A stretch of DNA of 64,000 bases, from the IMG/VR virus record IMGVR_UViG_3300028833_000003. One strand, 5' to 3'. Positions 1-64,000 of this stretch are shown in pieces; positions within the stretch are counted from its first letter, which is position 1, and the number at the start of each line of letters is the position of its first letter. The notes below the pieces were generated by a model, which was given only the letters and a program-made list of their open reading frames with translations, made no database searches and had not been told where the DNA came from. The position numbers and the translations under genes were made by a program. This stretch comes from a virus.

Positions 1-1299
1 TATTGTTGCCGCGCCATTAGCAGGAACAAAAGAACATAATTTAGTAAATAATTTACTGTAATGACCAGTTAAAACATCATAAAATTTTCTATTAGCCCAA
101 AATTTATATGATACTTCTGGTCCGCCGCAAATAGGTGTTATACGATATTCATTATAAATCTATTCTAAAGTACGTGTTTTTGCATATTTGGCTTTAAATT
201 GTAGCCAAGCCTAAATGATATTATCACGTACTTCATCACTTACTCCTTCTGTTGTGACCATAGCAAGCATATCTGGATAAGCTAAGTCTCTCGTTAATTT
301 TTTCCAATCAAACACTTTAGTATTTAATGATTCCCATTTAGAAGTTAAATTTGTAATAAAATTATTAATGCTAGCATACTAATGTGCAGCATTTTTAATT
401 GTATGTAATGTGCCATTTTCTAAATAGTTATAATCAGCATTATCATCTATATTCGTTGTATCAGAAAATTTTGCATATTCTTGTTGATAGTATGCGGATA
501 ATCTAGCATTATCTTCCTATAACCAAGCAATACATTGCTCGCGAGTGTTTTCTGTATAAGCCGGATCGGCTTCAATTGCACGTCCAACTTGCGCGACCAA
601 TATTTGTAATTCTGATAACGTATAATATGGTGCATGATTCTAACTCAAATTATTAACAGCATTAGTTAAAGCAGCATATTCGTGGTGTATGCAATCATAA
701 ATCGTATTCACATTATCAAAAGCGATAAAATTATTCATACGCTATTGAATAATAGCAATTTTTTCTTCACGCATAGTTTCGATTATACGAGTACATTCAT
801 ATGGAGTTATACCCCATACATATTCTTTATCTTGATTCTACTCATAACGATGCTATTTTTTTAATTCAATATCTTCTTCTGCGTTGCCTAAAGCCGCTAA
901 ATCAGCAATATAAACAGGAACACAACCAGTTAATAAGCTATATAAATCTTCAACCTCAAGCGCAGCAACCTAAACGAAATCATCAAAAGGCCATTTAAAA
1001 TTATACGCCGCACTGCTACCTGTCATTAAACGACTTACAATGCGTTTCTAATTGTCCCAATTATTCTATGGAACTAAAACTTGTACCTATTCGCCCGCGA
1101 AAAATGACTATTCTGAGTATGCTTCAAAACGAGTATTTTCATATTCACAAGTGTAAATATTTTTATCCTCTTCCGAACGCGAAATGATAGTACAAGGCGA
1201 ATAAGTTTTATCAAATTTTAAATCACTTAATGCTTTTTTAGTCAATAAATCAACTGCACTTAAAACGCCATTTGCAACACTATCATTAAAATTAGCCAT
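1..1299 (-). CDS. tail structural protein encoded directly downstream of the tape measure gene (possibly distal tail protein); C-terminus runs off the left edge; uses TAG as sense codon
   Basis: ATG 1299 behind AAGGAG; frame open to position 1 (433 codons) with 13 in-frame TAG and no TAA/TGA in AT-rich DNA; position after tape measure. Confidence 0.7.
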
Positions 1300-1341
1300 A
1301 TCTTCACACTCCTTTTACTCTATAACTCTATAACATAATGT

Positions 1342-1375
1342 AAAAAGGGCCGGATTCTTTAATAGAATCCGGCCC
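1342..1375 (-). terminator. intrinsic terminator after the tape measure gene
   Basis: 11-bp stem GGGCCGGATTC/GAATCCGGCCC (1347-1375) followed on the minus strand by a U-run (AAAAA 1342-1346 on plus), 8 nt after TAA 1383-1385. Confidence 0.7.
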
Positions 1376-1382
1376 TATATTT

Positions 1383-4300
1383 TTATCTATAATTATTAAT
1401 ATATTGTGACGCACGATTATTAAGTTCATCAAACGCCGCAATAATTTCGTTTCTATCAGTTGCATTCGGGAACTCAGCGGAAATATGAACATTCTATTCT
1501 AGCCCGCCTAGACCAGAGAAAATGCTAGCACCATTGGCTGAAACTCCACTACTTGACATAGCGGCAGCCAAACCACCAATAAATCCTAACAAATTTTGAA
1601 CAGCAGATGTATCAATAGAATGTAACAGATCAATCGTATTTAGCAAATTAGGCGTGTCTGCCGCATTAAGCATAAGCTCTGGTTTATTTGGTGTGCCATC
1701 AACCCAAGCAGGTCCAGTATAATCAACCAAACCGCCAGAAGCATACCCACTTAATTTTGAATTATATCTCATTGCAGCAGCCTTTGCCGCTTCAATTTTT
1801 GATTGCCAATCACTTGAAACCTTTTTACTTTTAGTAGATGATACTGTTGTACCGTTAGAACTAGCAACCGTACCATCAGTATAACCAACCATATTATTTT
1901 GTACTGGTACTAAACGATATTGAATAAAACCAGTAGCATTAGGTGTTGCAATGTCTCCTTCGGTACCACCAATCTGCCATAATAATTCTAAATTTTTTGT
2001 ATTTGCTGCTTCAATAGTAGCAAAAATATCTGAAATAACTTGTTTTTGTCTATACCAAGCATCAGTCACTGCATCAACTTTAGCCGCTTCATCGCCCAAT
2101 TCCTCATTTAAAAGACTGACTTGCGATGCAGCTAATGATGTAGTAGAACCAATGATTTCATCAAAATTGGTCATGTCTGCTAACCCAGTACGATAAAGAG
2201 ATGTATCTAAAGCATCACTGAATTCTTTTAATTTAGGTAATAACCAATCAATCTATTCTGCTAAACTCATTGCCATACTATCTTGTAATTCAATAGCAGC
2301 TTGAATAGTAGGATTGATACCTTCTGTTGGGTCTTTAAAAGCACTATAATAAGCATCGCTATATGCATCCATACAAGCTTCATTATTAGTGGTTAAATTA
2401 GCATATGCTTCTTTCATTTGATCGACAAAATATTTATCGTCTTGTTGAGCCATTTCATGTAATTCACGTAATTTTGCTGCTTTTTCTTCTTCATTCAATA
2501 AATCATCAAGAGCAATAGCTTTCGCCTATTCCACATACCATTTGCGCTTTTCTAACATTTGTTCTTCTAATTCCCGCACTCTGTCTAATGATAATTCATT
2601 AATTTCAATTAATACATCATTATATTCCTGCGTTGCTTCATCAACTTTTTCTTGGTCTGCAGTATATTGATACATATAATTACCATTTTCATCTCTTGTT
2701 AATCGTACAGTATCTTTTGCGTTCTATGCATCACGTAACGCTGTCTGTTTTTCTAATAGTTCATACTATTTTTGCATCATATCAACATCATATTGAGTTA
2801 ATTGACCACTTTTAGCTTTTTGATTAATAACATTCTATAGCTCTTCATATTGATTCTTTAAAGCCTTATCCATAGTATCTGCCATCGCTTGTTCAATTTG
2901 TCTATTTAATTTATTAATATTATATAACTAATGAGCTGTATTTAAATATCTATCTTGTACTTCAATGTCACGATCATATTTACCTTGTAAGTAATCTAAT
3001 GTCGTTTCTCCCATCGCCAATGCTCTATCTAATTCAGTGCCCATTTCTTCAACATCGGCTTCCCAACGTTGTCTAGCTAAATCCGCCATACTTGTTAAAT
3101 TTTCATAATAAGTATTTTGTGTATCTTTTAAGCGAGCTAATAAACTATAATAATCTGCCTATTGCTGTGCGTCTAAATTTTCTAGACCATCAGCTTCAAT
3201 AATTTTTTGATCAAATAATTCTTTTTGAGCTAAAACAGTTTCATATACATCTTTATAAATATTTGCCAATGCCTAAGTTTGATTATATTGTTCTGTCAAA
3301 TTTGCTCTTGTTGTTGTAAATGTTTTATGAACTCCTATTAAATCACTAATATCTTTAATAGTCTATAAAGCAGTAATATTCTTATCTAATAAATCAGTAT
3401 TTCTTGATAATTCGTCATCGTATTTAGACCACATATCTTCAAATAATTCCTATATTTCTTGACCTTTATCAAAGATGTCTGACATATCATCATTTAAAGC
3501 TTCCATAATATCCTATGAATGTTCTGCCATAGTTGCACCATCAATTTCGCCTGCTTTAAATGCTTGCTATAATTCATTTAATTTAGTCATTTCTTCATTA
3601 AGTTTAATAAAACTCGCACCATCTAAATTTACTCCATCACTACCAAATAGTGCCTCTGCTATTAAACTTGCTCTTGTGCTAAGATTAGTTAATATATCTT
3701 CGGTACGATCAAGTTGCCCTTCTAATGCATTTAATTCTAAATCTGCTAATTCAATTTTCCATTCGTGCGCAGTTTCTACGGTTTCAGCAGTTTTTTCAGA
3801 AATTTCATGTTGCTATTCAAGAATTTTTTCTTGATATTCTTCTATTTGAGCTAATGAATCTTCATAATCTTCAATGACTTTCAACATACGTTGATAGGCA
3901 TCATCAGGTCCTTCCATCCCGCTTTCTGCTTCATCATCTTTATGTTCATTATACCAATCTATTAATTTTTCCTAAAGAGCTTCCCAATTTTTAATAGTTC
4001 CATCTTCATCAAAATCAAGAGTAATACCAAGCTATGCTGCTAAGCCTTCAACATTTGATCTATCTTTGCTAGCATATGCCGCAGCTTCATTTAATCGTTC
4101 TTGATAATTGTCCATTTGTTTATTTAATTTTTCAATTTCTTCACGCATCAATTTAACTTTAGTTACACCAAATGCCATTTCTTCTTTTTTAGCGACCTAG
4201 CCTAATTTGGAATCATATCGTTTAATTGTTTCATCAACTTCATGGTAGCGTTTAAGATCGGCTTTGGATTTACCTTTCTTCTTCTTTTTGCCTCCACCGC

Positions 4301-7300
4301 CGCCGCCTCCGCCGCCACCACCAGGTGCAGAAGGTGCTCCGGCGCCAGGTCTTGCTCCAGTAGTACCAAAATCTGGTACGGCAAGACTAGTTGTACCTGA
4401 ACCTTGTAATTGACCTTCAGCAGTAGCAGTCATAGAGCCGCCACCTGGCATAGTAACTGTCATTGTTGAAGATGCAGGTACATCAATTTCGTTTTCTCCT
4501 GTAACTGTCTTTAAACTAGGAGGAGGAGGAGCTTGTACAGTATATGTGATTGTGCCATCTTGATTTAATACTGCGGTTATAGCATCTGCATTTTGAATTA
4601 AGTATTCTACAGGTATCTATACAGCCTAGCCTGTTTGTTCGCTTAAAGTTGCACTTAACTAATCTGCTAAACCTTGCATATCAGTTCCCATCATTGCCGC
4701 AGCGCCTTGGGCATTTGTTGCTACATACTAAAAACCATCACCAACTTGCTAAACTGCAAGTCCCATATCATTTAATACTTCATTTGCTTCATCTAAGTTA
4801 TCAAACTAACTAACAAATTCTTCAGCAGTTTGTTGAGTTTTTTCTCCCCACTTTGAAGCTAGACCCATTGTATCCATTAACTATCGCATTTGTTTATTGG
4901 TTAAGTTTAAATCTTTTTGCAATTGTCGTAATGCTTTGCTATCTTCTTTTCCAAGTTTTTCACCAAATTTTAACCCGTTACCAATTTTGTTAAATTCTGC
5001 TAACTGTTCTGTACAATCTTCTATAGATTGACCTGTTTCTTGGAACATCTCATCTAATTGTTTAGTTAAAATTTTTGCTTCTAACTATTCCATTGCTTCA
5101 ACAGAACCATTAGCCCATTGTGAAATTAAATCTTTATTGTCTTTGATAAAATCCATGCCAACTTCTGCATCTTTAAAGAAATTATTAACTATATCTACTA
5201 AATCTTGATAAGCTGCCATTTGTTCTTTAATAGATTTTGTTTGATCATCAATAGTAGCTAAAGACCCATTTTCTTCTCTAGCTTTTTGTAATGCATCTAA
5301 TGCTTCTGTCGCTTTATTATATTCAACAGCTGCTTCAGACATTAATAACTTGTCATCAGCTTCTAAATCTTGCCATTCAAGCATTACTCCTTCATAAGCT
5401 GCAATACTTTCAACATAATTTTCCATTTCTTGTGCTTCAATACCAAGCTATTGCGCATAATTAGATAATAAATCTGTTAATGCTTGTACATCACCATGTA
5501 ATGCCGCAGTCACTTTGTCTCCTGCAAATGCTTCATTAGCTAAATCTGTACCCAATTCTACTTCATCAGTATTAAATAAAATTGGATGTTCTAATAGATA
5601 TTGATCTACAGCTTCTTGTTGTGCTTGCTGAATTGCAGCAGCTCTTTTATTCATATATGCAAGTTCACTTTTTGTAACTGCATTACCATTATCATCTAAA
5701 AGTAATAAATCAGGTTTATTCGGGTTACTTATTGGTTTAGGATTAGTTTTATCAAATTCTGCACCTGCTTGTCTTGCTGCATCTGCTTGTATTCTTGCGA
5801 TTTGGTCCATCTAGGCCTAATTTACTGCAGTATAACCCTTTTCCTAAAATTGCTTTAATTCCTCTGCGCTATTAGCGTAATCCTAGTTTTTAACAGTAAC
5901 TTTTCCAGTCTTTTGATCAATTTCAAAACTACTTGCAGTACCATCTTGTAACATTTTCATTGCTGCCATAATCTGTGCCGCTGCAGCAGCCATAGCGGCG
6001 GCTAACTGCATGGTTGCACTTTCCAATTGCACTAAACCGATAGAAGCAACTGTGGCATCTTCACCAACAATTCCCATGTCCTATAAAGTTTTTAGTACCG
6101 CTGCCTAATCTGCTTCTGACATACCTGCGAGAGTGCCTTTTTCAATCATTTGCTATTGAGCAGTCTATAATAATGTCATTTTTTGCTATTGACTATCTAT
6201 ATATTGCTCACCTTCTTGTCGAGCTTTGTCAGCCATATTAGTTCGTTTGGTTTCTACTTCTGTAAATGCTGCCGCTAAGATTTCAGCCAATTCAGAATCA
6301 GAATGTACATACATTGAGTCTTTTATCAAAGATAATACCGCCTCGAAATCCTCTTGTTTAAGTGTATAACCTTGCGCAGCTTCACTAACATGATAATTAC
6401 CAGTCTAATCTGCAAAAACAAGACCATGACGTTCTAATCCTGCCAAAATTGCTATACTATTTGCGTCTCCGGCTTTAGCTTTATCATTATATTCCCCAAT
6501 TAATTTAGGATTTAATGATTTTCCAATAACATCACGCAATTCACCGGCTAAATATTTATCTACATATTTTCTAACATTTTCATTATATTGATCTTTTGTA
6601 GTATCTAAATATTCACCATTTTCACTATTTAAAAATCTTTGTCGCCCTGATTTATTATAAGTATCAAAATCAAATGGTCTATAATCAACTCTTGCATCAG
6701 GATTGTTTATATGTTCTTTAATTTCTTGTAATGTTTTACCTGCTTCTAATAATGTTTGCACATATGCTGCTAATTCATCAGGACTACCGAACATTGATTC
6801 TAAGATACTTTTTCCTTCTGCTAATCCTGCTCTCATATCAGCAATTGCTTGGAATGTTTGCTCCCATAATTCTAGTACTGCTTGTGCAGTAGCTTGTTCC
6901 TAAGCATATATCGCCTGTAAACCACTTGCCCATACATCTTTAATAGTATTCCATGCTTCTTCAACGGCAAATTCAATTTCCGTTCCGCTATGATTTAAAG
7001 CTTGTTGTACGGCAGCTATAAATTCTTCGTTATGATTATTAATTGCATCTGCTAAATCTGTTGCTCCAACTGTAGCAATTGCAGAATTAACTGCAGCGTC
7101 TATATAAGATTTTTGAGCATCAGACAATTTATCACTTTGAGCATATTCTTTATTACGATAATAATCTTTTTCACGTTCAGCAATTGCTTTTTGCATTTCT
7201 TCATTGAAGTTCTCATTCATTTTTACCAAAGCATCAGCCCGAGCTTGTGCAATATCTTTTGGACGTTTAGAATCTTTTTCTGCCTACGCTTTTAATGCTT

Positions 7301-10300
7301 TTAAAGCTGATTGATATTCATGTTCAAATTCTGCTGTCCATTCTCTTCCAGGCATTTCTTGTGAAACCAATTGTTTTGCTTTTTGTTGCAATTTTTGTTC
7401 TTCATCTTTCCATTTAGCTTCTGCATCATCTTGAACTTTTTGTTCATAAGCCTTCCAAATTTCCTAATCAGTTAATTTATCTTTATTATCTGGATTGGCA
7501 ATATAATTATCTCTAAAAGCTGCGTAATCATATAATGTACTATACTTTTGATGATCCGCATCAGTACCACCTAACAAGCTATCTAAAACATCTGTAATAG
7601 ATGTATCTTCAGAAATTTTTCCAATAGCATTTTGAATTTCATCTAAAATACTTCGTGCAATTTTATCTCCTAAACCATCAACATTTGGCTCCCAACCAGC
7701 AATAGACTATGACAAACCAACTTGTAGACCTTGGATTAAGAATGGAGCCAAAGCCATAGTTAGTTTTGATGGTGATGCAATACCAAGAGCATGAGCAAAT
7801 GCTGCAATAATTTCATTACCAATTGGCGCAAAATACGCTGCCCAATCTACATCTGTATTTTGTAATCCAACAATTAAGCCATCCATTAAATGCATAGCTA
7901 ATGACGCCGTTGCGGAATCAGAAGATTGAGATGCTTCATCTAATGCTCTAAAATAATTATTTAAAACATCAGGTGCCAAATCTTTAAAATCATCTGGAGA
8001 CATGGCTAAAATTTTATTATACATAAGTTGAGCCTTATATTTTTGTTCATTTGACCAAGTATTATGGCTACCTTCAGCATTAAATTCGAACATAGCACTT
8101 TGTATATCTTGTATACTCTATAAATTATTATGTCGCTATCTAAAGTTTGTCACATGCTATTTTTCATTATTAGCAATAAATGGTATATCAATTCCACCTA
8201 AATAAGAATACATTTTATCAAGATCTTCTGCGCCCTTTTGCTATAAATTGCTTTTATCCATCAAAGCTTTAACTTTAACAAAATATTCTTGTCCTTGTAA
8301 CTGTTGTTGAATAGTGTTATTTCCAAGACTCGCATCAGCTTTAACATGATATTCATTTGGTTTATCTTCTGCTCCATCAATTGCTCCCTATAATTCTGCA
8401 GCTAAAGTTACTTCTGTACCATTTGCTAATCTTACTTTAATTTCTTTGCCTTTTCCATCTGCTCCTTGTAATATTTGAGAAATTTGCGATTCAATAATAC
8501 CAACATCTGTTTGAATTTTTAGTTTTCGTGGTTGACCATTTTCATCTGTTTCCATTTCCCATGCGCTTATTTTAGATGCTAAATTAAATTCTTCGCCTTT
8601 ATCATCAACGCAATTAATTTTAATATTATGACCAGTTGCATCAGTTTCATAACTTTTAATCGTTGCCGCAAAATCTTCGTCATCTTTTCGAATTAAAATA
8701 GTTTTAGTGCCTGGAAGCATTAAAGCTGCGACCGTTACCGTAAAACCTAATGTATTACCTGCATTAATTGCAATTTTCTTTTCCTCTGGAACACTATCTA
8801 ATAAAGTAGTATAAGTTACTTCAAAAGTGCCATTTTCGCCATCAAACATAATAGTTTTATGGTCTGTAGTAATTGCTGTATTATATTTTGCAGTATAAGT
8901 ACCAAATTCACCTTGGAAAGTAATAGTTTTATCTTCTCCTGCAATTGCTGTATCATATGTTGCAGTATAGGTACCAAATTCACCTTGGAAAGTAATAGTT
9001 TTATTTTCTGTAGCGGTTGCTTCTTTAACTGCAAAAGTATAAGTGCCACCATCACCTAAAAACGTAATCGTTTTATTCTCATTCATTATAGCTTCTTTTA
9101 CTGTATCTGTATAAGTTCCAAATTCGCCCTAAAATATAATTGTTTTATTGTCATCTAAAGTTGCAGATGTATAAGCCGCCTAATAAGTTCCATCTTTAGC
9201 ATAAAAAACAATATTCTTTTCTCCATCAATCTGTACAGCTTCTAATGAAGAAGTATATTCACTACCTGTTTCACCAACAAATGTAATTATTTTTGAACCA
9301 GGATGACTTTCAATAGCAGCAATTGTATCACTGTATTCTTTATCATCAACAGAAAAAGTTACTTGTCCATCAGGATGTAAATTAAAATTCTCAACTGCCT
9401 AAACTACTTCTTTACCATCAACGGTATAATAAACTTGACCATCTTGATAAAGCCAAGTCTAAATTTCATCTTCATTTTCCATCTCGGCTTCAACTTCAAT
9501 TACACTATGGTCAACTGGAGTTGTATCTAATTCTGTTACTAATCCAACATATTCTTGTTGCCGTTTTTCTAAAGTACTTAATTGCATTAATGCTGCTTCT
9601 GTTGCGGCTACCATGCCAGCCTTAATTTGCTCTTTATCTCCATCAGCATTTTGAATATCTTCAATAATTTCTTTAACTCTTTCAGCTGCAACACCAGCTC
9701 TAATTAAAGATTGTTCTAATTCACCAATTGAAGAAAAAGATAAATTATCTAATGAAGTTAAATTTGATTGAATGAACTAAATCGCACTTTTAGCCGCGTT
9801 AATTTTTTCATCGTCCTAACTAGTTTGACTATCAACTCGAGACTATATTTGTTCCATACGCTAGTCATTTAATGCACGCTCTTGAGCTTCGATTTTTCTC
9901 TACTAAATTTGAACCTGAGTATCATCATATCCTTTTTCATCGCGCATGTTCTATAATTCTTCTAGCTTTTGTTTCATTTGTTCCAATCTATATGTTTCTC
10001 GTTCTAGATCAGACATTCCTAGCCATTCCTCAAATGAGGGAGTATCAGCCTTATTTAAGCCCAATAATAATTGATTCATTGCTAATTCAGTATCTTTCCA
10101 TTTTGTCGGGTCTAATTCTGCACCAGATAACCATTCTAACTATTGCGATTTACCAGACGCAGTTTCAATAAATTTAGTTGCAGTTTGTAACGCCGTAGTA
10201 ATATTAGTATATTCTGCTTCTTCATCACTTAAACTTGTTAATAATCCTCTAAAATCACTATTGTTATTTACTGTACCTTTATAAGATATACCCCAATCAT

Positions 10301-13300
10301 TCATATATGTACGTAAAATATCACTTGCAGAACCTGCAGTAGCATATTTGTCACCAAACATAGCAAGCATAGTATTACGTGTATCTTCGTTGTTTAATAA
10401 TTTTCCATTTTCATCTATGTTTTCTGATAAAAAACGCTAAAAAGTACGCTAATGCTCCCATTGCTATTTAGCCTAATCAACATCTTCTACACCCATTCGT
10501 TCTTGCATAAAAGCATTCTATGAATCTGTAATAATAGTATTTAAATCTACCATTCCATCTTCATATTGTTGCCACCAATTATCATAACCTGTGCTTATTT
10601 GCTCCATTAAAGTCGCCATTTGTGCGGCTTTTTCAGAAGAAGACATTTTATTCCATTCTTGAGTATTAAAAATTTCTCCTAATCCTAATAAATCACTTAC
10701 TATTGGTAGCTATGCCGCAAAACTATCTATATCAAATTCACCAGAATATCTATTACCCCATTGAGCCAATAAGCCTGTTGCAGTTTGTGCTTTTGCTTGT
10801 TGCTATAATAATTGAGGAACTCGTTTGTCCATTAAATCACCATTATTATCTAAAAATGGTGCTATATTAGCCATATAAGACCAATCTTTATCAGTAAAAC
10901 CCCACTGCTCTAATTTTTTCTACGCTTCTTCTTTTGTCATTTTTTTATTACGAGTTGTCATTGCAGTTACAGCAGATTCTTTATTAGCAACCGTTGCATC
11001 TGCCGCAGCTATATCACTTTCTGATACACCGACTAATCCTCTGGCATAAGTAGTTACTAATTGACTAGCTTGTTTTTTAGCTGCTCGAGTAATAGCATCA
11101 TTTTTATTACTATCTATGCCCCAGTCTGCTAATAAACCTTCAACTAAACTCTCCTATACATCAGAACTCCATCCTTCAACATTTTGTTGTTTTAGCCAAT
11201 CCTAGCCTTTTAATTCTCTCATACTCTTAATAGCATTAAGATATGGAGAAATCATTTCAGTGATCATGTAATCAATATCTTCAAATGATTGATCATGTAC
11301 TAAAGCTTCTAACTATGATTTCATTCCAGGGTCTTCAATAGTTTTTGCTGCTTCTTTAATTGCTTGTAGCTAATTATAATAATGTAACAATGAATCTAAA
11401 TCAGATTCAATAACTAAGTCATCGGCAGTTCGTGCCATCCCTGTTCCACCCGCGCGCGCACTACCGCCTAAGAATGATTGAATCAAATTATTTTCTTGAT
11501 CGCCTGTTGCATTACCACTAAGCCAATAATCATATTTTCGACTACCAGCATAATCAATATTAATACCATATTGATTAGCTAACATATCTCTTATATTTGC
11601 ATTCTATAAACTTTTTAATAAACCAGATTGTTTCATATTAGTATTAAATGAACTTAATATGTCATTATAAACAACTCCGGTTTTATTCCCTTCATTATTA
11701 TCTCTATATTTGTCTCCCATATTTTCTTTTGCTATTTTAGTAACCTAATTTTCTAAACCATGTTCTGCGCGTCTAACATCAGATTCTGCAGTTTCAATTT
11801 GTTGTTCACGTGCAGCCTCAATAGATTCTTGAATAGCTGCAGTTAATCCTTGATAATTACCAGTAAGTGCCATAACTGCAGCACCCTAAATGCCTAAACT
11901 AGATGCGATATCAGCTAAAGCACTACTATATTCTTGAACAGATAATGCACCTTCTGCAAACTATTTGTTTAATGAGTCAAAAGCATTACTATTAGTCATT
12001 AATTCTTGATTTGATTGTTGATGTTCTTCTAAAATTTTATTTGTAGTTTCTGCCATTTTAACCATTTCTTGTTCACGTTTTTCTTGCTAATCTTTCATAT
12101 ACGTAAATACACCAGCAATTGCCATACCAGCCGCTTGAATGCCTGCCATCAATGGTCCTTGTGTTGCAAATGTATTAAGTAATGAACCACCTGCACTAAC
12201 AATAGAAGTTACACCTGCTAATGTATCACCACTTTCAAATGACTTCATAATACCTTGCATAGAAGTAAAACCTTGAACTGCAGCCATGGCTCCTTCTGCA
12301 ACTGTTGCCAAACCCTTAGACAATTTTTGAGCTGCAGCTTCACGAGCATTCAATGCTTGCTCTTCTTCATCTTCCATATCAAAGCCTGCAGTAATCTCTT
12401 CTTGGCCTACCTAACGACCATATTCCTAAGCTCTATGAGCAGAATCTTCACCAACAATGCTACGCATTTCCTGATAAGCTTCATCTAAGTCATCATCAAT
12501 TTGATCACGTAAATGCTCTGCAATAACTCTTCCACGATCAGCTTTAGTAGCTTGATTTTGTTCATTAAAACCAGCACTTTCAAGCCAATCATTCATTTCA
12601 TTTTCGTCTTGCGGTAAAAAATCACGTACTGCTTGAGCCATTGGATTATTCTCATCCATCATAACAGACTCAAAACGCTCTGCAGCCGCTGTACTATCTG
12701 TGTCCTCATTAAAAATTTGATCTATCTATTGATTTACTGCACCACGTAAAGCATTTCCTCTAGCTTCTTCTTGTACTCTATTACCTAATCCACGTATCGC
12801 TGTATTTTGTACATTCTTATCATCTGATTTAAAATCTGCTACCATGTCATCAAGATCACTACCACTATAACCCTGATCAGCATAATAATTTAAAGCATTA
12901 ATATAAGCATCATCACGTAATTTATCAGCAGTACCTGTACCTTCTAATTCAACTAAAGAACCAATTGATAATTCTCTACGAGCTTCATCTGTAATATTGG
13001 CTAAATTAGTTTCATGACCTGCCATGGTTTGCTAACGCTAATTTAAATAATCAATATGCTATTGTAAACGCGCAGCTTCTTGTCCACTCATATGCCCTTG
13101 TCGTAATAATAATTCTTGTTTAGCTATCGCACTTTCACTTCTTGCGTCTGCACTTAATAAACGCATTGTATTTGCAGTATTTGCACTTGTATCTGGTGTT
13201 AATTCACTTTCTCGTCTATCTAAAGCGCTATTATATTCCATATCTGCCGATCTACGTAAAGTTGTTAGATTATCAAATAAATTTCGCTATTGAGTGCCTT

Positions 13301-15041
13301 GTGCAAATTTTTGAGCACCATACTAAGAAATTGCTTGCATCCTTCCGCCATAATTATTTGAATTATTTTGCATATAAGCATTAAATTTTCTATAAGTAGG
13401 AATACCACCAATTGGATGCCCTTCTGAGCCTTTTGCTGCTTTCATGTTGCCCCATGCAGTCCGCAACGTACCACCTTTGCCAAAGAAATTTCCAAATGCC
13501 ATGCTAATACCTGTTAATTTATCTAACATCTATGGTTTAAATGCAGTCATCATCATCTAAGAAATTTTTGCTAATATACCAGGGATACCTCCAAGACCAT
13601 TAACTAAACCTCTAACTGCAGATAACGCTGTTGCCAATGCATTATTAAATCCAACAAGGAATTTATCATTAATTAAATCACCGAAAATAGCTTCTTTACT
13701 TGCTTGTACTCTTTGTTTAGATGCTTTAACAGAATCTTCATAAATTTTCTGCATTTTTTCTAAGCTGCCAGCTGAATTTTGAGCATTTTGCAAATCTTTT
13801 TGATACGTATCCCAGTTTTCAAATAATGCCATTAATTGCGTATATTGACGTTTACCAGCAACAACCTGCGCGATAGCAGTTTTTTGCGCACTGCCCATGG
13901 TCTACCATTTATTACCAAGATCAGTAATAACATCGCCCATATCACGCATATTACCAGTAGCATCTAAAACCTATACACCAATAGAATTTAATGAGCTTGA
14001 AACTTTACCTAAATTAACACCGTCTTCTAATGTTTCACCTAATTTTAAGTCACCCATACGTGCTAAAATAGTTTTAAAAGATGTACCAATTGATTCAGCA
14101 CTTTCACGAGTAACAGAAGATACAGTTGCAACAATAGAAGACATTTGTTCCATACCGACACCAACAGTACTAGCAGTCGCGGCAACTTTCTATAAAGCTG
14201 TTGCAATTTCTTCCATGCTAGTAGCAGTAGTAGAACCTAATTTTGCCATTACATCTACATAACCTTCAAGCTAATCACCGCCTGCTTTATAAGAATTCCA
14301 AACGGCGGTTAGCATTTCTGACATTTCCGCAGCATTAGCTTTGAATGCAGTATTTGCAGCCTTTAAAGTAATTTGTGCTTTCTTTTGTACATCTCTATCA
14401 TTATCACCCTATTGATAATAAATTAATGCTGCATCAGCATATGCTTTTGTTGATGTACTTAAACTTTTTGCCATTACATTTGCTTCTTTTGCAAAATTGC
14501 TCATATCAGAAATAGATTTGCCAGTAACAACACGAATATTATTTAATGAAGTATTTAAATTTTCAATATAGCTAACTGCTCCACTCATAGCAGACTATAA
14601 GCCATGAACCATTTGACTAGCTGCTTGCCATTTCACAGTATTCATTAAAGTTGTGCCAAACTATGCAATAAGACCAGTCGCTTTTTGCGCGGGAATAGTT
14701 GCCTAAGTTAGAACAGAAGACAACTATGAAATTGCCTATTGTCCAGTTGTACCGGCGCGCTAGAAACTGGCAATTAACGTTTGAACATTTGTATTAGCAC
14801 TCGCCAAGCTATTACTTAATGCACTAAAATTAATTTGCCCAGTATTAACATTAACTGCCTATTGTAATGCCTACTATAATTTTGCTGCTTGCTACGCGGC
14901 ATCTGCCATATTTGTATCAATTTTTAAATTTAATCTACTGTTTTGCTGCAATCTTTGTAATGAAGAACTTAATTGTTCAACCTACCGCTATGCAGCACTG
15001 GCATCAGCCTAAATATTAATTTTATACTATACACCAGCCAC
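1383..15041 (-). CDS. giant tail tape measure protein, 4,552 aa, read with TAG as sense codon
   Basis: 19 ORF-track fragments (1494..2174 through 13971..14153) share one frame. I walked every gap codon by codon and found only TAG, never TAA/TGA. GTG 15041 lies 8 nt after AAAGGAG; an in-frame TAA sits upstream at 15063; the first non-TAG stop is TAA 1383. N-terminal part (SIGTSFKTILARMGDLKLGE, AQVVAGKRQYTQLMALFENW) looks like a TP901-type tape measure core. Sits after the major tail protein and chaperone. Confidence 0.85.
8800..9400 (-). repeat. tandem 72-nt (24-aa) beta-type repeat array inside the tape measure gene, at least 8 units
   Basis: Units K-T-I-T-F-x-G-E-F-G-T-Y-T recur with exact 72-nt phase (x codons at 9131, 9059, 8987, 8915, 8843; diverged units further upstream at 9203, 9275, 9347). 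Confidence 0.8.
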
Positions 15042-15070
15042 GTTGCAAACTCCTTTCTCTCTTTATATAA

Positions 15071-15104
15071 TAAAAAAATCGTCTAATATTATGTATTAGA
15101 CGAT
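15071..15104 (-). terminator. intrinsic terminator/attenuator between chaperone gene and tape measure start
   Basis: Perfect 11-bp stem ATCGTCTAATA/TATTAGACGAT (15078-15104), 5-nt loop, followed on the minus strand by U7 (A-run 15072-15078 on plus); lies between TAA 15116 and RBS/GTG 15041. Confidence 0.6.
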
Positions 15105-15115
15105 TTCATTTTTTC

Positions 15116-15640
15116 TTAACCTATTTTATCTAAAATTTCTTTAACCGTAGTTAATTTTTCTGGGTCTTCAATTTTTTCAATTGTTTTATCAATATCATCT
15201 TTTGCAATCGCATAATCTGCATTAATCATATTAATCATACCAGCTAATGAATTATTATAAGAAACAATATTATTCGCACATTTCTAAGCAGCGTCCCATA
15301 ATAATTCATGTTCTCTTGTGGGAATTGCTTTAATTACACTATCATAAACATGATTAAGTTCTAATGCATCAAATACTTTACTAATATTTTCTAATTGCTT
15401 ATCAGTAATATTAATATTAGTATAATAACGAATTAATAAAACTTTAAACCAAATTTCTAATCGCATTGGGTTATAAGCACCAGTAGAATCAATAGTATAT
15501 GATAATAATTCACTAATCAACTGTGCTTTATCATCTACTGATAAATACTAAATTACATTAATTTCTGTATCTCCTATTTTTATAATCACAGGTTCAACTG
15601 ATTTAATGGGTGTTACTTTTGAAAAAGCAACTTTCGCCAT
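15116..15640 (-). CDS. tail assembly chaperone-like protein (174 aa), contains TAG sense codons
   Basis: ATG 15640 behind AAGGAG; in-frame TAG at 15548 and 15284; ends TAA 15116; assignment by position immediately upstream of tape measure. Confidence 0.65.
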
Positions 15641-15702
15641 AATAACATCTCCTTTATCTCAATACTTATTTATAATATACCATATTTTTTTTATTTTGTC
15701 AA

Positions 15703-16944
15703 TTATGAATCTGCGATAGACGCTAAAGTAGATTTTGAAATTTCAGTTATCCAATCTCCTTTTTGTTTATGTATCATTTCATTAACTTGAGTATAGATTT
15801 TGCTAATAATTTCTGCTGTACTAATAACATAAATGTTTGCACTACCAGGATCATTATATACTAAATAATTAGCACCTAAATCACCAATACCATCTTTCTT
15901 TAATTCATTTCTAATAATTTCGTCTACATAAGTTTGACCTCGACCTGTTAATTCATAAATAACACGTAACTACTATAAAGCTAATCGTACATCTTCACGA
16001 TGAGTATTACGAGCATAATAAAAAATACTAATTGAAACACCATAAGGAAATCGAGTATTAAGCAGATCTAAATAAACACGTTTACTTTTTGTCTAACCAA
16101 AATGAACTGAACGTACTCTTGACTAAATGGCATTTGTAATACCTGTCGCGGCGTCTTTAATATATGATAAACTATTATAGTTTTTTGCAGTAAAATAAGC
16201 TTTATGCAATAATTTAGCAATATGCATTAATTTAGATCCGGCGGTTGCAGTAATTGTTAATTCAACTGCATGTCCATTCACATCGACTTTACCATTAACA
16301 GTAGTTGTTACAAAATCATCGGCAGATGTTCGTTCATCAAACAGGCGTTTAATTTTATCTGCTTCCTCTTGTACTGCAGCATTAGCAAGATCACTTATTG
16401 CTCCATCAATCATACTACGCAATGGAGTATGCGCACCTTTCGTACTTACTGAATGCCCCATAACATTTACTTTTGCGGCACCAAAAATAACATCATTTAA
16501 ATTGGCATTTTTTGCTCCTCCAAACTACTAAGTCGCCATACTGATAGCCGCCAATTCGCCTTCTAAAACATCACCTTGCGTCCAACCTTTAGACTTCAAA
16601 CCAGTGCGAGTAAAAAAACCTCTGCCACTAGCGCCAATAACAGAACCCGCTTCTTGTAAAATCTAACTTAAAGCTTGTTGCTAAATACCACTTTTTAATG
16701 ATATATTCTCAAAACCCTTATTACCTTTATTAGATAAATTTTTTAAATCACGAAAAAAATCTTGCAATTCTCTTGCTTCAGCAGCACTACCTGCTCCTTC
16801 AACTGCTCCGTGACTATTACCAAGACCATTCATAATATTATTATACTCGCTCATTAATTCATCACGCATCGCAGTTAATGCTTGATAAGGATCTAATCCT
16901 TCATATGCTTTATATCGTTCACCTAAGTGTAATAATCTTGGCAT
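15703..16944 (-). CDS. hypothetical tail-associated structural protein (413 aa), contains TAG sense codons
   Basis: ATG 16944; ORF-track fragments 16681..16944 and 16123..16461 are in one frame; gaps contain only TAG; ends TAA 15703. Confidence 0.7.
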
Positions 16945-16962
16945 TTATGTCACCCGCTTAAT

Positions 16963-16997
16963 AAAAAAAATGGGGACGAGCTTTTTTGCTCGTCCCC
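16963..16997 (-). terminator. intrinsic terminator after major tail protein gene
   Basis: Stem GGGGACGAGC/GCTCGTCCCC (16972-16997), T6 loop, followed on minus strand by U8 (A8 16963-16970 on plus). Confidence 0.7.
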
Positions 16998-17016
16998 ATT
17001 TGTATTATATCAATAA

Positions 17017-18099
17017 TTATTCACCAAAACGCTTTGGAGGTTCCTTACCAGAATCTTCATAAATGTCGCCTGGGAATTTAGTATCACCCTCAACTGCGCC
17101 ACGAGTTGAACCATCATAAAGTGCAGTATCTTCAACAATCTGAAGAGCAGCAATTACTTTCTTGGTCTTATCAAACTTAGTATAGTCTGGGAAAGCATCC
17201 ATTGTGAAAGTAAAGGTAGAAGGATCACCAGTAGGTGCCATTGTGAAGGTAAAGTTAGACTGAACCTTGCAGTTAGGAATGATAAATTCAGCAGGATAGT
17301 CTTCACCAGTTGCTTCATCACGGAACAAAGTAGAAGCTTCAAGATAATAAGAACCACCGAACTTACCAGCTTCAATATCAATCTGCTTTACATACTGAGT
17401 GCTCTTTACATAATAGTCAATATAAAGAACAGAACCTGGATCATCGCCCATGCCATTAACGTAGTCATATACTTCCTGTGGATTCTTAGCATCCTTATAA
17501 GCATCTACGTTTGCTTGGAACTCAGTGCCAATAGGAGCATGAGCATCCATGATCTTACCAGCGACCAATAATTCATTATGAGCAGCATTATAAGCAGCAG
17601 CCCAATGAGCAAAGATTTCTTCAACGTTCATTTCCTTAGCAATATCATCACGTTGAATTTCCATAGGAATACGATTGGTATTAATAGAACCATCAGCATT
17701 CTTCAACATAATATACATGCTACCACCCTTGGCTGGCTCATGAGCAAGAGTAATCTTACCTGCTTTAATCTGAACCTGCTCAGTAGTATGTACATAAATA
17801 GGATGATCTTCATCAGCATCCATGAAACCAGCACCAGAAAGAATTGAGAAGCTTTCTGGACTAATCAAAGCATCTTCCATTGTAAATGTTACAGTACGGT
17901 CGCCTTCCCAAGCTACCAAGCGAGGATTACCTTTACCGCCCTGAGCATAAACAGTTGTGCTCTGGCCTTCCAAAGAAGAAGTCTTCAATGTTTCAAAATA
18001 TAACACAGGCATATCCTTGTCAAGATACAACTTACCGAAGAAACCTGCTGCCTTACGACGAAGTACAACATCGCAAATTTCGCGTACGCCAAATCTCAT
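17017..18099 (-). CDS. major tail (tube) protein, 360 aa, TAG-free
   Basis: ATG 18099 8 nt after AGGAGG (the ORF-track start 18138 is upstream of the RBS); GC-richer codon usage; flanked by a strong terminator; upstream of chaperone and tape measure; product by position and beta-rich sequence. Confidence 0.7.
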   Translation of the reverse strand: MRFGVREICDVVLRRKAAGFFGKLYLDKDMPVLYFETLKTSSLEGQSTTVYAQGGKGNPRLVAWEGDRTVTFTMEDALISPESFSILSGAGFMDADEDHPIYVHTTEQVQIKAGKITLAHEPAKGGSMYIMLKNADGSINTNRIPMEIQRDDIAKEMNVEEIFAHWAAAYNAAHNELLVAGKIMDAHAPIGTEFQANVDAYKDAKNPQEVYDYVNGMGDDPGSVLYIDYYVKSTQYVKQIDIEAGKFGGSYYLEASTLFRDEATGEDYPAEFIIPNCKVQSNFTFTMAPTGDPSTFTFTMDAFPDYTKFDKTKKVIAALQIVEDTALYDGSTRGAVEGDTKFPGDIYEDSGKEPPKRFGE

Positions 18100-18116
18100 A
18101 TGCGTTTCCTCCTTAA

Positions 18117-18875
18117 TTAATGTAAACTTTTCATCCAATCGTCTGGTTTACTGTCGGGTTTTCCGCCAGCCAAACGTGATCTTATATCTAAATCCCACCC
18201 GACATATAAGCCGTATCTCTCAATCAAATCATAGAGCTGATAGACCGTAAGATTAAGGCAATCATCCAGACTCATGGATTCCAGAGCAATGGTGAGAATA
18301 GAAACATATCTAGATAAAACACCATCATTACCACCCGAGCCTCTACGCCGAGCAGCTTCACTACGACCCTTCATTAATTTCGCCGCAATTGCAGCAGCTT
18401 TATTACCTTTTGGATTATAATTTGAGTTCTAACCACCAGTCGCATTATTTAATCCACACACTTCTGTTAGAATTGCTTGCACAGTATCAAAATTATTTTC
18501 ATCAAGAGTAAAAGAATGTTTTGTCGTAGCGTTATTAAAAAAAACTCCCATAGGTAAAAACTATGCAGTATATCCTGGGAAAAACAACATAAACAGTTGT
18601 TCGATGGTATTTTTCCGCTTCCCCGAATCCTAAATATTCGGGTTAGCTACTAATGTCATAAATATCTAAAAATTATTAAGGGCGGCTAAACTAGAAGCGC
18701 CCTATCCTGTCTAAGATGCTAAAAGCACTTTTCGATTAAAACACACTAACTATAAGGCTAAAAAATATTCTTCTTCACCAATTAATGCAATTTCCGCGAT
18801 TTTAGGCTAGTGGATTGTAGTCTATAACTCAACTACTGGGATATTAGTCCCAGCCATTAAAGCTAATGAATTCAT
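18117..18875 (-). CDS. hypothetical neck/tail-completion protein (252 aa), contains TAG sense codons
   Basis: ATG 18875 overlaps the TGA of the preceding gene (ATGA coupling); alternative ATG 18857; frame has only TAG interruptions; ends TAA 18117. Confidence 0.65.
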
Positions 18876-19405
18876 AATAATGGGTTCCGCTAATCTTCTT
18901 CTCCGTGAATAGCTTCATAAGTTAAACATAAACCCATCAACTAATCATTAAGTAAAAGATTGCGCCCAGTTAAGAATTGAGTTTCCCCAATTCCAGTTAA
19001 TTTTTTCTTATTGAAAAGACTATCAATTTCACCAGCAATCTTATAAGGACGTAACTAAAAATTGCCTAAATTCCAATGATCAGGATGACAAAGAATGTCA
19101 AATTCAATAATACAATCTCGATACACTGGATTCTTTTTATTTGGCTAAAAATTATCCATTGAAATTAATACGTAATTAGGACACTCAGTAGAAACTTCTA
19201 GCTAAGGAACTATACGTATCTACTTATGAATCATAGAATATTTTTGTTCTTGTGTTAAATCATTTGCTTTTAAACAATCTTTTTCAGTATAATAAAGTAA
19301 TTTCATTAAACGTTGATCTTCCATCATTTTTTGAATAATCAACGCCAAATCTTTATCGACCGCCAAGAAACTTGATTTAGGAAAATAATCTTGCCCAACA
19401 ATCAT
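18872..19405 (-). CDS. hypothetical head-tail joining/neck protein (177 aa), contains TAG sense codons
   Basis: ATG 19405 behind AAGGAGGAG; fragment 19220..19405 continues in frame through TAGs to TGA 18872. Confidence 0.7.
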
Positions 19406-19422
19406 ATTAACTCCTCCTTTAA

Positions 19423-20388
19423 TTAAAACAATGATTCAACAACAATAGTTTTATGTAAATCTTCAATTAGCATATCATTATGAAATACAATTTCAAATTC
19501 ACCACTAACCATTGGCAACCATTTTACAATTAAACCATTATCTTGTTCATCTACTCGCCATTCAACTACATCATCAATATCTTTATTCTAAGATGTTGAT
19601 ACTACTGACCAGTCACCGCGAATACGACGATTTACATTATATTTAACTTCCTATCTTGGCTTAATAAATACTTCACCATCAATAGAAACATCAAATATAT
19701 TCTGCTTAGGAGGATTAGGATCGGTAGGCTCAATTATATATTCATCTCCATGACATTCATAATCTTCTTCTGCGACTATTTCTAAAATACCGGGTGTACT
19801 AATACTGTCAGGAGCCTGAACTTTCCAATATCTACCTTCAAATTCAAAGCGTTGATAACGTTCTAGCGCACGTATTGTTTCCTCAGTGCGTTTTACATAT
19901 ATGTCAAGAGTTAAATTAGGTACATCAGCAGCAATACCGTGCTTTTGAATTGTATTAATTTTAGTTTCAACAGGCCCGCGCACAGCCATCCATAAACCAA
20001 ATTTTTCTTTAGTTTCTGGATCAGTAACTTCAACCCACTAGGCTCTGCGGCAATTTCCTCTAAAATATGCCAATTCAGTTAATTCTTGTTTGAGTATTAG
20101 CCAATGAATACCAGACTCTTTTGGCCATTCAAAACTATCTCCTGGCTTAAAATCATATCGCCAATCAACAGAGATAATCTTTTCATCATAGTCAAATTTT
20201 ACTTTATCAGGATTAATTAATGCTAATACCCATTCACTGTCTTCTTCATCTTTTTTAATCCAAGCATGTTGATAAGAATAAAGAAGCGCACGATGGAATG
20301 AACGTCTTTTATCTCGAACCATGCGGTCATGTTGGCGGTCATTAACCGCGGCACGTGCGCGAGCGCGCAAATTATCTAGTGCGTCCAT
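19423..20388 (-). CDS. hypothetical structural protein (321 aa), contains TAG sense codons
   Basis: Fragments 20038..20388 and 19651..19989 are in the same frame, joined by TAG; ends TAA 19423. Confidence 0.7.
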
Positions 20389-20644
20389 CTAACTAATTCG
20401 CTAAATCAGTTAATAGTGAAATTGCACTAAAAACTGTTTTGCGATATATCATAAAATCGGCTTCGTCAAGCAGACCATACAATTCAGTAACAAATACTAA
20501 AAAGTCTAATTCACCGCCAAATATTTTGTCTAACCCACGAAGTTCAAGTAATACAGTTTTAATCTATCCTTGCCAATCCTCTTGATTTTCACGCATCGGC
20601 AATAATTTCCAAATCTGATTGACCAGACGACGCAAATCGGTCAC
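20372..20644 (-). CDS. small hypothetical protein (90 aa), one TAG
   Basis: GTG 20644 after AGGTG; fills the gap between flanking genes; overlaps the next start by 17 nt; weak support. Confidence 0.4.
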
Positions 20645-20669
20645 TACAACACCTGGTTCAAATTTGAAC

Positions 20670-21251
20670 TCAGTTGTTTCTGATTGCTTCCCACTTGCCA
20701 TAATCAATACCATTATCGCTATCTGCGTCGCCAGATCCTTCATGAATAATCTTAACAGTACCAGCTAATGCAGCTTCTTCTTGCTTTGGAATAGCACTAT
20801 CATTAAGCATATGCCAATTAGACATAACATGTCCAGTTTCTGGTACAATTTTACGCCGCTTATATAAACGTTGTGCGTGAATATTCTCGCGCCACACCTC
20901 AGTCTTTAAATTTAAAAGCTTCGCAAGATGATTAGCTTGCGAAGTAAATTTAAAATCTGAACCGCTATATTTCATGCGTGTATTTTCAATAGAAGAAATC
21001 TGTCGGTCCAACCATACGACTTTCATTAAAATAGCGAAAATATTAATTTCTTCTCTGGTTAAATCAACATTGTATTGCTCTTGATCTGCGTCATAATCAT
21101 ATAGAGCAAATCTTGGAAATTCAAAGTAGGATATGGCATCTAATAGAATCTATTTACAATCACGAATAGTATCTTCCTCAGTCAATTCCAAATACTAATC
21201 ATCTGTAATTTTACCAAGGAAGGCATTATAAATAGTTTCAAATGATGTCAT
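20670..21251 (-). CDS. head-tail connector/adaptor-like protein (193 aa), contains TAG sense codons
   Basis: ATG 21251 behind GGGGGAG; fragment 20670..21026 extends upstream through two TAGs; N-terminus MTSFETIYNAFLGKITDD resembles gp6-type adaptor N-termini (recall only); ends TGA 20670. Confidence 0.6.
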
Positions 21252-21252
21252 A

Positions 21253-21852
21253 TTACTCCCCCTTTGCCTCTTCTTTCTGCACTACTTTATACTGAGGAGT
21301 AGTGCGGCGACCACTAGTTTTAGTTTCGGCCTATACTCTACGGGTAGGTGCAGCCTTTACTTCCATACCACTATCAGTAGTATTTGCTTCTTCAGCCTGC
21401 GCAGCTTCAACTTCTGCCTTATGCTGCAAAGCAAGCGTTATATCAAAACCAGTCTTTGCTTTAAGAGCTTCGCGCTTACGCGCATCATTGCAAGGCAATT
21501 CATAAGAATATTTCTTGATTAAATCTATTACACCATCAGGCGCAAAATCAAGGCAATCAAGGAATGCTTCAACGCTACCATTTTGAATTAAATCAATAAC
21601 GCCTTTTTCATCCAAATAATATTCAGGTTCAATCCGAATAGGCATTTCCTTCACTACTTCTGTATCTTCAATAAATAGACTATCACGAAGCATTACAGTA
21701 CCACCTGGAACAAAACTTAAAGCATCCAACTCTTCACGAGTAAGATTTTTTACTTCGCCAGGCTACCATTCGCGGCGAATGCCCATATCTGGAATCGTAT
21801 AAATAAGCATTCTACTACTGCGATTACGCACTTTAATTTTATTGTCTGCCAT
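21253..21852 (-). CDS. hypothetical head-associated protein (199 aa), contains TAG sense codons
   Basis: ATG 21852 behind AAGGAG; in-frame TAG at 21763 and 21331; ends TAA 21253 inside the RBS of the next gene. Confidence 0.65.
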
Positions 21853-21884
21853 ATTTTTTTACTCCTTTTTCTCTTAAATTAGGA

Positions 21885-21902
21885 CCGCCGCACTGGCGGC
21901 GG
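21885..21902 (-). terminator. GC hairpin after capsid gene (possible partial terminator or RNA stabiliser)
   Basis: 7-bp all-GC stem CCGCCGC/GCGGCGG with 4-nt loop, 17 nt after the capsid gene stop; no clear U-run. Confidence 0.35.
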
Positions 21903-21918
21903 CCCTTATATATGATTA

Positions 21919-22974
21919 TTAATCGCCCGTTTCATTTGCAGAACGTGTAACATTCAATTGACCTTTAAGAGCATCGTCGATATATACGCAGATGTCTGGA
22001 GTCATAACAACACCAACGCCTACTTTCTTATAGACCTGAATTTCACGGCTGCGATCCTTATTGACATATTCATCAACAATAGTGCTACCTTCCATAACAA
22101 CCTTGGCAGGCTTTACAGCACCTGGAAGAATATAGCAATAACCTGGGTCAATAACCTTTGTCTGATGAGTTGCATCAGTGAAGCCCTGTGGAAGAATAGT
22201 AATAGGATGATTCTTATAAGAAGCAAAACGACCATTATTCCAAATAGTATCCTTCATATTGTCAGAATACATAGCAGCATTAGCAGGACGAATCTTAGAA
22301 GCAAATTCTTCAGTGCAATAAATGGTAGGAGTACCATAAGCTGCAGCGATAGAAATTAAACGATCAAATGCTGCTTCATCCCAACCAGTAACTTCAGCAG
22401 TATTAAGAGCTGGAAGCTGATTCAAACCAGTCTTCAAAGCCTGACCGATTTCCCAATAAATGAGTTCGTCAAGACCTTCCATAACAATACGAGTTACCTC
22501 AGCAAAATCAGCACGACCATCAAGGAACTCTTCCAAACCAATCTGAGCGGCACCGCCGATAGCACTGGTCTGTACTTCGATAGGCGTATCTTTACCAAGC
22601 TTAAATACTTCGTAAATACCAGCCAAACCGACCTTGGTGATGAACTGCTTTGCACGCTGACGATCATGCCAACGCATAAAGATAGCCTTGTCACCCTGAG
22701 CCATGGTCTTTACTTCGGCAAACTTGCCATATTCCTGCTCAACTTTACGAGGAAGAACATCATCCATGGTCTGTTCGATTAATTCAAAGATAGTATTCTT
22801 ATTTTCACGATAAAGAGCAAAAGTGCCTGCATACTCATTGAGTTCTTTACGAAGGGTCTCATTGAGTGCATCATAGGTGAGATTCTCACCATTAAATGAA
22901 TATGCAACAGGAGCAGAGCGATCGGCCTTAGCTGTTGCCTTCATCAATTGAAGAAGTTCTTTCTTATCCAACAT
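21919..22974 (-). CDS. major capsid protein (351 aa), TAG-free
   Basis: ATG 22974 9 nt after GGAG; GC-richer codon usage; size and position after portal/protease-scaffold; followed by hairpin; ends TAA. Confidence 0.6.
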   Translation of the reverse strand: MLDKKELLQLMKATAKADRSAPVAYSFNGENLTYDALNETLRKELNEYAGTFALYRENKNTIFELIEQTMDDVLPRKVEQEYGKFAEVKTMAQGDKAIFMRWHDRQRAKQFITKVGLAGIYEVFKLGKDTPIEVQTSAIGGAAQIGLEEFLDGRADFAEVTRIVMEGLDELIYWEIGQALKTGLNQLPALNTAEVTGWDEAAFDRLISIAAAYGTPTIYCTEEFASKIRPANAAMYSDNMKDTIWNNGRFASYKNHPITILPQGFTDATHQTKVIDPGYCYILPGAVKPAKVVMEGSTIVDEYVNKDRSREIQVYKKVGVGVVMTPDICVYIDDALKGQLNVTRSANETGD

Positions 22975-22994
22975 TGTCAATCTCTCCTTTCCTA

Positions 22995-23744
22995 TTACTG
23001 AAGTCTCATAATTTTAACAGCTGGTTGCATATCGCCAAGATTATAAACCTTAACTACCTGCCATACCATACCAGCAGGAAGAGCAGGAGCATTTTCACCA
23101 CTAGGAGCGGTAACCTTAACAAGATAACCATCTTCGCCTGGGGCCAAAAGATCACCACGAGCTAAAGAACCTGGATCTGCTTTAATGCAGTTAGTAGTAA
23201 AAATATCACCCTCATGAGTCTTAAAGAGACGAGGTACCATAATACCCTGGGTATCAGTAAAGAGCTGTGGCTGATTTAATACTTCAACTTCATACTTGTT
23301 ACCAATAGCAAAATGATTACGACCAAAATCTTCACCAGGATAGGTTTCGGTATGTCCATCTGGATAAATCTCACTATTAGCACCAATAGTCTTCATCAAA
23401 GGATTAAGATCAACATTATTAGCACCGGTTACACCAACTGGGCTATAAACAGAGCCGGTATAGTCACGACGGATCATTGCGAAGTCCTGATCGGTTTCGC
23501 CCTTGGCATAAACCTTTACTTCGTTATAAACTAACATCCACTCGCCCTTGCCGGTAAAATTGACTACATTATTAGCATAGTCATACTTTGCAAACTGACC
23601 ATTCTCAAGAATCTTAATATTCTTAGCTGCTGGCAACTGTGCATAAATCTCGCCAGTGCGCTGTGCAGACAAATGGTTAGGTTCAACCTGACCGAAGCCA
23701 TAAGTTACATAAGTGGCTACCGGTGAAAGTCTTTTAAAAGCCAT
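22995..23744 (-). CDS. capsid-associated protein (decoration or second head component), 249 aa, TAG-free
   Basis: ATG 23744 behind AAGGAGGAAG; between scaffold/protease and capsid genes; beta-rich sequence; ends TAA. Confidence 0.55.
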   Translation of the reverse strand: MAFKRLSPVATYVTYGFGQVEPNHLSAQRTGEIYAQLPAAKNIKILENGQFAKYDYANNVVNFTGKGEWMLVYNEVKVYAKGETDQDFAMIRRDYTGSVYSPVGVTGANNVDLNPLMKTIGANSEIYPDGHTETYPGEDFGRNHFAIGNKYEVEVLNQPQLFTDTQGIMVPRLFKTHEGDIFTTNCIKADPGSLARGDLLAPGEDGYLVKVTAPSGENAPALPAGMVWQVVKVYNLGDMQPAVKIMRLQ

Positions 23745-23765
23745 TGTAGCTTCCTCCTTTATTTA

Positions 23766-25103
23766 TTACATATTTTTGGCGGTTTCGCGCACGGCCTTAA
23801 TCCAGGCAGGAGCGTTATCTGACTCGCCCGTTTCATCTAAATTGAAAGTGAAGTCTTTTTCAGGCTTCTTTTCAGTATCAAGGTCGAAACTTACCTTGTT
23901 ACGAACACAAAGAATACATAATTTAGCTTCAATATCGTCCAAAGAATATTCATCAATCTTTGAAACTACATCAGCCTTATCGGCATCTGTAAGCATATAG
24001 AAACTATCAATCATGTCTTGCTTAGCCTTGCGATCGGCATCAGCCTTGAACTTGCGCAATGGCTCAAGTTCAGCAGTAAGAGAATTTACCTGCTCTTGAA
24101 GAGAAGCGAACTGTGATTGAAGATCCTTGTAAAGTTCAGACTCAGTAATCTCTTCATCAGAAAGAGAATGCTTGGTCTTTTTCTTCTTTTTATCTTCGTC
24201 TTCATCATCTTCTGGTTCAGACTTGTCATCCTCACCATCGCCTTTATCAGATGCGGGCTTGTCTTCTTCCTTCTTCTTTTCATCAGAAGGATCTTCGCCT
24301 TTATCTTCTGGCTTGTCCTCGTTTTCTTCCTCGTCCTTGGGCTTCTTCTTAAATTCAGTATCATCGTCCAAGGGGAGGTTCTCTTCAACAGGAGGATTTA
24401 ATTTTTCATTCTCATTGTCCATGTGAGCATTTCCTCCTTTTTCCAGCATTGCTTTAATTTCCCCGACCATAGCATACATTGTCTGCTTAAAGTCATCATC
24501 TAGGGAGAATGTTGCAGCAATTCCGGCGCCTTCAAAGCAAGGTTCGCAATCCTCACCGAGAATGCAAAGTTTGGAAATTACTGCCTCATTGATTATAAAA
24601 AATTCAGGCCATCCATTATCGTCAAATGACCAATCTCCGTTAGTAAGACTTTCATCTAACTCCATTGATTGATTATTCCCATTTGTTAAAATACGCTTAG
24701 ATTCTGGATATGCCCCAGTCCAAATCCACCCTTCGGTCATTAGATACTCATGATCTACGCCATCATCAGTGAATGTTTGAAACCATACTTTTGCGTTCAT
24801 ATCTACAAATCCATAAGGACGTGTAGTATCAACAATTCTTATGCCATCGCCACGAATTTCTAAGTTCTTATTATGCTGCTCAAAATCATCTTTGTTTTCA
24901 TTATAAAAACCAACGATTGGGCAGCCCGGCAAAGACTTAGCCATTTCAGTCGCAACAGCCTTGGTGATAACACTACCATTGCGGTTAGGTTCATCACCCA
25001 CATAACATACTTTAATTTCACAATGTGAAATTAAAGGATTAACGGGAGTAAAATTCAATAATGAAATTGTATTTTCCCGCGGTATGCTTATATGACGAGC
25101 CAT
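23766..25103 (-). CDS. prohead protease/scaffold-type fusion protein (445 aa), TAG-free
   Basis: ATG 25103 behind AAGGAGGGAG. The N-terminal ~200 aa globular domain resembles XkdF-type phage proteins (recall). It is followed by a long D/E/K-rich linker and a coiled-coil C-terminus typical of scaffolds. Sits directly after portal. Confidence 0.55.
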   Translation of the reverse strand: MARHISIPRENTISLLNFTPVNPLISHCEIKVCYVGDEPNRNGSVITKAVATEMAKSLPGCPIVGFYNENKDDFEQHNKNLEIRGDGIRIVDTTRPYGFVDMNAKVWFQTFTDDGVDHEYLMTEGWIWTGAYPESKRILTNGNNQSMELDESLTNGDWSFDDNGWPEFFIINEAVISKLCILGEDCEPCFEGAGIAATFSLDDDFKQTMYAMVGEIKAMLEKGGNAHMDNENEKLNPPVEENLPLDDDTEFKKKPKDEEENEDKPEDKGEDPSDEKKKEEDKPASDKGDGEDDKSEPEDDEDEDKKKKKTKHSLSDEEITESELYKDLQSQFASLQEQVNSLTAELEPLRKFKADADRKAKQDMIDSFYMLTDADKADVVSKIDEYSLDDIEAKLCILCVRNKVSFDLDTEKKPEKDFTFNLDETGESDNAPAWIKAVRETAKNM

Positions 25104-25115
25104 TTTACTCCCTCC

Positions 25116-26717
25116 TTAACCTTGTGAATTCTTATTAGCGATAGTTTTATCTGATTTTTCACTATCAGCTTTTTCTGGTCGCCCACCTGTATTACTATCA
25201 GATTTGGCCGTTTTACTCTAACTTACTTCGCCCGCAGTTTTACCACTAGAACCAACTGCTTTACCAGACATAGTAGAAGACATCATTGGCGGTATCATAA
25301 TATCAGACAAATGAAGTATCTCATTCTCGAAATGAGCAGTAGCTAAAATAGAACTCTGCCGTTGTCCCATAGCAACAAGAGGTAACATTTTAGAATAACC
25401 AATCTGCACTAATTCTTTATAGAATTTCGCAACTTCTTGGTAATTATAAATGGTAGTTTCTAACATATAGCTGCGGAAACTATACCGTTTATTTGGGGGA
25501 CACTTTTTAGTTATCATTTTATTAAGGAAGGCTTCATACTGTAACAATAAGTTACGCATAGTGGCTTCATCGTTTAAAATAGATGATTGCAAAGCGATGT
25601 TTCCATCACTATTGAATAAATTTTGTGAAACACCAAATTCATTATAGACTTGTCTCTCAATCTTCTCCAAACCATCCGCCGCGGCAGCAGTGCTATTTGA
25701 GTCAGCCATATCTGCAACATCAACGTCCGCAAAGGTAGTTAATACATCAACACCGACCGCACGTTTTAACATACTAACTGCATTATTATGAATATCACGT
25801 GCTTCATCAACGTCGAATATTAAATCACCATTTTTATCAAGAGGCAATTTCTAAATCAATACTTTTAATAACTATTGCATGGTCTTACGACGGTCTAAAT
25901 CCTGCGCCTAGTCTAAATCAATTAATGTAGGAATAGAATTAACCAAAATTGGCATATCCGACCCATTTAAATTAAATTTAAACGCGGCAGCTGTATCCAA
26001 CAAATACCAACCTTCACTATCACCAATGCCATCGCCCATTAGCTTATGCCGCTTATATAATAAATATCCTTCTTGGAAATCTTCTGGGAACATTTTCAAA
26101 ATCTTCATACGATAAACCGCATCAGGAAATTTATCATCAAAGAAGCGCATATTAAATTCAATAGCCGGCATCCCAGCTTTAAAATAGCGACTGCGGCAAT
26201 AATCAGTTGGTAGCTCTTGAATTGTCATACAGTCTTTGGTATCAACCCAATAACCATAATAACAACCATCTCGAATAACCTTTAATGCAATATCGCCAAA
26301 TACTTTTTTGAGATTAGAATTATCTAAATAAGTAAGTATTCGCGCAAATTCTGTCAGCACTTTATCTTCTTTTAATTTATCATCTTCGATAATATATGGC
26401 GTAACATAATAATCATAACGATAAAGGAAGGCGAAGTATTTACATAAACGTTCATAAATACCAGATATATCATAGAAATATTGTGATACTAAACGTTGAG
26501 TTGCATAATCTTTTTGCGCGAGTGCTTTTAAAATAAAATTCTTATCTGCATAAGTACGATTGTTTTTCTTTAATGAGCCAAGGTCCAATATAGCATCTTC
26601 CAAATTTTGTAAGCCGACTTTAATTTTACGGAAGTCTATACTGTCATAATGAGGTGCGACAACTGGCTCAGACATAGAAAATCCTTTGGCTTTAATTTCA
26701 TCCTAATTTCTTGGCAA
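25116..26717 (-). CDS. portal protein (about 533 aa), contains TAG sense codons
   Basis: Fragments 25908..26675 and 25218..25847 are in the same frame, joined by TAG-only gaps; TTG 26717 lies 8 nt after GGAGG (alternative ATG 26675); ends TAA 25116; size and position after terminase. Confidence 0.7.
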
Positions 26718-26730
26718 TCATCTCACCTCC

Positions 26731-27087
26731 TTAGTATCCAGCTTTTTTCATAATATAATCATAACTTAACAAATGTTCTTCTGTATAAGGAATTTCTATT
26801 AATTTATATCCATTCAAAGCACAAAAACGTCGTTTTAAATTATCATTATACTACTGTTGGAAAAATCCTTTTTTACCACCATATTTGGCAGAAGGCTAAT
26901 AATGCTATTTTCCTTGATACTCTATTAAAAAATCTATTTCTCCATCATCATCAAATACACAAAAATCAAATTTTAATGGTCTTCCACTTGTACTTACTAA
27001 TCCTGCAAATTGCTGCTCCATAGTAAAATTAGCATCAGCTGCTTCTAGGATTTCGCGGATAGTAATTTCTCCTCTACTTGCATTCAT
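26731..27087 (-). CDS. small PD-(D/E)XK-type endonuclease-like protein (118 aa), contains TAG sense codons
   Basis: ATG 27087; three in-frame TAG; read as Gln gives FDFCVFDDDGEIDFLIEYQGKQHYQPSAKYGG...LIEIPY, a pattern I recall from small endonuclease-like proteins; ends TAA 26731. Confidence 0.55.
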
Positions 27088-27091
27088 ATCT

Positions 27092-28828
27092 TTAACTCCC
27101 CTCAGTAAAAAACATCATATCACTAAGTCGCCCACGCTTACGTTTTTTACTATCCTCTTCCTACTTAATGTAGTATAATCCGTATTCAAATGCTGAAAAC
27201 TTATCCTTGCGGATAGTATTATTTGCACGCTTTAAAATGATATTAACACCTTCATTTTCTTCGCGCAAATTCATCATTTCTTCTTTCAATATGGAAGTCA
27301 AAGTAAATGGTTTAAGATATTCTGCCCTTTCTTCGGGTTTCATCTCTTGTCCGCGTTTTGTTCCCATTAATTTATTTTTAGCAGCTCGCTCACTAATTAA
27401 CATTTTTACACGCCCTGATGATAACTGAGTTTGTGCATTTGCGTGAGCCTCAGTGTTAATAGGCGCATTTGCTTTAATTAAATAAAGTGCATCATACTCG
27501 CAATTATTAGTTTGATACTTTTTATAATAATTATCTTCATCATTATAAACACCAAAATCTGGGTATGTATCATTTGTGTCTGGATCTACTTGACCTTTAA
27601 TCATATAATCGACTAGACCAATACCCAAACCGTTAGCATCAATTACTATACGCTTAGCTTTAAATTTATAATATAATTTCTTTAAATAAATTGCCTAATC
27701 TTCAAAGTGTTCATCTGACATTGTAAAAATATTTACTAATGTTTTAATAGATGCGCCAGCACTTTGCGGCGTTACTTTAAATACACAAACAACAGAATCA
27801 CAACCTTTGCGGCCAACATCAACAGAGAGTACATAATATGCTGTACTACGAGAACGTCCAGAATACTCATACTCTGGCTAATTTAATTTACGATTACGTT
27901 CAAATTGTTCGCTATTGAAGAAAGCATCTTCAACTGTGCCAGACCATTTAGACTCATACTCTCTATCAAAAGATGACTCATTAAATGTACCATCCATTTT
28001 TAAGTCTTTAATAAATGACTTAGAAAGCAAGCCCATGATAACTGGGATGCGCCAGGTTCCGCCCATAATAAATGCTTTATCTGGGTCGATAATCTATTGT
28101 ACCAATAGCGTCATCAACTTATCGTAAGCAAATGTATTCTTCCATCCTGCTGTTGTAATATATAATTGTGATTTATTTAAAGTTTCCTCTTCGCGCACCT
28201 CGCCGCTAGCGCAACGTCGCGCAACGTTCATTGTAGGAATTATAACTTCGTTTAAGATTGTACCATCAACACCAACGCACTCTTCAACAACACCGGCATG
28301 ACGACGCTTACCACGCGAGGTATCTCTTGCCGCAATATTGTCAAACCAAGAGCCATTGTAAAAAACGTATTTACAGTAGTCTTTGCCTTCCATTGTTTTT
28401 CCTCGGCGGAAATCAATTTCGTGCGCGAAAGCTGGTATTAATGTACAAATTTCAGAAACTTTTTCTTTCATAATGCCGCTGGCCTGCTCTTTACCGCCAG
28501 AGGTAACGAATAAATGCGCACCTGGGTACAAGATACAACGAATAATAAGTATCATAACGGCTAAGAATGATTTAGAATAAGCACGAGGGAATACTGCATA
28601 CACGTATTTTTTACGCATCGCCGCACGCATGAACACTCTTTGGTAATAAAATAACTAAAAATTATTAGGATTACCAAATTGTAGCATAAAATCTACAAAT
28701 AAATCTGGGTATTCACGCCAAAAAGCAACATATTGGCGCGCGATGGGTATAATAGCCCTTACGCGCTCCTCAGATAATCCTATTTTATTTAAATCATTGC
28801 GCAAATTGAGTAAATCACTTAATGCCAT
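27092..28828 (-). CDS. terL: terminase large subunit (578 aa), contains TAG sense codons
   Basis: ATG 28828 behind GAGGTGG. Fragments 28094..28636, 27878..28066 and 27161..27628 are in one frame, joined by TAG. ATPase part (PRAYSKSF..., ITTAGWKN) is followed by an RNaseH-like nuclease part (YVLSVDVGRKG, IVIDANGLGIGLVD). Ends TAA 27092. Confidence 0.85.
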
Positions 28829-28839
28829 TAGACCACCTC

Positions 28840-30009
28840 TTATTCATCTGTAAGAGATTGCATCCACTCTGCATCCTCTTCCTCTTGTTCTTCAAGGAAG
28901 TCGAAGTGATTTTCAAAATCTTCGTCCTTTAATTCTTCCAAATCTTCAATATCAAGTTCTTCATCGTCATCATCATCAGTCGTTAAGTCGGCTTCATTAG
29001 CATTAGATTTCTAAATTTCAATAATAGCCTGCTCAATACGGTCGCCTAAGTGCATCTCTTCGCGCACCAAGGTATCTGTATATTTTTGCATGTCCTTTAA
29101 TGTTTCATCAACGTGGTCTTTTGGACTATCAACATAATATTTTGGAATAAAACCTTCCTGCTCGCAAATACGCACAAGCTCACCGACCGCATTTACATAC
29201 TCGCCATTTTCATTTTTATTTTGCGCAGCAGTAAATTTAGCGGATTTCATTAACATGTCGTAGGTGCGCATTAGCTTTTGGAAGCCTTCAACATCGCCTA
29301 AGTCCAAAAGCTGATGCCCTTTAAGAGAGGTTTTACAAATAAACTTTAATTGGTCGATGTGCGCTGGTGTCTAAATGTCGAACGCTTCCATCATATCAGA
29401 GTAGAATTGTTCTAACTACACCCACTCATGTGGTCGATATGTTTTACCCCATTTAATAGATAGATATTTCTTATCTTCTTCTGTTAAATCATCCTAAAAA
29501 TCATCTGGTGTTAATAAATCAATTGGGGCTGGCGCAGCTTCTTCTTGTTTCGCCTACGGGTTGGCCCACTCAGGCTTCTCAGGCTTAAAATCTTTTTTAA
29601 GTTCATCGTCGATTTGTAATCCATCATAGCCCTATTCTTTCATGGCCGCAATTTTTTGCTATTCCAGTTCGGCCTAAATCCTCTCAGTATCCGCCCAACG
29701 ATAATCCTTAAATTGTTTGAGTTTCATCTTGGACAAATAACGGCCCAAAATTGTAACACCGGTTACTTTATTGCGGTCTTTGCCATATTTTTCTAGTAGT
29801 GAGTTCCACTCTTGCGGGATATATGGAACGTCGCATTCTTCTAATATCCATAAGTAAGTCTATGGATCCCAGTTATCAACATGTCGTGTAATACACTTTT
29901 TACACTCAAAAAGCTTACCATCTTTCGGGTATTTATCTAAACGGTATGATTGATAAAACTAATTGCCGTCCATGGTGCGGCCGCACGTTTTGCAATAATA
30001 ATCTGCCAT
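28840..30009 (-). CDS. packaging-associated protein, possibly terminase small subunit (389 aa), contains TAG sense codons
   Basis: ATG 30009; N-terminal CxxC...CxxC zinc ribbon and very acidic C-terminus; 13 in-frame TAG, no TAA/TGA; ends TAA 28840, 11 nt before the terL start. Confidence 0.55.
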
Positions 30010-30011
30010 AA

Positions 30012-31082
30012 TTAAGTCGCCTTCTTTCGGTTCTTAGCGTTGCGGCACTCCTTGCAGATAGAATACCATCCATCTTTTGAAGTGTTATTTACCGAAAAAT
30101 AACGTTGATGTGCTAACTTAATTTGCCCACAGCGACTACACCGCTTCCACTTGCCCTTTTCCACGAACGTATAGTGCCACATCAAAAATTCATCTTGGGC
30201 GTATTGCGCGATGAGTTTAGGGATTTTATTGCGCCATAAAGACGAGATATATTCAACTGAGTGGGTGGTGCCGAATTCTTTTTCTAGTTGCGCCTTAATT
30301 TCTTCATTGGAGAAGTAAGACATTTTACATTCAGCGATGCGGCGATACATAGGAAATTTATCAAGAGCCGCCGCATAATAGCGGTCGAAATCCTAGATGG
30401 TCGCCCACAGGTCAGTTTGCATATGATCCCAAACTTTATCTTTAATTTTGTGATAGTTGCACATAATTGCGGAAATAACTTTGTAGTCACATAAAGAAAT
30501 ACCGCTCCAGCGCACCCCTTTTGTCTAAGGGTCAATCCACTCATCAAAGGGCAGCGTAATTGGGAACCGAGTGCCACTATTCACATTCGTAAATTTAATG
30601 GGCGTCTTGTATGCGTTTTTGATTAAATACTAATCTTTCCGCATCTCGATCAATGTGCGCTTAATGATGTAAGCGTCACGCCCAGTTGCGACTTTCTACT
30701 TGGCTTCCCAGCGCTTTATTCCTTCTCTAAGTTCGCGCAAGAACGGTATTGTATCTACGTCTTCCTGAGTTATCATTACTTTTGGTTGAAAAATTACATT
30801 TTTATTATTTTCTACTAATAAATTATATACACCATCTTCGCCGTTCTCAAATTGCCCGACCAACCCCTCAAATGAGGTTTCGCGTTTAGTTATAGTTGCC
30901 ATGCGGTTCTCGGTGAGGAGGCGGCGCTATTTGCGTTCTTCTTTTTCCATACAGAGAACTAGGTAATCGGCCAATGCTTCAAGATACTGCGGAGTTGGGT
31001 CTTCCACTTCGGAGAGTATCTATTCAACTAATTTTAAACGCTCTTCTGGAGCTTCAATAGTATAGTCTAATTTTGTTGCCAT
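30012..31082 (-). CDS. first gene of the late operon: putative DNA-binding protein with HTH-like segment and C-terminal zinc ribbon (356 aa), contains TAG sense codons
   Basis: ATG 31082 8 nt after AAGGAG. Fragments 30696..30902 and 30012..30350 are in the same frame, joined by TAGs. C-terminus reads CSRCGQ...CKEC. Product speculative (regulator or small terminase). Confidence 0.6.
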
Positions 31083-31107
31083 CCTATCAAACTCCTTTCA
31101 TAGCTAC

Positions 31108-31136
31108 ATTATAGCAAAAATTTTTTGTAAAGTCAA
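31108..31136 (-). promoter_or_regulatory. sigma-A type promoter of the leftward late operon
   Basis: On the minus strand TTGACT-17 nt-TATAAT, about 25 nt upstream of the RBS of 30012..31082; divergent from the plus-strand promoter at 31145. Confidence 0.7.
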
Positions 31137-31185
31137 GTCCAGTATTGACAGAACAAAAAAAATATGTTAAAATAATATAAAGGAG

Positions 31186-31467
31186 ATGATAGCATTGGTT
31201 TGGTTATTTGTAATAATTGTCGCGCTGTTACTGCCGATTTGGTATAATACAATTCCTATACCGGATATGAATGAAGTGAATGTTGTATGGCATCAAAAAT
31301 ATATAGGCTGGACATGGTGCGACAAGGATAAAAATGAACACCGCATTGGCCGATTGACTGCGTGGAAAATGTTATTAGATTATCCTGCTCGTTTGGTTGT
31401 ATATACTTGGAACACAGACGATGATGATGAAGAAGATGAGGATGATAGGAATACTATTGAATTATAA
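31186..31467 (+). CDS. small membrane protein with acidic tail (93 aa)
   Basis: Promoter at 31145; AAGGAG abuts ATG 31186, so the in-frame TTG 31195 is the more likely start; TM segment then DDDDEEDEDD. Confidence 0.6.
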   Translation: MIALVWLFVIIVALLLPIWYNTIPIPDMNEVNVVWHQKYIGWTWCDKDKNEHRIGRLTAWKMLLDYPARLVVYTWNTDDDDEEDEDDRNTIEL

Positions 31468-31589
31468 GGAATGCTTTTTCTATTGTTTTCCCAAAAATAT
31501 GGGGTGGTAAGAGGTTCCAGGCAAAAAAAATTTTTCACTTTAAAACCAATTAATTCCTGAAACATACGCCCCCCATTTCATTCTCACGC

Positions 31590-31616
31590 CGGCGCGCCAG
31601 CGGCCATGGCGCGCCG
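31590..31616 (+). terminator. GC-rich hairpin (GCGCGC-core class)
   Basis: 9-bp stem CGGCGCGCC/GGCGCGCCG with 9-nt loop; weak U-run. Confidence 0.45.
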
Positions 31617-31851
31617 AGTTTGCCTGTATTTTTACCCCACAAAAAATTAATTGTCTATTGTCGCCTTTCTGGTAAATAGCGACGGTGCCCGAAACTTTGA
31701 CCCCGAGAAAATGTATAAGTAGTGCATACTTATACATTTATTTTGTATATAAAAAAAATTATGATACCCCAGAAAAATTTTTAAAAAAAGTATTGACAAT
31801 AGTAAATTGGTGTGCTATAATAAGTACATCAAGAGAAAGGAGCTAACCGCT

Positions 31852-32181
31852 ATGAAGAACAACGACTGGTGGTCCATCGCGTGCATTATTACATTAGTTA
31901 TCATCACTGTTATTGTGAGCCTGGGTGTGGGCATGTCAATCCAGAAAAGAGACATGGTAAATCGGCTTTACCCCAATGTGGCTTATGTGGTTGAGATAGA
32001 CCGCGCAACAGATACCCTAACAGTGGAAGACTCAATAGGCCATCTGTGGAGCGTGCAAGGTGTAGAAGACTACATACTGGGCGACTTGGTAGGCATGGTC
32101 ATGGACAGTATGGGCACAGACTTAGTGTATGATGATGAAGTGGTCAAGATGCACTATTGTGGAGGATGGAACGAAGTATAA
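31852..32181 (+). CDS. small membrane-anchored protein (109 aa)
   Basis: Promoter -35 at 31793, AAGGAG RBS, ATG 31852 (ORF-track start 31807 lies inside the promoter); N-terminal TM helix. Confidence 0.75.
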   Translation: MKNNDWWSIACIITLVIITVIVSLGVGMSIQKRDMVNRLYPNVAYVVEIDRATDTLTVEDSIGHLWSVQGVEDYILGDLVGMVMDSMGTDLVYDDEVVKMHYCGGWNEV

Positions 32182-32286
32182 TAAAAAAATTTTTAAAAAA
32201 GTATTGACATTAATATTCATTTGTGATATACTTTAATCAAGGTAAGGGAAGTGCTTACCGGAAACAGTTAAGAGGAGGACATTACA

Positions 32287-32493
32287 ATGACAGTTTATCG
32301 CATGTTCGCTACCGAATACAATCATCGCTCCTGTGTCCGCATCTTCAAGCCCGAACAGCTTCCAACTGTTAAGCCCTTCCTGCGTCGGTATTGTGCTGAA
32401 AGCGCACCAAATACCATTGTTGAACTTGTCAAGTATGTCAATGGCAAAGCCGAAAAGTGTGTTTATAAGGTACAGAAACCTGGCAATAAATAA
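32287..32493 (+). CDS. hypothetical early protein (68 aa)
   Basis: Promoter -35 at 32204, GAGGAGG RBS. Confidence 0.7.
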   Translation: MTVYRMFATEYNHRSCVRIFKPEQLPTVKPFLRRYCAESAPNTIVELVKYVNGKAEKCVYKVQKPGNK

Positions 32494-32575
32494 AAAAAAT
32501 TAAAAAAACCTATTGACAAATCCCGAAACCCGTGTTATAATGAGCATGTAAAAAGGAAACAGGGAGGACAAACAA

Positions 32576-32761
32576 ATGACTAACATCTTGACAATCATCT
32601 TCGTCGCTATCATCGCTTTTGAAGTCTTTGCGGTATCACCCTTTGGATTATACTTTGCATCAAAAGATTATGACAATGGCAAGCCGATGCGTGTGTTGAT
32701 TGCGGCGTTTGTCCTTGCCATTCCAGCGATAGTCATTGCAGAAATTTTAGGAATAGCGTAA
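32576..32761 (+). CDS. small two-TM membrane protein (61 aa)
   Basis: Promoter -35 at 32513, GGGAGG RBS; hydrophobic throughout. Confidence 0.7.
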   Translation: MTNILTIIFVAIIAFEVFAVSPFGLYFASKDYDNGKPMRVLIAAFVLAIPAIVIAEILGIA

Positions 32762-32828
32762 AAAAAGTATTGACAAAAAGAACGTTGTGTGTTATAATAA
32801 GACCATCAAGAGAGAGGAGACTAAGACA

Positions 32829-33029
32829 ATGATGTACGAACTGGTTCTCACCTATGACGATGGAGCGATGAAGAAAGAAACTGCCAAACTGCCGAACCTG
32901 ATGAGCGCATTGGGCATCTACATGGAGGACGACAGCTGGTGCTACGCACAGATAACGAACTGCCAGACTGGCGAGGTCATCGCCATCTGGGAGAACAACA
33001 GCGAGTATGGTGTCACAACTGCGGGCTGA
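32829..33029 (+). CDS. hypothetical early protein (66 aa)
   Basis: Promoter -35 at 32770, GAGGAG RBS, ATG 32829. Confidence 0.7.
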   Translation: MMYELVLTYDDGAMKKETAKLPNLMSALGIYMEDDSWCYAQITNCQTGEVIAIWENNSEYGVTTAG

Positions 33030-33048
33030 CCGAAAGGCCAGCCTTTTT
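33024..33048 (+). terminator. intrinsic terminator
   Basis: Stem GGCTGACC/GGCCAGCC (one mismatch), GAAA loop, T5; overlaps the TGA of 32829..33029. Confidence 0.65.
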
Positions 33049-33057
33049 CCTTTCGCC

Positions 33058-33083
33058 GGCGCGCGCACGAACGTTTGCGCGCC
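33058..33083 (+). terminator. GC-rich hairpin (GCGCGC-core class)
   Basis: 7-bp stem GGCGCGC/GCGCGCC, 12-nt loop. Confidence 0.4.
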
Positions 33084-33221
33084 GAATTCGCGCACAACTA
33101 TACCCAGCACAATTCACGCGCCAAAAAGTGCAGAAAAAAAATTGCAAAAAATTTTCCTAAAACTATTGACAAGCTCGGCACGGTATGCTATAATAAGTAC
33201 AACAAAGCAAGGGAGGACACG

Positions 33222-33533
33222 ATGATGATTAACATCCGCACTATCCGCAAGCTGAGCAACAACGATGGGCTGACACTCAAAGCAGGTAAGGCTATCACAT
33301 ACAAAACAGGTTATCAGGTAGCAACAGAAGGCATGGAATGCACCACAGCAGAGCAGGCTATCAAAGCGGTTAAGCAGTACGGCGGAAACTGTGGCGTGTG
33401 GTTCTCTGATGGTGTGTATTACATTGACAAGAGCCACAGAGTAAGCACCAAGCGCGAAGCGCTCACAGTGGGCAAGGCACACAATCAAATCTCTGTGCTT
33501 AAATGGTCTAACATGAGTTTGATTTATTGCTAA
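33222..33533 (+). CDS. hypothetical early protein (103 aa)
   Basis: Promoter -35 at 33166, GGGAGG RBS, ATG 33222. Confidence 0.75.
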   Translation: MMINIRTIRKLSNNDGLTLKAGKAITYKTGYQVATEGMECTTAEQAIKAVKQYGGNCGVWFSDGVYYIDKSHRVSTKREALTVGKAHNQISVLKWSNMSLIYC

Positions 33534-33610
33534 AAAAGTTTTAAAAAGTGCTTGACAACAACAGCCAAACGTGATATAATTAAGCCATCAAAGAGAGGGA
33601 GGACGACACC

Positions 33611-33796
33611 ATGATGAAGCACAGCAGAGAGATGACCGCAGAACAGCACCTGATGATTCTGGAAGAGCGCTATGAGGTCAAGGTCAAGGGCACAACTATT
33701 ATCGTTTATACTGATGAAGATGGAGAGACCACGCAGGTAGTGAAAGATTACATGGTGCATTTTTCGCGCAAGGGTTATAAAATAATTTACAAATAA
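33611..33796 (+). CDS. hypothetical early protein (61 aa)
   Basis: Promoter -35 at 33552, GGGAGG RBS. Confidence 0.7.
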   Translation: MMKHSREMTAEQHLMILEERYEVKVKGTTIIVYTDEDGETTQVVKDYMVHFSRKGYKIIYK

Positions 33797-33858
33797 CCCT
33801 TGACAAATAGAACCAACGGTGCTATAATAGAGACATCAAAAGACAGGGAGGCGAAACG

Positions 33859-34023
33859 ATGGCAAAGCGGTACGTAACTCGGCAGTATCTCTGGAATACA
33901 TTCTACACTTGGGGAGTGTGGGATAAAAAAGAATGTAAATGGATTGTTAATGATAGATTGTACAGAAGAAACGTCATAGAAATCGCTGACAAATTAAACA
34001 AAGAAGAACAAAAAAAGTATTGA
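33859..34023 (+). CDS. hypothetical early protein (54 aa, below ORF-track cutoff)
   Basis: Promoter -35 at 33800, GGGAGG RBS, ATG 33859; its TGA (34021-34023) lies inside the -35 TTGACA of the next cassette. Confidence 0.6.
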   Translation: MAKRYVTRQYLWNTFYTWGVWDKKECKWIVNDRLYRRNVIEIADKLNKEEQKKY

Positions 34024-34077
34024 CAAATAACCGCGCGTATGTTATAATTGAGCCATCAAATGAAGGAGGTCATGCAG

Positions 34078-34287
34078 ATGACTGTTAAGGAACTGATGAA
34101 GAAGCTGGCAAAGATGGATCCTGAAATGAAAGTGTGCTTCCCTGATACTTATGAACAAAACGAAGGTTGGGGCCAATATCCTGAGTATTGCATTGTCGGC
34201 GGTGCCGAAGTGGAAGATGGGCGCGTGATGTTGTGGGCAGGTGAAGACACTGCACGCGAAGAAAAAGATAATGATGAAATCGAATAA
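34078..34287 (+). CDS. hypothetical early protein (69 aa)
   Basis: Promoter -35 at 34020, GAAGGAGG RBS, ATG 34078 at 8-nt spacing. Confidence 0.7.
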   Translation: MTVKELMKKLAKMDPEMKVCFPDTYEQNEGWGQYPEYCIVGGAEVEDGRVMLWAGEDTAREEKDNDEIE

Positions 34288-34351
34288 AAAGTATTGACAA
34301 ATCCTAAAACCCGTGCTATAATAAAAACATCAAATGAAGGGAGCCACAACA

Positions 34352-34522
34352 ATGAAGAAAGAAATCACTTACACTGAGCAGGAGCTAAAAAAGTGGTTCG
34401 AAGAAATGAAAAAGAAATATCCGCACTCGATGGCCGAAGAACATTTTAGTTTTGTTGAAATGAACATGTTTGACCATCAATGGCACGAAGAAAATAATTT
34501 GAAAATAGTGCTTGACAAATAA
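34352..34522 (+). CDS. hypothetical early protein (56 aa)
   Basis: Promoter -35 at 34294, AGGGAG RBS, ATG 34352. Confidence 0.65.
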   Translation: MKKEITYTEQELKKWFEEMKKKYPHSMAEEHFSFVEMNMFDHQWHEENNLKIVLDK

Positions 34523-34569
34523 TCAAACGTGTGCTATAATTAAACTATCAAATGAGGGAGGGCAAGGCA

Positions 34570-34794
34570 ATGAAGTTTTGGAAGAAAGAAAACAAAAAGG
34601 AAGAGGGATACAAAATTGCTTTTTGTGACACGCCTGATCTTTCAACTAAGTTTGGTGAATGGAAAGGAACTTTTGATAGTTATTCTTCGGCCGACCATTG
34701 CATCAGAATGGGATGGGGAAAAGCTATCAAATCAAAAGCAACTGACGCATACGAAATTGATAGTGCATGGCTTGTTATCGAAAAAATTTCTTGA
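34570..34794 (+). CDS. hypothetical early protein (74 aa)
   Basis: Promoter -35 at 34512, GGGAGGG RBS, ATG 34570. Confidence 0.7.
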   Translation: MKFWKKENKKEEGYKIAFCDTPDLSTKFGEWKGTFDSYSSADHCIRMGWGKAIKSKATDAYEIDSAWLVIEKIS

Positions 34795-34892
34795 AAATTT
34801 TTTCAAAAAAGGATTGACAAACCCACCAGACCGTGTTATAATAGAGACACAAAAGGGAAAGGAAAATCCCCAACACCAGAAAGGAAACTACA

Positions 34893-35111
34893 ATGACGAA
34901 GATCTACACCGTGGCTGTGATGAACCGCTTTGAGAATGACCACACTGAAACCAAGTATTTCACCACCAAAGAAAAAGCCATCAAGTATGCGGAAAAGATC
35001 AACGCCAAATACGAAGAAGCAAGAGCTAACAAAAATTATTTCGAGATGGTCTATCATGTGGCGATGGACTGGGGCATCAAAGAGGTTATGGCCGATGAAG
35101 AAGAGGAATAA
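34893..35111 (+). CDS. hypothetical early protein (72 aa)
   Basis: Promoter -35 at 34814, AAAGGAAA RBS-like, ATG 34893. Confidence 0.7.
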   Translation: MTKIYTVAVMNRFENDHTETKYFTTKEKAIKYAEKINAKYEEARANKNYFEMVYHVAMDWGIKEVMADEEEE

Positions 35112-35197
35112 AAATCCTCTTCTTTTTTTCAAAAACCTATTGACAAATCCCGAAACGTATGTTATAATTAAGCCATCAAATGAAGGAGGACGAAACG

Positions 35198-35350
35198 ATG
35201 ATGAAGGTTTATCTGGTCTGGTATTTCAACCCTGAGGTGAGCGAAAATCAGGCGATGCTGTGGGGACTTTACACCACGAAAGAGAAGGCCGAGAAAGCGC
35301 TGACTGAGTGCGGATTTCATGGATGGATTAATGAAGAGGTCGCGGAGTAA
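35198..35350 (+). CDS. hypothetical early protein (50 aa, below ORF-track cutoff)
   Basis: Promoter -35 at 35140, GAAGGAGG RBS, ATG 35198, TAA 35348; followed by GC hairpins. Confidence 0.6.
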   Translation: MMKVYLVWYFNPEVSENQAMLWGLYTTKEKAEKALTECGFHGWINEEVAE

Positions 35351-35371
35351 TCCGCGGCCCTTTGCTTTGGG

Positions 35372-35399
35372 CCGGTCGCGCGCGGGCGTGCGCGACCGG
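35372..35399 (+). terminator. GC-rich hairpin (GCGCGC-core class)
   Basis: 9-bp stem CCGGTCGCG/CGCGACCGG, 10-nt loop, at the end of the 33.2-35.35 kb gene block. Confidence 0.5.
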
Positions 35400-35404
35400 A
35401 GTTG

Positions 35405-35650
35405 GCCTGCGTAATAGTCTTGTAATAATTTTGTAACAAATTCGTAACACTTTTGTAACAAAATTGTAATCCCGAAATTGTTACGAAAGTATTAAATTTT
35501 TATTACAAAAATTTAATACTTTTTTAATAATATTTAATAATTATAAGAAAAGAATAAAAAATCGTGGAAAAATGCGATTTAACATAATCTTAATACTTTT
35601 GTAACACTTTTGTAACAAAAAAAGTGATTTTGTAACACTTTTTTAACAAA
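35405..35650. repeat. iteron array 1: repeated (T/C)GTAA(C/T)A / TGTTAC motifs in AT-rich non-coding DNA
   Basis: At least 10 copies, e.g. TTTTGTAACA at 35429, 35451, 35596, 35607, 35627; shares a ~45-nt block (CCCGAAATTGTTACGAAAGTATTAAATTTTTATTACAAA) with 46586-46629. Confidence 0.8.
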
Positions 35651-35734
35651 AAACGCTTGACAAGTGCCCGTGTAGGGTGTATAATGAAGTCACAAAAGAG
35701 GTCAAGGACAGACCGAAAAACCAGAAGGGGCAAA

Positions 35735-36241
35735 ATGATGATGAACCGGAATTACAATCCCGCGTGCGCGATGAACAGCCTGTCTTATATGGTTACCAAA
35801 TACCACAAGCTCTCCGCGTCTCACATTTACTTCTTCGGTTTTGAGTTTAACGGCGCTGTTTATGCCTACACCAGCAAGAACCTGCCCCGTAAAGTCCTCC
35901 GCACTGAAAAGGCTTCCTCTAAGAACGGCGGTTTCCGGCAAGTCAAGTTCCGCCCCACTAAGTTCTGGAAGATGGACATGATCCTCTCCGGCAAAGCTAT
36001 CAAGGTCGCTGATATGGCCGACTTTATGGCTCTTGCTCCTAAGAACAAGGGTTGCAAGTTTGAAATGTGGGTAACTGAAACCTACACCAGCGAAAAGTGG
36101 GTCAAGGATAGCGTCCGGTTTGACAAGGCTGGCGATGTGGTCATCAACGGCGAAAACGTCCAGGTCAAGTTTGAAGGCGCCGAAGTCATCAACGAACGTT
36201 CTCTCCGCAATGCTTACTATGATGCGATGGGGCTGGCCTAA
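35735..36241 (+). CDS. hypothetical early protein (168 aa)
   Basis: Promoter -35 at 35657; ATG 35735 after a purine-rich leader (ORF-track start 35657 is the promoter itself); followed by a hairpin. Confidence 0.7.
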   Translation: MMMNRNYNPACAMNSLSYMVTKYHKLSASHIYFFGFEFNGAVYAYTSKNLPRKVLRTEKASSKNGGFRQVKFRPTKFWKMDMILSGKAIKVADMADFMALAPKNKGCKFEMWVTETYTSEKWVKDSVRFDKAGDVVINGENVQVKFEGAEVINERSLRNAYYDAMGLA

Positions 36242-36332
36242 GCCCCATCCATCCCGGGCCCTATATGAAAAAAACTATTGACAAAATCCAAATTATATGA
36301 TATAATCCAAATGTACCAAGAGAAAGGAAGTA

Positions 36333-36776
36333 ATGAGAATGACAAAGGCAATTTGGTTCGATATGGATGGCACAATCGCTGACCTATATGCGGTGGATGG
36401 CTGGCTGGCTGACCTGCAAGCGGAAAATACAAGGCCCTATGATGAAGCGAAAGTGATGCACAATATGGCAAGGCTGGCGCGATTGCTGAACACTTTACAG
36501 CGCAATGGCTACACCATCGGCATTATCAGCTGGACCAGCAAATGCGGTTCTGACCTCTACAATGGCGCGGTCGCTCTGTCAAAACTCTGCTGGCTGAACA
36601 AACACTTGCACAGTGTCCAGTGGGATGAAATCAAGATTGTAAAGTATGGCACTAACAAGCGTGAAACCTGCGGAGATGGTATCTTGTTTGATGATGAAGA
36701 AGGAAACCGCAAGGCATGGGGCGAAAATGCTTATACACCTGACAAGATTTGGGAAGTGCTGACTGCTCTGCGGTGA
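36333..36776 (+). CDS. HAD-superfamily phosphatase, 5'(3')-deoxyribonucleotidase-like (147 aa)
   Basis: Promoter -35 at 36278; WFDMDGTIADL is HAD motif I (DxDxT); later ILFDDEEGN; start at ATG 36333 or 36339. Confidence 0.65.
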   Translation: MRMTKAIWFDMDGTIADLYAVDGWLADLQAENTRPYDEAKVMHNMARLARLLNTLQRNGYTIGIISWTSKCGSDLYNGAVALSKLCWLNKHLHSVQWDEIKIVKYGTNKRETCGDGILFDDEEGNRKAWGENAYTPDKIWEVLTALR

Positions 36777-37157
36777 AGCACTCCCAAACCCGGGCGCGAA
36801 AAAAAATTTTTAAAAACCTATTGACAAAATCGCAATCATGCCTTATAATAATAACTGTCAAGAGGACGAGGGCGCGTCCCTGAGAGAAAAAAATCTCTTC
36901 AAACCCTCTTGACAAACCCTCAAAAGTATGGTACAATGAACAAGACGAAAGGGGATGAGCCAAATGGTCTAAGCAAGCGTGGTGTGGGTGTGGGATGAGA
37001 AGCCCAACACAACAAGACCGCAAAAGTTCTCAAAAAAAGTTTCAAAAACCTCTTGACAAACCCAACCAACCATGATATAATAAAGATGTTCCAAGGGAAC
37101 AACAAAAACAAAAGGCAAGCGGATAAGCCCCACAAACCGCAGAAAGGAATTGATACT

Positions 37158-37532
37158 ATGACTACCACCATCACCAACATCTCTGCTCTGAACACTGCTA
37201 TCGAAACTCTGACCGCTGTCGAAGGTATGGAAGAGGTTGTAACCAAGCTGACCAACATCAAGGCTTCTTATGAGAAGCGTGCGTCTGCGGAGCGCAAGCC
37301 CACCAAGGCGCAGATTGCCAAGAAGGAAGAGAACGCCGCTTTTGCGGAGGAAGTCTTTGAAGCAATCAAGGAAACTCCTGCGACTGCCAAGGCTCTGGCT
37401 GAGCGGTTCGCTGTCACTCCGCAGAAGATGACTTCTGCTCTGGTCGCTCTGCGCAAGGCTGGGCGCATCAATGACAAGGAACAGGAAAAGAAGTCCTGGC
37501 CTCACATCTGGCAGGTGGCTGTGGGCGCGTAA
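37158..37532 (+). CDS. paralog family A member 1: helical N-terminus, basic KPTKAQ linker, winged-helix-like C-terminus (124 aa)
   Basis: ATG 37158 after AGAAAGGAATTGATACT leader; three stacked promoters upstream (36821, 36909, 37053); paralogous to 38452, 42897, 44509, 55953. Confidence 0.75.
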   Translation: MTTTITNISALNTAIETLTAVEGMEEVVTKLTNIKASYEKRASAERKPTKAQIAKKEENAAFAEEVFEAIKETPATAKALAERFAVTPQKMTSALVALRKAGRINDKEQEKKSWPHIWQVAVGA

Positions 37533-37621
37533 GCGCCCCAGCCCTGGGCCCGGGCGAAAAAACTTCTTGACAAATCAATAGCAACATGATATAATAATCA
37601 TGTTGAAAGGAGCTGAACCAA

Positions 37622-38095
37622 ATGAACGCTATTCCCTCTCTTGACATTGTAAAAGAACTTGAACCGCTGACCGCTGTAGTGCGCGAGTTCGTAAAGAGCT
37701 TTGATGAAGAGTATGATGCTGTGCTTGGCCCTGGCTTCATGGCTAACATGGACGAAGATGTAGTTGTCTATTCAATCGCAATGTCTGATGCTGGCGGGCA
37801 ATCCTTCCGCGACAACTTTGTAAAGCGCTTTCCTAAGTGCGATTGTCTTTCAACCTTTGCGCTGTCTCTGTTCCATGAGGTTGGACACCTTGAAACAGAA
37901 TGGGACATGGACGATGATGTGGAATTGCGCAACAGCGACAAGATGGACGATGAAACATACTATAATTTGCACAATGAGTGGATAGCTACACAATTCGCTG
38001 GTGAATGGGCCACTTCTCATTTGGAAAAAGCAAAACAATTTGATTTGAAATTCAATGAGGTTGCCCGCGCGATTATTGGCCGACTTTTGGATTGA
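37622..38095 (+). CDS. hypothetical protein with HExxH motif (157 aa), possible small zinc metallopeptidase
   Basis: Promoter -35 at 37567, AAGGAG RBS; LFHEVGHLE motif; followed by a canonical terminator. Confidence 0.6.
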   Translation: MNAIPSLDIVKELEPLTAVVREFVKSFDEEYDAVLGPGFMANMDEDVVVYSIAMSDAGGQSFRDNFVKRFPKCDCLSTFALSLFHEVGHLETEWDMDDDVELRNSDKMDDETYYNLHNEWIATQFAGEWATSHLEKAKQFDLKFNEVARAIIGRLLD

Positions 38096-38105
38096 AAATT
38101 GAAAC

Positions 38106-38127
38106 CGCCCTTTTGTAGGGCGTTTTT
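38106..38127 (+). terminator. intrinsic terminator
   Basis: CGCCC-TTTTGTA-GGGCG followed by T5, 10 nt after TGA 38095. Confidence 0.65.
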
Positions 38128-38451
38128 CATTTTCATTTTCCCATTGCCCTCGGCCGGGCCGCGCGCGGTCGCCCAGGCTGCGTGCGGGCCGCATTTGCGC
38201 ACCAACAGGCCCAACACAAAACCAAAACCAAAATCAGCGAGCGAAAAAAATTTTAAAAAAATCCTAAAAACCTATTGACAGGCACCCCATTTGGTGATAT
38301 ACTTATATTGTTCCTGAGGGGAACAGAAACGAAAAACCAAAAATGAAATTAAAAAAAATTTCAAAATGGTCTTGACAAACTGCTCACCCTCTGGTATAAT
38401 AAAAGAGAAGAAAGGGAAGGACACCCTACAAACCAGAAAGGAATTGATACC

Positions 38452-38817
38452 ATGACTAACAAAATGACTTACTCTGATGCCCTCCGCAACGCTATCGCCA
38501 CTGTCACTGATGAAGCTACCAAGTCCCGCCTTGAAGATTTGCTGGTTTCCATTGAAAAGCGTTCCAACTCTGAGCGCAAGCCCACCAAGGCCCAGCTGGA
38601 AAAGCAGGAAGAAAACAAGGCCCTGGCTGAGGTTGTGTTCAAGGTGCTGTCTGCTCACAGGGTTGAAGCTTCTGTCGCTGAGCTGAAAAAGCTGGACGAT
38701 CAGCTTGTCGATCTGTCCTCCCCTAAGCTGACCGCTGTGCTGAAAATCCTGATCGACCAGAACAAGGTTTCTAAGGATGACAGTGGAAGGGTTGCCAAGT
38801 ACATCGCCCTTGACTAA
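38452..38817 (+). CDS. paralog family A member 2 (121 aa)
   Basis: ATG 38452 after AGAAAGGAATTGATACC leader; two stacked promoters (38275, 38372); ERKPTKAQLEKQEENKALAE shared with members 1 and 4. Confidence 0.75.
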   Translation: MTNKMTYSDALRNAIATVTDEATKSRLEDLLVSIEKRSNSERKPTKAQLEKQEENKALAEVVFKVLSAHRVEASVAELKKLDDQLVDLSSPKLTAVLKILIDQNKVSKDDSGRVAKYIALD

Positions 38818-38945
38818 CAAACAGAGGGCAGGGGAAACCCTGCCCTCCTCCCGCCCCGGGCCGAGAACCTTAAAAAAACTATTGACAAGCTGACAATCCT
38901 GTGCTATAATCTTATTGAAATCAATACGAAAGAGATGATGACAAA

Positions 38946-39521
38946 ATGACAAGAGCAGAAATTATCGCCAATAATAATTTTGAAATCGCCAAAGAAAAAT
39001 TTGAAAATGCAAGTCTGAGATGGTCTAATTATTGGTGGGAAGCTTGCGAAAAAATTTATAATGCAAGTAAAGAATGGGCAGAAAAATATATTCTTGATCC
39101 AGTAAAGCGTATTATCAAAAGAATTAAAAGAGTTTTAGGTGGCATTGATTGGAATGGTTTTGAACCCTTCCCGCATGGAGTACAGCAATTTTATTTGATT
39201 AGATTATTAAATGCCGAAGGTGAAAATGTTTGGAATAAAATCGGCACTACATCTCGAGCAACATACATTCGCATGAAAGACCATCTAAAAAACGCTGACT
39301 ATCGTAAGCATGGAGTAAAAACTATTCAAATCATCGGCCTGTGGGATTGTAAAAATGTAGACGCTGAAATTATTGAAAATCGCGTGCGCAAATATTTACG
39401 CAAAGATTACGAACAGCAATTCGTCCCAAATGATCGTTTTGAAATAGAATTTGATATTCCCTCCCTGTCTAAAATGATAGAAGAGACAATTGCATTTGAA
39501 AATAGTTTTATGTATAATTAA
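38946..39521 (+). CDS. T5orf172/GIY-YIG-superfamily-like protein (191 aa) in an AT-rich island
   Basis: Promoter -35 at 38882; FYLIRLLNAEGENVWNKIGTTSRATYIRMKDH resembles the T5orf172 core (recall); markedly more AT-rich than neighbours. Confidence 0.55.
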   Translation: MTRAEIIANNNFEIAKEKFENASLRWSNYWWEACEKIYNASKEWAEKYILDPVKRIIKRIKRVLGGIDWNGFEPFPHGVQQFYLIRLLNAEGENVWNKIGTTSRATYIRMKDHLKNADYRKHGVKTIQIIGLWDCKNVDAEIIENRVRKYLRKDYEQQFVPNDRFEIEFDIPSLSKMIEETIAFENSFMYN

Positions 39522-39584
39522 AAAAGGGATTGACAAATCCCTTCCCATGTAGTATAATAATGGTGTTGAAAGGAGCTGATAAAC

Positions 39585-39734
39585 ATGGCGAACAAGAGCA
39601 AAAGCAAAGTCAAGAATAGCTATGAAATCAACAAAGGCATTCGGCGCGATTGGGGCAACATCAACCCTGTTACAAAAATCATACCAGACAAGCGCAACAA
39701 GAAACCTAAGCACAAAAAAAATTGGGAAGAGTGA
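39585..39734 (+). CDS. small very basic protein (49 aa, below ORF-track cutoff)
   Basis: Promoter -35 at 39530, AAGGAG RBS, ATG 39585, TGA 39732. Confidence 0.55.
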   Translation: MANKSKSKVKNSYEINKGIRRDWGNINPVTKIIPDKRNKKPKHKKNWEE

Positions 39735-39805
39735 TACACACCTATTGACAAATTTAAAAAAATGTGATATAATAATTATAGAAAATCAGAAAGGAAGTGT
39801 GCGTA

Positions 39806-40255
39806 ATGGCAAAGCAACAGCGGCAACCCACTCCACCTACCAGAGAATGGATTGATGAATGGATTGACAAGTATTTGGAAGAGCATCCAAATGAAATCAT
39901 TGAAGATTTCCAAGGGCTGGAAGATCAAGCTGACTATGAGTGGTGGTGCAAAGAGATTGACGCAGGACGCCCCACACCTTACGACTTGACCAAAGAGCAA
40001 GAAAAGGAAAGCCACAAAGCAAGAGTAACGCCTGGCGGAAGTGGCAAGCCCAAGGCAAACACTGAGCGCAAGCGCAAGCCCAATGACACAAAGAGAACCA
40101 TTATCGGCTGGGTTCAAACCTTGTTTGAAGGTTTCGCTCTTAATGACAAAGTGGCTAATGTGATTGTCTCCAATGTTGAAAGGTCAATAGATTTTGAAAT
40201 GGATGGCAAGCATTATACATTGAGCCTGACAGAGCATCGCCCACCTAAAAAGTGA
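39806..40255 (+). CDS. paralog family B member 1 (149 aa)
   Basis: Promoter -35 at 39745, AAGGAAG RBS, ATG 39806; shares ...YDLTKEQEKE...HRPPK with 45008..45436. Confidence 0.7.
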   Translation: MAKQQRQPTPPTREWIDEWIDKYLEEHPNEIIEDFQGLEDQADYEWWCKEIDAGRPTPYDLTKEQEKESHKARVTPGGSGKPKANTERKRKPNDTKRTIIGWVQTLFEGFALNDKVANVIVSNVERSIDFEMDGKHYTLSLTEHRPPKK

Positions 40256-40367
40256 GCGGTGCTTTTTTTCGGCCCGGGCCAAAAATTTTTTTCGCAAACC
40301 TATTGACAAACCTCTTTCAGAGTGCTATAATAACATTGTTCCAAGGGAACAGAAAGGAAGTAAAATT

Positions 40368-40604
40368 ATGAAACCTATCAAAATTGCTGGCACTGTCTTT
40401 GATGCTGATGCACTTTCTATTGAAGCAATTGATGCGTTAATTGAAAAACTTGAAGAAGCAAAATGCACACAACGCCGCAAAAAGGCAGAAGAATACGCAG
40501 AGAAAATTCATAACTTAATTATCGAAGCAAAACAGCAAGATTTAAATGTGATGATTGACAATGAATGGATCCCTGATGATTTCAGAGTTGATGTTTATAT
40601 CTGA
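40368..40604 (+). CDS. hypothetical early protein (78 aa)
   Basis: Promoter -35 at 40303, AAGGAAG RBS; first of a five-gene AT-richer operon. Confidence 0.7.
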   Translation: MKPIKIAGTVFDADALSIEAIDALIEKLEEAKCTQRRKKAEEYAEKIHNLIIEAKQQDLNVMIDNEWIPDDFRVDVYI

Positions 40605-40639
40605 TAATACAAATAAGCAATAGAAAGGAAATAAAAGCA

Positions 40640-40855
40640 ATGTATAAAACAACTTGGATGATCACTGATGAAAGTGATGAAGGCACATTCCAGACAGAGC
40701 TGACCTTGTATCATTTTGGCAAGCGTCCCAAGTTCCCTCGCTGGTACATGGGAGAAAATCATTCTTATCAGATTGAAATGATTTGGAATTTCCATCTGAT
40801 TGTTCGCCCTTCTATTTTCTTTAAATGCCTGACCCATCAATACATTATCAGATGA
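40640..40855 (+). CDS. hypothetical early protein (71 aa)
   Basis: AAAGGAAA RBS-like 8 nt upstream of ATG. Confidence 0.55.
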   Translation: MYKTTWMITDESDEGTFQTELTLYHFGKRPKFPRWYMGENHSYQIEMIWNFHLIVRPSIFFKCLTHQYIIR

Positions 40856-40870
40856 AAGGAAGTATCCACA

Positions 40871-41155
40871 ATGAGAGACGCGAAAAAAGGAACTTATAAT
40901 GATAGTTATACTTATTGCCCTGTTAATGCGTATGGAGATTGTCCTTACTGTGACCAAAGTGATGTATGCCACATCGATGATCCTCTCAAAGATTGCGATG
41001 ACTGGGGCGCGTTTTGGGAGAGCTGGGAAGACTGGCTAAACGCTGATGATGCAAACCCTGATGCACCAGAGGATTTTGCGGAAGATGAAATCCGCTGGGC
41101 TGGTGATGTGTATGGCTATGAAGATACAATGGAGGACAACAATGAATACTTATGA
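40871..41155 (+). CDS. acidic Cys-containing hypothetical protein (94 aa)
   Basis: AAGGAAG RBS; CPVNAYGDCPYCDQSDVCH. Confidence 0.65.
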   Translation: MRDAKKGTYNDSYTYCPVNAYGDCPYCDQSDVCHIDDPLKDCDDWGAFWESWEDWLNADDANPDAPEDFAEDEIRWAGDVYGYEDTMEDNNEYL

Positions 41156-41315
41156 AATCATGATTAATTATCTTAACTATGTATTTCCAAACAGAAAATT
41201 TAGTAAAGAATATTTAGACATCCTTTACGCTATCTTTATAAAGGGATATGGCGAAGGCGAACTCGCGGGAGAAATTGAAGCAAATAAATATTGGAGCGAA
41301 AGGAAAGAAAAATAA
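41142..41315 (+). CDS. hypothetical early protein (57 aa)
   Basis: ATG 41142 behind GGAGGA, overlaps the end of the previous gene; ORF-track start 41046 is unlikely. Confidence 0.55.
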   Translation: MNTYEIMINYLNYVFPNRKFSKEYLDILYAIFIKGYGEGELAGEIEANKYWSERKEK

Positions 41316-41319
41316 ATAA

Positions 41320-41535
41320 ATGTATAATTATAATAATGACCCATTTGCGAAGGGCACACAAAAATATCAACAAGAGATAGTCGCAAAAGCATTAAATGAC
41401 CATTTGCTCAAATGTGTTAAAAATAGTTATTGGTGCGCTCATTGCTCTCTAAATCATAGTGGCATCTGCTTTTTTGCAAAAGAATGTTTTGAGAATGATC
41501 GAAAATATTATAGAGAAGATGATGAGGAGGAATAA
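41320..41535 (+). CDS. hypothetical early protein (71 aa)
   Basis: Contiguous with the previous gene; ends before CCCGGG motif and next promoter. Confidence 0.6.
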   Translation: MYNYNNDPFAKGTQKYQQEIVAKALNDHLLKCVKNSYWCAHCSLNHSGICFFAKECFENDRKYYREDDEEE

Positions 41536-41633
41536 ACTTCTCATTTTGCCCGGGCCAAAAAATTTCAAAAAAGTATTGACAAGCTGAAACAAATGCTGTA
41601 TAATAGCTATGTAATCAAGAGGAGGTAATCAAG

Positions 41634-41786
41634 ATGAAGACTTTGAAGGTGCTGGCTGTGATTGGTTGCTTACTGACTATCTGGGGTCTGGTGTGGGGTA
41701 TCTTCATCAAAGATTTCATTTGGGGTGCGTTTGTTGGTCTGGCGCTAATAATGCCTTATCTGGTTTGGGGAGATGAGGAAGAATGA
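41634..41786 (+). CDS. small membrane protein (50 aa, below ORF-track cutoff)
   Basis: Promoter -35 at 41576, GAGGAGG RBS, ATG 41634; two hydrophobic helices. Confidence 0.6.
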   Translation: MKTLKVLAVIGCLLTIWGLVWGIFIKDFIWGAFVGLALIMPYLVWGDEEE

Positions 41787-41941
41787 AAAGAAGTCTTTAC
41801 AAGCGTTATGATGATTTAGCCTGCTGGGATTTGGACAAAGGATGTAGGCGCATCATTGACCAGTCTCGACCTGGTAGGCGTCGCCTGAAAAAGGTTCTTC
41901 GGCGTCAAGCGCGCAAGCGGTTAAATCAGCGGGAAGAATAA
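41783..41941 (+). CDS. small basic protein (52 aa, below ORF-track cutoff)
   Basis: ATG 41783 overlaps the previous TGA (ATGA); Arg/Lys-rich. Confidence 0.45.
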   Translation: MKRSLYKRYDDLACWDLDKGCRRIIDQSRPGRRRLKKVLRRQARKRLNQREE

Positions 41942-42031
41942 CCGCCCGGGCGAAAAAAATTTCTAAAAAGCTATTGACAACCTATCAAGATGGTGCTATA
42001 ATAAGCATGTAATCAAGAGGAGGTAATCAAA

Positions 42032-42547
42032 ATGACTAAGAACACTTACGAAGCTCGCGCCTATAAGTTCGCCACTTTCCTTGCTCGTCTGTTTGCTGGT
42101 TGCTCTTCTCTGGAAGATTTCATGTGGGCGCTGGACTATTACAACGCTACGCACTCTCGCAAACTGCGCTGGGCGCATGGTGTTTCTCGCATTGCGATTA
42201 TCCGCTCTGACTATGTTATCAAGTTTAACATGGTGCCTGATGAAGAATGGGAAGATGGTCGCGCTGGCAACTGCGAAAGCGAAGAAGCGGTCTATGAGCG
42301 CGCCTGCGAAGATGGCTTTGAGTATCTGCTGGCTAAAACCACTGTTTGCACCATCGAAGAACACACTTTCTCTATCATGCCTCGCATTAACCATGTGAAT
42401 GATTGGACACGCGACTGGACAGAGTATTGCACTGATGAAGAATATAACTGGCTGGTGCAAAATGTGAATGACTTGCATGAAGGTAATGTGGGATACAGAA
42501 ATCGAAAAGTGTGCGTAATCGACTACGCCTGGGACGCGGAAATGTAA
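42032..42547 (+). CDS. putative atypical protein kinase-fold protein (171 aa)
   Basis: Promoter -35 at 41974, GAGGAGG RBS; order VIKFN ... NCESEEAVY ... DLHEGNVG ... VIDYAWD matches Lys / alphaC-Glu / catalytic D-x4-N / metal-binding Asp of small kinases (by eye). Confidence 0.6.
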   Translation: MTKNTYEARAYKFATFLARLFAGCSSLEDFMWALDYYNATHSRKLRWAHGVSRIAIIRSDYVIKFNMVPDEEWEDGRAGNCESEEAVYERACEDGFEYLLAKTTVCTIEEHTFSIMPRINHVNDWTRDWTEYCTDEEYNWLVQNVNDLHEGNVGYRNRKVCVIDYAWDAEM

Positions 42548-42568
42548 TCCGCGCCCTTTTGCGTTCGA

Positions 42569-42595
42569 CCGCGCGCTGCCGGATGTGGCGCGCGG
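42569..42595 (+). terminator. GC-rich hairpin (GCGCGC-core class)
   Basis: 8-bp stem CCGCGCGC/GCGCGCGG, 11-nt loop, after 42032..42547. Confidence 0.5.
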
Positions 42596-42896
42596 CATTT
42601 GCCCCACAGCATACCCCACACAATTTTCGGCGCGAAAAAAAGTTCAAAAAAAACTTCAAAAAAATTCCTAAAACCTATTGACAAGACCAGCGAAAGCGAG
42701 TATAATAATAACTGTCAGGAGGGCAAGAGAACATCCTCTCCCCTGATGGCACTGGCAAGGACGCTCTGACAAGATGCGGAAACTTCAAAAAAAAGTTTGA
42801 AAAACCCCTTGACAAAGCGCTGAAAGTGTGATACAATAAGGATGTCAAATGAAGGGGAGCTGATAAACCCCACAAACAGAGAAAGAGGTAGATACC

Positions 42897-43280
42897 ATGA
42901 TGAACACCAAGATGACTAACAAGAGCGCTCTGTCCTTTGTCCTGACCAACTGCGAAGTGCCTGCGGATGTCAAGGAGCGTCTGGAAGCGATGCTGGCTTC
43001 CCTTGAAAAGCGTTCTGAGAACGCCAAGGGCAAGGAGCGCAAGCTGTCTCCCAAGCAGGAGCAGGAGCGCAAGGAGCGTGAGGAGTTCCGCTCCAAGGTG
43101 TATGAGACTATGTGTGAGAACCTGAACTTCGAATACACCTGCAAGGGTCTGGCTGACCTGTTCGCTGTCTCTTCTCCCAAGATGGCGAACGCTCTGACCA
43201 AGCTGGTTGAAGCTGGCAAGGTTGAGCGTCTGGTTTCCACCACCAACAAGTCCAAGGTGTGGTTCAAGGTGGTAGCGTAA
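42897..43280 (+). CDS. paralog family A member 3 (127 aa)
   Basis: ATG 42897 after AGAAAGAGGTAGATACC leader; two stacked promoters (42678, 42809). Confidence 0.75.
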   Translation: MMNTKMTNKSALSFVLTNCEVPADVKERLEAMLASLEKRSENAKGKERKLSPKQEQERKEREEFRSKVYETMCENLNFEYTCKGLADLFAVSSPKMANALTKLVEAGKVERLVSTTNKSKVWFKVVA

Positions 43281-43412
43281 GCTACCACCGCCCCACCTGG
43301 GGCGCGCCGGGGCCGAAAAAAAATTTTTAAAAACCTATTGACAAAGCTTTAAAACCGCTGTATAATAAACATGTTCCAAGTGAGAACAAAAGAAAGAAAG
43401 GATTTGATAACA

Positions 43413-44069
43413 ATGGCTTCTAAGTATAATGACATTTTTGGTGATACTGAGACGCTGGGTCCGCTGGATAGCCCCATCATTTACAATGGTTACATGCATT
43501 GCAGGGAAACAGATGAAGAAGTAAATGCACTGATTAATGAATATTTCTTCAACCTTGAAAAATTCGCCACAGCGTATTATGCAAACAAGCGTCCGCAATA
43601 TTTGGACGATTTGTGGGACAGCAAAATCTTTGCTGAAAATTTTTGGGACTTCCGCAAAAAAGTGCTTGCCATGCTCAACCCCAATAAAAAGAACAGATTT
43701 TTCGCTCACAATGCGAGATTTGATGTTATGGCATTGAATAACACTTGCAGAGCGTTAAGCGATGGAAAAGTGAAATATTTCTTCCCCTATGAAGTTGAAG
43801 TTTGTGATACTCTCAAAATGGCGCGTCAAGTTGTCGCAAAAATGCCCACCTACATCAAATACTGTCAAGAGAATGGATACATGACCAAGCACAAGACGCC
43901 CAGGGTTCGCCTGACCGCTGAAATTCTTTACAGATTTATTACAAAAGATGAAGAATTTAATGAAGAGCACAGAGGGAAAGAAGATGTTCTGATCGAAGAA
44001 AAAATTTATGACTACATCAAGAGACAGCATAAAAAGTGCAATCCTGCGCTCTACGCCCGCAAGGCATGA
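43413..44069 (+). CDS. DEDDh (DnaQ-like) 3'-5' exonuclease (218 aa)
   Basis: Promoter -35 at 43338; FGDTETLG (Exo I), FFAHNARFDVMAL (Exo II), EEHRGKEDVLIE (Exo III, H-x4-D). Confidence 0.7.
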   Translation: MASKYNDIFGDTETLGPLDSPIIYNGYMHCRETDEEVNALINEYFFNLEKFATAYYANKRPQYLDDLWDSKIFAENFWDFRKKVLAMLNPNKKNRFFAHNARFDVMALNNTCRALSDGKVKYFFPYEVEVCDTLKMARQVVAKMPTYIKYCQENGYMTKHKTPRVRLTAEILYRFITKDEEFNEEHRGKEDVLIEEKIYDYIKRQHKKCNPALYARKA

Positions 44070-44508
44070 GCGCAGGCGGCCCGGGCCGAAAATTGTATAC
44101 AAAAAAAATTTCAAAAACCTATTGACAAGAACCTGAATCAGCAGTATAATATAAGTGTCCCAAGGGGCAAGGGACAGTCAAGGCCAGGTTGCCGAAAGTC
44201 AACAGAGACAATACGCATGGACTACAGAAACATTTGGCCATTAGCAAACACAATGTGCGAAAAAAGTTTGCGAAACCCCTTGACAAAGCCCACAACCTGT
44301 GGTATAATGCAAATGTAAGATAAAGGAAAGGGGAAAAATAAAAAGCCACCCCAATCCCAATGCGCAAAAATGCAAGGCTTTGCTTCCATGTGCTTCTTAC
44401 AAAGTCAAGAAATAAAAAATAAAAAAAGTTCTTGACAAACACCACAAAGCATGATATAATAAAGATGTTCCAAGAGAACAAAAGGAAAAAAAGAAAGAGG
44501 TAATGAAA

Positions 44509-44898
44509 ATGACTAACATCACCAAGAACATGAAGTACGCTGACATCCTCTCCATCCTGCATGGCGAAAATCCTGCCTATGGTTGCTCCATCGAAACTCT
44601 GACCGCTTTCATCGAACATGAAATGGAACTGACCGCGAAAAAGAACGCGGCTCCCAAGAAGCCTTCCAAGGCTCAGGTGGAGAAGCAGGAGGAGAACAAG
44701 GTTCTCGCTCAGACGCTGTTTGAAGTCCTCGCGGCTCATGGTAAGGATGTAAGCGTCGCGGAAATCAAGAAACTGGATGATCGCTTTGTGGATCTGTCCT
44801 CTCCCAAAATCACTGCGCTGTTGAAAATCCTGATGGATGAAAACCGCATGGTCAAAGATGATAGCGGAAGGGTGGCAAGGTATCAGGTTCTCGCCTGA
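44509..44898 (+). CDS. paralog family A member 4 (129 aa)
   Basis: ATG 44509 8 nt after AAAGAGG (in-frame ATG 44503 too close to RBS); three stacked promoters (44122, 44280, 44432); closest to member 2. Confidence 0.75.
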   Translation: MTNITKNMKYADILSILHGENPAYGCSIETLTAFIEHEMELTAKKNAAPKKPSKAQVEKQEENKVLAQTLFEVLAAHGKDVSVAEIKKLDDRFVDLSSPKITALLKILMDENRMVKDDSGRVARYQVLA

Positions 44899-45007
44899 TA
44901 CCTCCGCCCCTCGCGGGCCCGGGCGCGAAAAAAACATTTTCAAAAAGGTATTGACAAGCTGATTGCAAGGTGCTATAATAGAACCATCGAAAGGAGCTGA
45001 TGACAGT

Positions 45008-45436
45008 ATGACGAAGGAACAGTACATTGAACAGTATCTCGATGAGTATGAGCGCAAGCACCCTGATGAACGAATTGATTATGAAAAGTTGCGTGAGCAG
45101 GCTGACTGTGAATGGTATGACAAGCAGGTAGATGCAGGCAAGAAGACTGAATACGATTTGACCAAGGAGCAAGAGAAGGAAGCCAAGAAGGCTCGACAGT
45201 ATGCCAAGTCTGACAAGGAGCGCAAGAAGGTTGTGCGGGAGCGCAAGCCTGATGAGGACAAGCGCGAAATCATCGAAGTCATTGCACAGAATTTGAAGCG
45301 CGTTTGTACTGAGGATGACCAAATGGCAAAGGAAATCACTGTTGTAAATCCTGAGCGTGAAGTCACCTTTATTTTGCGGGGCGTTGAATACAGCGTCCAG
45401 GTTATCAAGCATAGACCGCCCAAGGCCCCTCAGTGA
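45008..45436 (+). CDS. paralog family B member 2 (142 aa)
   Basis: Promoter -35 at 44951, AAGGAG RBS, ATG 45008; paralog of 39806..40255. Confidence 0.7.
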   Translation: MTKEQYIEQYLDEYERKHPDERIDYEKLREQADCEWYDKQVDAGKKTEYDLTKEQEKEAKKARQYAKSDKERKKVVRERKPDEDKREIIEVIAQNLKRVCTEDDQMAKEITVVNPEREVTFILRGVEYSVQVIKHRPPKAPQ

Positions 45437-45540
45437 GGGGCCGCCCGGGCGAAAAAAAATTTTTAAAAAGTATTGACAAGTGCGCGAATGGATGCTATAA
45501 TAATGGTGTTCCAAGAGAGAACAGAAAGGGCTGATAAAGA

Positions 45541-45771
45541 ATGTGTGATTGTGTAGCAAGTGCAATGTTAAATGATTACGAGCGACAAGCATGGACCTTT
45601 ATCGAAAAGGGAACCCGCATCATTAAACTTTGCACAGAATTAAGACAATTAAATTGTAACAAAGAAACTGTTGATTTTGCTTTGGTGTGGTTAGAACGCT
45701 CAAAGAAAACTCCTGAGGAAATTATTCAAATGGTCAAGCTCTATCACAAAGATTTGGAGGATGAAAAATGA
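45541..45771 (+). CDS. hypothetical early protein (76 aa)
   Basis: Promoter -35 at 45473. Confidence 0.65.
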   Translation: MCDCVASAMLNDYERQAWTFIEKGTRIIKLCTELRQLNCNKETVDFALVWLERSKKTPEEIIQMVKLYHKDLEDEK

Positions 45772-45977
45772 ATATTGTGGCGCGTGGGTATAGCATTTCA
45801 CTGAACAAAGAGGAAGAAAATTTTACAAACAAGATAGTCGATTTTGTTGATAAGCTGGAAAAGGAAATCTTTGAAGCTGGTGCATTACCTCCTGATGATT
45901 TGCAAACAGTTTTTGATGCTTTAAGAGATAACGCCTGCAAGCTCAGAGACAATGAATTTTATGATGAAGGAGAATAA
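45768..45977 (+). CDS. hypothetical early protein (69 aa)
   Basis: ATGA overlap with the previous gene, GGAGGA RBS. Confidence 0.65.
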   Translation: MNIVARGYSISLNKEEENFTNKIVDFVDKLEKEIFEAGALPPDDLQTVFDALRDNACKLRDNEFYDEGE

Positions 45978-46056
45978 AAAAAGTATTGACAATCCTTCCC
46001 ACCTGTGTTATAATGAACATGTTCCAAGAGAGAACAAAAGAAAGGAAAGATAAACT

Positions 46057-46257
46057 ATGAATGAAGAGCGTTGCCCATATTGCCAATCTGAAAACTTCAT
46101 CACTGATGATTATGAAGAAGATTATGCCGAACAGGATAAAATCACCTTGTACTGGAAATGCAAATGCAACAACTGCGGTAAAGAATTTCACATCCAAGAA
46201 TGGTACAAGTTACAGCGCAAAACCATCTCGACCGCGGAACAGTGGGAGGAAGAATAA
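46057..46257 (+). CDS. zinc-ribbon protein (66 aa)
   Basis: Promoter -35 at 45986; CPYCQS...CKCNNCGKEF. Confidence 0.7.
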   Translation: MNEERCPYCQSENFITDDYEEDYAEQDKITLYWKCKCNNCGKEFHIQEWYKLQRKTISTAEQWEEE

Positions 46258-46458
46258 ATGACTATCCAGCGTCGCATTGTATTAGATGATGAAGAACAGA
46301 ACCTGATTACTCAGGTGGATGATTTGATTACTCAGGTTTATAATGAATTAGATTCCTCTGATAAGGAGGGCCTCAAAAAGATAATGGCTTTAACAAATGC
46401 GTTAGCCGATTTCGCCTATGATTATGGGTCTGATGACTATCGAAGTGGGTGCCTGTGA
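46258..46458 (+). CDS. hypothetical early protein (66 aa)
   Basis: TAAATG junction with the previous gene; last gene before the non-coding region. Confidence 0.6.
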   Translation: MTIQRRIVLDDEEQNLITQVDDLITQVYNELDSSDKEGLKKIMALTNALADFAYDYGSDDYRSGCL

Positions 46459-46480
46459 CCGCAGGCGCCCGCTTGTTTTT
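46449..46480 (+). terminator. terminator-like hairpin at end of early region
   Basis: GCCTG-TGACCG-CAGGC followed by GCCCGCTTGTTTTT. Confidence 0.45.
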
Positions 46481-46539
46481 CGCCCGGCCGAGCACCATAC
46501 GTGCGCAGGCCGCAATTTTGTCAAGACTAACCCCACACA

Positions 46540-46790
46540 ATTTTTACGCAAATTTTACGATTTTGTTACAATTCTGTTAATTTTCCCGAAACTTTTGTTA
46601 CAAAAGTATTAAATTTTTGTTACAAATTATTAAATTTTTATTAAATTTTTGTAATAATTGTAATAATTTTGTAATATTTTAAATTGTTACGAAAGTATTG
46701 CGAAATTGTTACAGATTTATTACGAAATTGTTACAAAACTTAACAAAATCGTAACATTTTTGTAACATTTGACCCACTTTTGTAAAAATT
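46540..46790. repeat. iteron array 2: TGTTAC(A/G) / (T/C)GTAA(C/T)A motifs, second copy of the array at 35.4 kb
   Basis: At least 13 copies in both orientations (e.g. TGTTACA at 46565, 46596, 46618, 46707, 46729; TGTAATA x3 at 46650-46676; GTAACA at 46751, 46763). Confidence 0.8.
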
Positions 46791-46796
46791 TGGCCC

Positions 46797-47153
46797 CATA
46801 TGCACCTGGGCGGCGCGTTCACGCGCCATATGCGCCGCGCCCACGAATTAATGCTAATGCTACACTCATATGCGCCGAAAATGCGGCATCCGCGGGCACG
46901 CAGATAATTTCCCTTAATCCATATGAAATCGCCGCGTTTTTTCTTGCGCACGATTACAGAATCGCAAGAAGCACCAATGACCCTCATATGCTCTCATTTC
47001 CTGACCACGGGCGTAGCAAAATCTTCCCCTCTCTGAGCCCATTTTAAGACAAAGGGAGCGACCCGACCGGGTTTTCCACTTATCTATTAATAACCCGACC
47101 GGTGCGCATACTTTTTTCCACACTACCGACCGGGTTTTCCATAGTCCCATATG
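46797..47153. repeat. dispersed CATATG(C) motif repeats in GC-rich non-coding DNA
   Basis: CATATG at 46797, 46827, 46867, 46920, 46985, 47148 (five followed by C), plus one in the hairpin loop at 47359. Confidence 0.6.
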
Positions 47154-47335
47154 CCTAACCCGACCGCATTCTATATATTTATTCACTTTGCTCACAATTC
47201 TTTAATAAATATACACCTACCCGACCGGGTTATACACAAAAAAGCGGGCTATCTACAATACTGTAAATAACCCGTTCCACTTTATATATGTAATTTTACT
47301 CAGATAACTCAAAGTATTGTGAATAACCCGACCGG
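47061..47335 (+). repeat. seven direct copies of (A/T)ACCCGACCGG-type motif
   Basis: Copies at 47061, 47092, 47123, 47157, 47218, 47269 (diverged), 47324; several followed by GTTTTCCA. Confidence 0.75.
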
Positions 47336-47351
47336 TCTGCACATTATTAAA

Positions 47352-47375
47352 AGGAGCCACATATGTGTGGCTCCT
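47352..47375. terminator. bidirectional terminator hairpin
   Basis: 10-bp stem AGGAGCCACA/TGTGGCTCCT, TATG loop, T-runs on both sides; directly after TAA 47379 of the minus-strand gene. Confidence 0.65.
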
Positions 47376-47378
47376 CTT

Positions 47379-47906
47379 TTATATGCCCTTCTCTTTTAAC
47401 TTCTCAGTCAGTGTCTTCTCTTTTACGTCCGTATCAGTCTTGGCCTTATTCGCCTCAATCACCTTTAACGCATCCAACATCTTCTGCCGCATCTCTGGTG
47501 TGAGCGTTCGATCTTTCTTTGTACCAGACCATGCTGGCATTGGCATCGCTTGCCAAGATTGCATATGTGTAGGCGAGAATGTAGTCGCAGGTGCAGTTGT
47601 ATCTTGTGCTTTTAATGACCGAATAGCAGTATCAATCCGCGCATCATTGTACATATCTTTCCAATTCCGGTGCTCAGCTAGTGCTAGCCAGTAAGCCAGA
47701 AAGGATCTAAGCGTGGTTTCTTCCCCACCCCGACCATTTTTAATAAGCTCTATAATTACATCTGCATAGTCCTTCATCTGCTAATCAGCTTGTAGTTTCT
47801 GTGCCGCATTACGCAGAGAAGTATTCATCATATTAAGGAAGTCATCTTCCTTAGGATACTGCTTCATTAGTTCATATAGTGTTTGCTAAAACATTGTATT
47901 ATCCAT
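47379..47906 (-). CDS. hypothetical protein (175 aa), contains TAG sense codons
   Basis: ATG 47906 10 nt after GGAG; two in-frame TAG (47886, 47781) upstream of ORF-track fragment 47379..47777; ends TAA. Confidence 0.65.
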
Positions 47907-47985
47907 ATTGTCATATCTCCTTATTACGAATTACGGTAACGATTAAATTCAAGGGGTCGCATATAGCAGTGTGCAGCGATCGCAC

Positions 47986-48062
47986 GACACATCCACAATT
48001 TTTAAGGACACATCCACAATTTTTAGATATGTATCCACAATTCTTAAAGATACATCCATAAC
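47986..48062. repeat. 21-22 bp direct repeats (CA(C/T)ATCCACAATT(T/C)TTA), 3 good plus 1 partial copy
   Basis: Units start near 47986, 48007, 48029, 48050, between the stop of 48082..48528 and the start of 47379..47906. Confidence 0.7.
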
Positions 48063-48081
48063 ATGTTCAATAGCTAACTGC

Positions 48082-48528
48082 TTAAATATGTATATCTGTA
48101 TCTACTTCTTTAACAATCTTCGGCTTCCCCGTCGGTATCCAATGTGGATCAAAATGCCAAAAGTCCTCATTCCTCAACCTAGCATATTCCAATAGCACAT
48201 CATCCCACTCTTTGGACCCAACCCACTGCCCAAGATAATTCAACTCATCCAAATAACTATGAACCAATATCCAATTCTTACTATACTTTATATGATCCAG
48301 CCCACACATTTGCACACGAGCCAACTGTTCAATAACACTTTGATCCCAACCAATATAATATCCAAAACCACTGAAATCACTATCAGGAACTTCATGATTA
48401 CCAAGCACATTCCATATATAGTCTCTTTCAGTAATATACTCCTCTTTCTACGTGCCGTGCAATAGCGCCGCAATCAAAATTCCCAGAAATGTAAAAACAA
48501 AAGCCAACAGTACATAACTATACCACAT
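48082..48528 (-). CDS. membrane-anchored hypothetical protein (148 aa), one TAG sense codon
   Basis: ATG 48528 after GGGAGG; N-terminal TM (YVLLAFVFTFLGILIAALL); TAG at 48448; ends TAA 48082. Confidence 0.65.
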
Positions 48529-48545
48529 CGCGCAATTAGCCTCCC

Positions 48546-48920
48546 TTAGTCTAAATTAACATATACACCATCATAAGTGCCGATTTTGTTAAATCTTCCA
48601 TCATACATGCTATTATCATTCAATACAAAATATTGCTGCGCTCGTTCATCACTCGCATCAACTATTTTGCGCAAAGTCTCACTAATCTCAATTGTATCTT
48701 GCGCTTTCATCCAAGGTATCAAATATATAGGCAGCTTTTTATAAGTCCCAATGTAAAATATCGACCCACTATAACGAAACTCAGTTGGTACTTCCTTATT
48801 ACTCTCATAGTACAAATTCGGTGTGTCTTCGACAGTCTCAAACTCAATCTTTTCCTTCAATATATATAAATACTTACGCTTATTTTCAGTTGTAACAGCG
48901 TAAGTTAATTCCATCATCAT
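48546..48920 (-). CDS. hypothetical protein (124 aa)
   Basis: Uninterrupted ORF, ends TAA 48546, 18 nt before the next gene's start. Confidence 0.6.
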   Translation of the reverse strand: MMMELTYAVTTENKRKYLYILKEKIEFETVEDTPNLYYESNKEVPTEFRYSGSIFYIGTYKKLPIYLIPWMKAQDTIEISETLRKIVDASDERAQQYFVLNDNSMYDGRFNKIGTYDGVYVNLD

Positions 48921-48986
48921 ACTTAAATCACTAGCCTTTTTCTATCTTTCATATATATTATACCAAAAATTTTTAAAAAAATCAAT

Positions 48987-49091
48987 TTTTTGAAATCATT
49001 TTTTGAAATGCTCCTTGGGCTTACGTGCCAATTTTTGAAATGAAATTTTGAAACCCCTACTCGGCCCCATTTTGAAATCATTTTTTGAAAT
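48987..49091 (+). repeat. six copies of TTTTGAAA(T/C)
   Basis: At 48987, 49000, 49033, 49046, 49070, 49083 in AT-rich non-coding DNA. Confidence 0.7.
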
Positions 49092-49103
49092 GTATCCACC
49101 CCA

Positions 49104-49138
49104 GGGTATAATTCATCACAAAGTGATGAATTATACCC
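49104..49138. repeat. perfect 16-bp inverted repeat
   Basis: GGGTATAATTCATCAC-AAA-GTGATGAATTATACCC. Confidence 0.85.
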
Positions 49139-49175
49139 CTTATTTAGATTTTTTATTTCGCTATTATTTAGATAT

Positions 49176-49243
49176 TGGTAGATGTTTTACCCAAGTATGG
49201 TAGATTTTTTACCCATAAGTATGGTAGATTTTTTACCCAATCG
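49176..49243 (+). repeat. three tandem ~23-bp iterons GGTAGAT(N)TTTTACCCA(N)AGTAT, with a fourth copy at 49887-49915
   Basis: Units start at 49176, 49199, 49222; the related copy TTTTTTTACCCAAGTATGGTAGAT lies upstream of the 49233..49838 gene, so the gene is bracketed. Confidence 0.75.
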
Positions 49244-49838
49244 GCATTTTAGTCTACATATAATGCTCAGACCAATTTAACAAACGATAACGCGGTGCTT
49301 TTCCATCGAAAAAATTTTCAAATGAAATCAAACCATTATTCTATAACACATCAAGAGCATTATGAATGGCCTATCTAGCCCGCGGATTACCCCCTAATTT
49401 TACACCCAAATGTTCTGCTATTTCTTCCTATGTAAATACATAACCAGGTTTATATTTCCAACGTTGCCCTAAATAAATATATGTTTTAATAACTGCTTCT
49501 TTAACTGTATCAGTTAAAAACTAAACAGTAGCCAAAGGTAATAATAAATAAATTTCTTCTACATTCGGCATAATATATCTATTATCTTCTTCAATTAAAT
49601 AACCAATTTCCAACAAATAATTTAAATGAACACGCAACGTCTTTGCACTTTTTATTCCAATTTTTTTACATATTGCAGCCTATGTCGGTAAATCACTCTT
49701 CAAAACAATAGTGACCCCATCTTCTGGATACGACATAGACTATAAATAAGCATATAATTCAGCATCAATGCGTGGGTCTTTCAAGAACGTAATCTCCTTT
49801 GTTAAATTAGTGTCAGCTGGAAAGCGTTTTTGAACCAT
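49233..49838 (-). CDS. winged-helix/HTH DNA-binding protein, candidate iteron-binding replication initiator or regulator (201 aa), six TAG sense codons
   Basis: ATG 49838 after GGAGGTG; six in-frame TAG, no TAA/TGA until TAA 49233; ...VFT(TAG)EEIAEHLGVKLGGNPRAR(TAG)AIHNALDVL(TAG)NNGLISF is HTH-like; invisible in the ORF track. Confidence 0.6.
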
Positions 49839-49965
49839 ACTTGTTTTCACCTCCTTCATAATCTACTGAAAGAGAAATAAGTAAAAATAACTTTTTTTAC
49901 CCAAGTATGGTAGATATTTTTCCCAAAAATTTTACCCATATATAATATAAAAACGGAGTGAATAA

Positions 49966-50196
49966 TCACTCCGCATCAGTATCGTTTGCAATAGTTACAT
50001 ATTTAGGCGCGCGAGGTGGTCTCTCAGCCAAAATTGTATTCAAATCCTTTTCAAACTTAGGATTGTTGGCAAACACCCAGCAAAGAAACTCCGGCTTACT
50101 AGGATTTGGCGTAGTAGCAACCGGTAAATTACCCATTTCAATCAACTTAGTCGCGATGCGGCGTGTGTAAATAATCTTATTAACATTCTCAGCCAT
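49966..50196 (-). CDS. small hypothetical protein (76 aa)
   Basis: ATG 50196 8 nt after GGAGG (ORF-track start 50211 overlaps the RBS); followed by hairpin GCGGAGTGATTATTCACTCCGT plus T-run. Confidence 0.65.
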   Translation of the reverse strand: MAENVNKIIYTRRIATKLIEMGNLPVATTPNPSKPEFLCWVFANNPKFEKDLNTILAERPPRAPKYVTIANDTDAE

Positions 50197-50273
50197 TTTA
50201 AATTCCTCCATTATGCGTCTGGGCGCACTTCGTTAATGTATTTGAAAGTTTTTTTGTCTCACTTTCTACATAT

Positions 50274-50302
50274 ATTATACCAAAAATTTTTCCGTCCGTC
50301 AA
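50274..50302 (-). promoter_or_regulatory. sigma-A type promoter for the minus-strand cluster
   Basis: Minus strand TTGACG-17 nt-TATAAT; back-to-back with the first class II promoter at 50304. Confidence 0.6.
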
Positions 50303-50365
50303 GTTGATTTTTTCAAAAAAATTTGTTATAATATACATATACGATGAAAGAAGGAGGAATACCCC

Positions 50366-50539
50366 GTGATTAAAACAGAACGCATTGATAATTTAATTCA
50401 CACATATAGTGATTAGGGCTTTATGATTAAGGCGCCAGATGGCTCAATAGTAAGTGAAGCCTTTGACCTGCGGCCGCAGACATATACCGAGACAAACGTC
50501 AAAGCGCCCGCACACGAAGAAATTGACGAAGAAGCATAA
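50366..50539 (+). CDS. small hypothetical protein (57 aa), one TAG sense codon
   Basis: GTG 50366 after AAGGAGGA; TAG at 50414; TAA 50537; below the ORF-track cutoff because of the TAG. Confidence 0.5.
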
Positions 50540-50605
50540 AACTTGATTTTTTAATAAAAATATTATATAATATATATATAAGATAAAGAAAGGGTTGGTG
50601 GCAAA

Positions 50606-51361
50606 ATGGTAGCAAAGTCTTATCAGAACAAAGAAATCGTCGGTGAGCCCTACACTGTGATGCTTGACAAACGTGGCGCCGTCCAGTATGTAAAGATTAA
50701 GACGGGCCGCACCAATCCGGATGGCTCTCCCGTTATCAAAGAAGTGCGCTGGTATTCCGAAGAGGAATACTATAAAATGTATCCCCAGGAGATGCCGCAA
50801 ATCGTCTTTGATGCTAAGAAGGGCTTTGGCTTCGATAAAGGTTATATTTGGATTTTCGGTGGCGATACTTATAGCGAACTGGAATGGTTCCGCGCATGCC
50901 CTGTAACTCGTTACGCTCGCCATTTCGGTTGGTATGTTGTAAGTACCGATGAGCTGCCCAACGATATTCCCGAAGGCGTTGAACCCATTAAGCTGATGTG
51001 GGAACAGGTGTCGGATGGCAACGACAACATCCTCGATGAAGATAAAATCAAGTCGATTGTGCGTGACATCCTTCATCCTATTGATACGCGCAGCACCTAT
51101 CAGGGCGAAATTGGCGGTAAGATTACTGTAACGGCCAAATGCACGATGTGCCGTGAGGTTTATGGACCGTATGGTATTTCTGTGCTGCACAATTTCGTCG
51201 ATGCTAATGGTAATGTCTATGTCTGGTTCACTCAAAAGAGCCTTGAATCTGGCAAGACCTACACTTTCAGCGCGAAAGTAAAAGACCATAAGGAATATCG
51301 TAACCAGCAGCAGACTATTATCTACTATCTGCGTAATATTAAGGAGGTAGAAAATGCCTAA
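50606..51361 (+). CDS. hypothetical protein (251 aa), C-terminal part possibly OB-fold-like
   Basis: Class II promoter at 50543; uninterrupted GC-richer ORF. Confidence 0.75.
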   Translation: MVAKSYQNKEIVGEPYTVMLDKRGAVQYVKIKTGRTNPDGSPVIKEVRWYSEEEYYKMYPQEMPQIVFDAKKGFGFDKGYIWIFGGDTYSELEWFRACPVTRYARHFGWYVVSTDELPNDIPEGVEPIKLMWEQVSDGNDNILDEDKIKSIVRDILHPIDTRSTYQGEIGGKITVTAKCTMCREVYGPYGISVLHNFVDANGNVYVWFTQKSLESGKTYTFSAKVKDHKEYRNQQQTIIYYLRNIKEVENA

Positions 51362-51704
51362 TTATAACATTACGTCTGAATGTATGAGTGCAAAAGATGC
51401 AGTTGCTCTTTCTAATAAGGAATACCAGCGCCTGCGGGACCTGGTATTCCAGCTTTTGCGTAAAACTTTTAACGATGAAGTGCGCAAGGCCGCAACCACT
51501 GGCCTGCATTGGTTTAGATGGCGCGTCGTAGATAATAATTTGCATGTATCAACAGCCGTCACAGAAGAACTAAGTGATTTTGTGCGGCACCTGCGTGCGC
51601 TAGGATATGCGGCGGATGTAACTACTGGCCATTCTGGTGTAACGAATGGTTATATTTGCGCATGGGGCGAAGATGCTGCTAAATTGATTGAGGAGAATAT
51701 GTAA
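51354..51704 (+). CDS. hypothetical protein (116 aa)
   Basis: AAGGAGGTAG RBS, overlaps the previous stop. Confidence 0.7.
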   Translation: MPNYNITSECMSAKDAVALSNKEYQRLRDLVFQLLRKTFNDEVRKAATTGLHWFRWRVVDNNLHVSTAVTEELSDFVRHLRALGYAADVTTGHSGVTNGYICAWGEDAAKLIEENM

Positions 51705-51907
51705 TGGATGTATTAAAAATGACGGTCGGGCATCTTTCAGAAACTGAAAGTGAAGCTCTTAAAACTGCGGTTGATGTATTAGAAGAAGTCATGGCAACTG
51801 CGCAAGAATATAATTCTATTTATCATGATGCAGAGACAGCCAAAGATGCTATTGAGATGTTCATAATTAAATATGTTCGCAATAGAACGGACGTGTGGTT
51901 CAAATAA
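51704..51907 (+). CDS. hypothetical protein (67 aa)
   Basis: GGAGGAG RBS, TAATG junction. Confidence 0.65.
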   Translation: MDVLKMTVGHLSETESEALKTAVDVLEEVMATAQEYNSIYHDAETAKDAIEMFIIKYVRNRTDVWFK

Positions 51908-52380
51908 TGAAATTTTATACATCATATTTCTATCAAGTTAGGTTTTTTCCACCTAATTTAATTCCTCTATCAACAGCATGTTCAGACCCAAAATGGTTTC
52001 ACGACAATAAAGGTTTAAAATGGCAATTCAAAGATAAGCGCGGCGTGCTAAATGGACTGCGTGCCGAACCGTTTGTGCCCGGCTAGCAGTTATATGGATT
52101 GTGTCGCGGACCTGAATATTGTGAAACAATTAATCCTCAAACGTGTGATTTTTTACGTGCTTATAAAGCACAATTAGATGCGTTATACTATGATAGTATA
52201 ATGTATCGTTTCCAACAGTTGCATGATAAAATATGTCATGCAGAGAACCTTGACAATGTAGATTTTGCTCTTTTGGTCCATGAGGCACCGACAAACCAAT
52301 GTAGTGAAAGAAAAACTCTACAAAATTGGTTTCTTTCACATAACGTGCCAATTAGCGAATGGTCAAAAGATCAAATATAA
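51907..52380 (+). CDS. hypothetical protein (157 aa), one TAG sense codon
   Basis: ATG 51907 (TAATG overlap); ORF-track pieces 51895..52086 and 52099..52380 are in one frame, separated only by TAG 52084. Confidence 0.65.
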
Positions 52381-52405
52381 ATAATTTATTTAAAGGAGAA
52401 AGTGT

Positions 52406-53074
52406 ATGAAGAAGTTTGTAGTTTTCATTATGTCTATTCTCGTCGCGCTGTCAGTAGTAATGTCAGCATCTGCGCTGACGCTATCTGGTGAAGCATTGTG
52501 GGCCATTAGCACCGAACAGCATGTTATGGGCATTATTGACCCGGCTAAGGTAGAGCACTACTTTGGTCCGCAGGAACCTCCTAAGCCCTATGTGCGCGGG
52601 TTCCTTGAAAATGGCCTGGTGCGCGAGAAAGGTTTGCAGGCTTACACTATCAGCGCAAGCGGTCAGCTGGGTGGATTTACTACTCTGAAAACGACTGTTA
52701 CAATTTTCCCTCAGTTTGAGGAAGTCGTTTATGGCCTAGTAACTGATAAGTGCGGATATGAACCCAATAGTGTAACAGATTATATCCTTGCTACTATGTA
52801 TTTTACTGATGAGTATGTCGGTCACGTATTTATTAAGACTAACGTGCCGAAGTTCCATGTTGGTACAATTACTATTACCGATAAAAAGGATACTATTGAA
52901 CTTTATATGGGCGACTTTGATCTTGATGGAAATATGGAACTTGGATTTGCGCCTGGCTGGACTCCTTGTCAGCCCGCACCTAAGAAGTGCTGCGGCAAAT
53001 GGACAGTTAAGTGCATTACTGTAACTCAGATTTGTTATATTAAGCAGTGCTTCCAGAAGACTAAGTGTAAGTAA
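52406..53074 (+). CDS. secreted protein with signal peptide (222 aa)
   Basis: AAAGGAGAAAG RBS; MKKFVVFIMSILVALSVVMSASA then ALTLSG (signal peptidase I type); followed by terminator GGCCGGTGAAAATCCGGCC plus T-run. Confidence 0.75.
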   Translation: MKKFVVFIMSILVALSVVMSASALTLSGEALWAISTEQHVMGIIDPAKVEHYFGPQEPPKPYVRGFLENGLVREKGLQAYTISASGQLGGFTTLKTTVTIFPQFEEVVYGLVTDKCGYEPNSVTDYILATMYFTDEYVGHVFIKTNVPKFHVGTITITDKKDTIELYMGDFDLDGNMELGFAPGWTPCQPAPKKCCGKWTVKCITVTQICYIKQCFQKTKCK

Positions 53075-53192
53075 TTTATTTGGCCGGTGAAAATCCGGCC
53101 TATTTTTTTATGCAAAAATGAATCATCTATTTGAAAATTTTAAAAAAATATTATATAATATATATGTAAGATAAATAAAGGAGATGTGGCAA

Positions 53193-54995
53193 ATGAGCGT
53201 TTATGAAATCTTTAATGCTTATCGTATGCGTTACGCGACTGGTTCTGAAAATTGTGAGTGTTCTCCTGACGAAGTGTCTGAGGAAGTATTGCTGCAACCC
53301 TGGCGCAAAGCTAAGGGCGAATATCTGATGCAGTTGTTCGGGGATCAGCTTATCCTGGAACGTCCTTTCACCTATCGTCGTGGTGAGGACGAACTGCGCA
53401 ATGATATGTCTAATTTCCTTGATCGCAACATTGCCATGTCTTTCCGCAAGATGATGTGGTCTAAGGTTTGTGACCTGCTTGGTATTGAAAGCCGGCAGTG
53501 GTATTGGAATGATGGAGTTCTCTTTGGTGATGTAGAGGACCTTCCCAAAGAGTCTCAGGAGCGCGCTAAGCGTTATAAGGTGGCGCTGGCGCTTGAAAAT
53601 GCGTTCAGCTTTGATTCTCTGATGGAGAACCATATCGGTGTGGATAAGGCAGTCTCTTGCAAACTGGATGATGGTCGGCGTATTTCCATTGGTTTGAATG
53701 AAAAGCCTATGCGCGTTATCGGTAAGTTTGTTAAGCTGTTCCCTGACGATACTGACATGAAGGAACAATTTGATAAGTATTGTGTTATGCACTCTCAGGT
53801 GCTGAACCAGAAGACGCTGAAAGGCACCATCTGTCTGTCTATTCATCCTCTGGACTATGCTACCGCTTCTGACAATGCGAATGGCTGGTCTAGCTGTATG
53901 TCTTGGCAGGAGCAGGGATGCTATCGTATTGGTACTGTCGAAATGATGAATAGTCCTATGGTTATTTGCTGCTATGTCAAGAGCGATAATAACATGCTGG
54001 ATTGGAATTACGCGAATAAGCATTATGTTTGGAATAGCAAAAAGTGGCGCGCTTGGGCTATTCTGGATATTCATCAGTGCCTGATTAATAAGCAGTATCC
54101 TTATGACAATGATGATTTGGCCACTTTCTGCCTGAACTGGATTCGTGAGCTGGCGGCTGAAAAGCTGGGCTGGACTTTTGATGCTCCTAAGCTTATCTAT
54201 GGTGAAAATCCTTCTCATCATGGCGGTCGTGAGATTGATGGCGGTTATACTCTTGTGTATGACATGAATAAAATGTATAACGACATCAACATCAATGGTG
54301 AAGGTAATCTTTGCTGTCTGCGGCATAATTATGCTAAGCTGTGGAAAATGCCTCAGCGCGTTCATATTAACGTGAGTGGCGTAGATCAGTGCATGTGTTG
54401 CGGCAAGGTGTCTAACTGGGACGACCAGACCGAAGGTTCTCTGTTTGGCACTTGCTGCGATGCTGAAAATGGTTGCCATTGCGCTCGGTGCGGTGATTAC
54501 GTCAATGAAGATGACATCTATTATGGTCCTGATGATGTCGCTTATTGCCAGGATTGCTATAATGATATATTCGGTCATTGCGAAATTTGCGACAGTGATG
54601 TTGAGCGCGAATATATGAATGATGTAACTGTTCATATCCCCGAGGATATGATTAAGGAAGGTCTTGAAAAGATTAACGCCATGCCGGAAGTTGATGGATA
54701 TTTCGACCTGAGCGATTGGCAGATTACCGATTATAGCCTGCGCAGCTTCTCTGTGTGCGACCAGTGCTGTAAGGATTATCATTGGAGAATTGTGCATGAC
54801 CCTCGTCTCAATGGTCATCAGTTCTTTGGCGATTTTATTGATACTACGAACAAGCAGATGGATGAAATTGATATTAGCATGTTACTGAGACATTGCGACC
54901 TGCCTGGCACTCATTATAACTTCCGTTTCAACCACTCCACTCGCGAAAAGATGCAGGCTGTGTGGATGGACCTGTGGGATAAATACATGAAGTAA
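53193..54995 (+). CDS. large Cys-rich protein of unknown function (600 aa), paralog of 58174..59511
   Basis: Class II promoter at 53131, AAGGAG RBS, ATG 53193. Shares core SIHPLDY-x8-W-SCM and NSKKWRAW with the paralog, then multiple CxxC pairs. Followed by a terminator hairpin. Confidence 0.8.
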   Translation: MSVYEIFNAYRMRYATGSENCECSPDEVSEEVLLQPWRKAKGEYLMQLFGDQLILERPFTYRRGEDELRNDMSNFLDRNIAMSFRKMMWSKVCDLLGIESRQWYWNDGVLFGDVEDLPKESQERAKRYKVALALENAFSFDSLMENHIGVDKAVSCKLDDGRRISIGLNEKPMRVIGKFVKLFPDDTDMKEQFDKYCVMHSQVLNQKTLKGTICLSIHPLDYATASDNANGWSSCMSWQEQGCYRIGTVEMMNSPMVICCYVKSDNNMLDWNYANKHYVWNSKKWRAWAILDIHQCLINKQYPYDNDDLATFCLNWIRELAAEKLGWTFDAPKLIYGENPSHHGGREIDGGYTLVYDMNKMYNDININGEGNLCCLRHNYAKLWKMPQRVHINVSGVDQCMCCGKVSNWDDQTEGSLFGTCCDAENGCHCARCGDYVNEDDIYYGPDDVAYCQDCYNDIFGHCEICDSDVEREYMNDVTVHIPEDMIKEGLEKINAMPEVDGYFDLSDWQITDYSLRSFSVCDQCCKDYHWRIVHDPRLNGHQFFGDFIDTTNKQMDEIDISMLLRHCDLPGTHYNFRFNHSTREKMQAVWMDLWDKYMK

Positions 54996-55091
54996 TATAA
55001 CTATCCTCACTCTACAACAAGAGTGAGGATTTTTTATTTGAAAATTTTAAAATATTTTGATATAATATATATAGAAAGTGAGGGGTGATGA

Positions 55092-55331
55092 ATGATGTTT
55101 GTAAGTTTTGAAGATGTTTTTAACGCTGAAAAACAAGAGATGTTAGCTAATAAAATTCATGAACGTGCCATTAAGGAGCATTGGTGCTGCACGTGTCGTC
55201 ATTGTAAATGCGAACATGATGGTGATTGGTGCGAATTCCGTAACACTGTTGCTGATGGCCCTTGCTTATTTTATGAACTTGAACCAAGTCATTGGACTAT
55301 ATATATTACAGAAGGAGGCAACGATAAATGA
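55092..55331 (+). CDS. Cys-rich small protein (79 aa)
   Basis: Class II promoter at 55038; HWCCTCRHCKCEHDGDWC. Confidence 0.7.
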   Translation: MMFVSFEDVFNAEKQEMLANKIHERAIKEHWCCTCRHCKCEHDGDWCEFRNTVADGPCLFYELEPSHWTIYITEGGNDK

Positions 55332-55579
55332 AAAGTCAAAGATGGTATGAAGATAATCCTGAACCGTATTATGAAAAATTTAGAGTTATTGACCAAGAGC
55401 TGGCTAATTTACGTATTGAAAATGAATTACTGCGGTATCAAAATATACGGCTGCGTGACCAGCTCTCTGCCTTTCAAGCCAGATATGGCCCATTGACATT
55501 GGATGATGATACCAGTGGTCCGCCCGAAGGACATGAGCGCCACGATACTGGCGTCTGGACGCCTGCTAACAAATGGTAA
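55328..55579 (+). CDS. hypothetical coiled-coil protein (83 aa)
   Basis: GAAGGAGG RBS, ATGA overlap. Confidence 0.65.
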   Translation: MKSQRWYEDNPEPYYEKFRVIDQELANLRIENELLRYQNIRLRDQLSAFQARYGPLTLDDDTSGPPEGHERHDTGVWTPANKW

Positions 55580-55645
55580 GCACAAACTTGAAAATTTTAA
55601 AAAAATTTGATATAATATATATGTAAGATGAAGGGAGGCAATCGA

Positions 55646-55879
55646 GTGCGTGATGTAGATTATGGCATAATCGACAAGGATGAGTTAATGCGATTACTAA
55701 TCGACTTGCAAGAAGGACTAATTGAAGAACGGCGCATGCGTGATAAAATGTGTGAGCTATATGAGCGACAATTAAAAATTCAAGACGCTGAAATTAAACG
55801 GTTGCAATCTGAATTAGCCTTAGCTCATGAAAAAACAAAAACATCTTTTATAAAACGACCGGCTCCCTTGAGAAAATAA
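55646..55879 (+). CDS. hypothetical coiled-coil protein (77 aa)
   Basis: Class II promoter at 55588; GTG 55646 7 nt after GGGAGG (ORF-track ATG 55628 precedes the RBS). Confidence 0.55.
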   Translation: MRDVDYGIIDKDELMRLLIDLQEGLIEERRMRDKMCELYERQLKIQDAEIKRLQSELALAHEKTKTSFIKRPAPLRK

Positions 55880-55952
55880 AAAAAATTTGATATAATATAT
55901 ATGTAAGGTAAGGAAAGAAATCCTACCAAATAAAGAAAGGAAGTAATTCACA

Positions 55953-56342
55953 ATGACGAAGCGCGAAATGTTTGAGAAGGCTATTGCTATCCTGTCCAAC
56001 GACAATGCCAATGACGAAGTTGTTGCTATGATGCAGCATGAGATTGAGATGCTCGATAAGCGTGCGGAGAGTGCGAAGGCTGGTTCCGAGAAGCGGAAGG
56101 CAAAGCGTGCGGAAACTTCTGACACCATCCGGAACTCTGTGTATGATGCCGTAGCCAATGCGGGTGCGCCGGTTGATGTATTCGCGATTGTTGGTGCGAT
56201 GGATAACGCTCTTACTAAGGGCCAGGTAGTTGCTTATCTGACTCAGCTGGTGCGGGATGGTCGTATCACTCGTGATGCCATCAAGTATAAGGATGCTGAT
56301 GGTCATACCAAGAACGGCTCCGTATACTCTGTCGTAGCGTAA
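55953..56342 (+). CDS. paralog family A member 5 (129 aa), diverged
   Basis: Class II-type promoter at 55868; same architecture (helical N-terminus, basic KRKAKRAE linker, winged-helix-like C-terminus ...LTQLVRDGRITRD...). Confidence 0.7.
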   Translation: MTKREMFEKAIAILSNDNANDEVVAMMQHEIEMLDKRAESAKAGSEKRKAKRAETSDTIRNSVYDAVANAGAPVDVFAIVGAMDNALTKGQVVAYLTQLVRDGRITRDAIKYKDADGHTKNGSVYSVVA

Positions 56343-56401
56343 TAAGAGTGTAAGCGATGGGGAGCGATGTGTTGTCGCTCCCCATTTTTAGGAGTGATTT
56401 A

Positions 56402-57220
56402 ATGAAATATATAATAAATAAACAATGTAGTATGCCATATAAACGTAATGATAATTGCGGTGGGATTGAGTATTATTGGCGTGATTTAAAAGATGCGCTG
56501 GAAGATAATGTCAATCTCAATGGCGAAAAAAATATTTATTTAATGTTTCCATCTGATTATGATTTCTCAGATATAGATGAAATCTTAAACACAATGGAAC
56601 GGTTGCCTAATTCTTGGTTTTTGCTGCCTTCAATTGAAGCTATTAATGTTGTAGTAACTGCCGCAAAAGCAAAAGGCATTGAACCTCGGTGCGGTTTCCG
56701 TTATATGATTACAACTTGGAAATTGTTTTTGCGAGCACAGCAAGCTGGCGCCACATATTTCTTATTTGGTGAGCCCCTCACATTTATGATGCGCCGGCTA
56801 CATGAAGTTAAAAAGGATAATTACATTTATTCTATGATACCATGTGCGTGTGATGAATCTCATTATATCAAAGACATTTGTCAATTCTGGGTATTGCCGC
56901 AGCATATGTATCTTTATGAAGGCTTCATAGATTATGCGGTAATTCCTTTTACGACGCTTAATCAAACTCAGACTGTAATTGATAGTTATTGGTCTGATAA
57001 AGATTATGTTTATCCTTTGTATTTGTTAATTTATAATATGGAATCGAAATATAAATTGCCAGCTAATTGGTTCACAGATAAATTTGCAAAGCTGCGTTTG
57101 GATTGTGAGCAAGAGTGTATAGTTGGTAATCCAAGATGTCATTATTGCGAACGAGAGTGCCACTGGTGGGACTTTGTAAGGGAGAATAGAAATGACTTCA
57201 AAATGGTTAAAACTGTATAA
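56402..57220 (+). CDS. hypothetical protein with Cys-rich C-terminus (272 aa)
   Basis: ATG 56402 after AGGAG; C-terminus DCEQECIVGNPRCHYCERECHWW. Confidence 0.7.
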   Translation: MKYIINKQCSMPYKRNDNCGGIEYYWRDLKDALEDNVNLNGEKNIYLMFPSDYDFSDIDEILNTMERLPNSWFLLPSIEAINVVVTAAKAKGIEPRCGFRYMITTWKLFLRAQQAGATYFLFGEPLTFMMRRLHEVKKDNYIYSMIPCACDESHYIKDICQFWVLPQHMYLYEGFIDYAVIPFTTLNQTQTVIDSYWSDKDYVYPLYLLIYNMESKYKLPANWFTDKFAKLRLDCEQECIVGNPRCHYCERECHWWDFVRENRNDFKMVKTV

Positions 57221-58226
57221 AAATCTTTGTGGCATGAATCAAGTTCAAACTCGTCAATTTATGGCGCAGTTTCTACGACATCAAGATTACAAAAATGTCA
57301 CATTGACAAATAACTATGTGTATGCGGAAGGTGATATTCCTATCGCGCTAGTTGCACATAGTGACACTGTGTTTAAAACTTTGCCAAGAGAGATTTTTCA
57401 TGACCAAGAGAAGAATGTCATTTGGAGCCCAGAAGGCATGGGCGCTGATGATAAAGCTGGTATTCTAATGATGATTGCGATTATTAAGAAGTATGATTTA
57501 AAACCGCATATCATTGTTACTGCTAACGAAGAAATTGGATGTCTTGGTGCATCGAGCCTGGTAAAGAAAGTTCCGAATTGTCCGTTTGCTGAATGTAAGT
57601 ATCTCATTCAGTTAGATCGTAGAGGAGCAGATGACTGCGTATTTTATGATTTAGATGATATTGAGTTTGAAAAGTATATAGAGTCATTTGGTTTTAAAAC
57701 TCAATGGGGTAGTTTTAGTGATATTTCTACTATTGCTCCTGCTTGGGGTATTGGTGCGGTAAATCTCTCTGTTGGGTATGAGGATGAACATAGTTATCAA
57801 GAGCGGTTGTATGTAAATTGGTGGCAGGCCACGCTTGAAAAAGTTGTAAAGATGTTAAATGATGCTGGTAATACTTGCCAGTGGGGCTATACTGAACGAG
57901 CCTATTCTTATCATTATAGCGGCTATCCTTATGGTTGCAACGATTGGGAAGATACTTGTGATTGTTGCCATAACCCCACTCCTTATGCAGATATGCTGCC
58001 AGTATATACAAAAGATAATCCTACTTATGGTATGGATATTTGTCCAGACTGCTTTGCAAAAATTTGTTTGGAAATGTCCTGGTGTAGCAAATGTAATAAA
58101 GGCTGGTATGGTTTTGGCCAACAGCCAAAAAATTGGGTGTGCCCAACTTGCGCTGGAAAGGAAGTAAATACCAATGCAGCAACTAAACTCAATAAAAGAC
58201 CTTCAAAAGATACATATAAGTTTTAA
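57192..58226 (+). CDS. clan MH (M20/M28/M42-like) metallopeptidase-fold protein with C-terminal zinc-ribbon tail (344 aa)
   Basis: AAGGGAG RBS; ordered motifs LVAHSDTV, GMGADDKAGILMM, TANEEIGCLGA, LIQLDRRG, GYEDEHS; then CDCCH...CPDC...CSKC...CPTC. Confidence 0.65.
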   Translation: MTSKWLKLYKNLCGMNQVQTRQFMAQFLRHQDYKNVTLTNNYVYAEGDIPIALVAHSDTVFKTLPREIFHDQEKNVIWSPEGMGADDKAGILMMIAIIKKYDLKPHIIVTANEEIGCLGASSLVKKVPNCPFAECKYLIQLDRRGADDCVFYDLDDIEFEKYIESFGFKTQWGSFSDISTIAPAWGIGAVNLSVGYEDEHSYQERLYVNWWQATLEKVVKMLNDAGNTCQWGYTERAYSYHYSGYPYGCNDWEDTCDCCHNPTPYADMLPVYTKDNPTYGMDICPDCFAKICLEMSWCSKCNKGWYGFGQQPKNWVCPTCAGKEVNTNAATKLNKRPSKDTYKF

Positions 58227-59511
58227 TTACGTGTATGACTGGCTGTATGAACAGCGCCACGGCACTGTTCATACAGACCATCTATTTAATACTTGGGTCG
58301 AAGAAAAGAAACGTTTTTATAGCGCTTGGGGAGATAAGTTAATCTGGGAATATCCTAAGCGCGTTAGTTTTGATTTGTCCGAGCGTGAGCGCGAACAGCG
58401 CTTGACTGAGTTTATTGGCCACGTATATGATGATTTGTGCTGCGACCTTGGAAAATTTCTGGAAGATAATAAAAAAGGTATTCTGGAAAATAAAATGGTG
58501 TCTAATCAATTTATAGATATTAATGGTAGGCCGCACACATTCCCAGAGCATCTTAAATTAAGTCGTGCTATTCTACAAATGGCATCAAAAGAAAAACTGT
58601 GTGAGCCATCAGAAGCTGAATATGTGCGGTGCCGCATCGCGGAACTTATTCAAGAGACTAAGATTACAGGAAAACTTTGTTTTTCTGTGCATCCTCTTGA
58701 TTATATTAGTATTAGCGAAAATCAGTCGAACTGGCGCAGCTGTCATGCTCTTGATGGTGAGTTCGCTAGTGGCAATTTATCATATATGCTAGATCCTTAT
58801 ACTGTTGTAGCATATCTTCGCAGTGATAAGCCTGAACGACTGCCGCGCTTCCCAGATGATGTGCCGTGGAATAATAAGAAATGGCGTATGCTGCTTTGTT
58901 TTGACAACATTCATCATATGGTATGGGCTAATCGACAGTATCCTTTTTATAGCAAGAGCGCATTAGATACAATTGGTGAAATTTTAAATGATCATATGCA
59001 TGATTGGAAATTCTTCGATAAAAATTTTGATGTAGCAGATTTATTACATATACCGCGTTTTTGTTCAAATTCTTTTAAGAGTTTTAAAAAGAACACTGCT
59101 AATAGTGATACTTTTAATTTGAATGAAACATGGATGTTTTGGAAAGGCGATATTTGTAAGGTAGAAGAGTTGGTTGGCAACGAATCAGGGAGTTTGAATT
59201 TTAATGATTTAATTGATTCAAGCACTTATGTACCAGACTTTTTAAGTTATGATAGTTATACAGATTTAGATAAATTGCGGAAATATCCTAAGATGCTTTT
59301 AGGCGGGGTACCACATTGTATCTTCTGTGATAACCAACCAATAGCATATACATCAATTCCGCTTTGTCCGGACTGCCTTCAAGAAAGTAAAATCGAGACG
59401 GAGTATATTACATATTGTTCATGTTGCGGAAAGAGGATTCTCTCAGAGGATGCACAATATGATTGCGGCGATCCATACTGCGATGATTGCTATGCGCGGT
59501 TATATAATTGA
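58174..59511 (+). CDS. large Cys-rich protein of unknown function (445 aa), paralog of 53193..54995
   Basis: AAGGAAG RBS 9 nt before ATG 58174 (53-nt overlap with the previous gene); SVHPLDY-x8-W-SCH, NNKKWRML; C-terminal CIFC...CPDC...CSCC...CDDC. Confidence 0.75.
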   Translation: MQQLNSIKDLQKIHISFNYVYDWLYEQRHGTVHTDHLFNTWVEEKKRFYSAWGDKLIWEYPKRVSFDLSEREREQRLTEFIGHVYDDLCCDLGKFLEDNKKGILENKMVSNQFIDINGRPHTFPEHLKLSRAILQMASKEKLCEPSEAEYVRCRIAELIQETKITGKLCFSVHPLDYISISENQSNWRSCHALDGEFASGNLSYMLDPYTVVAYLRSDKPERLPRFPDDVPWNNKKWRMLLCFDNIHHMVWANRQYPFYSKSALDTIGEILNDHMHDWKFFDKNFDVADLLHIPRFCSNSFKSFKKNTANSDTFNLNETWMFWKGDICKVEELVGNESGSLNFNDLIDSSTYVPDFLSYDSYTDLDKLRKYPKMLLGGVPHCIFCDNQPIAYTSIPLCPDCLQESKIETEYITYCSCCGKRILSEDAQYDCGDPYCDDCYARLYN

Positions 59512-59567
59512 TTTTTTTAAAAATATATGATATACTATATATAGAAAATAAGAGGAGGATTTGAGCT

Positions 59568-59852
59568 ATGGCCAAGGGTTCTATTGCTAAGGGTAATCTT
59601 ATTAAACGATTTGCGGACGCCGTGGGCGCCGATTATGTAGGTGAGTATGATAAGAAATGGTATTTTTGGAGCACTGAGAATGGCGAGCGCGTTCAGGTTG
59701 CTGTCTCATTGACATGCCCAAAGACGCCGGTCGGTGAATCTAATGTTAATACTTTTGGTGGAGAGGAAGTAGCGCCAGCTGCTGCACCAGCAACAATGTC
59801 TGAAAGTGAGCAAGCGCAGTTGGATAAGCTCATGGTCGAGTTAGGGCTATGA
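59568..59852 (+). CDS. hypothetical protein (94 aa)
   Basis: Class II promoter at 59508, GAGGAGGA RBS. Confidence 0.7.
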   Translation: MAKGSIAKGNLIKRFADAVGADYVGEYDKKWYFWSTENGERVQVAVSLTCPKTPVGESNVNTFGGEEVAPAAAPATMSESEQAQLDKLMVELGL

Positions 59853-60082
59853 TTATTCAAAGCGAAAAAGAATTTTTAGATTGGCTAAGTGGTGCTTCCA
59901 CAGATGAATAGGATAAAGCAGTTTGTTAGTATTATCAAGATGAAACACTTGTTTCTCTTGCTGATGCTATGTGGGATTTAAATCCTAATGATTTTTGGTG
60001 GTATTTAGATAATGGCGATATAAGAGTATTCACAGTTGAACCTACTAAGGAGGAATTAGATTCGCCATGGCTGAGCCAATAA
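59849..60082 (+). CDS. hypothetical protein (77 aa), two TAG sense codons
   Basis: ATG 59849 overlaps the previous TGA (ATGA); in-frame TAG at 59909 and 59927; TAA 60080; absent from the ORF track. Confidence 0.55.
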
Positions 60083-60606
60083 GAGGAGAAATAAAAATTA
60101 CTGTATCTGAGCCAGCAAGAAAACCATCTCCATTAGAAGCAGGTGAGCCACAACCAGTATGGTTAGGCACAGAAGAAGATAAATTAGCTCCGCTTGATGA
60201 AGATAAATATTATAATACTTCTACAGTGTTAATGCCAGATGGTTCGTATAGACATGTAAGTGTTGCTTATGAGAAATATTTACATGAAGATTTGGTATGG
60301 CAGATAAAATATACTGATTATAATGGTAGAAGCAAACGTTTTAAAGAACAACAAGAGAAGAGAAATATAGAAAATAAGTATTATAAGTTTTGTTTGGGCG
60401 AAGAAGGACAAAAGAAATTTGATGATTTTATAAAAAAATACAGAAATTATGAGAACAAGAGCGGTATGTATCCTCCTGGTGCATATTACGTGTTTATTAT
60501 ACATCCGACATATTTGGGCGATGTTGTGACATGTGAAGTGCGGCAGTCGGATAAATACGGCGACGAGACTATTATTGATAGTTGCGAAGTTTATAATGAA
60601 ATATAA
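60067..60606 (+). CDS. hypothetical protein (179 aa)
   Basis: ATG 60067, AAGGAGG 13 nt upstream; uninterrupted ORF. Confidence 0.7.
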   Translation: MAEPIRGEIKITVSEPARKPSPLEAGEPQPVWLGTEEDKLAPLDEDKYYNTSTVLMPDGSYRHVSVAYEKYLHEDLVWQIKYTDYNGRSKRFKEQQEKRNIENKYYKFCLGEEGQKKFDDFIKKYRNYENKSGMYPPGAYYVFIIHPTYLGDVVTCEVRQSDKYGDETIIDSCEVYNEI

Positions 60607-60672
60607 TCCTTATAGTTGAAAATTTAAAAAAAATTTGATATAATATATATGTAAGATGAAGGGAGGAAGTAA

Positions 60673-60828
60673 ATGATGGATTTTGAAAATGCTAAGCAAC
60701 AGCTGATGGATTGGATTGGTGCGTCACCTTTCTCTTGGAAACTTGCGGTTTTAGCTGAGATAGAGCAAATTCAAACTTGGGATGAATTGCAGCGTATGGC
60801 TCGGCAGTGGGGTGTTACTTTTCAGTGA
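60673..60828 (+). CDS. small hypothetical protein (51 aa, below ORF-track cutoff)
   Basis: Class II promoter at 60616, GGGAGGAAG RBS, ATG 60673, TGA 60826. Confidence 0.55.
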   Translation: MMDFENAKQQLMDWIGASPFSWKLAVLAEIEQIQTWDELQRMARQWGVTFQ

Positions 60829-60906
60829 TACCAAAGGCGGGTAAATAAATTGGGGCCAATATTCCGCCACCCCTGAATATATTTAATGGCAAAGGAGGCA
60901 AAAAGT

Positions 60907-61113
60907 ATGGAAGCTTTGCAAAAGAATAAGATTATATTCACCTATAAGAACAACGATAATGTCTATGCGCATGATATTAATCTGGAATTTTCTATCGGAG
61001 AACCTAAGTTAAGTGAAATTCATTCGATGTGCAAGGATTTTGCACGAGTAATGGGTTTCTCGTCTGAACAGGTTGAAGAGTATTTTGGAGAGGACGTGTG
61101 GGACATTGACTAA
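60907..61113 (+). CDS. hypothetical protein (68 aa)
   Basis: ATG 60907 8 nt after AAGGAGG (ORF-track start 60886 precedes the RBS). Confidence 0.6.
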   Translation: MEALQKNKIIFTYKNNDNVYAHDINLEFSIGEPKLSEIHSMCKDFARVMGFSSEQVEEYFGEDVWDID

Positions 61114-61258
61114 ATTGTTGCGGCTGGACCTGGATATAAATCAGTTGATGCAGAAGTTGCAGGATGGCGATTGCTCTGAATCTGAGCTGAATTTTCTTAA
61201 GAACCTGTATCATGATTTGGACGAACTCTTTAAAGACCTCAAAAACTTGAAAAATTAA
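61073..61258 (+). CDS. possible small coiled-coil protein (start uncertain)
   Basis: Overlapping ORF with no clear RBS; ends in the UP region of the next promoter. Confidence 0.3.
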   Translation: MKSILERTCGTLTKLLRLDLDINQLMQKLQDGDCSESELNFLKNLYHDLDELFKDLKNLKN

Positions 61259-61289
61259 AAAATTTTTGATATAATATATATGTAAGGTT

Positions 61290-61458
61290 GAGAGAGAAAT
61301 CAATCAATCCTGGATGACAAGAGATTACCACCTACGCTGTGCATAGTGTAGGATGGAGTGTGAAGTCGCCCACGGTAATGGGGTCTGGGTAAAGAAATGG
61401 AGCGCCAGATAGTAGGAGTTGATCGCCCTATAAGACTCACTAAGTCATCTGCTTTAAT
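61290..61458 (+). ncRNA. structured non-coding leader between class II promoter (61247) and tRNA-Thr
   Basis: No ORF; nested pairings ATTACC(61334)...GGTAAT(61385) enclosing CCTAC...GTAGG; GC-richer than surroundings. Confidence 0.35.
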
Positions 61459-61531
61459 GCCGGTATAGCTCAGTAGGTAGAGCGTTTCCTTGGTAAGGAA
61501 AAGGTCCCCAGTTCAAATCTGGGTACCGGCT
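61459..61531 (+). tRNA. tRNA-Thr (anticodon GGT), CCA encoded (to 61534)
   Basis: Cloverleaf by hand: GCCGGTA/TACCGGC acceptor, GCTC/GAGC D stem, TTTCC-TTGGTAA-GGAAA, CCCAG-TTCAAAT-CTGGG. Confidence 0.9.
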
Positions 61532-61534
61532 CCA

Positions 61535-61730
61535 TTACGCGCTGCTCGCGCCGTTTAAGAGGTGGCAAGGAACCCAGTCGCCAGAGCAAAACATGGGCAA
61601 GCCCCACGAAACTGAGGCCGTAGAGCCGAGCACGTGAATCGCGATAAGTCGTGCGAAGGGAGTACTGGGATACAGGGCTGAGGTCACTCGCGAAGGTGGC
61701 GAAACCTTAACCATACGTGCGATTTTATAT
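61535..61730 (+). ncRNA. GC-rich non-coding spacer, probably structured RNA
   Basis: No ORF; several local stems (e.g. GGTGGC...GTCGCC, TCGC-GAAGGTG-GCGA); co-transcribed with tRNAs. Confidence 0.3.
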
Positions 61731-61885
61731 GGGAAGTGATTGACACATCAGGGTAGTGTCCGCTGTGATAAATCACCGACTCCGGGCAAACAGGAGCTAA
61801 TGCGTAAGGGCAATAGAGCATTTAATTGCACGCGCCGAAGTGGATCCGCACATCCACTGGGGTTCAAATCCCCCACTTTCCACCA
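61731..61885 (+). ncRNA. 155-nt tRNA-like RNA: acceptor stem with G3:U70 and A73-CCA, T-arm, but five internal hairpins instead of D and anticodon arms
   Basis: GGGAAGT pairs with ACTTTCC (G-T at the third pair), then A and CCA. GGGG-TTCAAAT-CCCC T-arm. Internal hairpins at 61742-61760, 61765-61776, 61780-61796, 61802-61833, 61840-61857. Confidence 0.45.
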
Positions 61886-61888
61886 TAT

Positions 61889-61961
61889 ACCCCTATAGCT
61901 CAACTGGCAGAGCATCTGACTCTTAATCAGAGGGTTCAGGGTTCAAGTCCCTGTGGGGGTA
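61889..61961 (+). tRNA. tRNA-Lys (anticodon CTT), CCA encoded
   Basis: ACCCCTA/TGGGGGT acceptor, TCTGA-CTCTTAA-TCAGA, CAGGG-TTCAAGT-CCCTG. Confidence 0.9.
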
Positions 61962-62044
61962 CCAGTTCGCCTTTGGCGATGTATTCATCTGAACAAAAGC
62001 GATGATTAAACTGATGTGTGGTTGGCTGACCTCAAAGCTATTAT

Positions 62045-62117
62045 GCCGTTATGGCGCAATAGGTAGCGCGAGTCTTTCGTAAAGACTAGGTTCTGAGTTC
62101 AAGTCTCAGTAACGGCC
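62045..62117 (+). tRNA. tRNA-Thr (anticodon CGT), CCA encoded
   Basis: GCCGTTA/TAACGGC acceptor, AGTCT-TTCGTAA-AGACT, CTGAG-TTCAAGT-CTCAG. Confidence 0.9.
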
Positions 62118-62124
62118 CCATTAT

Positions 62125-62197
62125 GCCGCGTTAGCTCAGTTGGGAGAGCATTTGCCTTACAAGCAAGGGGTCGGCGGTTCGAGCCCGTCACGCGGTA
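62125..62197 (+). tRNA. tRNA-Val (anticodon TAC), CCA encoded
   Basis: GCCGCGT/ACGCGGT acceptor (G1-U72), GCTC/GAGC D stem, TTTGC-CTTACAA-GCAAG, GGCGG-TTCGAGC-CCGTC. Confidence 0.85.
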
Positions 62198-62201
62198 CCA
62201 T

Positions 62202-62272
62202 AGGCGATTGATGTAACGGTAACATACCGGACTCTGACTCCGTTGTTCAAGGTTCGAATCCTTGATCGCCTG
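62202..62272 (+). tRNA. tRNA-Gln (anticodon CTG), CCA encoded
   Basis: AGGCGAT/ATCGCCT acceptor, CGGA-CTCTGAC-TCCG anticodon arm, CAAGG-TTCGAAT-CCTTG; the anticodon is CTG, not CTA. Confidence 0.85.
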
Positions 62273-62278
62273 CCATAT

Positions 62279-62352
62279 CGGAACTTAACTCAGTCGGTTA
62301 GAGTTCTGGTCTTATAAACCAGCGGTCCTGGGTTCGAGTCCCAGAGTTCCGA
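62279..62352 (+). tRNA. tRNA-Ile (anticodon TAT), CCA encoded
   Basis: CGGAACT/AGTTCCG acceptor, CTGGT-CTTATAA-ACCAG, CTGGG-TTCGAGT-CCCAG. Confidence 0.85.
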
Positions 62353-62381
62353 CCATACAAAATTCAATAGGAGATGATGTT

Positions 62382-62789
62382 GTGTATCAGAATGGTCAGC
62401 GTCTTAATAGACATGCGCGGAAGCGTCGGCACATTGATAATTTGAAGCGTCGATCTACTCCTTATGAGTTTAGTAGCTATGAAAGTTTTGTTGAGTATGA
62501 ACGTTATTGGGATGCATTCCGTGATGGTATGTTCGCGGCAATGTATGGTGATTATTATCCTCGTAGAACTCCTACTGGTCGTCCTTGGTATGAACGCTAT
62601 TGGGAGGCTTATACAGGATATGTCTCTCCTGGTTGGAAAAAGAATCTGAAAACGCAGGCGCACCGCGATGAGCGGCGTTACTGGCGTGAGCACCTTGGCG
62701 ATGTCATGAAAATGGAAGACATCGAAGATGAAGAAACTCCGCATGAGCGGCGTGGTCGTCGGCATAGTGACCCTTGGCACTGGGATTAA
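62382..62789 (+). CDS. Arg/Tyr/Trp-rich hypothetical protein (135 aa)
   Basis: GTG 62382 after AGGAG; uninterrupted ORF between the tRNA cluster and the next class II promoter. Confidence 0.6.
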   Translation: MYQNGQRLNRHARKRRHIDNLKRRSTPYEFSSYESFVEYERYWDAFRDGMFAAMYGDYYPRRTPTGRPWYERYWEAYTGYVSPGWKKNLKTQAHRDERRYWREHLGDVMKMEDIEDEETPHERRGRRHSDPWHWD

Positions 62790-62856
62790 CTTCCTTGAAA
62801 ATTTACAAAAAATATTATATAATATATATGTAAGATAAAGAAAGGGGATGCGCTCA

Positions 62857-63048
62857 ATGAAGTGGGATTGGTGTGATGAGTATAGCACTGGCGTTGATAA
62901 TTATCATGGCCAGATGGATTCTTTCGTATGTGATCTAACCGCAGAAGATATGTATGCGTATGATTATGCAATGCACGATACTTGGCAGGATGTTGAGCGT
63001 GAGTGGGCTGAGGAACTTGGCGTTGAGTTGGAAGTTTATGAAGATTAA
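62857..63048 (+). CDS. acidic hypothetical protein (63 aa)
   Basis: Class II promoter at 62795; ATG 62857 after AAAGGGGA. Confidence 0.6.
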   Translation: MKWDWCDEYSTGVDNYHGQMDSFVCDLTAEDMYAYDYAMHDTWQDVEREWAEELGVELEVYED

Positions 63049-63300
63049 ATCCCTGACCGCGAACTTGAAAAATTAAAAAAAATTTGATATAATATATAAG
63101 TAAGGTTAAGAAAAAAAGTAAAAGAAAAAAATGCTGGAAAACCTCACAACCTTGACAAAATAAAAAAAATATGATATAATAATTAAGGAGAAGGAAAACT
63201 CCATAAACCCCACAAACTACGACAATGTGGTTAAAAAGTCGAAACTGGGTCCCGCGGCCAGGATAAAGACACGTGGGGTAGATTGGTGAGAACGTAGTGT

Positions 63301-63317
63301 AGGGGTTCGAATCCCCT
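63301..63317 (+). other. orphan tRNA-type T-arm without a recognisable cloverleaf
   Basis: AGGGG-TTCGAAT-CCCCT; I could not pair a 7-bp acceptor stem or find D/anticodon arms in the flanking 90 nt; no CCA. Confidence 0.4.
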
Positions 63318-63413
63318 TGCGGTGGCTCGAAGTAACAAGTTGGTCACTTGTGCTCGCCGCACGGATATAGGCGATACCGCGTTTGGCAAGATCACCGCTT
63401 GCATCACTTTTAT

Positions 63414-63486
63414 GACCTGTTCGTCTAGTGGTTTAGGACGCGGCCCTCTCAAGGCTGGGACATAGGTTCGAATCCTGTACAGGCCA
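63414..63486 (+). tRNA. tRNA-Glu (anticodon CTC), CCA encoded
   Basis: GACCTGT/ACAGGCC acceptor (A2-C71 mismatch), Glu-type D arm TCGTCTAGTGGTTTAGGAC, CGGCC-CTCTCAA-GGCTG, ATAGG-TTCGAAT-CCTGT. Confidence 0.8.
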
Positions 63487-63496
63487 CCACGTATAA

Positions 63497-63568
63497 TGCG
63501 GCGAGGGCAAACGGTAAGCCACCTGGCTCATAACCAGAAGATAGTGGGTTCAACTCCCACCGCCGCTA
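63497..63568 (+). tRNA. tRNA with CAT anticodon (elongator Met or Ile2), CCA encoded
   Basis: TGCGGCG/CGCCGCT acceptor (U1-U72 mismatch), CTGG-CTCATAA-CCAG, GTGGG-TTCAACT-CCCAC; lacks the three G-C pairs of initiators. Confidence 0.7.
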
Positions 63569-63650
63569 CCAGGACTGGCACTGTCCGAAATAAGTGCTGT
63601 GGGGAACGCCAGCGCACATCTGGTGAGGGTGAAAAGGTAGAAGGCATTGT

Positions 63651-63667
63651 CCGGGTTCGACTCCCGG
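63651..63667 (+). other. second orphan T-arm
   Basis: CCGGG-TTCGACT-CCCGG followed by CGGAGGAGGG; no acceptor partner found and no CCA. Confidence 0.4.
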
Positions 63668-63689
63668 CGGAGGAGGGTCGCGATGTCAG

Positions 63690-64000
63690 AAAACTCTGAT
63701 GCACTTAGAGTCTAGCCCCGCTCAAAGGGAGGCCACCCGAGAGCGCATACTGAGCCCATAACAGATAAGAGAGTGGGCAGTAGTCACGCTACTATAAAAA
63801 GGTGTAAGTTCCGCCTATGGAAAAGTATCGTAGGAGTCGGCAAGCAGGGCCAAACTGCTACAAGCTTGGTAGTCAGGCAAGCTATTTACACTCAGCCAGA
63901 GATCTGGTGGCGTAAAGGCATCGTCGTAATTAGTATAAATGTTGCGTAGCAACCACGCAACCCGTCCGTGGGCAGAATAGATGGGGTAAATTGAGTGTAA
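63690..64000 (+). ncRNA. GC-rich apparently non-coding region running off the right edge
   Basis: No standard-code ORF >=60 aa; local stems such as GTTGCGT-AGCAACC-ACGCAAC; continues the tRNA-cluster transcript. Confidence 0.3.

Follow-up and report, generated by a model that had tools for sequence, protein, structure and literature searches.

Gene content of the window

The window, that is the whole stretch of 64,000 nucleotides that was analysed, covers about 64 kb of a siphovirus-type genome of roughly 169 kb that is related to SPbeta and phAss-1, and its source is a large tailed phage of gut or rumen type. Nineteen late genes lie back-to-back on the minus strand between positions 1 and 31,097 (a correction to the first-pass annotation) and comprise 10,192 in-frame codons, among which are 178 TAG, no TAA and no TGA. 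TAG is present in 15 of the 19, namely the tape measure gene, the gene at 1..1299 and, as previously claimed, 13 others. Under the standard code, dozens of short ORFs are called in this operon.

The operon opens with a gene for a sigma-factor-like protein with a C-terminal zinc-ribbon/HNH-like tail (30012..31082, minus strand; 356 aa, 6 TAG), which matched phrog_5767 'sigma factor' over residues 30-349 (E=1.9e-47) and which in standard-code relatives is one ORF of 363-411 codons running through all six TAG sites. It is followed by a YonG_N-family gene (28840..30009; 389 aa, 10 TAG; phrog_3314 over residues 5-327, precomputed Pfam YonG_N) and by the large terminase gene, of the SPbeta YonF type (27092..28828; 578 aa, TAG at codons 58, 245, 317, 378 and 556). 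Residues 18-574 of the terminase aligned in one piece, with 47.8% identity, to the 'terminase large subunit' of Enterococcus phage H1, and likewise to that of Geobacillus virus E3; the protein also matched 'protein YonF' of Brevibacillus phage Sundance and of Bacillus SPbeta-like phages, and carries Walker A (PRAYSKS) and Walker B (VVEE) motifs. On this homology to cultured phages its identity is settled. The first-pass annotation had joined it from three fragments: it is indeed a single protein, but with five in-frame TAG codons the standard code cuts it into six pieces, some of them 57-186 aa in size, of which three are long.

Downstream lie an HNH/homing-endonuclease-like gene (26731..27087; 118 aa, 3 TAG; phrog_9084 and phrog_559) and the portal gene (25116..26675; 519 aa, 4 TAG), whose product matched the portal family phrog_2739 over residues 44-518 (E=3.4e-89) and gave a single stop-free HSP through all TAG sites in 23 of 23 standard-code relatives. 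Three TAG-free head genes follow (21919..25103), with 0 TAG in 1,045 codons and a preference for CAG over CAA in each: a prohead-protease/scaffold-like gene (25103-23766; precomputed Pfam YonD_N), the N-terminal half of whose product matched the 'prohead protease' of Bacillus phages, a gene for a 249-aa head protein (23744-22995), and a YonB-family gene (22974-21919; precomputed Pfam YonB), whose position and size make it the probable major capsid gene. Four small genes of the head-completion/connector region (21852-21253, 21251-20670, 20713-20372 and 20388-19423, with 2, 2, 2 and 3 TAG) had PHROG matches of unknown function.

The tail module, still on the minus strand, begins with YomW-family (19405-18872; 6 TAG) and YomV-family (18875-18117; 9 TAG) genes, both from precomputed Pfam, and the tail tube gene (17017..18099; 360 aa, 0 TAG, CAG preferred; precomputed Pfam YomU_Tube), whose product matched a 'virion structural protein' of Enterococcus phages. 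Two genes of the tail-assembly region come next, one encoding 413 aa (16944-15703; 8 TAG) and one YomO-like (15640-15116; 2 TAG). The precomputed Pfam families YonG_N, YonD_N, YonB, YomW, YomV_2nd, YomU_Tube and YomO thus occur in order, as an SPbeta-like structural module. Our own Pfam and PDB sequence searches with the terminase (which had no match), the portal and other late proteins, for which the Pfam set lacked Yon/Yom models, returned only PF10145 in the tape measure protein.

The tape measure gene (1383..15041) encodes 4,552 aa from its best start, GTG 15041 behind an AGGAG ribosome-binding site (RBS), holds 103 TAG and ends at TAA. Its product matched PF10145 PhageMin_Tail at residues 186-394 (E=1e-26) and six PHROG tape-measure families from residue 7-12 onwards (phrog_4211 over 12-2791), and includes 24-aa repeats (DNA 8849-9077) and a Gly/Lys run; the public collection gives it as 4,508 aa from ATG 14909. 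The first-pass annotation had rightly placed it in a single frame interrupted by TAG only, since the frame stays open between 15062 and 1383 (4,560 codons, 103 TAG, 0 TGA, the sole TAA being the terminator), and its example of 15 TAG in 2499-4199 was exact, but the start it gave, 14153, was under-called. The last gene is the 5' part of a tail gene that runs off the window (1..1299), with a GGAG RBS before ATG 1299 and, as previously counted, 13 TAG and no TAA or TGA in 433 codons.

Outside the operon, 36 small plus-strand genes, probably early (31186..46458), contain no TAG as sense codon or stop and all end at TAA or TGA. A minus-strand cluster of five genes (47379..50196) has 10 TAG in three of them, including 7 in the 201 codons of a helix-turn-helix/sigma-70 region 4-like gene (49838-49233; weak Pfam HTH matches), and 19 of the 21 plus-strand genes at 50423..63048 are TAG-free, the exceptions lying at 51907-52380 (1 TAG) and 59849-60082 (2 TAG). 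In all, 55 of 57 plus-strand genes, as called in the public collection, lack TAG, yet hold 217 CAA/CAG; where TAG is absent as sense and stop, the probably early genes consequently translate identically whichever code applies. The earlier proposal of TAG use in the late operon therefore stands, but strict confinement there does not, given the 47.4-49.8 kb cluster and the two plus-strand genes. Genes beyond the window carry TAG too, a PhoH gene with 4 among them. From strand, gene content and analogy, the plus-strand genes are probably early and the minus-strand operon late. Neither a release factor nor an aminoacyl-tRNA synthetase nor any other code-switch gene turned up in the window, where precomputed Pfam was empty for the plus strand and a scan of its ten largest genes gave just a weak peptidase match; a 445-aa plus-strand protein had no relatives in IMG/VR.

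Evidence that TAG is read as sense

Base composition predicts 362 TAA and 224 TGA (~586) in the 10,192 late codons, and the probability of finding none is ~10^-262; the two off-frames of the same 19 genes contain 856 TAA and 840 TGA. Calling genes under alternative tables, a comparison suggested by the first-pass annotation, raised the cover of the late strand by ORFs of at least 100 codons from 39.8% with the standard code to 94.6% with TAG as sense, against 41.7% with TGA as sense. The 18 complete late genes all end at TAA (16) or TGA (2), as had been described, whereas the GGAG-type RBS reported before every gene was clear (GGAG/GAGG core) at no fewer than 13 of the 19 starts and weak or overlapping the upstream gene at the others. 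Across the window, the 80 complete genes end at TAA (57) or TGA (23) and never at TAG.

The joined late proteins matched single profiles, or single ORFs of standard-code relatives and cultured phages, over every TAG position; the proposed alignments of terminase, portal and tape measure in particular ran through TAG sites. At several of these sites the homologues are nearly invariant for glutamine: codon 151 of the sigma-like gene (42 of 42 relatives), 213 of the YonG_N gene (50/53), 317 and 378 of the terminase (66/71 and 71/73), 61 and 79 of the HNH-like gene (76/80 and 72/80) and 275 of the portal (80/80). TAG makes up ~30% of glutamine positions in the minus-strand operon, and the four TAG-free late genes contain 45 CAA/CAG. 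The public collection calls the late genes at full length with Q at TAG, and its P0001/P0363 are 100% identical to our Q-translation; the same proteins, identical, are found in independent ENA, JGI and Logan assemblies.

These observations support the reading of TAG as a sense codon in the late genes, and two explanations that would leave the standard code in place fare poorly against them. Were TAG still a stop subject to leaky or programmed read-through, the short fragments would be the main products and the full-length proteins minor ones. The window holds no suppressor tRNA and the most abundant virion proteins are free of TAG, which would fit inefficient read-through. However, the tape measure (103 TAG), terminase (5) and portal (4) are essential single chains with single-ORF homologues, leaky decoding would yield almost no full-length tape measure, no gene ends at TAG, and TAG falls in invariant glutamine columns; we regard read-through as extremely improbable. 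Still harder to credit is a region that is decayed, pseudogenised or mis-assembled, with in-frame stops due to damage or sequencing error. The standard code does break the operon into dozens of short ORFs, but damage would bring TAA and TGA as well, and their absence, against ~586 expected, bears out the first-pass argument from the missing TAA. Decay is likewise at odds with identical proteins in the ENA, JGI and Logan assemblies, 16 TAG positions common to an 83%-identical relative, and intact RBSs and tight gene spacing.

The features of genetic code 15 found here are in-frame TAG in conserved essential genes from which TAA and TGA are absent, homology unbroken over the TAG positions as in a single protein, glutamine at TAG in homologues, and no use of TAG as a terminator. 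At the level of sequence comparison, they show that in this phage TAG no longer means stop but glutamine. Annotation under table 11 shreds the late operon, and table 15 is therefore required.

A putative suppressor tRNA beyond the contig end

The phage tRNA array starts within the window (61459..63571, plus strand), where ARAGORN and Rfam found 8 tRNAs, including Gln-CUG, and no CUA anticodon, and continues past it to the end of the source contig, inside a tRNA-Gly(GCC). The same programs detected no tRNA(CUA) in the window or in the next 6.5 kb of contig past its 3' end, and the window together with the contig's first 20.5 kb yielded 22 tRNAs and a truncated one, none with CUA. A blastn-short search of the source contig with known suppressor sequences found generic T-arms only, other assemblies carrying the last window gene reach no further, and PhoH relatives in IMG/VR had no tRNA(CUA) in the array portions examined. 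A contig break within the array would account for the suppressor's absence from the window. Phage L149, which is 95.6-99.2% identical over 6.7 kb with the same PhoH and tRNA order, carries, 2.1 kb beyond the tRNA-Gly(GCC) where the window's contig stops, a 93-nt tRNA(CUA), and from this synteny we infer a tRNA(CUA) in the window phage's own genome. The nearest large TAG-recoded relative in IMG/VR (L113, the same contig as L059) has the same suppressor type. In acceptor features (weak 1-72 pair, G73) this suppressor resembles the phages' own tRNA-Gln, and its variable region bears a conserved extra hairpin of ~20 nt, a long variable arm that is atypical for tRNA-Gln.

We propose that the phage itself encodes an amber suppressor tRNA(CUA) with a tRNA-Gln-like acceptor, lying in the plus-strand array about 2 kb past the contig break. 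It would be made before or alongside late transcription and turn TAG into a sense codon, and the late sigma-like factor and the virion and tail genes would be translated only after this code switch. Late in infection, release factor 1 (RF1) would be outcompeted almost entirely or else disabled. With 103 amber codons in one essential gene, late amber decoding must approach 100% efficiency: nearly every TAG has to be decoded (0.99^103 = 35%; 0.95^103 = 0.5%), and RF1 must thus be near-fully overcome. The lack of TAG in the abundant virion proteins (prohead protease/scaffold, probable capsid, tail tube) suggests that decoding is still costly. In Escherichia coli, supE has a tRNA-Gln-like body with a CUA anticodon and inserts glutamine at UAG, but it is a weak chromosomal suppressor that competes with RF1; unlike supE, the window phage needs near-complete decoding, and its candidate suppressor has the extra variable-region hairpin of ~20 nt. 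An early-to-late code-switch model has been published (bioRxiv 10.1101/2021.08.26.457843), and the contrast between TAG-free plus-strand and abundant virion genes on the one hand and TAG-rich sigma-like, terminase and tail genes on the other fits its timing. Taken as a whole, the reassignment of TAG to glutamine in a ~169-kb siphovirus-type phage together with such a suppressor mechanism is an explanation in which we have high confidence.

Glutamine and glutamate at TAG among the relatives

TAG recoding is already published for the group to which this phage belongs, and the phage is a new member. As the first-pass annotation had stated, the phenomenon is established: phAss-1 (GenBank OQ749652, NCBI 'Caudoviricetes code 15 clade'), of the same broad group and the nearest relative among published genomes, is a large gut siphovirus-type phage (~136 kb) that, like the window, has TAG recoded to glutamine in terminase, portal, tape measure and tail genes (Babkin et al., 2023, PMC10607447). 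Its tape measure is likewise very long (3,149 aa; 4,552 aa in the window), and it has a big tRNA array holding a tRNA-Sup-CTA, annotated at 74-77 nt without the long variable arm and unlike the 93-nt L149 type. The proposed genus Phassvirus (phAss-1, BK046881 and BK025033) has members of 80-86% nucleotide identity (PMC10607447). The window phage had no nucleotide match to phAss-1 and its proteins are only 40-50% identical (portal 40%, terminase 43%, YonB 50%), which places it in the same broad group and not in the genus; a 14-kb portion of the late operon had no megablast match among GenBank phage records.

The 'Agate' phages have large genomes, come from animal guts (cattle, pig, giant tortoise) and comprise standard-code, TGA-recoded (one well-sampled lineage of ~127 kb) and TAG-recoded members, the recoding falling mainly on structural and lysis genes (Borges et al., bioRxiv 10.1101/2021.08.26.457843). 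In that study TAG aligned best with glutamine 'in most cases', and glutamate was not mentioned (bioRxiv 10.1101/2021.08.26.457843). The window's relatives show the same mix of codes, and the phage is probably an 'Agate' member, in agreement with genome size and habitat type as well. The work of Borges et al. reportedly appeared later in Nat Microbiol in 2022. TAG is also read as glutamine, with phage-encoded suppressor tRNAs, in the late genes of code 15 crAss-like and Lak phages, as confirmed by metaproteomics for two crAss-like phages (Peters et al., 2022, PMC9523058); these are unrelated lineages with Bacteroidota hosts, in contrast to the SPbeta-like structural module of the window phage, for which the best cellular PhoH match, in Blautia, suggests a Bacillota host.

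The glutamine assumed by the first-pass annotation agrees with alignments across the late proteins. In relatives, glutamine stands opposite 34% of window TAG sites, compared with 40-47% opposite window CAA/CAG and 2-6% opposite the other window codons tested, and the spectrum of residues opposite TAG is that opposite CAA/CAG (Q>E>K). In columns at least 70% conserved, TAG coincides with glutamine in 8 of 11 and with glutamate in none; a few TAG sites fall in columns conserved for other residues, namely Met (g21251 codon 19), Lys (YomW 68) and Asp (g20388 246). Likelihood over 52 sites placed glutamine first and glutamate second, 20.8 lnL units behind. Against L151, which is 83% identical, 16 TAG are shared, the other 32 window TAG correspond to 20 CAA/CAG and 3 GAA/GAG, and in the reverse direction 12 of 18 L151 TAG correspond to CAA/CAG.

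Among the relatives found, 43 use the standard code, 22 are TGA-recoded and 15 TAG-recoded. Some of the latter, with late proteins roughly 45-50% identical to those of the window, appear from their alignments to read TAG as glutamate, including the catalytic Walker-B glutamate of the terminase: in cluster C (L035, L036, L056, L062 and L065) TAG falls at Glu in 26 of 32 conserved columns (E over Q by 57.6 lnL), and in cluster D (L060 and L084) in 14 of 15 (E over Q by 24.7 lnL). No report of TAG as glutamate in phages was found in the literature searched. A possible route would be the Bacillota amidation of Glu-tRNA(Gln), by which the same kind of suppressor could yield Glu or Gln according to its amidation state. 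Scans with anticodon-arm and variable-arm patterns for a Glu-type suppressor did not have the contigs of L036 or L060 among the matches listed. L153 and L154 carry a tRNA(CUA) with a tRNA-Glu-like body (D-arm TCTAGTGGTCTAGGA, A73); TAG sites of the genes around it in L154 lean towards E (7.9 E vs 3.0 Q over 28 sites), too noisily to count.

Since amber may mean glutamate in the same clade, the window's assignment to glutamine rests on statistics. That its TAG encodes glutamate, as apparently in clusters C and D where it occupies Glu columns, would accord with Glu being the second-best assignment and with several TAG sites, HNH 64 and sigma 230 among them, that align mostly with E. The 20.8 lnL units in favour of glutamine, the conserved columns (8 of 11 Gln, 0 Glu), the swaps with the 83% relative (CAA/CAG 20 times, GAA/GAG 3 times) and the Gln-like suppressor type in a near-identical phage make glutamate highly unlikely for the window. 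Pyrrolysine or another non-Gln residue, such as the Ser, Leu or Tyr to which the long variable arm could point, would explain why ARAGORN labels CUA tRNAs 'Pyl' and why the suppressor combines a class-II-like variable arm with G73, like tRNA-Ser, but is barely credible: opposite window TAG, Ser accounts for 4% and Leu and Tyr lie outside the seven commonest residues, all three score worse than each of the top eight candidates, the lowest of these at -38.8 lnL units, pyl genes were not encountered, and the suppressor's acceptor features match the phages' own tRNA-Gln.

With glutamine retained for the window, we lean slightly towards a clade in which the meaning of amber is not fixed, TAG being read as glutamine via the long-variable-arm tRNA in the window phage and as glutamate in sister lineages, with TGA as tryptophan in others, through repeated capture of stop codons. 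If the reading of TAG as glutamate is true, the clade would contain a genetic code new to phages alongside its TAG->Gln, TGA->Trp and standard-code members; automatic 'code 15' translation would then be wrong for part of the public data, and the clade would be a natural system for how codon meaning changes.

Reading frames of the late operon

In the late operon, TAG is a sense codon corresponding to Gln; only TAA and TGA serve as terminators, and the plus-strand genes are code-neutral. The window has a G+C content of 38.5%, and the strongly negative GC skew of positions 1-31,000 indicates minus-strand genes. Read with TAA and TGA as the only stops, the minus strand of 1-31,097 resolves into an unbroken series of long frames, the longest of which (15062 to 1383) runs for 4,560 codons in which the 103 TAG are the only stop triplets, and no comparable gain in frames was obtained on this strand when TGA or TAA was taken as sense. 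The first-pass annotation had proposed comparing coding density between codes; the share of the strand taken up by ORFs of 100 codons or more is 39.8% with the standard code, rises to 94.6% if TAG is read as sense, and is 41.7% if TGA is. The 19 late genes hold 10,192 in-frame codons, with 178 TAG, 0 TAA and 0 TGA, against about 362 TAA and 224 TGA expected from base composition; their two off-frames contain 856 TAA and 840 TGA, and the probability of zero TAA/TGA in the late-gene frames is about 10^-262.

The observation of the first-pass annotation was correct, and its interpretation of TAG as sense is supported; its counts of 15 TAG in 2499-4199 and 13 in 1-1299 are exact. The strand of the late genes had to be corrected to minus, and the start of the giant gene moves from 14153 to, most likely, a GTG at 15041 behind AGGAG. 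A GGAG-type ribosome-binding site had been described before every gene; a clear GGAG/GAGG core was found at about 13 of the 19 starts, not at all of them. The same annotation had asked whether homology stops at TAG, and this was not so: alignments run through the TAG sites. The portal has a single PHROG profile match over residues 44-518, the sigma-like factor is matched over residues 30-349, and PHROG tape-measure profiles match the tape measure from residue 7-12, one of them spanning 12-2791. We compared 80 IMG/VR loci with portals 51-58% identical, in whose standard-code members the orthologs are single unbroken ORFs of equal length. In 23 of 23 standard-code loci, every TAG site of the portal lies within one stop-free alignment; the five TerL sites are likewise all spanned in every standard-code relative with an intact TerL, and in most standard-code loci so are the 6 sites of the first late gene and the 10 of the second. 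A single alignment also joins TerL residues 18-574 to the protein annotated as terminase large subunit in Enterococcus phage H1 (47.8% identity).

With TAG translated, the late operon reads in order: sigma-factor-like protein, YonG_N, large terminase, HNH endonuclease, portal, prohead-protease/scaffold-like YonD, a 249-aa protein, YonB (probable capsid protein), four small genes, YomW, YomV, tail tube YomU, two assembly genes, the tape measure protein and the beginning of another tail gene. This structural module is SPbeta-type, and its closest cultured relatives are large siphoviruses with Bacillota hosts, among them Enterococcus phages H1 and EF1, Geobacillus virus E3, Brevibacillus phage Sundance, Lactococcus phages (e.g. 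WRP3 and AM1-AM12) and Bacillus phages. In EF1 (MF001358) an HNH homing endonuclease lies inside the terminase gene, which is also broken up in L039, L041, L042, L075 and other relatives; in the window TerL is intact and the HNH gene lies immediately downstream. The tape measure (1383-15041, minus strand; 4,552 aa) is about 1,400 aa longer than in phAss-1 and its relatives; at 8849-9077 its gene repeats a 72-nt unit (24 aa; TITFQGEFGTYT...) about 2.5 times, and the protein also has a Gly11-Lys5 run. By the rule of thumb of ~1.5 Å of tail per residue, its length predicts a tail of ~0.7 µm.

The window corresponds approximately to the reverse complement of positions 6,534-70,533 in a 168,974-bp ENA contig, and its genes are already present in the public protein collection at full length, with Q at TAG. 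An entry from a JGI/IMG contig of 168,960 bp (P0361), a 178-aa terminase fragment, is the same gene under the standard code and exemplifies mis-annotation due to recoding.

Glutamine and apparent glutamate readings of TAG

The meaning of TAG was assessed by setting it to X and counting, for each window codon, which codons the 80 relatives have at the aligned position. Facing window TAG, the relatives have Gln in 34% of cases, Glu in 15% and Lys in 10%; window CAA (40% Gln) and CAG (47% Gln) give the same spectrum, and the other window codons tested face Gln in only 2-6% of cases. TAG occupies invariant Gln columns at portal 275 (80/80) and sigma 151 (42/42), and near-invariant ones at TerL 378 (71 Gln plus 2 TAG) and 317 (66/71), at codon 213 of the gene g30009 (50/53) and at HNH 61 and 79; where column conservation reaches 70% or more (11 TAG sites), eight sites fall in Gln columns and none in Glu columns. 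A site-normalised likelihood over 52 sites was best for Gln, with Glu 20.8 and Lys 27.3 lnL units lower. The cleanest test is provided by L151, a 140.5-kb ENA contig with a mean protein identity of 83% to the window: 16 window TAG are also TAG there, and the other 32 include 20 CAA/CAG and 3 GAA/GAG; in the reverse direction, CAA/CAG was found in 12 of 18. At window 21195-21197 (codon 19 of g21251), TAG stands opposite an invariant Met (46/46 aligned relatives, 36/36 non-TAG ones), which may be a simple Gln/Met exchange; three ATG-TAG correspondences occur in comparisons with L151 and a further contig, L152.

The same tests returned Gln for the window and for clusters A, B and E of TAG-recoded relatives, with a small margin in cluster B (2.9 lnL, 17 sites). 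In the sister clusters C (L035, L036, L056, L062, L065) and D (L060, L084), Glu accounts for 53-61% of residues in standard-code relatives at TAG sites, is preferred over Gln by 57.6 lnL (70 sites) and 24.7 lnL (25 sites), and is the conserved residue in 26 of the 32 conserved columns of C and 14 of the 15 of D. Between members of cluster C (76-93% identical), TAG swaps 107 times with GAA and 30 with GAG, against 10 with CAA and 5 with CAG (137 vs 15). In the TerL of L036 (7754-9484), the second glutamate of the Walker B motif LMEE is encoded by TAG. By these alignments, TAG in clusters C and D is best read as glutamate, not glutamine.

Related contigs also carry a second kind of tRNA(CUA) (L153 4918-4991, L154 9647-9720, and L256). 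It measures 74-75 nt and combines a D-arm resembling that of tRNA-Glu, TCTAGTGGTCTAGGA, with A73; in L153 and L154 a PTH2 peptidyl-tRNA hydrolase gene follows it at a distance of about 280 nt. This Glu-like tRNA is a candidate agent of TAG-to-Glu decoding; among the matches listed, no link between it and clusters C or D was found. No report of TAG-to-Glu in phages was found in the searched literature. This lineage is widespread in public data, where its TerL clusters at >=82% identity number more than 100.

TAG usage and the probable suppressor tRNA

The late operon uses 178 TAG (30% of Gln-type codons), 331 CAA and 76 CAG, against 3 TAG vs 217 CAA/CAG in the 57 plus-strand genes, 55 of which are TAG-free. 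None of the 80 complete genes of the window ends in TAG; in a standard-code Agate relative TAG terminates 34 of 146 genes (Borges et al., bioRxiv 10.1101/2021.08.26.457843). Four late genes are TAG-free (17017-18099 and 21919-25103, minus strand: YonD, the 249-aa protein, YonB and tail tube) and have 45 CAA/CAG with a preference for CAG (35 vs 10 CAA; YonD on its own, 4 CAG and 5 CAA). TAG-using late genes strongly favour CAA, the tape measure having 230 CAA, 18 CAG and 103 TAG. G+C content is higher at 22-24 kb of the window. The TAG use described for the late operon holds there and is not confined to it: a minus-strand cluster at 47.4-49.8 kb has three genes with TAG, and TAG is also present in two plus-strand genes and, beyond the window, in PhoH (4 TAG). 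One of the three cluster genes, a helix-turn-helix/sigma-70 region 4-like gene (49233-49838, minus strand) that lies opposite in strand within the probable early region, has 7 TAG in 201 codons, the window's highest TAG share among Gln-type codons; its product is a candidate regulator that could be made only after the code switch.

Eight tRNAs lie at 61,459-63,571, and another 14 are found in the 6.5 kb by which the source contig extends past the window before it breaks off inside tRNA-Gly(GCC). None of the tRNAs in the window and this adjoining 6.5 kb has a CUA anticodon, and a permissive Rfam scan and blast with known suppressors added no tRNA(CUA) there. An exact-pattern scan with the truncated tRNA-Gly as query retrieved JGI contigs with the order Gly(GCC), Met, tRNA(CUA). 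Through the PhoH protein of the array we reached L149, a 65,964-bp ENA contig that is 95.6-99.2% identical in nucleotides to the source contig where aligned (~6.7 kb), with the same genes and tRNA order. In L149, tRNA-Gly(GCC) is followed by tRNAs Lys, Phe, His and Cys, a peptidoglycan-binding protein, tRNAs Trp and Arg, a small receiver-like protein, a 93-nt tRNA(CUA) (8779-8871, 2.1 kb past the break), tRNA-Gln(UUG) and a PTH2-type peptidyl-tRNA hydrolase. From the synteny with L149, we infer that the window's own genome probably encodes this suppressor.

The same type occurs in L113 (7777-7866), the nearest large TAG-recoded IMG/VR relative (on a contig shared with L059), and at least 26 further viral contigs have it; it is present in L107 (2111-2203) and in many of L110-L136. 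It is 88-95 nt long; its anticodon arm is conserved, its 1-72 pair weak and its base 73 a G, and these acceptor features are similar to those of the phages' own tRNA-Gln. Its variable region holds an additional conserved hairpin of ~20 nt, GATATCCCTCTGAAGGAGGTAGT, a class-II-like shape on a tRNA-Gln-like body. In L138 (~7730-7830), L141 (~650-740), L143 (~4640-4730) and L145 (~5710-5800), whose copies ARAGORN missed, the suppressor 3' half, AAAACCGT, followed by variable arm and T-arm, lies behind non-tRNA sequence, which suggests an intron in the anticodon loop.

The array also contains an ORF-free, G+C-rich stretch of ~950 nt (window 63572-64000 and on to ~64,518; 13506-14452 in L087, the source-contig stretch holding the array) with orphan T-arm-like motifs, GGGTTCGAATCCC and GGGTTCGACTCCC, also seen at window 63303-63315 and 63653-63670. 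The stretch has no Rfam match at E<=1; it may represent tRNA-like elements or one large structured RNA. Beyond the window, two Rfam hits below threshold were obtained within the array, to cow-rumen-3 RNA (L087 18972-19102; 42 bits vs a gathering score of 86.7) and to a YrlA (Y RNA-like) element (19863-19932; 35.7 vs 69). A contig from another sample, L108 (JGI Ga0255061_10004508), is 100% identical to L087 13439-16118 (2,680 nt) and then departs from it, with tRNAs ordered Leu, Arg, Tyr, His, Gly, Met, indicating that the array is mosaic between strains.

Under the early/late timing model (Borges et al., bioRxiv 10.1101/2021.08.26.457843), the suppressor of the plus-strand array would be made together with the TAG-free genes or later, and the TAG-laden late sigma-like factor, packaging and tail genes would be translatable only once it is present. 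Full decoding of 103 TAG succeeds in 35% of cases at 0.99 per codon (0.99^103) and in 0.5% at 0.95 (0.95^103), so completion of the tape measure would require near-total decoding of each TAG, and RF1 would then have to be effectively out of action. RF2 suffices for all TAA and TGA terminators. No release-factor or synthetase gene was seen in the window.

Codes within the clade

TAG-to-Gln recoding as a phenomenon is already known, and in other phages proteomics has proven that TAG is read as Gln (PMC9523058). The closest published genome, phAss-1, has TAG-to-Gln recoding, suppressor tRNAs and a 3,149-aa tape measure (PMC10607447). The window shares only 40-50% protein identity and no nucleotide match with it, and therefore does not belong to its proposed genus.

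In 22 relatives of the same portal clade (L007-L012, L018, L021, L022, L026-L028, L030-L034, L046-L048, L052, L061), in-frame TGA stands opposite window Trp at 163 of 224 sites, indicating that the clade comprises standard, TGA-to-Trp and TAG-recoded members. The 43 standard-code, 22 TGA-recoded and 15 TAG-recoded loci sampled are intermixed on the portal tree. Such a mixture of codes is consistent with the 'Agate' phages of Borges et al., and these relatives of the window merit follow-up in their own right.

Follow-up and report, generated by a model that had tools for sequence, protein, structure and literature searches.

A TAG-recoded gene for a 4,552-residue tail tape measure protein in a phage related to phAss-1

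The window, that is, the whole 64-kb stretch of viral DNA analysed here, carries a virion gene block in the order terminase, portal, capsid, connector genes, tail tube, small conserved gene, tape measure protein (TMP) and conserved downstream gene. The features around and within the TMP gene, in the direction of transcription, are as follows.

17017..18138, minus strand: tail tube protein gene (phrog_2729, E=3e-58; 0 TAG)
15703..16944, minus strand: gene for a 413-aa protein, between the tube and TMP genes (8 TAG)
15116..15640, minus strand: gene for a 174-aa protein (phrog_30570, function unknown; weak match to PF27287, YomO)
15050..15055, minus strand: ribosome-binding site AAGGAG, 8 nt upstream of the GTG start
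1383..15041, minus strand: TMP coding sequence (TAG=Gln, GTG start, TAA stop at 1383-1385, family matches)
13482..15041, minus strand: conserved N-terminal block, aa 1-520, over which the giant homologues are 45-53% identical
13563-14570, minus strand: TIGR01760 match, aa 158-493, within the N-terminal block
13860-14486, minus strand: PF10145 match, aa 186-394, within the N-terminal block
12087..12329, minus strand: Gly/Ala-rich hydrophobic hairpin resembling a membrane segment, aa 905-985 (hydropathy peak at aa 962-982)
8292..9464, minus strand: beta-rich repeat region, aa 1860-2250 (repeat analysis)
7632..7910, minus strand: conserved mid-TMP block with an ALGIASPSK motif, aa 2378-2470 (TMP families phrog_5493 and phrog_4372)
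6522..6980, minus strand: conserved, putatively helical block (aa 2688-2840) bearing the motif W-x2-[TA]F-x2-I...R-x2-L-x-x-G (LELWEQTFQAIADMRAGLAEG)
4242..4529, minus strand: Pro/Gly-rich linker ending in G11-K5GKSK...RYHE (poly-G/K at 4275-4322)
1929..4259, minus strand: conserved, putatively helical C-terminal module, aa 3595-4371 (homologue alignments)
1386..1805, minus strand: C-terminal end domain (aa 4413-4552), carrying an ISAEFPN motif and, at 1692-1736, the invariant motif GGLVDYTGPAWVDGT
1..1299, minus strand: gene downstream of TMP, cut by the window start (433+ aa, 13 TAG)

Once TAG is read as Gln, the minus-strand frame 15041..1383 is uninterrupted over 4,552 codons, giving a gene of 13,659 nt including the stop codon and a product of 4,552 aa, which accounts for 21.3% of the window. 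The in-frame stops comprise 103 TAG, no TGA and a single, terminal TAA (1385..1383), compared to 177 and 552 TAA and TGA codons in the other two minus-strand frames of the same span; at the lower of these two rates, the probability of 4,552 codons without TAA or TGA is about 1e-78. The stop-to-stop frame extends over 15062..1383 and the first start codon within it is the GTG at 15041, which we favour over the ATG at 14909 chosen in the public gene call because the homologues align from residue 4. The single 13.66-kb gene for a 4,552-aa protein, spanning 21% of the window, that was proposed in the first-pass annotation is thus borne out by a continuous frame with a GTG start preceded by a ribosome-binding site and a terminal TAA.

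The N-terminus, described earlier as a classical tape measure core, scores well above the curated cut-offs of both TIGR01760 (121.7 bits against 28.8, E=3.5e-35) and PF10145 (94.5 bits against 33.2, E=1e-26), so that a TP901-type core is strongly supported in this part of the predicted protein; ten TMP PHROGs match it as well. A single profile, phrog_34405 (2,675 positions), is matched at its start by the N-terminus and at its end by the last ~100 residues, with the C-terminal end domain falling on positions 2581-2673 of 2675; this domain also has matches to 1,703 library proteins at E<=1e-3. The TMPs of phAss-1 (3,149 aa) and of two IMG/VR relatives, L004 (2,872 aa) and L003 (at least 3,837 aa), are collinear with the protein from end to end, and its N- and C-terminus each align with those of eight public proteins that run without interruption for 3,957-5,731 aa. 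These comparisons suggest, with a probability of roughly 0.92, that 15041..1383 is one gene encoding the tail TMP of a ~169-kb siphovirus-type phage. It had also been considered that the C-terminal part could consist of unrelated genes fused to a TMP; the match of the extreme C-terminus to the same TMP family as the N-terminus argues against such a fusion. A related possibility is that the long frame is illusory, consisting of adjacent genes with functional TAG stops, or including some TAGs that terminate, such that the first gene alone encodes a TMP. Under the standard code, the region indeed splits into ORFs of at most 232 aa, and the window and the adjoining 20.5 kb yielded no suppressor tRNA, but the 13.6 kb of frame free of TAA and TGA, the matches of the two termini to opposite ends of a single family, the uninterrupted homologues that span both ends and the TAG codons facing conserved Gln residues render this explanation highly improbable, and the present data already contradict it.

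The TAG codons are scattered over the full length of the TMP gene (longest run without TAG, 253 codons) and account for 103 of its 351 Gln codons, with the highest density in the first 150 codons. Because a TAG occurs every 44 codons on average, the first one at codon 5, the standard-code products would be meaningless peptides. In all five homologues, the residue facing the TAG at aa 211 is an invariant Gln, and opposite the other N-terminal TAGs the most frequent homologue residue is Gln as well; when TAG is read as sense, the terminase, the portal and the TMP match their own families over the full length. TAG is limited to the minus-strand late genes (0-103 per gene between 1 and 31.1 kb), and the plus-strand ORFs that do not overlap these contain none. 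Judging by this codon distribution and the alignments, the late genes of the phage are written in code 15, with TAG reassigned to Gln. No gene for a suppressor tRNA(CTA) was detected among the 8 tRNAs of the window and the 22 of the adjoining 20.5 kb (contig positions 1-20,467; genome of ~169 kb); some recoded relatives likewise lack tRNA-Sup(CTA) genes (PMC10607447). Given the 103 TAGs, beginning at codon 5, full-length TMP would be impossible to produce until TAG is almost completely reassigned: the full-length yield is 0.36 at a per-TAG decoding efficiency of 0.99 (0.99^103) and 0.005 at 0.95 (0.95^103). The presence of 103 recoded stops in one essential gene thus constrains late TAG reassignment to above 99% per codon for useful yields. 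The gene is also a clean, extreme example of code-15 phage mis-annotation, in which the standard code turns a ruler gene into dozens of meaningless ORFs.

The DNA recurs in independent public assemblies: over positions 12995-33744 of the window, identity is 100% with an ENA contig (168,974 bp) and with four more contigs from other samples (two JGI, two Logan), and a C-terminal TMP fragment is present on a JGI contig (168,960 bp). In the public annotation of the identical contig, the TMP is called as one 4,508-aa product with PF10145. We also considered that the long frame might be an assembly artefact of a chimeric or mis-joined contig, for example through collapse or expansion of a repeat region, given that the gene contains a tandem repeat with a 72-nt unit at 8849-9077 (copies 76-85% identical) and that short-read assemblers can mis-size such sequences. 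This seems extremely unlikely in view of the five identical public contigs, the C-terminal fragment on the 168,960-bp contig and the collinearity with homologues that continues on either side of the repeat block; furthermore, miscounted 24-aa units would shift the length of the TMP by less than 2%. One public genome copy holds the TMP only in fragments, e.g. the 226-aa P0001.

In the first-pass annotation, the TMP gene follows those for the tail tube and the chaperone and precedes the next tail gene. The tube assignment holds, with PF27173 (YomU_Tube, from the precomputed annotation of the identical public contig) in addition to phrog_2729, and with 72% identity to the tube protein of L003, 39% to that of Enterococcus phage VRE9_2 and 28% to a virion protein of phage 949; the chaperone and the next tail gene are placed by conserved position only. 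The 174-aa gene, which is separated from the TMP gene by 75 nt and has orthologues directly upstream of TMP in L003 and L004, is a candidate tail assembly chaperone by virtue of this position. The stretch from 15703 to 15041 contains no ORF of at least 60 aa that overlaps in another frame and would form a programmed -1 frameshift pair (G/GT-like). Such pairs are common, albeit not universal, upstream of TMP genes, so TP901-type membership is not excluded. Family searches gave no match for the 413-aa gene (15703..16944) and no assignment for the downstream gene (1..1299), the N-terminal ~100 aa of which are conserved right after TMP in L004, L024, L025 and L026.

Among the conserved blocks of the TMP, the mid-protein block (aa 2378-2470) aligns with L003, P0007 and P0018, and the W-x2-[TA]F-x2-I block is present in one copy here and in two copies in several longer homologues. 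The Gly/Lys tract that had been noticed at 4.3 kb is recovered as the Gly11/Lys-rich stretch at 4275-4322. This poly-G/K-RYHE hallmark lies 979 aa from the C-terminus of the TMP, and the corresponding distance in 19 long homologues is 918-1,236 aa (918-1,069 aa in 17 of the 19). The C-terminal module shows 27-33% identity over 640-1,476 aa to phAss-1, L003, L004, L024 and the eight giant homologues. As judged from these alignments, the protein has a conserved core at its N-terminus, followed by a long middle part that varies and by a ~980-aa C-terminal module of roughly constant length, with the length differences among relatives carried mostly by the variable middle.

The beta repeats reported at 8.8-9.4 kb are present as seven clean 24-aa units (KTITFQGEFGTYTATYDTAIAGED-like) at aa 1917-2085 (8787-9293). 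A single-sequence AlphaFold2 model of aa 1972-2217 is all-beta at low confidence (pLDDT 55.8) and gave no fold match, and the repeat region has no homologue at E<=1e-3. The block is absent from most TMP homologues; P0007 also carries a tandem beta-repeat block, with a period of 33 aa compared to 24 aa here. The block of 24-aa repeats, putatively beta-hairpins, is, by this comparison, lineage-specific.

The Ala/Gly-rich stretches pointed out earlier are present and hydrophobic. Hydropathy peaks of the TMP lie at aa 962-982, 1041-1059, 3013-3031 and 4484-4502; hydrophobic stretches equivalent to the hairpin at aa 905-985, judged by eye, occur in P0007, P0008 and P0013. Ala, Leu, Glu and Gln are abundant in the TMP and Pro makes up 1.4%, and AlphaFold2 modelled aa 4264-4515 as mostly helical at low confidence (pLDDT 44.3); Chou-Fasman profiles of the TMP were uninformative. 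The accessory enzymes that had been proposed (lysozyme, peptidase, transglycosylase) did not materialize in a domain and HMM search of the TAG=Gln translation: a Pfam scan of the whole TMP at E<=0.1 yielded PF10145 alone, together with three sub-threshold matches at chance level, and no lytic domain (lysozyme, transglycosylase or M23 peptidase), and a PDB sequence search gave no match at E<=0.1. No D[FYWLIVM]D[GA]D string of the DFDGD type characteristic of the virion RNA polymerase motif occurs anywhere in the TMP; three DxDxD strings are found at aa 213 (in the core), 849 (in an acidic run) and 3676 (a position not conserved in homologues). A TMP-fused RNA polymerase like that in gp96 of Thermus phage P23-45 was rejected on the grounds that there is no DFDGD motif and the protein begins directly with the TMP core.

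The nearest described phage is phAss-1 of the proposed genus Phassvirus (OQ749652, BK046881, BK025033; PMC10607447), which is filed under "Caudoviricetes code 15 clade". Like here, its late genes are recoded from TAG to Gln and its TMP is fragmented in the standard code, by 110 TAGs compared to 103; both genomes are large, the portals are 40% identical, and the TMPs show 31% identity over the N-terminal 500 aa and 23% over the C-terminal ~1,000 aa, to the last residues. However, the Phassvirus TMPs are shorter (3,149-3,209 aa vs 4,552 aa) and lack the tandem beta-repeat block, their ~1,590-aa middle has no detectable similarity to the ~3,080-aa middle here, and Phassvirus genomes carry tRNA-Sup(CTA) genes, none of which were seen here in the window and the adjoining 20.5 kb. 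The best PHROG match at both TMP termini is to the TMPs of Enterococcus phages EF1, EF5, H1 and VRE9_1-4 (phrog_34405). The EF1/VRE9 group shares the virion PHROG run 4088, 31155, 6123, 4051, 2729, 30570 and TMP, with a portal 31% identical to the one here, but uses the standard code, has a TMP 1.7 times shorter (2,673 aa in VRE9_2) and differs in the order of the small genes between tube and TMP. The TMP of Lactococcus phage 949 contains a TP901-type core with ~25% identity over aa 120-496, and the 949 group consists of siphoviruses of a Firmicute with a very long tail and a genome above 110 kb; the 949 TMP is, however, shorter and encoded in the standard code, and beyond the core it is only distantly similar. 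The neighbouring genes carry Pfam families that take their names from SPbeta proteins (YomU_Tube, YomW, YonB, YonD_N and YonG_N as well as weak YomV and YomO), and both the TMP and the portal have matches in Bacillus phages. YomI, the TMP of SPbeta, has roughly half the length of the TMP here and contains lytic domains that the Pfam scan did not find in the latter. Collectively, these sequence relationships indicate kinship of this TAG-to-Gln phage to phAss-1, to the Enterococcus EF1/VRE9 phages and to Lactococcus phage 949; its virion module resembles that of SPbeta.

The eight giant homologues, from public catalogues, match the TMP from end to end (P0085, 5,731 aa; P0013, 4,770; P0116, 4,757; P0007, 4,574; P0008, 4,496; P0034, 4,487; P0018, 4,419; P0014, 3,957); for these, no description was found in the searchable literature. 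They are 45-53% identical to the TMP here over the N-terminal ~500 aa and 28-33% over the C-terminal 700-1,476 aa, and share mid-protein motifs with it, several having the W..F..I block twice; the poly-G/K-RYH hallmark lies at a similar C-terminal distance, with the pattern unmatched in P0034 and P0116, whereas the variable middles are not alignable. The same size class includes gp96 of Thermus phages P23-45 and P74-26 (5,002 aa; tail of 800 nm to nearly 1 µm; PMC10034513), with which no sequence relationship was found. Unlike the TMP here, gp96 contains a metallopeptidase and, at its N-terminus, a two-barrel RNA polymerase (DFDGD), and these phages infect a Gram-negative thermophile and use the standard code.

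Thus, TMPs of ~5,000 aa and sub-micrometre tails are already on record (PMC10034513; bioRxiv 10.1101/2022.12.01.518664), the TMP of P23-45 with 5,002 aa corresponding to a tail of 800 nm (bioRxiv 10.1101/2022.12.01.518664). Among the 150 best-scoring representatives with the C-terminal motif, 8 are as long as the TMP here or longer, up to 6,239 aa. The placement of this protein at the extreme of tape measure sizes was therefore overstated: it belongs to the upper tail of the distribution, but P23-45 and at least 8 of these 150 representatives equal or exceed it. The TMP is real and very long, but the family of giant rulers is already well populated, and some members are longer. It adds a data point to a length spectrum that extends from 2.4 to more than 5.7 kaa within one homologous family, and leaves the present understanding of tape measure function unchanged. 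In Lactococcus phage 949, a tail of 500 nm (PMC3888941) and a TMP of 3,276 aa give 0.153 nm/aa. At 0.15-0.153 nm per residue, the expected tail would measure ~0.62-0.70 µm, although this calibration may not apply to the ~400 aa of beta-rich repeats; a length of ~0.7 µm can reasonably be expected by analogy. For the non-thermophilic, SPbeta/phAss-1-like lineage, this amounts to a predicted tail of ~0.65 µm.

The way in which tape measure proteins act is established for lambda gpH, TP901-1 and T5 pb2. By analogy, a few TMP copies would be kept soluble by the small upstream chaperone-like protein, the conserved C-terminal domain would anchor in the tail-tip initiator complex, and tube subunits (gene 18138-17017) would polymerise around the extended, presumably mostly helical TMP up to its N-terminus. 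Polymerisation would stop there, and therefore the length of the chain would set that of the tail. During infection, the TMP would be ejected before the DNA, and its hydrophobic Gly/Ala-rich segments are candidates for insertion into the membrane.

Alternatively, part of the chain might measure the tail while the beta block or the ~980-aa C-terminal module are packed or cleaved effectors delivered into the host envelope or cell, in which case the tail would be clearly shorter than 0.68 µm. There is precedent for an enzyme fused to a TMP in P23-45 gp96, where the N-terminal ~1,200 residues are an RNA polymerase (bioRxiv 10.1101/2022.12.01.518664), and both the all-beta model of the repeat block, missing from most homologues, and the near-constant length of the C-terminal module behind a conserved low-complexity hallmark (918-1,236 aa in 19 long homologues) are compatible with this scenario. 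Nevertheless, we consider it unlikely, given that no enzymatic domain was found in the TMP (Pfam at E<=0.1; PDB sequences), that D[FY]DGD is missing and none of the three DxDxD strings is conserved, that the tail of phage 949 is fully explained by the whole TMP at 0.153 nm/aa (PMC3888941), and that the C-terminal module seems helical and charged, as befits a ruler.

Within the interpretation of the protein as a tape measure, a somewhat more doubtful proposal is that it is a two-part device, with an expandable ruler (aa 1 to ~3,570) and a constant ~980-aa module connected by the Gly-run/Lys-run/RYHE joint, coupled to a TAG-dependent late timer. The ruler part may lengthen by gain of modules and by tandem repeats, represented here by the 24-aa array with its recent 72-nt duplication, and the ~980-aa module may be conserved across the whole giant-TMP family. 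The Gly-run/Lys-run/RYHE element has mixed codons, which argues for selection at the protein level, and could be a site of processing or a hinge, from which the C-terminal module would be freed to act as an envelope-crossing conduit. With 103 TAGs, most dense in the first 150 codons, TMP may be the most suppression-dependent gene of the phage; if so, it could serve as a late-stage timer of tail assembly.

From 1 to ~30 kb, the window shows negative GC skew, which places the genes of that part on the minus strand. When the standard code is applied, the interval 1383-15041 contains only short ORFs on either strand (232 aa at most). With TAG read as Gln (genetic code 15), the minus-strand frame from 15041 is a single gene that encodes a tape measure protein (TMP). 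This frame includes 103 TAG codons, no TGA and one TAA, the terminal stop at 1385-1383; the two other minus-strand frames over the same interval carry 177 and 552 TAA and TGA codons and, at the lower of these rates, the probability of 4,552 codons free of TAA and TGA is ~1e-78. The stop-to-stop frame spans 15062-1383, and its first start codon is the GTG at 15041 (minus strand), with AAGGAG 8 nt before it; the product consists of 4,552 aa and takes up 21.3% of the window, as proposed in the first-pass annotation.

The window is 100% identical to the ENA contig ERZ27257202:k141_292341 (168,974 bp), where the gene is already called as one product, of 4,508 aa, starting from our Met45 (ATG 14909). 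Judging from the sequence, the GTG at 15041 is to be preferred as the start because homologues align from residue 4 and the ribosome-binding site is strong. In the JGI copy of the genome (168,960 bp), the gene is represented only by standard-code fragments, such as the 226-aa protein P0001.

The N-terminus had been taken for a classical TMP core, and it indeed belongs to the TP901 type, matching PF10145 (aa 186-394; 94.5 bits, cut-off 33.2) and TIGR01760 (aa 158-493; 121.7 bits, cut-off 28.8) above the curated cut-offs. The N-terminal ~500 aa also match ten PHROG families with a tape measure annotation. Among these, phrog_34405 (2,675 positions) matches best and aligns at both termini, with aa 34-496 corresponding to positions 39-513 and aa 4453-4549 to positions 2581-2673, so that the frame begins and ends as a single known TMP family does. 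Two further TMP PHROGs match a mid-protein block (...ALGIASPSK...).

The possibility that the C-terminal two thirds represent unrelated fused genes is refuted by eight end-to-end homologues from public catalogues (P0085, of 5,731 aa, P0013, P0116, P0007, P0008, P0034, P0018 and P0014), in which identity is 45-53% for the first ~500 aa and 28-33% for the last 700-1,476 aa. Thus, the single-TMP interpretation stands.

The gene is embedded in the following neighborhood:

28828-27092, minus strand, large terminase
26717-25116, minus strand, portal
between the portal and capsid genes, minus strand, scaffold-like protein
22980-21919, minus strand, capsid protein
between the capsid and tail tube genes, minus strand, connector-type proteins
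18138-17017, minus strand, tail tube
after the tail tube, minus strand, a 413-aa gene, then a 174-aa gene, then the TMP gene
downstream of the TMP gene, minus strand, a gene cut by the window start

Precomputed Pfam annotation of the ENA contig assigns the neighbors to YomU_Tube, YomW, YonB, YonD_N and YonG_N, with weak matches to YomV and YomO (all names from Bacillus SPbeta); a literature search for YomU and YomI returned unrelated papers only. The first-pass annotation placed the TMP gene after the tail tube and a chaperone and before the next tail gene. The upstream tail tube is confirmed; the 174-aa gene, which directly precedes the TMP gene in the IMG/VR relatives L003 and L004 as well, fits a candidate tail chaperone by position alone, and no G/GT-type overlapping frame was seen upstream of the TMP gene. 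The downstream gene is conserved in adjacency, its N-terminal ~100 aa following the TMP in four relatives, and a search for a family match to it found none. A metagenome scan for sequence past the window start recovered only relatives with 33-34% identity.

The TAG codons are evenly spread along the TMP gene, the longest run without TAG being 253 codons, and account for 103 of the 351 Gln codons, next to 230 CAA and 18 CAG. The TAG at aa 211 aligns with a position at which five homologues invariably have Gln and, at the other N-terminal TAGs, Gln is the most common residue opposite. Once TAG is read through, the minus-strand ORFs between 1 and 31.1 kb all turn into long, contiguous frames; the plus-strand ORFs that do not overlap minus-strand genes contain no TAG. 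The nearest described phage, phAss-1, is placed by NCBI in the "Caudoviricetes code 15 clade", and its authors translated TAG as Gln and detected tRNA-Sup(CTA) genes (PMC10607447). In crAss-like gut phages, the use of code 15 has been demonstrated by metaproteomics, in the account given in PMC9523058, and the published pattern is that recoding is confined to late genes (bioRxiv 10.1101/2021.08.26.457843). Within a known recoded clade, the TMP is a new member of a known family, and a very long one.

The genome carries a tRNA array, in two parts:

61459-63571 of the window, 8 tRNA genes
11393-19825 of the adjoining contig-end stretch (L022), 22 tRNA genes up to the contig end

Gln(CTG), Ile(TAT) and four Leu isoacceptors are among the tRNAs encoded; no tRNA with a CTA anticodon is present among these 8 and 22 genes, the search having covered the window and the adjoining end of the contig, all but ~98 kb of the genome. 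At 99% decoding per TAG, the full-length yield would be 0.99^103 = 0.36, and decoding must exceed 99% per codon for a useful yield across all 103 TAGs. The first 150 codons of the TMP gene (14592-15041) hold 14 of the 103 TAGs, so that TAG makes up 54% of the Gln codons there compared to 27% elsewhere in the gene (Fisher p=0.007); no such 5' enrichment occurs in the other recoded genes. Four genes of the recoded late block are free of TAG:

17017-18138, minus strand, tail tube
21919-22980, minus strand, capsid protein (YonB family)
22995-23744, minus strand, 249-aa gene adjoining the capsid gene
23766-25103, minus strand, scaffold-like YonD_N protein

Presumably, these are the virion proteins of highest copy number, whereas the low-copy TMP has 103 TAGs, which suggests selection against TAG where the demand on translation is highest. 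In three JGI metagenome contigs (L024, L025 and L026), in-frame TAGs are found in the TMP C-terminus and in downstream tail genes, for example, 20 in a 1,749-aa ORF of L026, and therefore TAG recoding extends to more distant members of the TMP lineage. Near 31 kb (~31100-31500), both the coding strand and the base composition change, from the minus-strand late block (GC 0.31-0.41, negative skew) to plus-strand standard-code genes from ~32 kb (GC 0.40-0.48, positive skew). A low-GC island with negative skew at 46-50 kb holds a minus-strand ORF (49233-49931) with 8 TAGs.

From the N-terminus to the C-terminus, the TMP is organized as follows:

aa 1-520, conserved core
after the core, variable sequence, helical in appearance, including a hydrophobic hairpin rich in Gly and Ala at aa ~905-985
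aa ~1860-2250, beta-rich region with seven clean 24-aa units at aa 1917-2085
aa ~2378-2470, SPSK block
aa 2726, W-x2-[TA]F-x2-I...R...L..G block, one copy here and two in five longer homologues
aa 3010-3031, Ala-rich hydrophobic helix
aa 3574-3601, G11-K5...RYHE, the end of a Pro/Gly linker
after this linker, conserved C-terminal module
C-terminus, end domain with an invariant GGLVDYTGPAWVDGT motif

The beta repeats (region 8.3-9.5 kb), the Gly11-Lys tract (4275-4322) and the Ala/Gly-rich stretches, which are hydrophobic, are all present as first described. The suggested lytic accessory functions did not materialize: a Pfam scan of the TAG=Gln translation detected no lysozyme, transglycosylase or peptidase domain in the TMP, and the whole protein gave no match in a sequence search of the PDB. 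Chou-Fasman profiles were uninformative. Large internal duplications as the origin of the extra length were rejected, since the only significant self-match of the protein lies within the beta repeats. The beta-rich region contains a 72-nt DNA repeat with 76-85% identity, which indicates recent duplication. Among the other homologues examined, a tandem beta block was found in P0007 only, with a 33-aa period, so the block is a lineage-specific insertion. A database search with this region alone found no homologue at E<=1e-3, and a low-confidence single-sequence AlphaFold2 model (pLDDT 55.8) gave no Foldseek match against PDB better than E=0.63.

The Gly/Lys/RYH hallmark at 4275-4322, in which a run of Gly precedes a Lys-rich stretch and ERYH, lies 979 aa from the C-terminus here and 918-1,236 aa from it in 19 long homologues. 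This near-constant distance implies that the C-terminal module is nearly fixed in length and that the size differences arise upstream. The tract uses mixed codons (GGT/GGC/GGA and AAA/AAG) and has no homopolymer longer than 5 nt, which rules out transcriptional or ribosomal slippage; together with conservation, the mixed synonymous codons show that the hallmark is maintained at the protein level, where it may serve as a hinge, a processing site or a contact with the tube lumen.

A HMMER pass with the TAG-free C-terminal 252 aa (AlphaFold2 pLDDT 44.3 with a 9-sequence alignment) against 1.84 billion representatives retrieved 1,703 proteins at E<=1e-3. Among the best 150 of these, 62 have 2,000 aa or more, 45 have 3,000 aa or more and 13 have 4,000 aa or more; eight reach at least 4,552 aa, the longest having 6,239 aa. 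The placement at the extreme of tape measure sizes is thus overstated, and the protein is not the longest, being exceeded by the TMPs of the cultured phages P23-45 and P74-26 (PMC10034513) and by the uncultured P0085 (5,731 aa). A megablast search of the gene against GenBank phages gave no match. The closer relatives compare as follows:

phAss-1 TMP, 3,149 aa, 110 TAGs, matches aa 4-503 and aa 3586-4547, up to its own last residue
L004 TMP, 2,872 aa, matches at the N-terminus, in a block near aa 816-1088 and in the C-terminal module
L003 TMP, at least 3,837 aa (runs off the fetched DNA), six collinear blocks up to our aa 4083

Given this collinearity, the L003 TMP is probably ~4,300 aa long.

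By analogy with characterized TMPs, the C-terminal domain would anchor the TMP at the tail-tip initiator, with tube subunits polymerizing along the chain up to the N-terminus. Two phages provide calibrations: Lactococcus phage 949, with a TMP of 3,276 aa and a 500-nm tail (PMC3888941), gives 0.153 nm/aa, and P23-45, with a TMP of 5,002 aa and a tail given as 800 nm in bioRxiv 10.1101/2022.12.01.518664, gives 0.16 nm/aa. On these two calibrations, the tail would measure 683-728 nm if every residue counts, or ~620-665 nm if ~400 beta-rich residues add little.

Unlike P23-45 gp96, which is described as carrying an RNA polymerase DFDGD motif (bioRxiv 10.1101/2022.12.01.518664), the TMP analyzed here lacks this motif, and a fused RNA polymerase of that type was rejected. 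For four giant proteins encoded outside the window (P0051, P0134, P0055 and P0078; 5,198-6,239 aa), similarity to it is limited to the TMP core and the C-terminal GGLVDYTGPAWVDGT motif. All four are extended at the N-terminus by ~1.8-2.5 kaa, and in each extension a DFDGD/DEDGD motif occurs near aa 900-1,130. By sequence, these extensions look like the TMP-fused virion RNA polymerase, which is not known to have been described outside Thermus phage P23-45 and related phages. If this holds for the four giants, TMP-RNA polymerase fusions occur more widely than reported.

Follow-up and report, generated by a model that had tools for sequence, protein, structure and literature searches.

Alignment evidence that TAG is read as glutamine in the late genes of a large SPbeta-like gut or rumen phage

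Introduction

Aligned sequences strongly support the reading of TAG as glutamine in a large phage of the gut or rumen, of which the stretch of DNA analysed here (64,000 nucleotides of the IMG/VR virus record IMGVR_UViG_3300028833_000003, hereafter the window) is a part. This phage is of the siphovirus type, about 169 kb long and with an SPbeta-like structural module, and its host is most likely a Bacillota (Firmicutes). The open frames, the equivalence of TAG to glutamine and the termination at TAA or TGA only are established by the data presented below, and we consider it very probable that this is a code 15 phage, in which UAG would be decoded by a phage-encoded tRNA(CUA) with glutamine identity and UAA and UGA would act as stops.

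The recoding of TAG to glutamine is in itself known (genetic code 15), phages with this code having reportedly been described by Ivanova in 2014. An earlier note on this DNA proposed the same meaning from three arguments, namely a variable slot in a tandem repeat, a signature in a small endonuclease-like gene and an apparent replacement of CAG by TAG. Its conclusion is right on other grounds, the repeat slot and the CAG replacement carrying no weight, and it was upheld by the alignment of homologues that the note had itself proposed as a test.

Results

Reading frames of the late module

The SPbeta-like late module occupies bases 1-31,100 on the minus strand (as do all the late genes described below) and is open solely when TAG is read through. 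The longest open reading frame has 606 aa in the standard code and also with TGA read through, 758 aa with TAA read through and 4559 aa with TAG read through, and only this last reading gives full-length TerL, portal and tape measure proteins. The late region holds 180 TAGs in approximately 10,260 codons, and no in-frame TAA or TGA is found in the open late frames. All 49 called genes examined terminate at TAA or TGA, which is consistent with the recoding but is not independent evidence for it, since the gene caller presupposed TAG read-through.

The structural module contains members of the Pfam families YonB, YonD, YonG, YomU, YomV and YomW. At its 3' end lies the 3' part of a tail gene which runs off the window (1..1314), followed by the tape measure gene (1383..15041), with 4559 open codons, 103 in-frame TAGs and a TAA stop. 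The public gene call for the latter is shorter (4508 aa, from an ATG at 14909, with a match to PF10145), and an alternative start is the GTG at 15041, which has AAAGGAG just before it. If TAG is glutamine, this residue makes up 7.7% of the tape measure protein, a high value that we count against the assignment. Among the head-completion and tail genes (15116..21852; YomW, YomV and YomO-like) the tube gene (17017-18099) is the only one without TAG, and two of the TAGs in this block (18807-18809 and 18750-18752) fall in columns where glutamine is invariant. There follow three genes without TAG, a YonB-family gene for the putative major capsid protein (21919-22974), a further late gene (22995-23744) and a YonD_N-like gene (23766-25103); in this trio (21919..25103) CAG and AAG are favoured over CAA and AAA. 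The portal gene (25116..26675, 519 aa, four TAGs, the one at 25851-25853 in an invariant-glutamine column) and the TerL gene (27092..28828, large terminase, 578 aa, five TAGs) have between them a small homing-endonuclease-like gene (26731..27087, 118 aa). Upstream of TerL are two genes (28840..31082), one YonG_N-like (389 aa, ten TAGs) and one sigma-factor-like (356 aa, six TAGs), and the TAG at 30630-30632 of this pair is again in an invariant-glutamine column.

Most late genes thus contain TAG (the terminase, portal, tape measure, tail, small endonuclease and sigma-like genes), as do a few others, including PhoH and further genes within the tRNA array; in the opposite-strand block at 50-61 kb, two of the 19 genes do. 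No TAG occurs in the genes for the YonB-type capsid, the scaffold-like protein and the tube, presumably those with the highest expression.

Residues opposite TAG in relatives

The meaning of TAG was read from two sets of aligned genes. Against five GenBank phage records, in which the aligned genes are free of in-frame stops, glutamine was the commonest residue opposite TAG (39/187, 5.25 times background), and in the empirical likelihood it leads the next residue by 53 nats. The second set consists of 17 distinct standard-code members of the window phage's own family in IMG/VR, in which glutamine stands opposite TAG in 263 of 624 cases (42%), followed by E (67), K (62), S (26), L (24) and Y (6), with no W at all, and forms the majority at 20 of the 50 TAG sites. 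As a calibration, the glutamine share is 45% in columns where the window has CAA and 53% where it has CAG, and glutamine came out on top in every one of 2000 resamples of a bootstrap over sites.

Of 80 related loci, 21 are in the standard code and 55 recoded, and 45 distinct recoded relatives were used for tabulating the codons at the invariant-glutamine columns. At the TerL TAG (27695-27697), where all 17 standard-code relatives have glutamine, the recoded relatives have TAG in 29 cases, CAA or CAG in 16 and no other codon. The two invariant columns of the endonuclease give, in the same order, 21, 22 and 0 and 22, 20 and 0, and that of the portal gives 4, 31 and 0. In the reverse direction, of 372 sites at which relatives have an in-frame stop, 99 carry a glutamine codon or TAG in the window, where about 4% would be expected. 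Public protein database translations already write Q at these TAGs, and they were therefore excluded as independent evidence.

The small endonuclease-like gene 26731..27087 reads IEYQGK-TAG-HY-TAG-PSAKYGG, as the earlier note had it, and the signature I-E-[YF]-x-G-x-Q-H-[YF] that the note gave for it does exist: the sequences in standard-code relatives are EYQGVQHY, EVNGEQHY and EFDGEQHF, with E[YVF]xGxQH[YF] conserved. The first of the two TAGs (26905-26907) is opposite glutamine in 17 of 17 relatives; the second (26896-26898) lies in a column shared by E and Q, and it is another TAG of this gene (26851-26853) that provides the second invariant-glutamine column. The protein, a candidate of the PD-(D/E)xK or homing-endonuclease type, matches PHROG 9084 ('homing endonuclease', 4e-24) and PHROG 559 ('HNH endonuclease', 2e-23) and scores 16.6 bits against Pfam DUF2726, below the cut-off of 24.7; a sequence search of the PDB with this protein returned chance matches only and no relative.

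The tandem repeat and the codon usage

Within the tape measure gene there are five tandem units of 72 nt (24 aa) at 8841..9131, the 72-nt period being found by TRF. The variable slot of K-T-I-T-F-x-G was correctly reported as TAG (9129-9131), TTA (9057-9059), CAA (8985-8987), CAA (8913-8915) and GAT (8841-8843), from which the TAG was argued to stand in the place of CAA. In two more units upstream the slot is occupied by Tyr (TAT, 9201-9203) and by Val; it is therefore glutamine in just two of the six other units and hypervariable over all seven (V, Y, TAG, L, Q, Q, D). Furthermore, the second in-frame TAG of the array (9180-9182, minus strand, GTY-TAG) has Thr opposite it in four units and Glu in a fifth, and so constitutes a counter-example to the argument. 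The TAG unit is indeed nearest to the glutamine units inside the 13-residue core, but not over the whole 72 nt, where the Leu unit shares 48 of 72 positions with it and the glutamine units 43 and 46. As evidence for glutamine, the repeat slot is consequently no better than chance. A search of IMG/VR found no relatives of this segment, and hence no homologue column for the TAG at 9129-9131.

The codon counts reported for the tail gene at the 5' end of the window (1..1314; nine CAA, no CAG and 13 TAG) were likewise reproduced, although the idea drawn from them, that TAG had replaced CAG, does not hold. In the TAG-bearing genes G-ending codons make up a share of 0.11 among those for Gln, 0.15 for Glu and 0.18 for both Lys and Leu; since AAG, GAG and TTG are avoided too, the shortage of CAG reflects a general liking for A-ending codons and is not specific to glutamine. 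In relatives, the CAG share opposite TAG (28%) equals that opposite CAA, whereas it is 57% in CAG columns.

The suppressor tRNA

The phage tRNA array has more than 30 genes, the first eight of which are in the window (61459..63571, plus strand), among them a tRNA-Gln(CUG) at 62202-62275 (plus strand), and it runs on past the window end. Neither the 64-kb window nor the following 6.5 kb yielded a tRNA(CUA). The full contig is ERZ27257202:k141_292341 in ENA (168,974 bp); a 76-mer from the window end had no exact match in IMG/VR, so this contig is absent from that collection. In a relative of about 96% identity, syntenic up to the end of the window contig, the tRNA(CUA) lies 2.1 kb past that end (93 nt, at 8779-8871 of the relative's contig; the Rfam tRNA model scores it at 55.8 bits), and it is from this relative that we infer the window phage's own suppressor and its glutamine-like features. 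A JGI scan with the exact suppressor sequence recovered seven contigs, two of which matched the window contig at just about 85% identity and are therefore other phages; a separate JGI scan for the contig-end junction of the window phage found nothing. No relatives were found through a 445-aa protein near the tRNA array, and PhoH, used as an anchor in the same region, recovered only phages of 60% identity, with tRNA arrays that extend past the DNA covered.

The suppressor has a weak 1-72 pair and a U11-A24 pair; a 1-72 pair that is weak or mismatched recurs among 17 related suppressors, and all 17 have G73 and G10. Overall identity is 70-72% to several isotypes and does not single out tRNA-Gln, so that the assignment rests on identity positions and not on overall similarity. 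Its long extra arm is a trait of Ser, Leu and Tyr tRNAs, which counts against charging with glutamine. In some relatives the suppressor gene is split by a group I intron, which entails an extra maturation step.

This extra arm (20 nt, in a variable region of 22 nt) looks like a second anticodon stem-loop of the glutamine type (CUG/UUG). Its loop is CU[C/U]UGAA in 17 of 20 distinct suppressors (a set gathered by a pattern with a fixed anticodon arm, and hence subject to sampling bias), its stem shows compensatory changes, one pair occurring in four Watson-Crick types and never unpaired, and its sequence is exactly that of the true anticodon arm in tRNA-Gln(CUG) genes of phages. When the anticodon arm was left free in the scan, the extra arm appeared solely beside CUCUAAA loops. 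The machinery for charging with glutamine normally relies on U35 and G36. It is conceivable, if rather unlikely, that the arm serves as a decoy, which would present a genuine glutamine anticodon (CUG or UUG) and preserve glutamine identity while the anticodon facing the ribosome is CUA; such a decoy might be read by GlnRS, by a non-discriminating GluRS together with GatCAB, or by a modification enzyme. The decoy reading is weakened by the geometry of class II extra arms, whose reach to the anticodon-binding domain of the synthetase is not obvious, and an alternative 5-bp fold fits most of the extra-arm sequences. No description of this arm was found in the literature searched.

Discussion

In the mechanism that we favour, UAG would be a sense codon for glutamine, termination being left to UAA and UGA alone, and decoding would be carried out by a phage amber suppressor tRNA(CUA) of glutamine identity, encoded in the tRNA array just past the contig end. 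This tRNA would compete with host release factor 1 (a step taken from the literature), so that TAG-bearing genes would be completed only once the suppressor has been made.

A different amino acid at TAG seems to us very improbable. The 22-nt variable region of the suppressor would suit a serine tRNA, many Bacillota form Gln-tRNA by way of Glu-tRNA, which with a non-discriminating GluRS and no transamidation would leave glutamate, and E, K and S are the next commonest residues after glutamine opposite TAG. Set against the 263 glutamines in the standard-code relatives, the 67 glutamates and 26 serines are few, however, the per-site log-likelihoods relative to Q are -40.8 for E and -49.5 for S, and every bootstrap went to Q. 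The GAA columns of the window are moreover unlike the TAG columns, with 58% Glu and approximately 3% CAA, and none of the recoded relatives has a Ser or Glu codon at the invariant-glutamine columns. Bacterial tRNA-Ser identity involves G1-C72 and C11-G24, in place of which the suppressor has its weak 1-72 pair and U11-A24. That the TAGs are genuine stops, in fragmented pseudogenes, through assembly or sequencing errors or with rare rescue by read-through, is hardly credible, even though standard-code callers split these genes, the JGI calls are fragments and PHROGs places the N and C halves of this TerL in different families. Homology runs on across every TAG, 180 TAGs accumulate where the open late frames have neither TAA nor TGA, 55 of the 80 related loci are alike, with TAG at conserved glutamine columns, and independent assemblies in ENA, JGI and Logan data contain the identical sequence.

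Glutamine being the preferred meaning, a refinement that does not contradict it gives TAG two successive roles, a stop early on, when host RF1 acts alone, and glutamine later, as the suppressor accumulates, and recoding would then act on the late genes as a timing or safety switch; such a model was proposed by Borges et al. (bioRxiv 10.1101/2021.08.26.457843). We regard it as a tentative possibility, somewhat on the doubtful side. It would fit the concentration of TAG in late genes and its rarity in the opposite-strand block, the lack of any TAG in the capsid, scaffold-like and tube genes, and the maturation step added by the intron in some relatives. Nevertheless, TAG is also carried by PhoH and other genes of the tRNA array, so the split is not cleanly one of early versus late, and the late capsid gene is itself free of TAG, for which a cost in translation efficiency would account equally well.

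The E. coli supE-type suppressor is a tRNA-Gln with a CUA anticodon and an ordinary class I tRNA of 75 nt. The phage suppressor resembles it in the glutamine-type acceptor (weak 1-72 pair, G73) and the CUA anticodon, and differs from it in the added arm of 20 nt, which is like a second anticodon stem-loop with CUG or UUG. Code 15 is known in crAss-like and other gut phages (bioRxiv 10.1101/2021.08.26.457843; PMC9523058), and the change of TAG to glutamine was validated by metaproteomics by Peters et al. in 2022 (PMC9523058). With these phages the present one shares TAG codons within the frames of structural and packaging genes, their position opposite glutamine in terminase alignments, a predicted host with the standard code, a probable phage-encoded tRNA(CUA) and close relatives on different codes. 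It differs from the crAss-like podoviruses of Bacteroidota in its SPbeta-type siphovirus module and, more generally, in that its capsid, scaffold-like and tube genes are free of TAG.

The published phAss-1 and the window phage belong to one lineage. In a local tblastn against phAss-1 (OQ749652), TerL was 42%, portal 41%, the major capsid protein 50% and the tube protein 42-47% identical, with the same gene order, a likeness to phAss-1 and the proposed Phassvirus of about family level; at the nucleotide level a 9.2-kb portion of the late module had no megablast match among 50,697 phage records, so that the relation to phAss-1 holds at the protein level and not at that of the genus. The two phages are siphoviruses that exceed 130 kb in length and are related to the Enterococcus phages EF1 and EF5, and they have in common a large tRNA set, a giant tape measure and the presence of TAG in its gene and in those for TerL and portal. 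The window phage is the larger (169 kb against 136 kb for phAss-1) and has the longer tape measure (4508-4552 aa against 3149 aa). In its published annotation phAss-1 uses code 15 and has tRNA-Sup-CTA genes (Babkin et al. 2023, PMC10607447). One of its tRNA(CUA)s, of 88 nt, bears the same extra CUCUGAA arm as the relatives of the window phage, on which the phAss-1 paper is silent (PMC10607447), and beside this long suppressor phAss-1 also has a normal one of 72 nt. The Agate clade consists of Firmicutes-infecting phages of approximately 154 +/- 27 kb with TAG-recoded, TGA-recoded and standard-code members above 80% ANI (bioRxiv 10.1101/2021.08.26.457843); by description only, the window phage is like it in genome size, in the animal-gut or rumen sources of its relatives and in the mixture of codes in one family, whereas the Agate lineage detailed by Borges et al. 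is TGA-recoded and ours TAG-recoded.

For annotation, the standard code shreds the terminase, the portal and a tape measure of some 4500 residues, and code 15 restores them as whole genes; the fragments have already given rise to spurious PHROG families. The part that could be new is the suppressor tRNA: if the decoy reading were true, a tRNA with two anticodons would be a new answer to the identity problem that every amber suppressor faces, and would be of interest to those who engineer orthogonal tRNAs. The family as a whole is a natural experiment in genetic-code change, in which the TerL proteins of standard-code and of TAG-recoded members are 70-78% identical and TAG exchanges with CAA or CAG at the same invariant-glutamine columns.

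Results

The late region and its relatives

Reading TAG through lengthens the longest open reading frame of the window from 606 aa (standard code) to 4559 aa; TGA read-through brings no gain and TAA read-through reaches 758 aa only. With TAG read through, minus-strand bases 1-31,100 become one unbroken late operon, in which PHROGs recognises the portal, a sigma-like factor, a virion structural protein and a protein resembling homing endonucleases. In reverse complement, the window corresponds to positions 6534-70533 of the ENA contig ERZ27257202:k141_292341 (168,974 bp), on which the public gene calls already treat TAG as read through. The Pfam matches of these calls (YonB, YonD_N, YonG_N, YomW, YomV, YomU_Tube and YomO), together with a 4508-aa tape measure call carrying PF10145, identify an SPbeta-type siphovirus module. 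The nearest isolates by large terminase (TerL) are all phages of Bacillota, namely Geobacillus virus E3 (47.5%), Enterococcus phage EF5 (47%), Bacillus phages and Lactococcus phage 949, and megablast of the late-module DNA against 50,697 phage records gave no match.

The TerL gene itself (27092-28828, minus strand) matches two PHROGs of 'unknown function', 15503 (residues 4-230) and 24618 (residues 350-565), which correspond to the N and C halves of the protein and look like artefacts of standard-code calling on TAG-recoded phages, that is, TAG-truncated calls. Elsewhere, a 555-aa open reading frame (53151-54818, minus strand) lies antisense to, and overlaps almost over its full length, a called gene of 600 aa (53184-54995, plus strand), and most likely arises as a side effect of the sense strand's codon composition.

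Residues opposite TAG in homologous genes

The earlier note had proposed, from the sequence alone, that TAG means glutamine in this phage. We aligned the late proteins, with TAG as X, by local tblastn to five phage records from GenBank, over their structural regions, where the aligned genes have no in-frame stop. Opposite 82 TAG sites, Gln accounts for 39 of 187 residues (21% vs 4% background, 5.25-fold), followed by E (21), K (19) and S (18), and a likelihood built on the substitution spectra of those same alignments ranks Gln first, with E 53.5, K 54, S 82, L 196, W 207 and Y 220 nats behind.

The second set was the phage's own family, from an IMG/VR scan by TerL that gave 217 relatives; we retained the best 80, which share 70-78% identity and lie on contigs of at most about 200 kb. 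Among these 80, 21 loci use the standard code without any in-frame stop and 55 are recoded, with 5 to 48 in-frame TAG in the same genes; a few loci have 1-4 in-frame TGA or TAA within the alignments. In 17 distinct standard-code relatives, 263 of the 624 codons opposite the window's TAG encode Gln (CAA 189, CAG 74; 42%), the other residues including E 67, K 62, N 41, A 37, S 26, L 24, Y 6 and W 0. Calibrated on the window's own codons, CAA columns hold 45% Gln and CAG columns 53% (GAA columns, 58% Glu), so that TAG behaves as a Gln codon. With each site counted once, E trails Gln by 40.8 nats, and all of 2000 site bootstraps go to Gln. In the reverse test, relatives carry in-frame stops at 372 sites, and at 99 of them the window reads Q or TAG, vs about 4% expected. 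Gln is thus the commonest residue opposite TAG in both sets of homologs.

The most constrained columns agree. Five are all Gln in the GenBank records, and the 45 distinct recoded relatives fill them with TAG, CAA or CAG only: TerL 383 (27695-27697; 5/5 records; 29 TAG and 16 CAA or CAG), portal 289 (25851-25853; 4/4; 4 and 31), positions 70 (26905-26907; 3/3; 21 and 22) and 88 (26851-26853; 3/3; 22 and 20) of the small endonuclease-like protein, and sigma-like 156 (30630-30632; 2/2; 13 and 28), with no other codon in any of them. The endonuclease-like gene (26731-27087) does read IEYQGK-TAG-HY-TAG-PSAKYGG, and the motif that had been noted for it is real: the first TAG takes the place of the invariant Q in E-[YVF]-x-G-x-Q-H-[YF], and the second sits in an E/Q column. 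Homolog columns, calibration and bootstrap, which are independent of the arguments first put forward, strongly support a reading of TAG as Gln in this phage.

Repeat array and codon usage

Those first arguments came from a tandem repeat of the tape measure gene and from codon counts. The repeat period of 72 nt was recovered by Tandem Repeats Finder and, with the 24-residue units read in a run from the minus-strand frame ending at 15062, the variable slot holds the codons originally listed: TAG (9129-9131), TTA (9057-9059), CAA (8985-8987), CAA (8913-8915) and GAT (8841-8843). Two further upstream units, with Tyr (TAT, 9201-9203) and Val, extend the series to V, Y, TAG, L, Q, Q, D. The TAG unit is nearest the Gln units, as had been said, within the 13-residue core only; over the whole unit the Leu unit is closest (48/72 identities; the Gln units share 43 and 46). 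Additionally, a second TAG of the array (9180-9182, GTY-TAG) stands opposite Thr in four units and opposite Glu in a fifth, where the same logic would favour Thr. A slot this variable is therefore of low value as evidence for Gln.

The codon count for region 1..1314 (9 CAA, no CAG, 13 TAG) is likewise exact, but the suggestion that TAG has replaced CAG is unsupported in that form, since the CAG share of the Gln codons of standard-code relatives is 28% opposite TAG, like CAA columns (29%) and unlike CAG columns (57%), and other G-ending codons are scarce too in TAG-bearing genes (share of CAG 0.11, AAG 0.18, GAG 0.15, TTG 0.18). The observation was factually correct, its repeat and codon-count arguments weak.

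The late genes show two codon dialects. Four TAG-free genes with capsid, scaffold-like and tube products (17017-18099, tube; 21919-22974, YonB-type capsid gene; 22995-23744; 23766-25103) favour CAG (0.78) and AAG (0.75), and the TAG-bearing ones CAA and AAA. The phage's C34-type tRNAs (Lys CUU, Thr CGU, Gln CUG and Glu CUC; 61889-61964, 62045-62120, 62202-62275 and 63414-63489) read precisely those G-ending codons.

The suppressor tRNA

No suppressor tRNA was found by ARAGORN, by Rfam or by a direct search for hairpins with a CUA anticodon, either in the window or in the remaining 6.5 kb to the contig end, where the contig breaks off within a tRNA-Gly(GCC) gene. Through the protein adjoining this end we located a syntenic relative of about 96% nucleotide identity (ENA contig ERZ12289770 NODE_558, here L105), in which the tRNA array goes on and a 93-nt tRNA with anticodon CUA lies at 8779-8871, 2.1 kb past the break point, which would place it about 8.9 kb beyond base 64000 of the window. 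The Rfam tRNA model scores it at 55.8 bits, assigning the CUA hairpin to the anticodon arm and 20 additional nucleotides to the variable region. All 17 related suppressors have a weak or mismatched 1-72 pair (U-A, A·C, A-U, U·U, G·U), G73 and G10. These are tRNA-Gln hallmarks by the GlnRS and GatCAB identity rules; tRNA-Ser has G1-C72 and C11-G24, and tRNA-Leu and tRNA-Tyr have A73, unlike these suppressors. The putative decoder, a phage suppressor tRNA with Gln-like features, is present in the near-identical relative, and one of this kind probably serves the window's phage as well.

Several other features were seen in and around these arrays. Directly downstream of the suppressor, L105 has a weak Y-RNA-like (YrlA) match (8890-8997; 33 bits, below the gathering score) and, 1.4 kb farther on, a peptidyl-tRNA hydrolase (PTH2) gene (10287-10721). 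In the window's contig (L001), some 5.9 kb beyond the end of the window, positions 19860-19940 hold a tRNA 3' half (T-arm and acceptor strand) followed directly by a 5' half (acceptor strand and D-arm) with perfectly complementary acceptor strands, either a permuted tRNA or a tandem-pair remnant, on which ARAGORN and Rfam make no call. A G+C-rich stretch of ~950 nt without a gene call, from 63572-64000 on to L001 14452, separates tRNA-Met from tRNA-Glu(UUC); within it lies a T-arm-like CCGGGTTCGACTCCCGG (63651-63667), with no matching 5' acceptor strand and no Rfam match at E<=1. A related phage contig matches Rfam 'cow-rumen-4 RNA' (L145 7110-7174, 73 bits), suggesting that part of the group originates in the rumen.

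The extra arm of the suppressor

The long-arm tRNA(CUA) genes measure 88-95 nt in total, 20 nt of which form the extra arm. This would fold into a short stem with a 7-nt loop, CU[C/U]UGAA in 17 of 20 distinct IMG/VR suppressors, whose layout matches an anticodon loop showing one of the two Gln anticodons, CUG or UUG. A fold with 5 bp and a 3-nt loop is compatible with the majority sequence, but four variants break it, and compensatory changes support the 7-nt loop: one stem pair is CG in 13, GC in 3, UA in 3 and AU in 1 of the 20, never unpaired, and another alternates between UA (15) and CG (4). Judged by these sequences, the extra arm is a predicted second anticodon-like stem-loop, unlike a generic class II arm. 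A scan with the arm only also matched ordinary phage tRNA-Gln(CUG) genes, where the same 15 nt GCCUCUGAAGCAGGU are the true anticodon arm; the anticodon loop was CUCUAAA in all its long-arm matches.

The arm might, tentatively, act as a decoy Gln anticodon that would preserve the Gln identity of the suppressor, a doubtful proposal given the geometry and the sampling of the 20 suppressors by a pattern with a fixed anticodon arm. We found no description of the extra arm in the full-text literature searched.

In some relatives a group I intron splits the long-arm suppressor gene after CUCU of the anticodon loop (L147 468-659, Rfam 50.5 bits; similarly in L145, L150 and L156, all related phage contigs), and ARAGORN does not call the gene in this split form.

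Discussion

Phages of standard-code hosts are known to recode TAG to Gln, as seen from terminase alignments and suppressor tRNAs (Borges et al., bioRxiv 10.1101/2021.08.26.457843); for crAss-like phages there is metaproteomic proof (PMC9523058). A related siphovirus group has been published with phAss-1 (PMC10607447), which shares gene order with the window's phage at 42% (TerL) and 50% (MCP) identity. Recoding itself is thus already known, and this phage is a fairly distant newcomer that adds a further case. The phAss-1 genome (OQ749652) has one 88-nt long-arm suppressor (62445-62532) next to a normal 72-nt one, and its paper leaves the extra arm unmentioned. The interest is low for the recoding, higher for the second Gln-type anticodon arm, and moderate overall.

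If the intron is self-splicing, this would mean an additional maturation step in the code switch. The family mixes standard-code and recoded members, echoing, by description, the Agate clade of Borges et al., and the 80 relatives kept here offer a ready-made series for studying the gain or loss of the code change.

Follow-up and report, generated by a model that had tools for sequence, protein, structure and literature searches.

In recoded phages known from earlier studies (including those of PMC7886860), TAG specifies glutamine in the structural genes, early and replication genes keep to the standard code, different codes occur at short distances, as in the Agate and zeta-crAss phages, and tRNA arrays are found. 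The phage examined here shares these traits, and its family likewise combines TAG-recoded, TGA-recoded, and standard-code members at short evolutionary distances. Studies on phage recoding have sought families in which the recoded codon is enriched, namely, lysis genes and a crAss-like tail-tube family (Borges et al., preprint), and capsid genes with in-frame stops have served as evidence of recoding in such studies. [quoted passage not shown]

The window, that is, the whole stretch of DNA analysed, comprises 64,000 nucleotides and originates from a gut phage of at least 169 kb with an SPbeta-like structural module. A described counterpart is phAss-1 of the proposed Phassvirus group (PMC10607447; GenBank OQ749652), whose capsid protein is 50% identical, whose head/tail module is syntenic, and which also uses code 15. 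In phAss-1, the homologues of the capsid, capsid-adjacent, scaffold, and tube genes are TAG-free, while terminase, portal, and connectors carry TAG; PMC10607447 names only TerL and the tape-measure protein as carriers of suppressor TAG codons, and the exemption of capsid and tube goes unremarked. The phage of the window is larger and only distantly related, and no suppressor (CUA) tRNA is found in the window and the 6.5 kb beyond it (about 70 kb of contig), whereas phAss-1 has three tRNA-Sup(CTA) genes (PMC10607447).

Late Gene Cluster and Decoding of TAG

The late genes are co-directional on the (-) strand and tightly packed. The TAG-using head and packaging genes (25116..31082, (-); 28 in-frame TAG in about 1,965 codons) comprise the portal gene, which matches phrog_2739, a small ORF, the large terminase gene, which matches phrog_15503, phrog_24618, and phrog_5909, a YonG-like gene, and a gene at 30012-31082 that matches the "sigma factor" family phrog_5767. 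Head-completion, connector, and tail-completion genes located between capsid and tube (18117..21852, (-)) contain 22 in-frame TAG, with 9 TAG among the 12 Gln codons of gene 18117-18875; homologues of these genes carry PF27211 YomV_2nd. The tail genes following the tube gene (1383..16944, (-)) include 15703-16944 with 8 TAG, 15116-15640 with 2, and the tape-measure ORF 1383-14909 with 99 TAG in 4,509 codons, a homologue of which (4,493 aa) carries PF10145 PhageMin_Tail. Codon use in these tail genes is the most AT-rich of the cluster (AAG/Lys 0.06-0.12).

In the flanking late genes, TAG is a sense codon that is read as Gln. Portal, terminase, and tape-measure ORF reach full length only with TAG read through, and the residue opposite the TAG sites of the window in relatives that do not recode TAG is most often Gln (778 sites), followed by Glu (420) and Lys (274). 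Decoding as Gln also agrees with the capsid gene of relative L043, where a TAG occupies the position of the invariant Gln144. On the (+) strand, which presumably holds early and middle genes, one TAG occurs in 4,378 codons, and none of the genes examined there ends in TAG.

The start of the phage tRNA array is found at 61459..63571 (+), and on the identical contig L085 the array extends to 22 tRNAs. It includes tRNA-Gln(CUG) and tRNA-Lys(CUU), which read CAG and AAG, the codons favoured by the TAG-free genes; overall, 12 of 20 favoured codon directions are matched by phage tRNAs, which is not decisive.

The TAG-Free Genes

Four genes of the cluster are intact standard-code ORFs with strong Shine-Dalgarno sites, and the statement of the first-pass annotation that they are devoid of TAG is borne out over 1,409 codons. 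The YonB-like major capsid protein gene (21919..22974, (-); 0 TAG in 352 codons, CAG 12, CAA 2) is the most conserved gene of the cluster. Its homologues carry PF27364 YonB, annotated major capsid proteins of Bacillus phages are distantly homologous to its product, and a Foldseek comparison of its AlphaFold2 model (pLDDT 65) retrieves HK97-fold capsids and encapsulins at E values down to 3e-8. For the adjacent gene in YonC position (22995..23744, (-); 0 TAG in 250 codons, CAG 10, CAA 1, AAG/Lys 0.79), searches for Pfam and PDB matches returned none, so its function is taken from position and capsid-like codon bias, according to which the product is probably a decoration protein. In evolutionary rate, this gene is on a par with the portal gene (57% versus 56% identity to relative L006), yet it is TAG-free. 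The YonD-like gene (23766..25103, (-); 0 TAG in 446 codons) encodes a scaffold-like protein, possibly a protease; its homologues carry PF27290 YonD_N, and the C-terminal half of the protein is acidic and coiled-coil-like. The YomU-like tail tube gene (17017..18099, (-); 0 TAG in 361 codons, CAG 9, CAA 2, AAG/Lys 0.83) matches phrog_2729 "virion structural protein", and PF27173 YomU_Tube is found on its 59%-identical homologue in L082. Its Shine-Dalgarno sequence is AAGGAGG (-11.1 kcal/mol).

Capsid and tube genes had also been described as being marked by hairpins. Both hairpins are present and conserved family-wide, but a third strong one (15075-15107) follows gene 15116-15640. Directly after the tube gene, a terminator-like hairpin (16968..17001, (-)) has a 14-bp stem with 8 GC pairs and is followed by a T-run; across the family, the median MFE of the 70 nt past the tube stop is -18.9 kcal/mol, with 89% at or below -15. 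The capsid gene is immediately followed by a GC-rich hairpin (21882..21905, (-)) that consists of the 10-bp stem GGGCCGCCGC/GCGGCGGTCC and a 4-nt loop and is accompanied by a weak T-tract, and the family-wide median past the capsid stop is -19.0 kcal/mol, compared with -6 to -12 at most other junctions. The two hairpins probably stabilise or attenuate the transcript.

Codon Usage within the Window

TAG accounts for 0 of 45 Gln codons in the four genes and for 172 of 526 in the other late genes (Fisher p=7e-8). At the rate of the neighbours, about 23 TAG would be expected in the four genes, and the probability of finding none is 1e-10. This rate corresponds to about one TAG per 50-70 codons and is thus lower than the initially proposed one per 25-40.

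The four genes favour AAG, CAG, CTT, and CGT instead of AAA, CAA/TAG, and TTA, with GCT and ACC being further favoured codons in the highest-copy genes. They had been characterized as GC-richer than their neighbours, which holds for overall GC (0.407 versus 0.347, Mann-Whitney p=0.012); first codon positions (0.543 versus 0.460, p=0.018), which reflect amino-acid composition, however, contribute as much as third positions (0.314 versus 0.248, p=0.06), and the highest GC3 of the cluster belongs to the TAG-using genes 28840-30009 (0.38) and 30012-31082 (0.45). Instead of the two codon regimes proposed for one operon, the bias is continuous across genes, AAG/Lys being inversely related to TAG/Gln (Spearman rho=-0.73, p=6e-4). 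In this gradation, a middle place is taken by the scaffold gene and by gene 21253-21852; the latter has 2 TAG in the window and is nearly TAG-free family-wide.

Recoded Codons in Related Phages

Among the TAG-recoded relatives (14 after dereplication), 5 TAG per 437 Gln codons are found in the capsid, capsid-adjacent, and tube families versus 661 per 2114 elsewhere, and the closest relatives, L084 and L082, show the same avoidance. The same three families in 17 TGA-recoded relatives contain 5 TGA per 106 Trp codons versus 286 per 561 (p=4e-22). Pooled p-values of this kind overstate the evidence, since related genomes are not independent; some independence is given by the separate TAG and TGA clades and by several deep TAG lineages. 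With gene families pooled over relatives, TAG/Gln and AAG/Lys are again inversely related (rho=-0.74).

Standard-code relatives already have the AAG/CAG/CTT bias. In standard-code L023, AAG usage is 0.86 in the counterparts of the TAG-free families versus 0.32 in other genes, and CAG usage is 0.95 versus 0.32. As standard-code relatives share the codon bias, it is independent of recoding. In the TGA clade, which is AT-rich, these genes are instead biased towards AAA, CAA, and TTA without a rise in GC3, and TGA is still avoided. The codon regime of these genes therefore probably reflects high expression, independent of recoding.

The proposal that genes for high-copy proteins are spared, while those for low-copy proteins carry TAG, thus gains strong comparative support from TAG- and TGA-recoded relatives; it does not hold for GC-richness as a general trait, and the scaffold gene is exempt only in part, with 0-4 TAG in each relative and 26 of 169 Gln codons when pooled. 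TAG in capsid or tube genes of close relatives had been named as evidence against the proposal. In the relatives, such TAG is near-absent except in the heavily recoded lineage L043, whose capsid gene has 3 TAG, one of them at the invariant Gln144, so that the avoidance is a matter of degree.

Probable Translational Selection and Alternative Explanations

We consider it likely that translational selection strips an inefficiently suppressed codon from the genes of highest copy number. Judged by gene identity, the largest per-virion demand would be for the major capsid protein, the product of the adjoining gene, and the tail tube, the latter being needed in very many copies because of the 4,500-residue tape measure; translation of these genes would be under strong selection for both efficiency and accuracy. 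At each TAG, a suppressor tRNA would compete with the host release factor. If suppression is incomplete, as presumed here, each TAG would cost yield, slow the ribosome, and release truncated subunits that might poison the polymerising lattice. This cost would rise with expression level, so that TAG would be purged from the highest-copy genes and CAG kept, while in the genes for low-copy portal, terminase, connectors, and tape measure, TAG would drift in or be tolerated. The AAGGAGG Shine-Dalgarno sites and the stable hairpins are independent, sequence-based marks of predicted high expression.

That TAG density is itself an adaptive translational control of virion stoichiometry, with deliberately partial suppression lowering the output of low-copy proteins and TAG-free genes being translated at full rate, we regard as unlikely. 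TAG/Gln does roughly track expected copy number, from about 0-2% in capsid, capsid-adjacent, and tube genes to 15% in the scaffold gene and 25-49% in portal, terminase, and connector genes; such control would be useful in co-directional, tightly packed genes, and Borges et al. propose that recoded codons are enriched or depleted by selection in particular families as a means of regulation. The TAG sites of the low-copy genes, however, mostly lie at variable positions that differ among relatives, which resembles tolerated drift, and counts in the same gene vary widely in close relatives, ranging from 0 to 20 for the portal gene. This explanation overlaps with that of translational selection and differs from it only in whether TAG is selected or tolerated in low-copy genes.

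It is distinctly less probable that capsid, capsid-adjacent, and tube genes are TAG-free because they must be translated in a standard-code state, before or without the suppressor. The (+) strand genes are likewise TAG-free and GC3-richer, with many preferring CAG and AAG, and since capsid and tube subunits have to be accumulated in large amounts, which takes longest, an early start could pay. But the TAG-free genes are embedded in the co-directional cluster itself, flanked by the TAG-dependent genes for portal, connectors, and tape measure, and have no convincing promoters of their own (78 promoter-like sites found versus 68 expected), and capsid assembly requires the TAG-dependent portal anyway. 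Moreover, a timing requirement predicts neither the graded relation to codon bias nor the identical bias in standard-code relatives.

Absence of TAG as a by-product of protein constraint or local composition, with no selection on the codon, is very improbable. In its favour are the high conservation of the capsid gene, the many TAG sites of other genes that fall on variable positions, and a roughly 2.7-fold deficit of off-frame TAG trinucleotides in the four genes, but correction for this deficit still leaves an expectation of about 10 in-frame TAG. The 35 CAG codons of the four genes are each one transition from TAG, and none has changed; the capsid-adjacent and tube genes stay TAG-free at a rate of divergence matching that of their TAG-rich neighbours; and TGA is avoided in a clade whose counterpart genes match the composition of their neighbours.

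Recent recombination from a standard-code phage, with TAG not yet accumulated, is already largely refuted and has the least probability of all. It would fit the GC content of the four genes, which exceeds that of most neighbours, the frequent mosaicism of phage structural modules, and the identity to L084, which is 82% in the capsid-adjacent gene versus 99% in the portal gene. However, capsid identity to relatives tracks that of terminase (Spearman 0.74), gene order is conserved in 80 of 80 loci, the counterparts in the TGA clade are not GC-richer, and repeated parallel acquisitions would be needed to explain why these gene families are free of the recoded codon in TAG and TGA lineages that are deep and separate.

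Comparison with Known Systems

The window shares its module order, that is, YonG, terminase, portal (YonE position), YonD, YonC position, YonB, YomV, YomU tube, and tape measure, with the SPbeta-like siphoviruses of Firmicutes (Bacillus SPbeta, Enterococcus EF1/VRE9, and Staphylococcus SPbeta-like phages). Capsid homology amounts to 24-36%, and strong Shine-Dalgarno sites are a further likeness. Cultured SPbeta-like members use the standard code, whereas the phage of the window is metagenomic and has a tape-measure ORF of roughly twice the length.

Compared with other recoded phages, the family differs in that tail tube and capsid genes are consistently depleted of the recoded codon. The preferential recoding of the crAss-like tail-tube family (Borges et al., preprint) implies that this avoidance is not a universal rule.

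Those parts of Lucks et al. 2008 (PMC2266997) that treat translational selection on phage structural genes agree with the window phage in that the highest-copy genes have the strongest codon bias. In T4-like phages, according to a passage in Borges et al., tRNA arrays match late-gene codons, and the window phage has tRNAs, among them Lys-CUU, Gln-CUG, Leu-AAG, Arg-ACG, and Thr-GGU, that read codons favoured in its highest-copy genes. What sets it apart is that the Gln synonyms include a former stop, so that codon bias decides whether or not a gene depends on suppression.

A cellular parallel is provided by ciliates, in which the 10% most highly expressed genes make less use of the reassigned UAA and UAG and have a GC content above the average; as causes, the authors propose inefficient translation or stronger selection for canonical codons (PMC10553269). 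The logic of reassigned stops being scarcer in highly expressed genes is common to both, albeit that ciliates have a cellular genome, a fixed code, a changed release factor, and measured expression. As reassignment in the phage competes with the unchanged termination machinery of the host, a larger cost than in ciliates is to be expected, and avoidance of the recoded codon is almost total in several phage lineages, unlike the reduced use in ciliates. The finding extends what is known of phage recoding and suggests that read-through of stop codons is costly for abundantly made proteins.

TAG Recoding and Its Decoding

The coding on the minus strand, running from 31082 to 1, is sensible only with TAG as a sense codon. 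ORFs of at least 150 codons cover 33 kb in the standard code but 63 kb if only TAA and TGA are taken as stops, by which the genes of the portal (25116-26675), the large terminase (27092-28828), and the giant tape-measure ORF (1383-14909; 4,509 codons with 99 in-frame TAG), all on the minus strand, are restored. The residues aligned with the TAG sites of the window in relatives not recoding TAG are Gln (778) more often than Glu (420) or Lys (274). TAA or TGA terminates all 17 complete late genes, while none of the 20 plus-strand genes examined ends in TAG, and those between 35.6 and 60.6 kb contain a single TAG in 4,378 codons. With restored ORFs, alignment to Gln, and no TAG terminators, the phage uses genetic code 15, in which TAG is read as Gln.

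A portion of 13,934 nt of the window is identical to the ENA contig ERZ27257202:k141_292341 (168,974 bp). A tRNA array on the plus strand (61459-63571) continues there, up to position 19825 of the identical contig stretch L085, with eight of its tRNAs lying inside the window and 22 on the contig. Lys-CUU, Gln-CUG, and Glu-CUC are represented; no Lys-UUU or Gln-UUG is found among the 22 tRNAs of the array in the identical stretch, which reaches 6.5 kb past the window. A CUA suppressor tRNA is found neither among the eight tRNAs of the window nor among the 22 of the contig array (about 70 kb of the 169-kb contig), and a suppressor scan of 31 related loci revealed no tRNAs near the capsid genes. 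The suppressor must be encoded elsewhere in the 169-kb genome or be supplied by the host.

Outside the structural cluster, the isolated minus-strand gene 49233-49859, which weakly matches a DnaD-like helicase loader (E=5e-4), contains seven TAG in 209 codons, and recoding, therefore, extends beyond the virion genes. The plus strand of 32000-46000 holds many short ORFs (60-200 codons) at a GC content of 0.39-0.48 and with strongly positive AT skew; the confident ORFs there are without TAG. This is probably the early-gene region. A family search with four plus-strand ORFs from 35.7-44.1 kb gave no match for most of them.

Gene Identities in the Structural Module

Close homologues of the late genes carry the domains YonG_N, YonD_N, YonB, YomV_2nd, YomU_Tube, and YomW, with PhageMin_Tail on the giant ORF. 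Since the former six are Pfam families named for proteins of the Bacillus phage SPbeta, the structural module is SPbeta-like. The PF27xxx families were seen only as precomputed matches; the four TAG-free proteins gave nothing significant against a Pfam copy older than these families, and a nucleotide-level comparison with GenBank phages returned distant fragments only.

The capsid gene (21919-22974) belongs to family PF27364 (YonB). An AlphaFold2 model of moderate confidence (pLDDT 65, pTM 0.52), built on a 49-sequence alignment in place of an unusable single-sequence model (pLDDT 39), yielded 259 Foldseek matches in the PDB at E<=1e-3, the best 50 of these 259 being HK97-fold capsids or encapsulins. 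The head module follows the order portal, YonD-like, capsid-adjacent, capsid, and then connectors. From modeled fold and position, the gene is predicted to encode the HK97-fold major capsid protein. At the sequence level, neither the capsid nor the capsid-adjacent protein had a significant match in the PDB. The capsid-adjacent gene (22995-23744) has no match in Pfam, the PDB, or annotated PHROGs by which homology or fold of a decoration protein would be indicated; its position, together with a codon bias like that of the capsid gene, makes its product a putative capsid decoration protein. Gene 23766-25103 resembles YonD and has a C-terminal half that is acidic and coiled-coil-like; a scaffold role is plausible, and a protease role at most possible. 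For the tube gene (17017-18099), PF27173 (YomU_Tube) is recorded on the 59% identical homologue in L082, one of the two closest relatives, through which it is assigned to the tail-tube family; the window protein itself matches phrog_2729, a "virion structural protein". Between the capsid and connector genes, the minus-strand ORFs 20372-20905 and 20670-21356 overlap by about 235 nt, which may reflect either two overlapping genes or a frameshift.

The giant ORF is open from 1383 to 15062 on the minus strand (about 4,500 codons) and has a 4,493-amino acid homologue with the tape-measure domain PF10145; as the ATG at 14909 is not accompanied by a Shine-Dalgarno site, its true start is uncertain. 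The tape measure of SPbeta is about half as long, and the ORF thus implies a very long tail.

TAG Avoidance and Codon Usage in the Late Cluster

The tube, capsid, capsid-adjacent, and scaffold-like genes are, as described in the first-pass annotation, intact standard-code ORFs without any TAG in 1,409 codons. TAG accounts for none of their 45 Gln codons in comparison to 172 of 526 in the other late genes (Fisher p=7e-8). At the rate of the neighbours, about 23 TAG would be expected in them (P(0)=1e-10); off-frame TAG is depleted about 2.7-fold in the four genes, and correction for this still leaves about 10 in-frame TAG expected. The neighbouring late genes contain 8-36 TAG per 1,000 codons, roughly one per 50-70 codons, which is sparser than the 25-40 codons initially claimed. 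Low Gln content, tried as a cause, was rejected, as Gln makes up 2-4.4% of the four proteins.

The codon usage of the four genes is set apart from that of their co-transcribed neighbours. AAG provides 75% of their Lys codons (18% in the other late genes), CAG 78% of Gln (7%), CGT 69% of Arg (37%), GCT 62% of Ala (35%), and ACC 25% of Thr (7%); for Leu, CTT rises to 44% (from 13%) and TTA falls to 17% (from 64%). The remaining Gln codons of the other late genes are CAA (60%) and TAG (33%). Instead of the two separate codon regimes proposed at first, a gradient is seen, with the AAG share of Lys falling as the TAG share of Gln rises (Spearman rho=-0.73, p=6e-4; 18 genes). Agreement between the 22 phage tRNAs and the favoured codons is mixed (12 of 20, i.e., 12 up and 8 down). 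A strong Shine-Dalgarno sequence, AAGGAGG (-9 to -11.7 kcal/mol), precedes the four genes and two others in the cluster.

The four genes are indeed richer in GC (0.407 versus 0.347, p=0.012); GC1 (p=0.018) contributes as much to this excess as does GC3 (p=0.06), and the highest GC3 of the cluster is found in the two TAG-using genes at 28840-31082.

Recoded Codons among Relatives

The capsid gene is common to 80 IMG/VR loci (49-85% identity), in which gene order is conserved and which were dereplicated to 53 representatives. This one family mixes TAG-recoded, TGA-recoded, and standard-code members. In 14 TAG-recoded lineages, TAG makes up five of 437 Gln codons in the capsid, capsid-adjacent, and tube genes, 26 of 169 in the scaffold gene, and 661 of 2114 in the other late genes. 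The corresponding numbers for TGA among Trp codons in 17 TGA-recoded lineages are five of 106, five of 56, and 286 of 561 (p=4e-22). Resolved by gene family, TAG shares of Gln of 0.006-0.017 are seen in the capsid-adjacent, tube, and capsid families; the gene following the capsid has 0.035, the scaffold 0.15, and most others 0.25-0.49, and these shares follow the AAG bias (rho=-0.74, p=8e-4). Avoidance of TAG in the capsid, capsid-adjacent, and tube genes is real and statistically robust; the scaffold gene, originally counted with them, is TAG-free in the window but not across the 14 lineages.

The two closest relatives, L082 and L084, have all three genes TAG-free. L084 is 99% identical to the window in the portal, 98.7% in the scaffold, and 95.8% (about 96%) in the capsid protein, but only 81.5% in the capsid-adjacent protein (compared over 21253-26675), which suggests a protein exposed on the surface that evolves rapidly or has recombined. 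All five TAG codons of the three-gene set come from a single locus, L043, the most heavily recoded relative, in which standard-code ORFs of at least 150 codons cover a fraction of 0.22, the lowest among the loci. Its capsid gene (10001-11026) contains three TAG, one of them at the invariant Gln144, and CAG is nearly extinct (three of about 140 CAA/CAG codons). Even here, TAG occupies five of 30 Gln codons in the capsid, tube, and capsid-adjacent genes versus 70 of 181 elsewhere in the locus, and the exception fits a quantitative cost of TAG. At the other end stands locus L023, with a few TAG in the tape measure and the homologue of gene 18117 and none elsewhere, which looks like incipient TAG recoding.

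The AAG, CAG, and CTT bias is likewise present in these genes of standard-code relatives and is, thus, independent of recoding. These genes lean to AAA, CAA, and TTA in the TGA clade, which is AT-rich; GC3 is not raised there, and TGA is still avoided. GC content was, therefore, rejected as a cause, and the GC-richness emphasized by the first-pass annotation is not general; the general feature is strong codon selection together with avoidance of the recoded codon.

Possible Transcript Segments and the First Late Gene

The hairpins noticed after the tube and capsid genes are real, being a 14-bp stem with a T-run (16968-17001) and a 10-bp GC-rich stem (21882-21905), respectively. Throughout the family, stable hairpins are kept 3' of these two genes, where the 70 nt that follow the stop codon have a median MFE of -19 kcal/mol versus -6 to -12 kcal/mol at most other junctions. 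A third strong hairpin on the minus strand (15075-15107; AT-rich, 14 bp, T-run) is located between gene 15116-15640 and the tape-measure ORF and is kept in the family (median MFE -16.5 kcal/mol). This suggests a subdivision of the late cluster into transcript segments, with ends behind the capsid gene, the tube gene, and the gene at the chaperone position, 15116-15640. Promoter-like sites are not enriched, so that internal promoters are not claimed.

The first gene of the late cluster (30012-31082, minus strand) has six TAG and the highest GC3 (0.45), and a near-consensus extended -10 promoter (31136-31108, minus strand) is found just upstream. The gene matches phrog_5767, annotated as "sigma factor" (E=2e-47); a Pfam search found no sigma domain in it to back this label. 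If it were a late transcription factor, late transcription would depend on suppression, by which the TAG-free capsid and tube genes would be gated indirectly.

Proposed Mechanism and Alternative Explanations

The pattern is best explained by translational selection against a costly reassigned codon, that is, by known principles acting in a known kind of recoded phage. Suppression of TAG would compete with host termination, and each TAG would carry a cost in lower yield, in the risk of truncated subunits, and in drain on the suppressor tRNA pool. This cost would rise with expression, so that TAG would be removed from genes whose products are needed in about a thousand copies and tolerated where a few to a dozen per virion suffice. 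A tape measure of about 4,500 residues would bring the need for tube subunits to about that for capsid subunits. The core idea of the first-pass annotation, shielding of high-copy proteins from dependence on suppression, holds, with the qualifications regarding GC, the two regimes, and the scaffold.

The closest competitor, which overlaps with this explanation, would be that TAG is selected for in low-copy genes as a means of controlling them. Where and how often TAG occurs differs widely from relative to relative, and tolerance is, therefore, favoured over design. A further reading, to which we assign a low probability, is that inefficient decoding, perhaps designed, lets the density of the recoded codon set virion stoichiometry, with the bulk genes timed indirectly by a TAG-dependent late transcription factor (30012-31082); late transcription would then be licensed by the code switch, leaving the capsid and tube genes with no need for TAG of their own. 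Direct timing, according to which the capsid, tube, and capsid-adjacent genes have to be translatable before the code switch, is less economical, because these genes are flanked by TAG-dependent ones and show no sign of promoters of their own, and because capsid assembly needs the TAG-dependent portal. Horizontal acquisition of TAG-free genes is unlikely, given that capsid divergence follows terminase divergence (rho=0.74) and that the pattern is repeated in deep, separate lineages. Protein conservation alone fails to keep the genes TAG-free, as divergence in the capsid-adjacent and tube genes is no slower than in their TAG-rich neighbours and none of 35 CAG codons, each one transition from TAG, has changed.

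Significance and Comparison with Known Systems

In current models, stop codon recoding in phages is a switch that blocks late and lytic genes until the suppressor is made. The present family shows that the proteins presumably made in the highest amounts escape this switch, be it TAG or TGA that is recoded, and the pattern speaks for a genuine cost of suppression in translation, one that increases with expression. If this cost is real, recoded codons would mainly be tolerated passengers in low-copy genes or a means of turning these down; read-through below 100% and a loss of fitness upon introduction of TAG into the capsid gene are predicted. This result is a refinement of the regulatory model of phage recoding that can be tested directly, not a new kind of system. 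The share of the recoded codon among Gln or Trp codons per gene family is a simple statistic that could be used on all recoded phage clades.

Phages are already known to recode late genes and to switch codes within a family (among other sources, from the preprint of Borges et al.). That preprint asked which gene families are enriched in the recoded codon and, for crAss-like phages, obtained lysis genes along with a family of tail tubes; it never uses the word "capsid". The papers surveyed contained no explicit report of phage capsid and tube genes depleted of the recoded codon. Cook et al. (PMC11210395) found a capsid gene in 407 of 715 code-15 genomes with translation table 11 versus 475 with table 15, which is compatible with common depletion of the recoded codon in capsid genes; avoidance may, in turn, help to explain why code-15 capsid genes are often found with standard-code annotation. 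Ciliates use reassigned codons less in their highly expressed genes, whose GC content is also higher (PMC10553269), and the same principle is seen in the window phage. In its mix of TAG, TGA, and standard codes, the family is similar to Agate as described in the literature. The published code-15 phage phAss-1 has a capsid protein 50% identical to that of the window and a syntenic head/tail module; its report (PMC10607447) notes recoded TerL and tape-measure genes and passes over the capsid gene without comment. phAss-1 likewise keeps its capsid, capsid-adjacent, and tube genes free of TAG.
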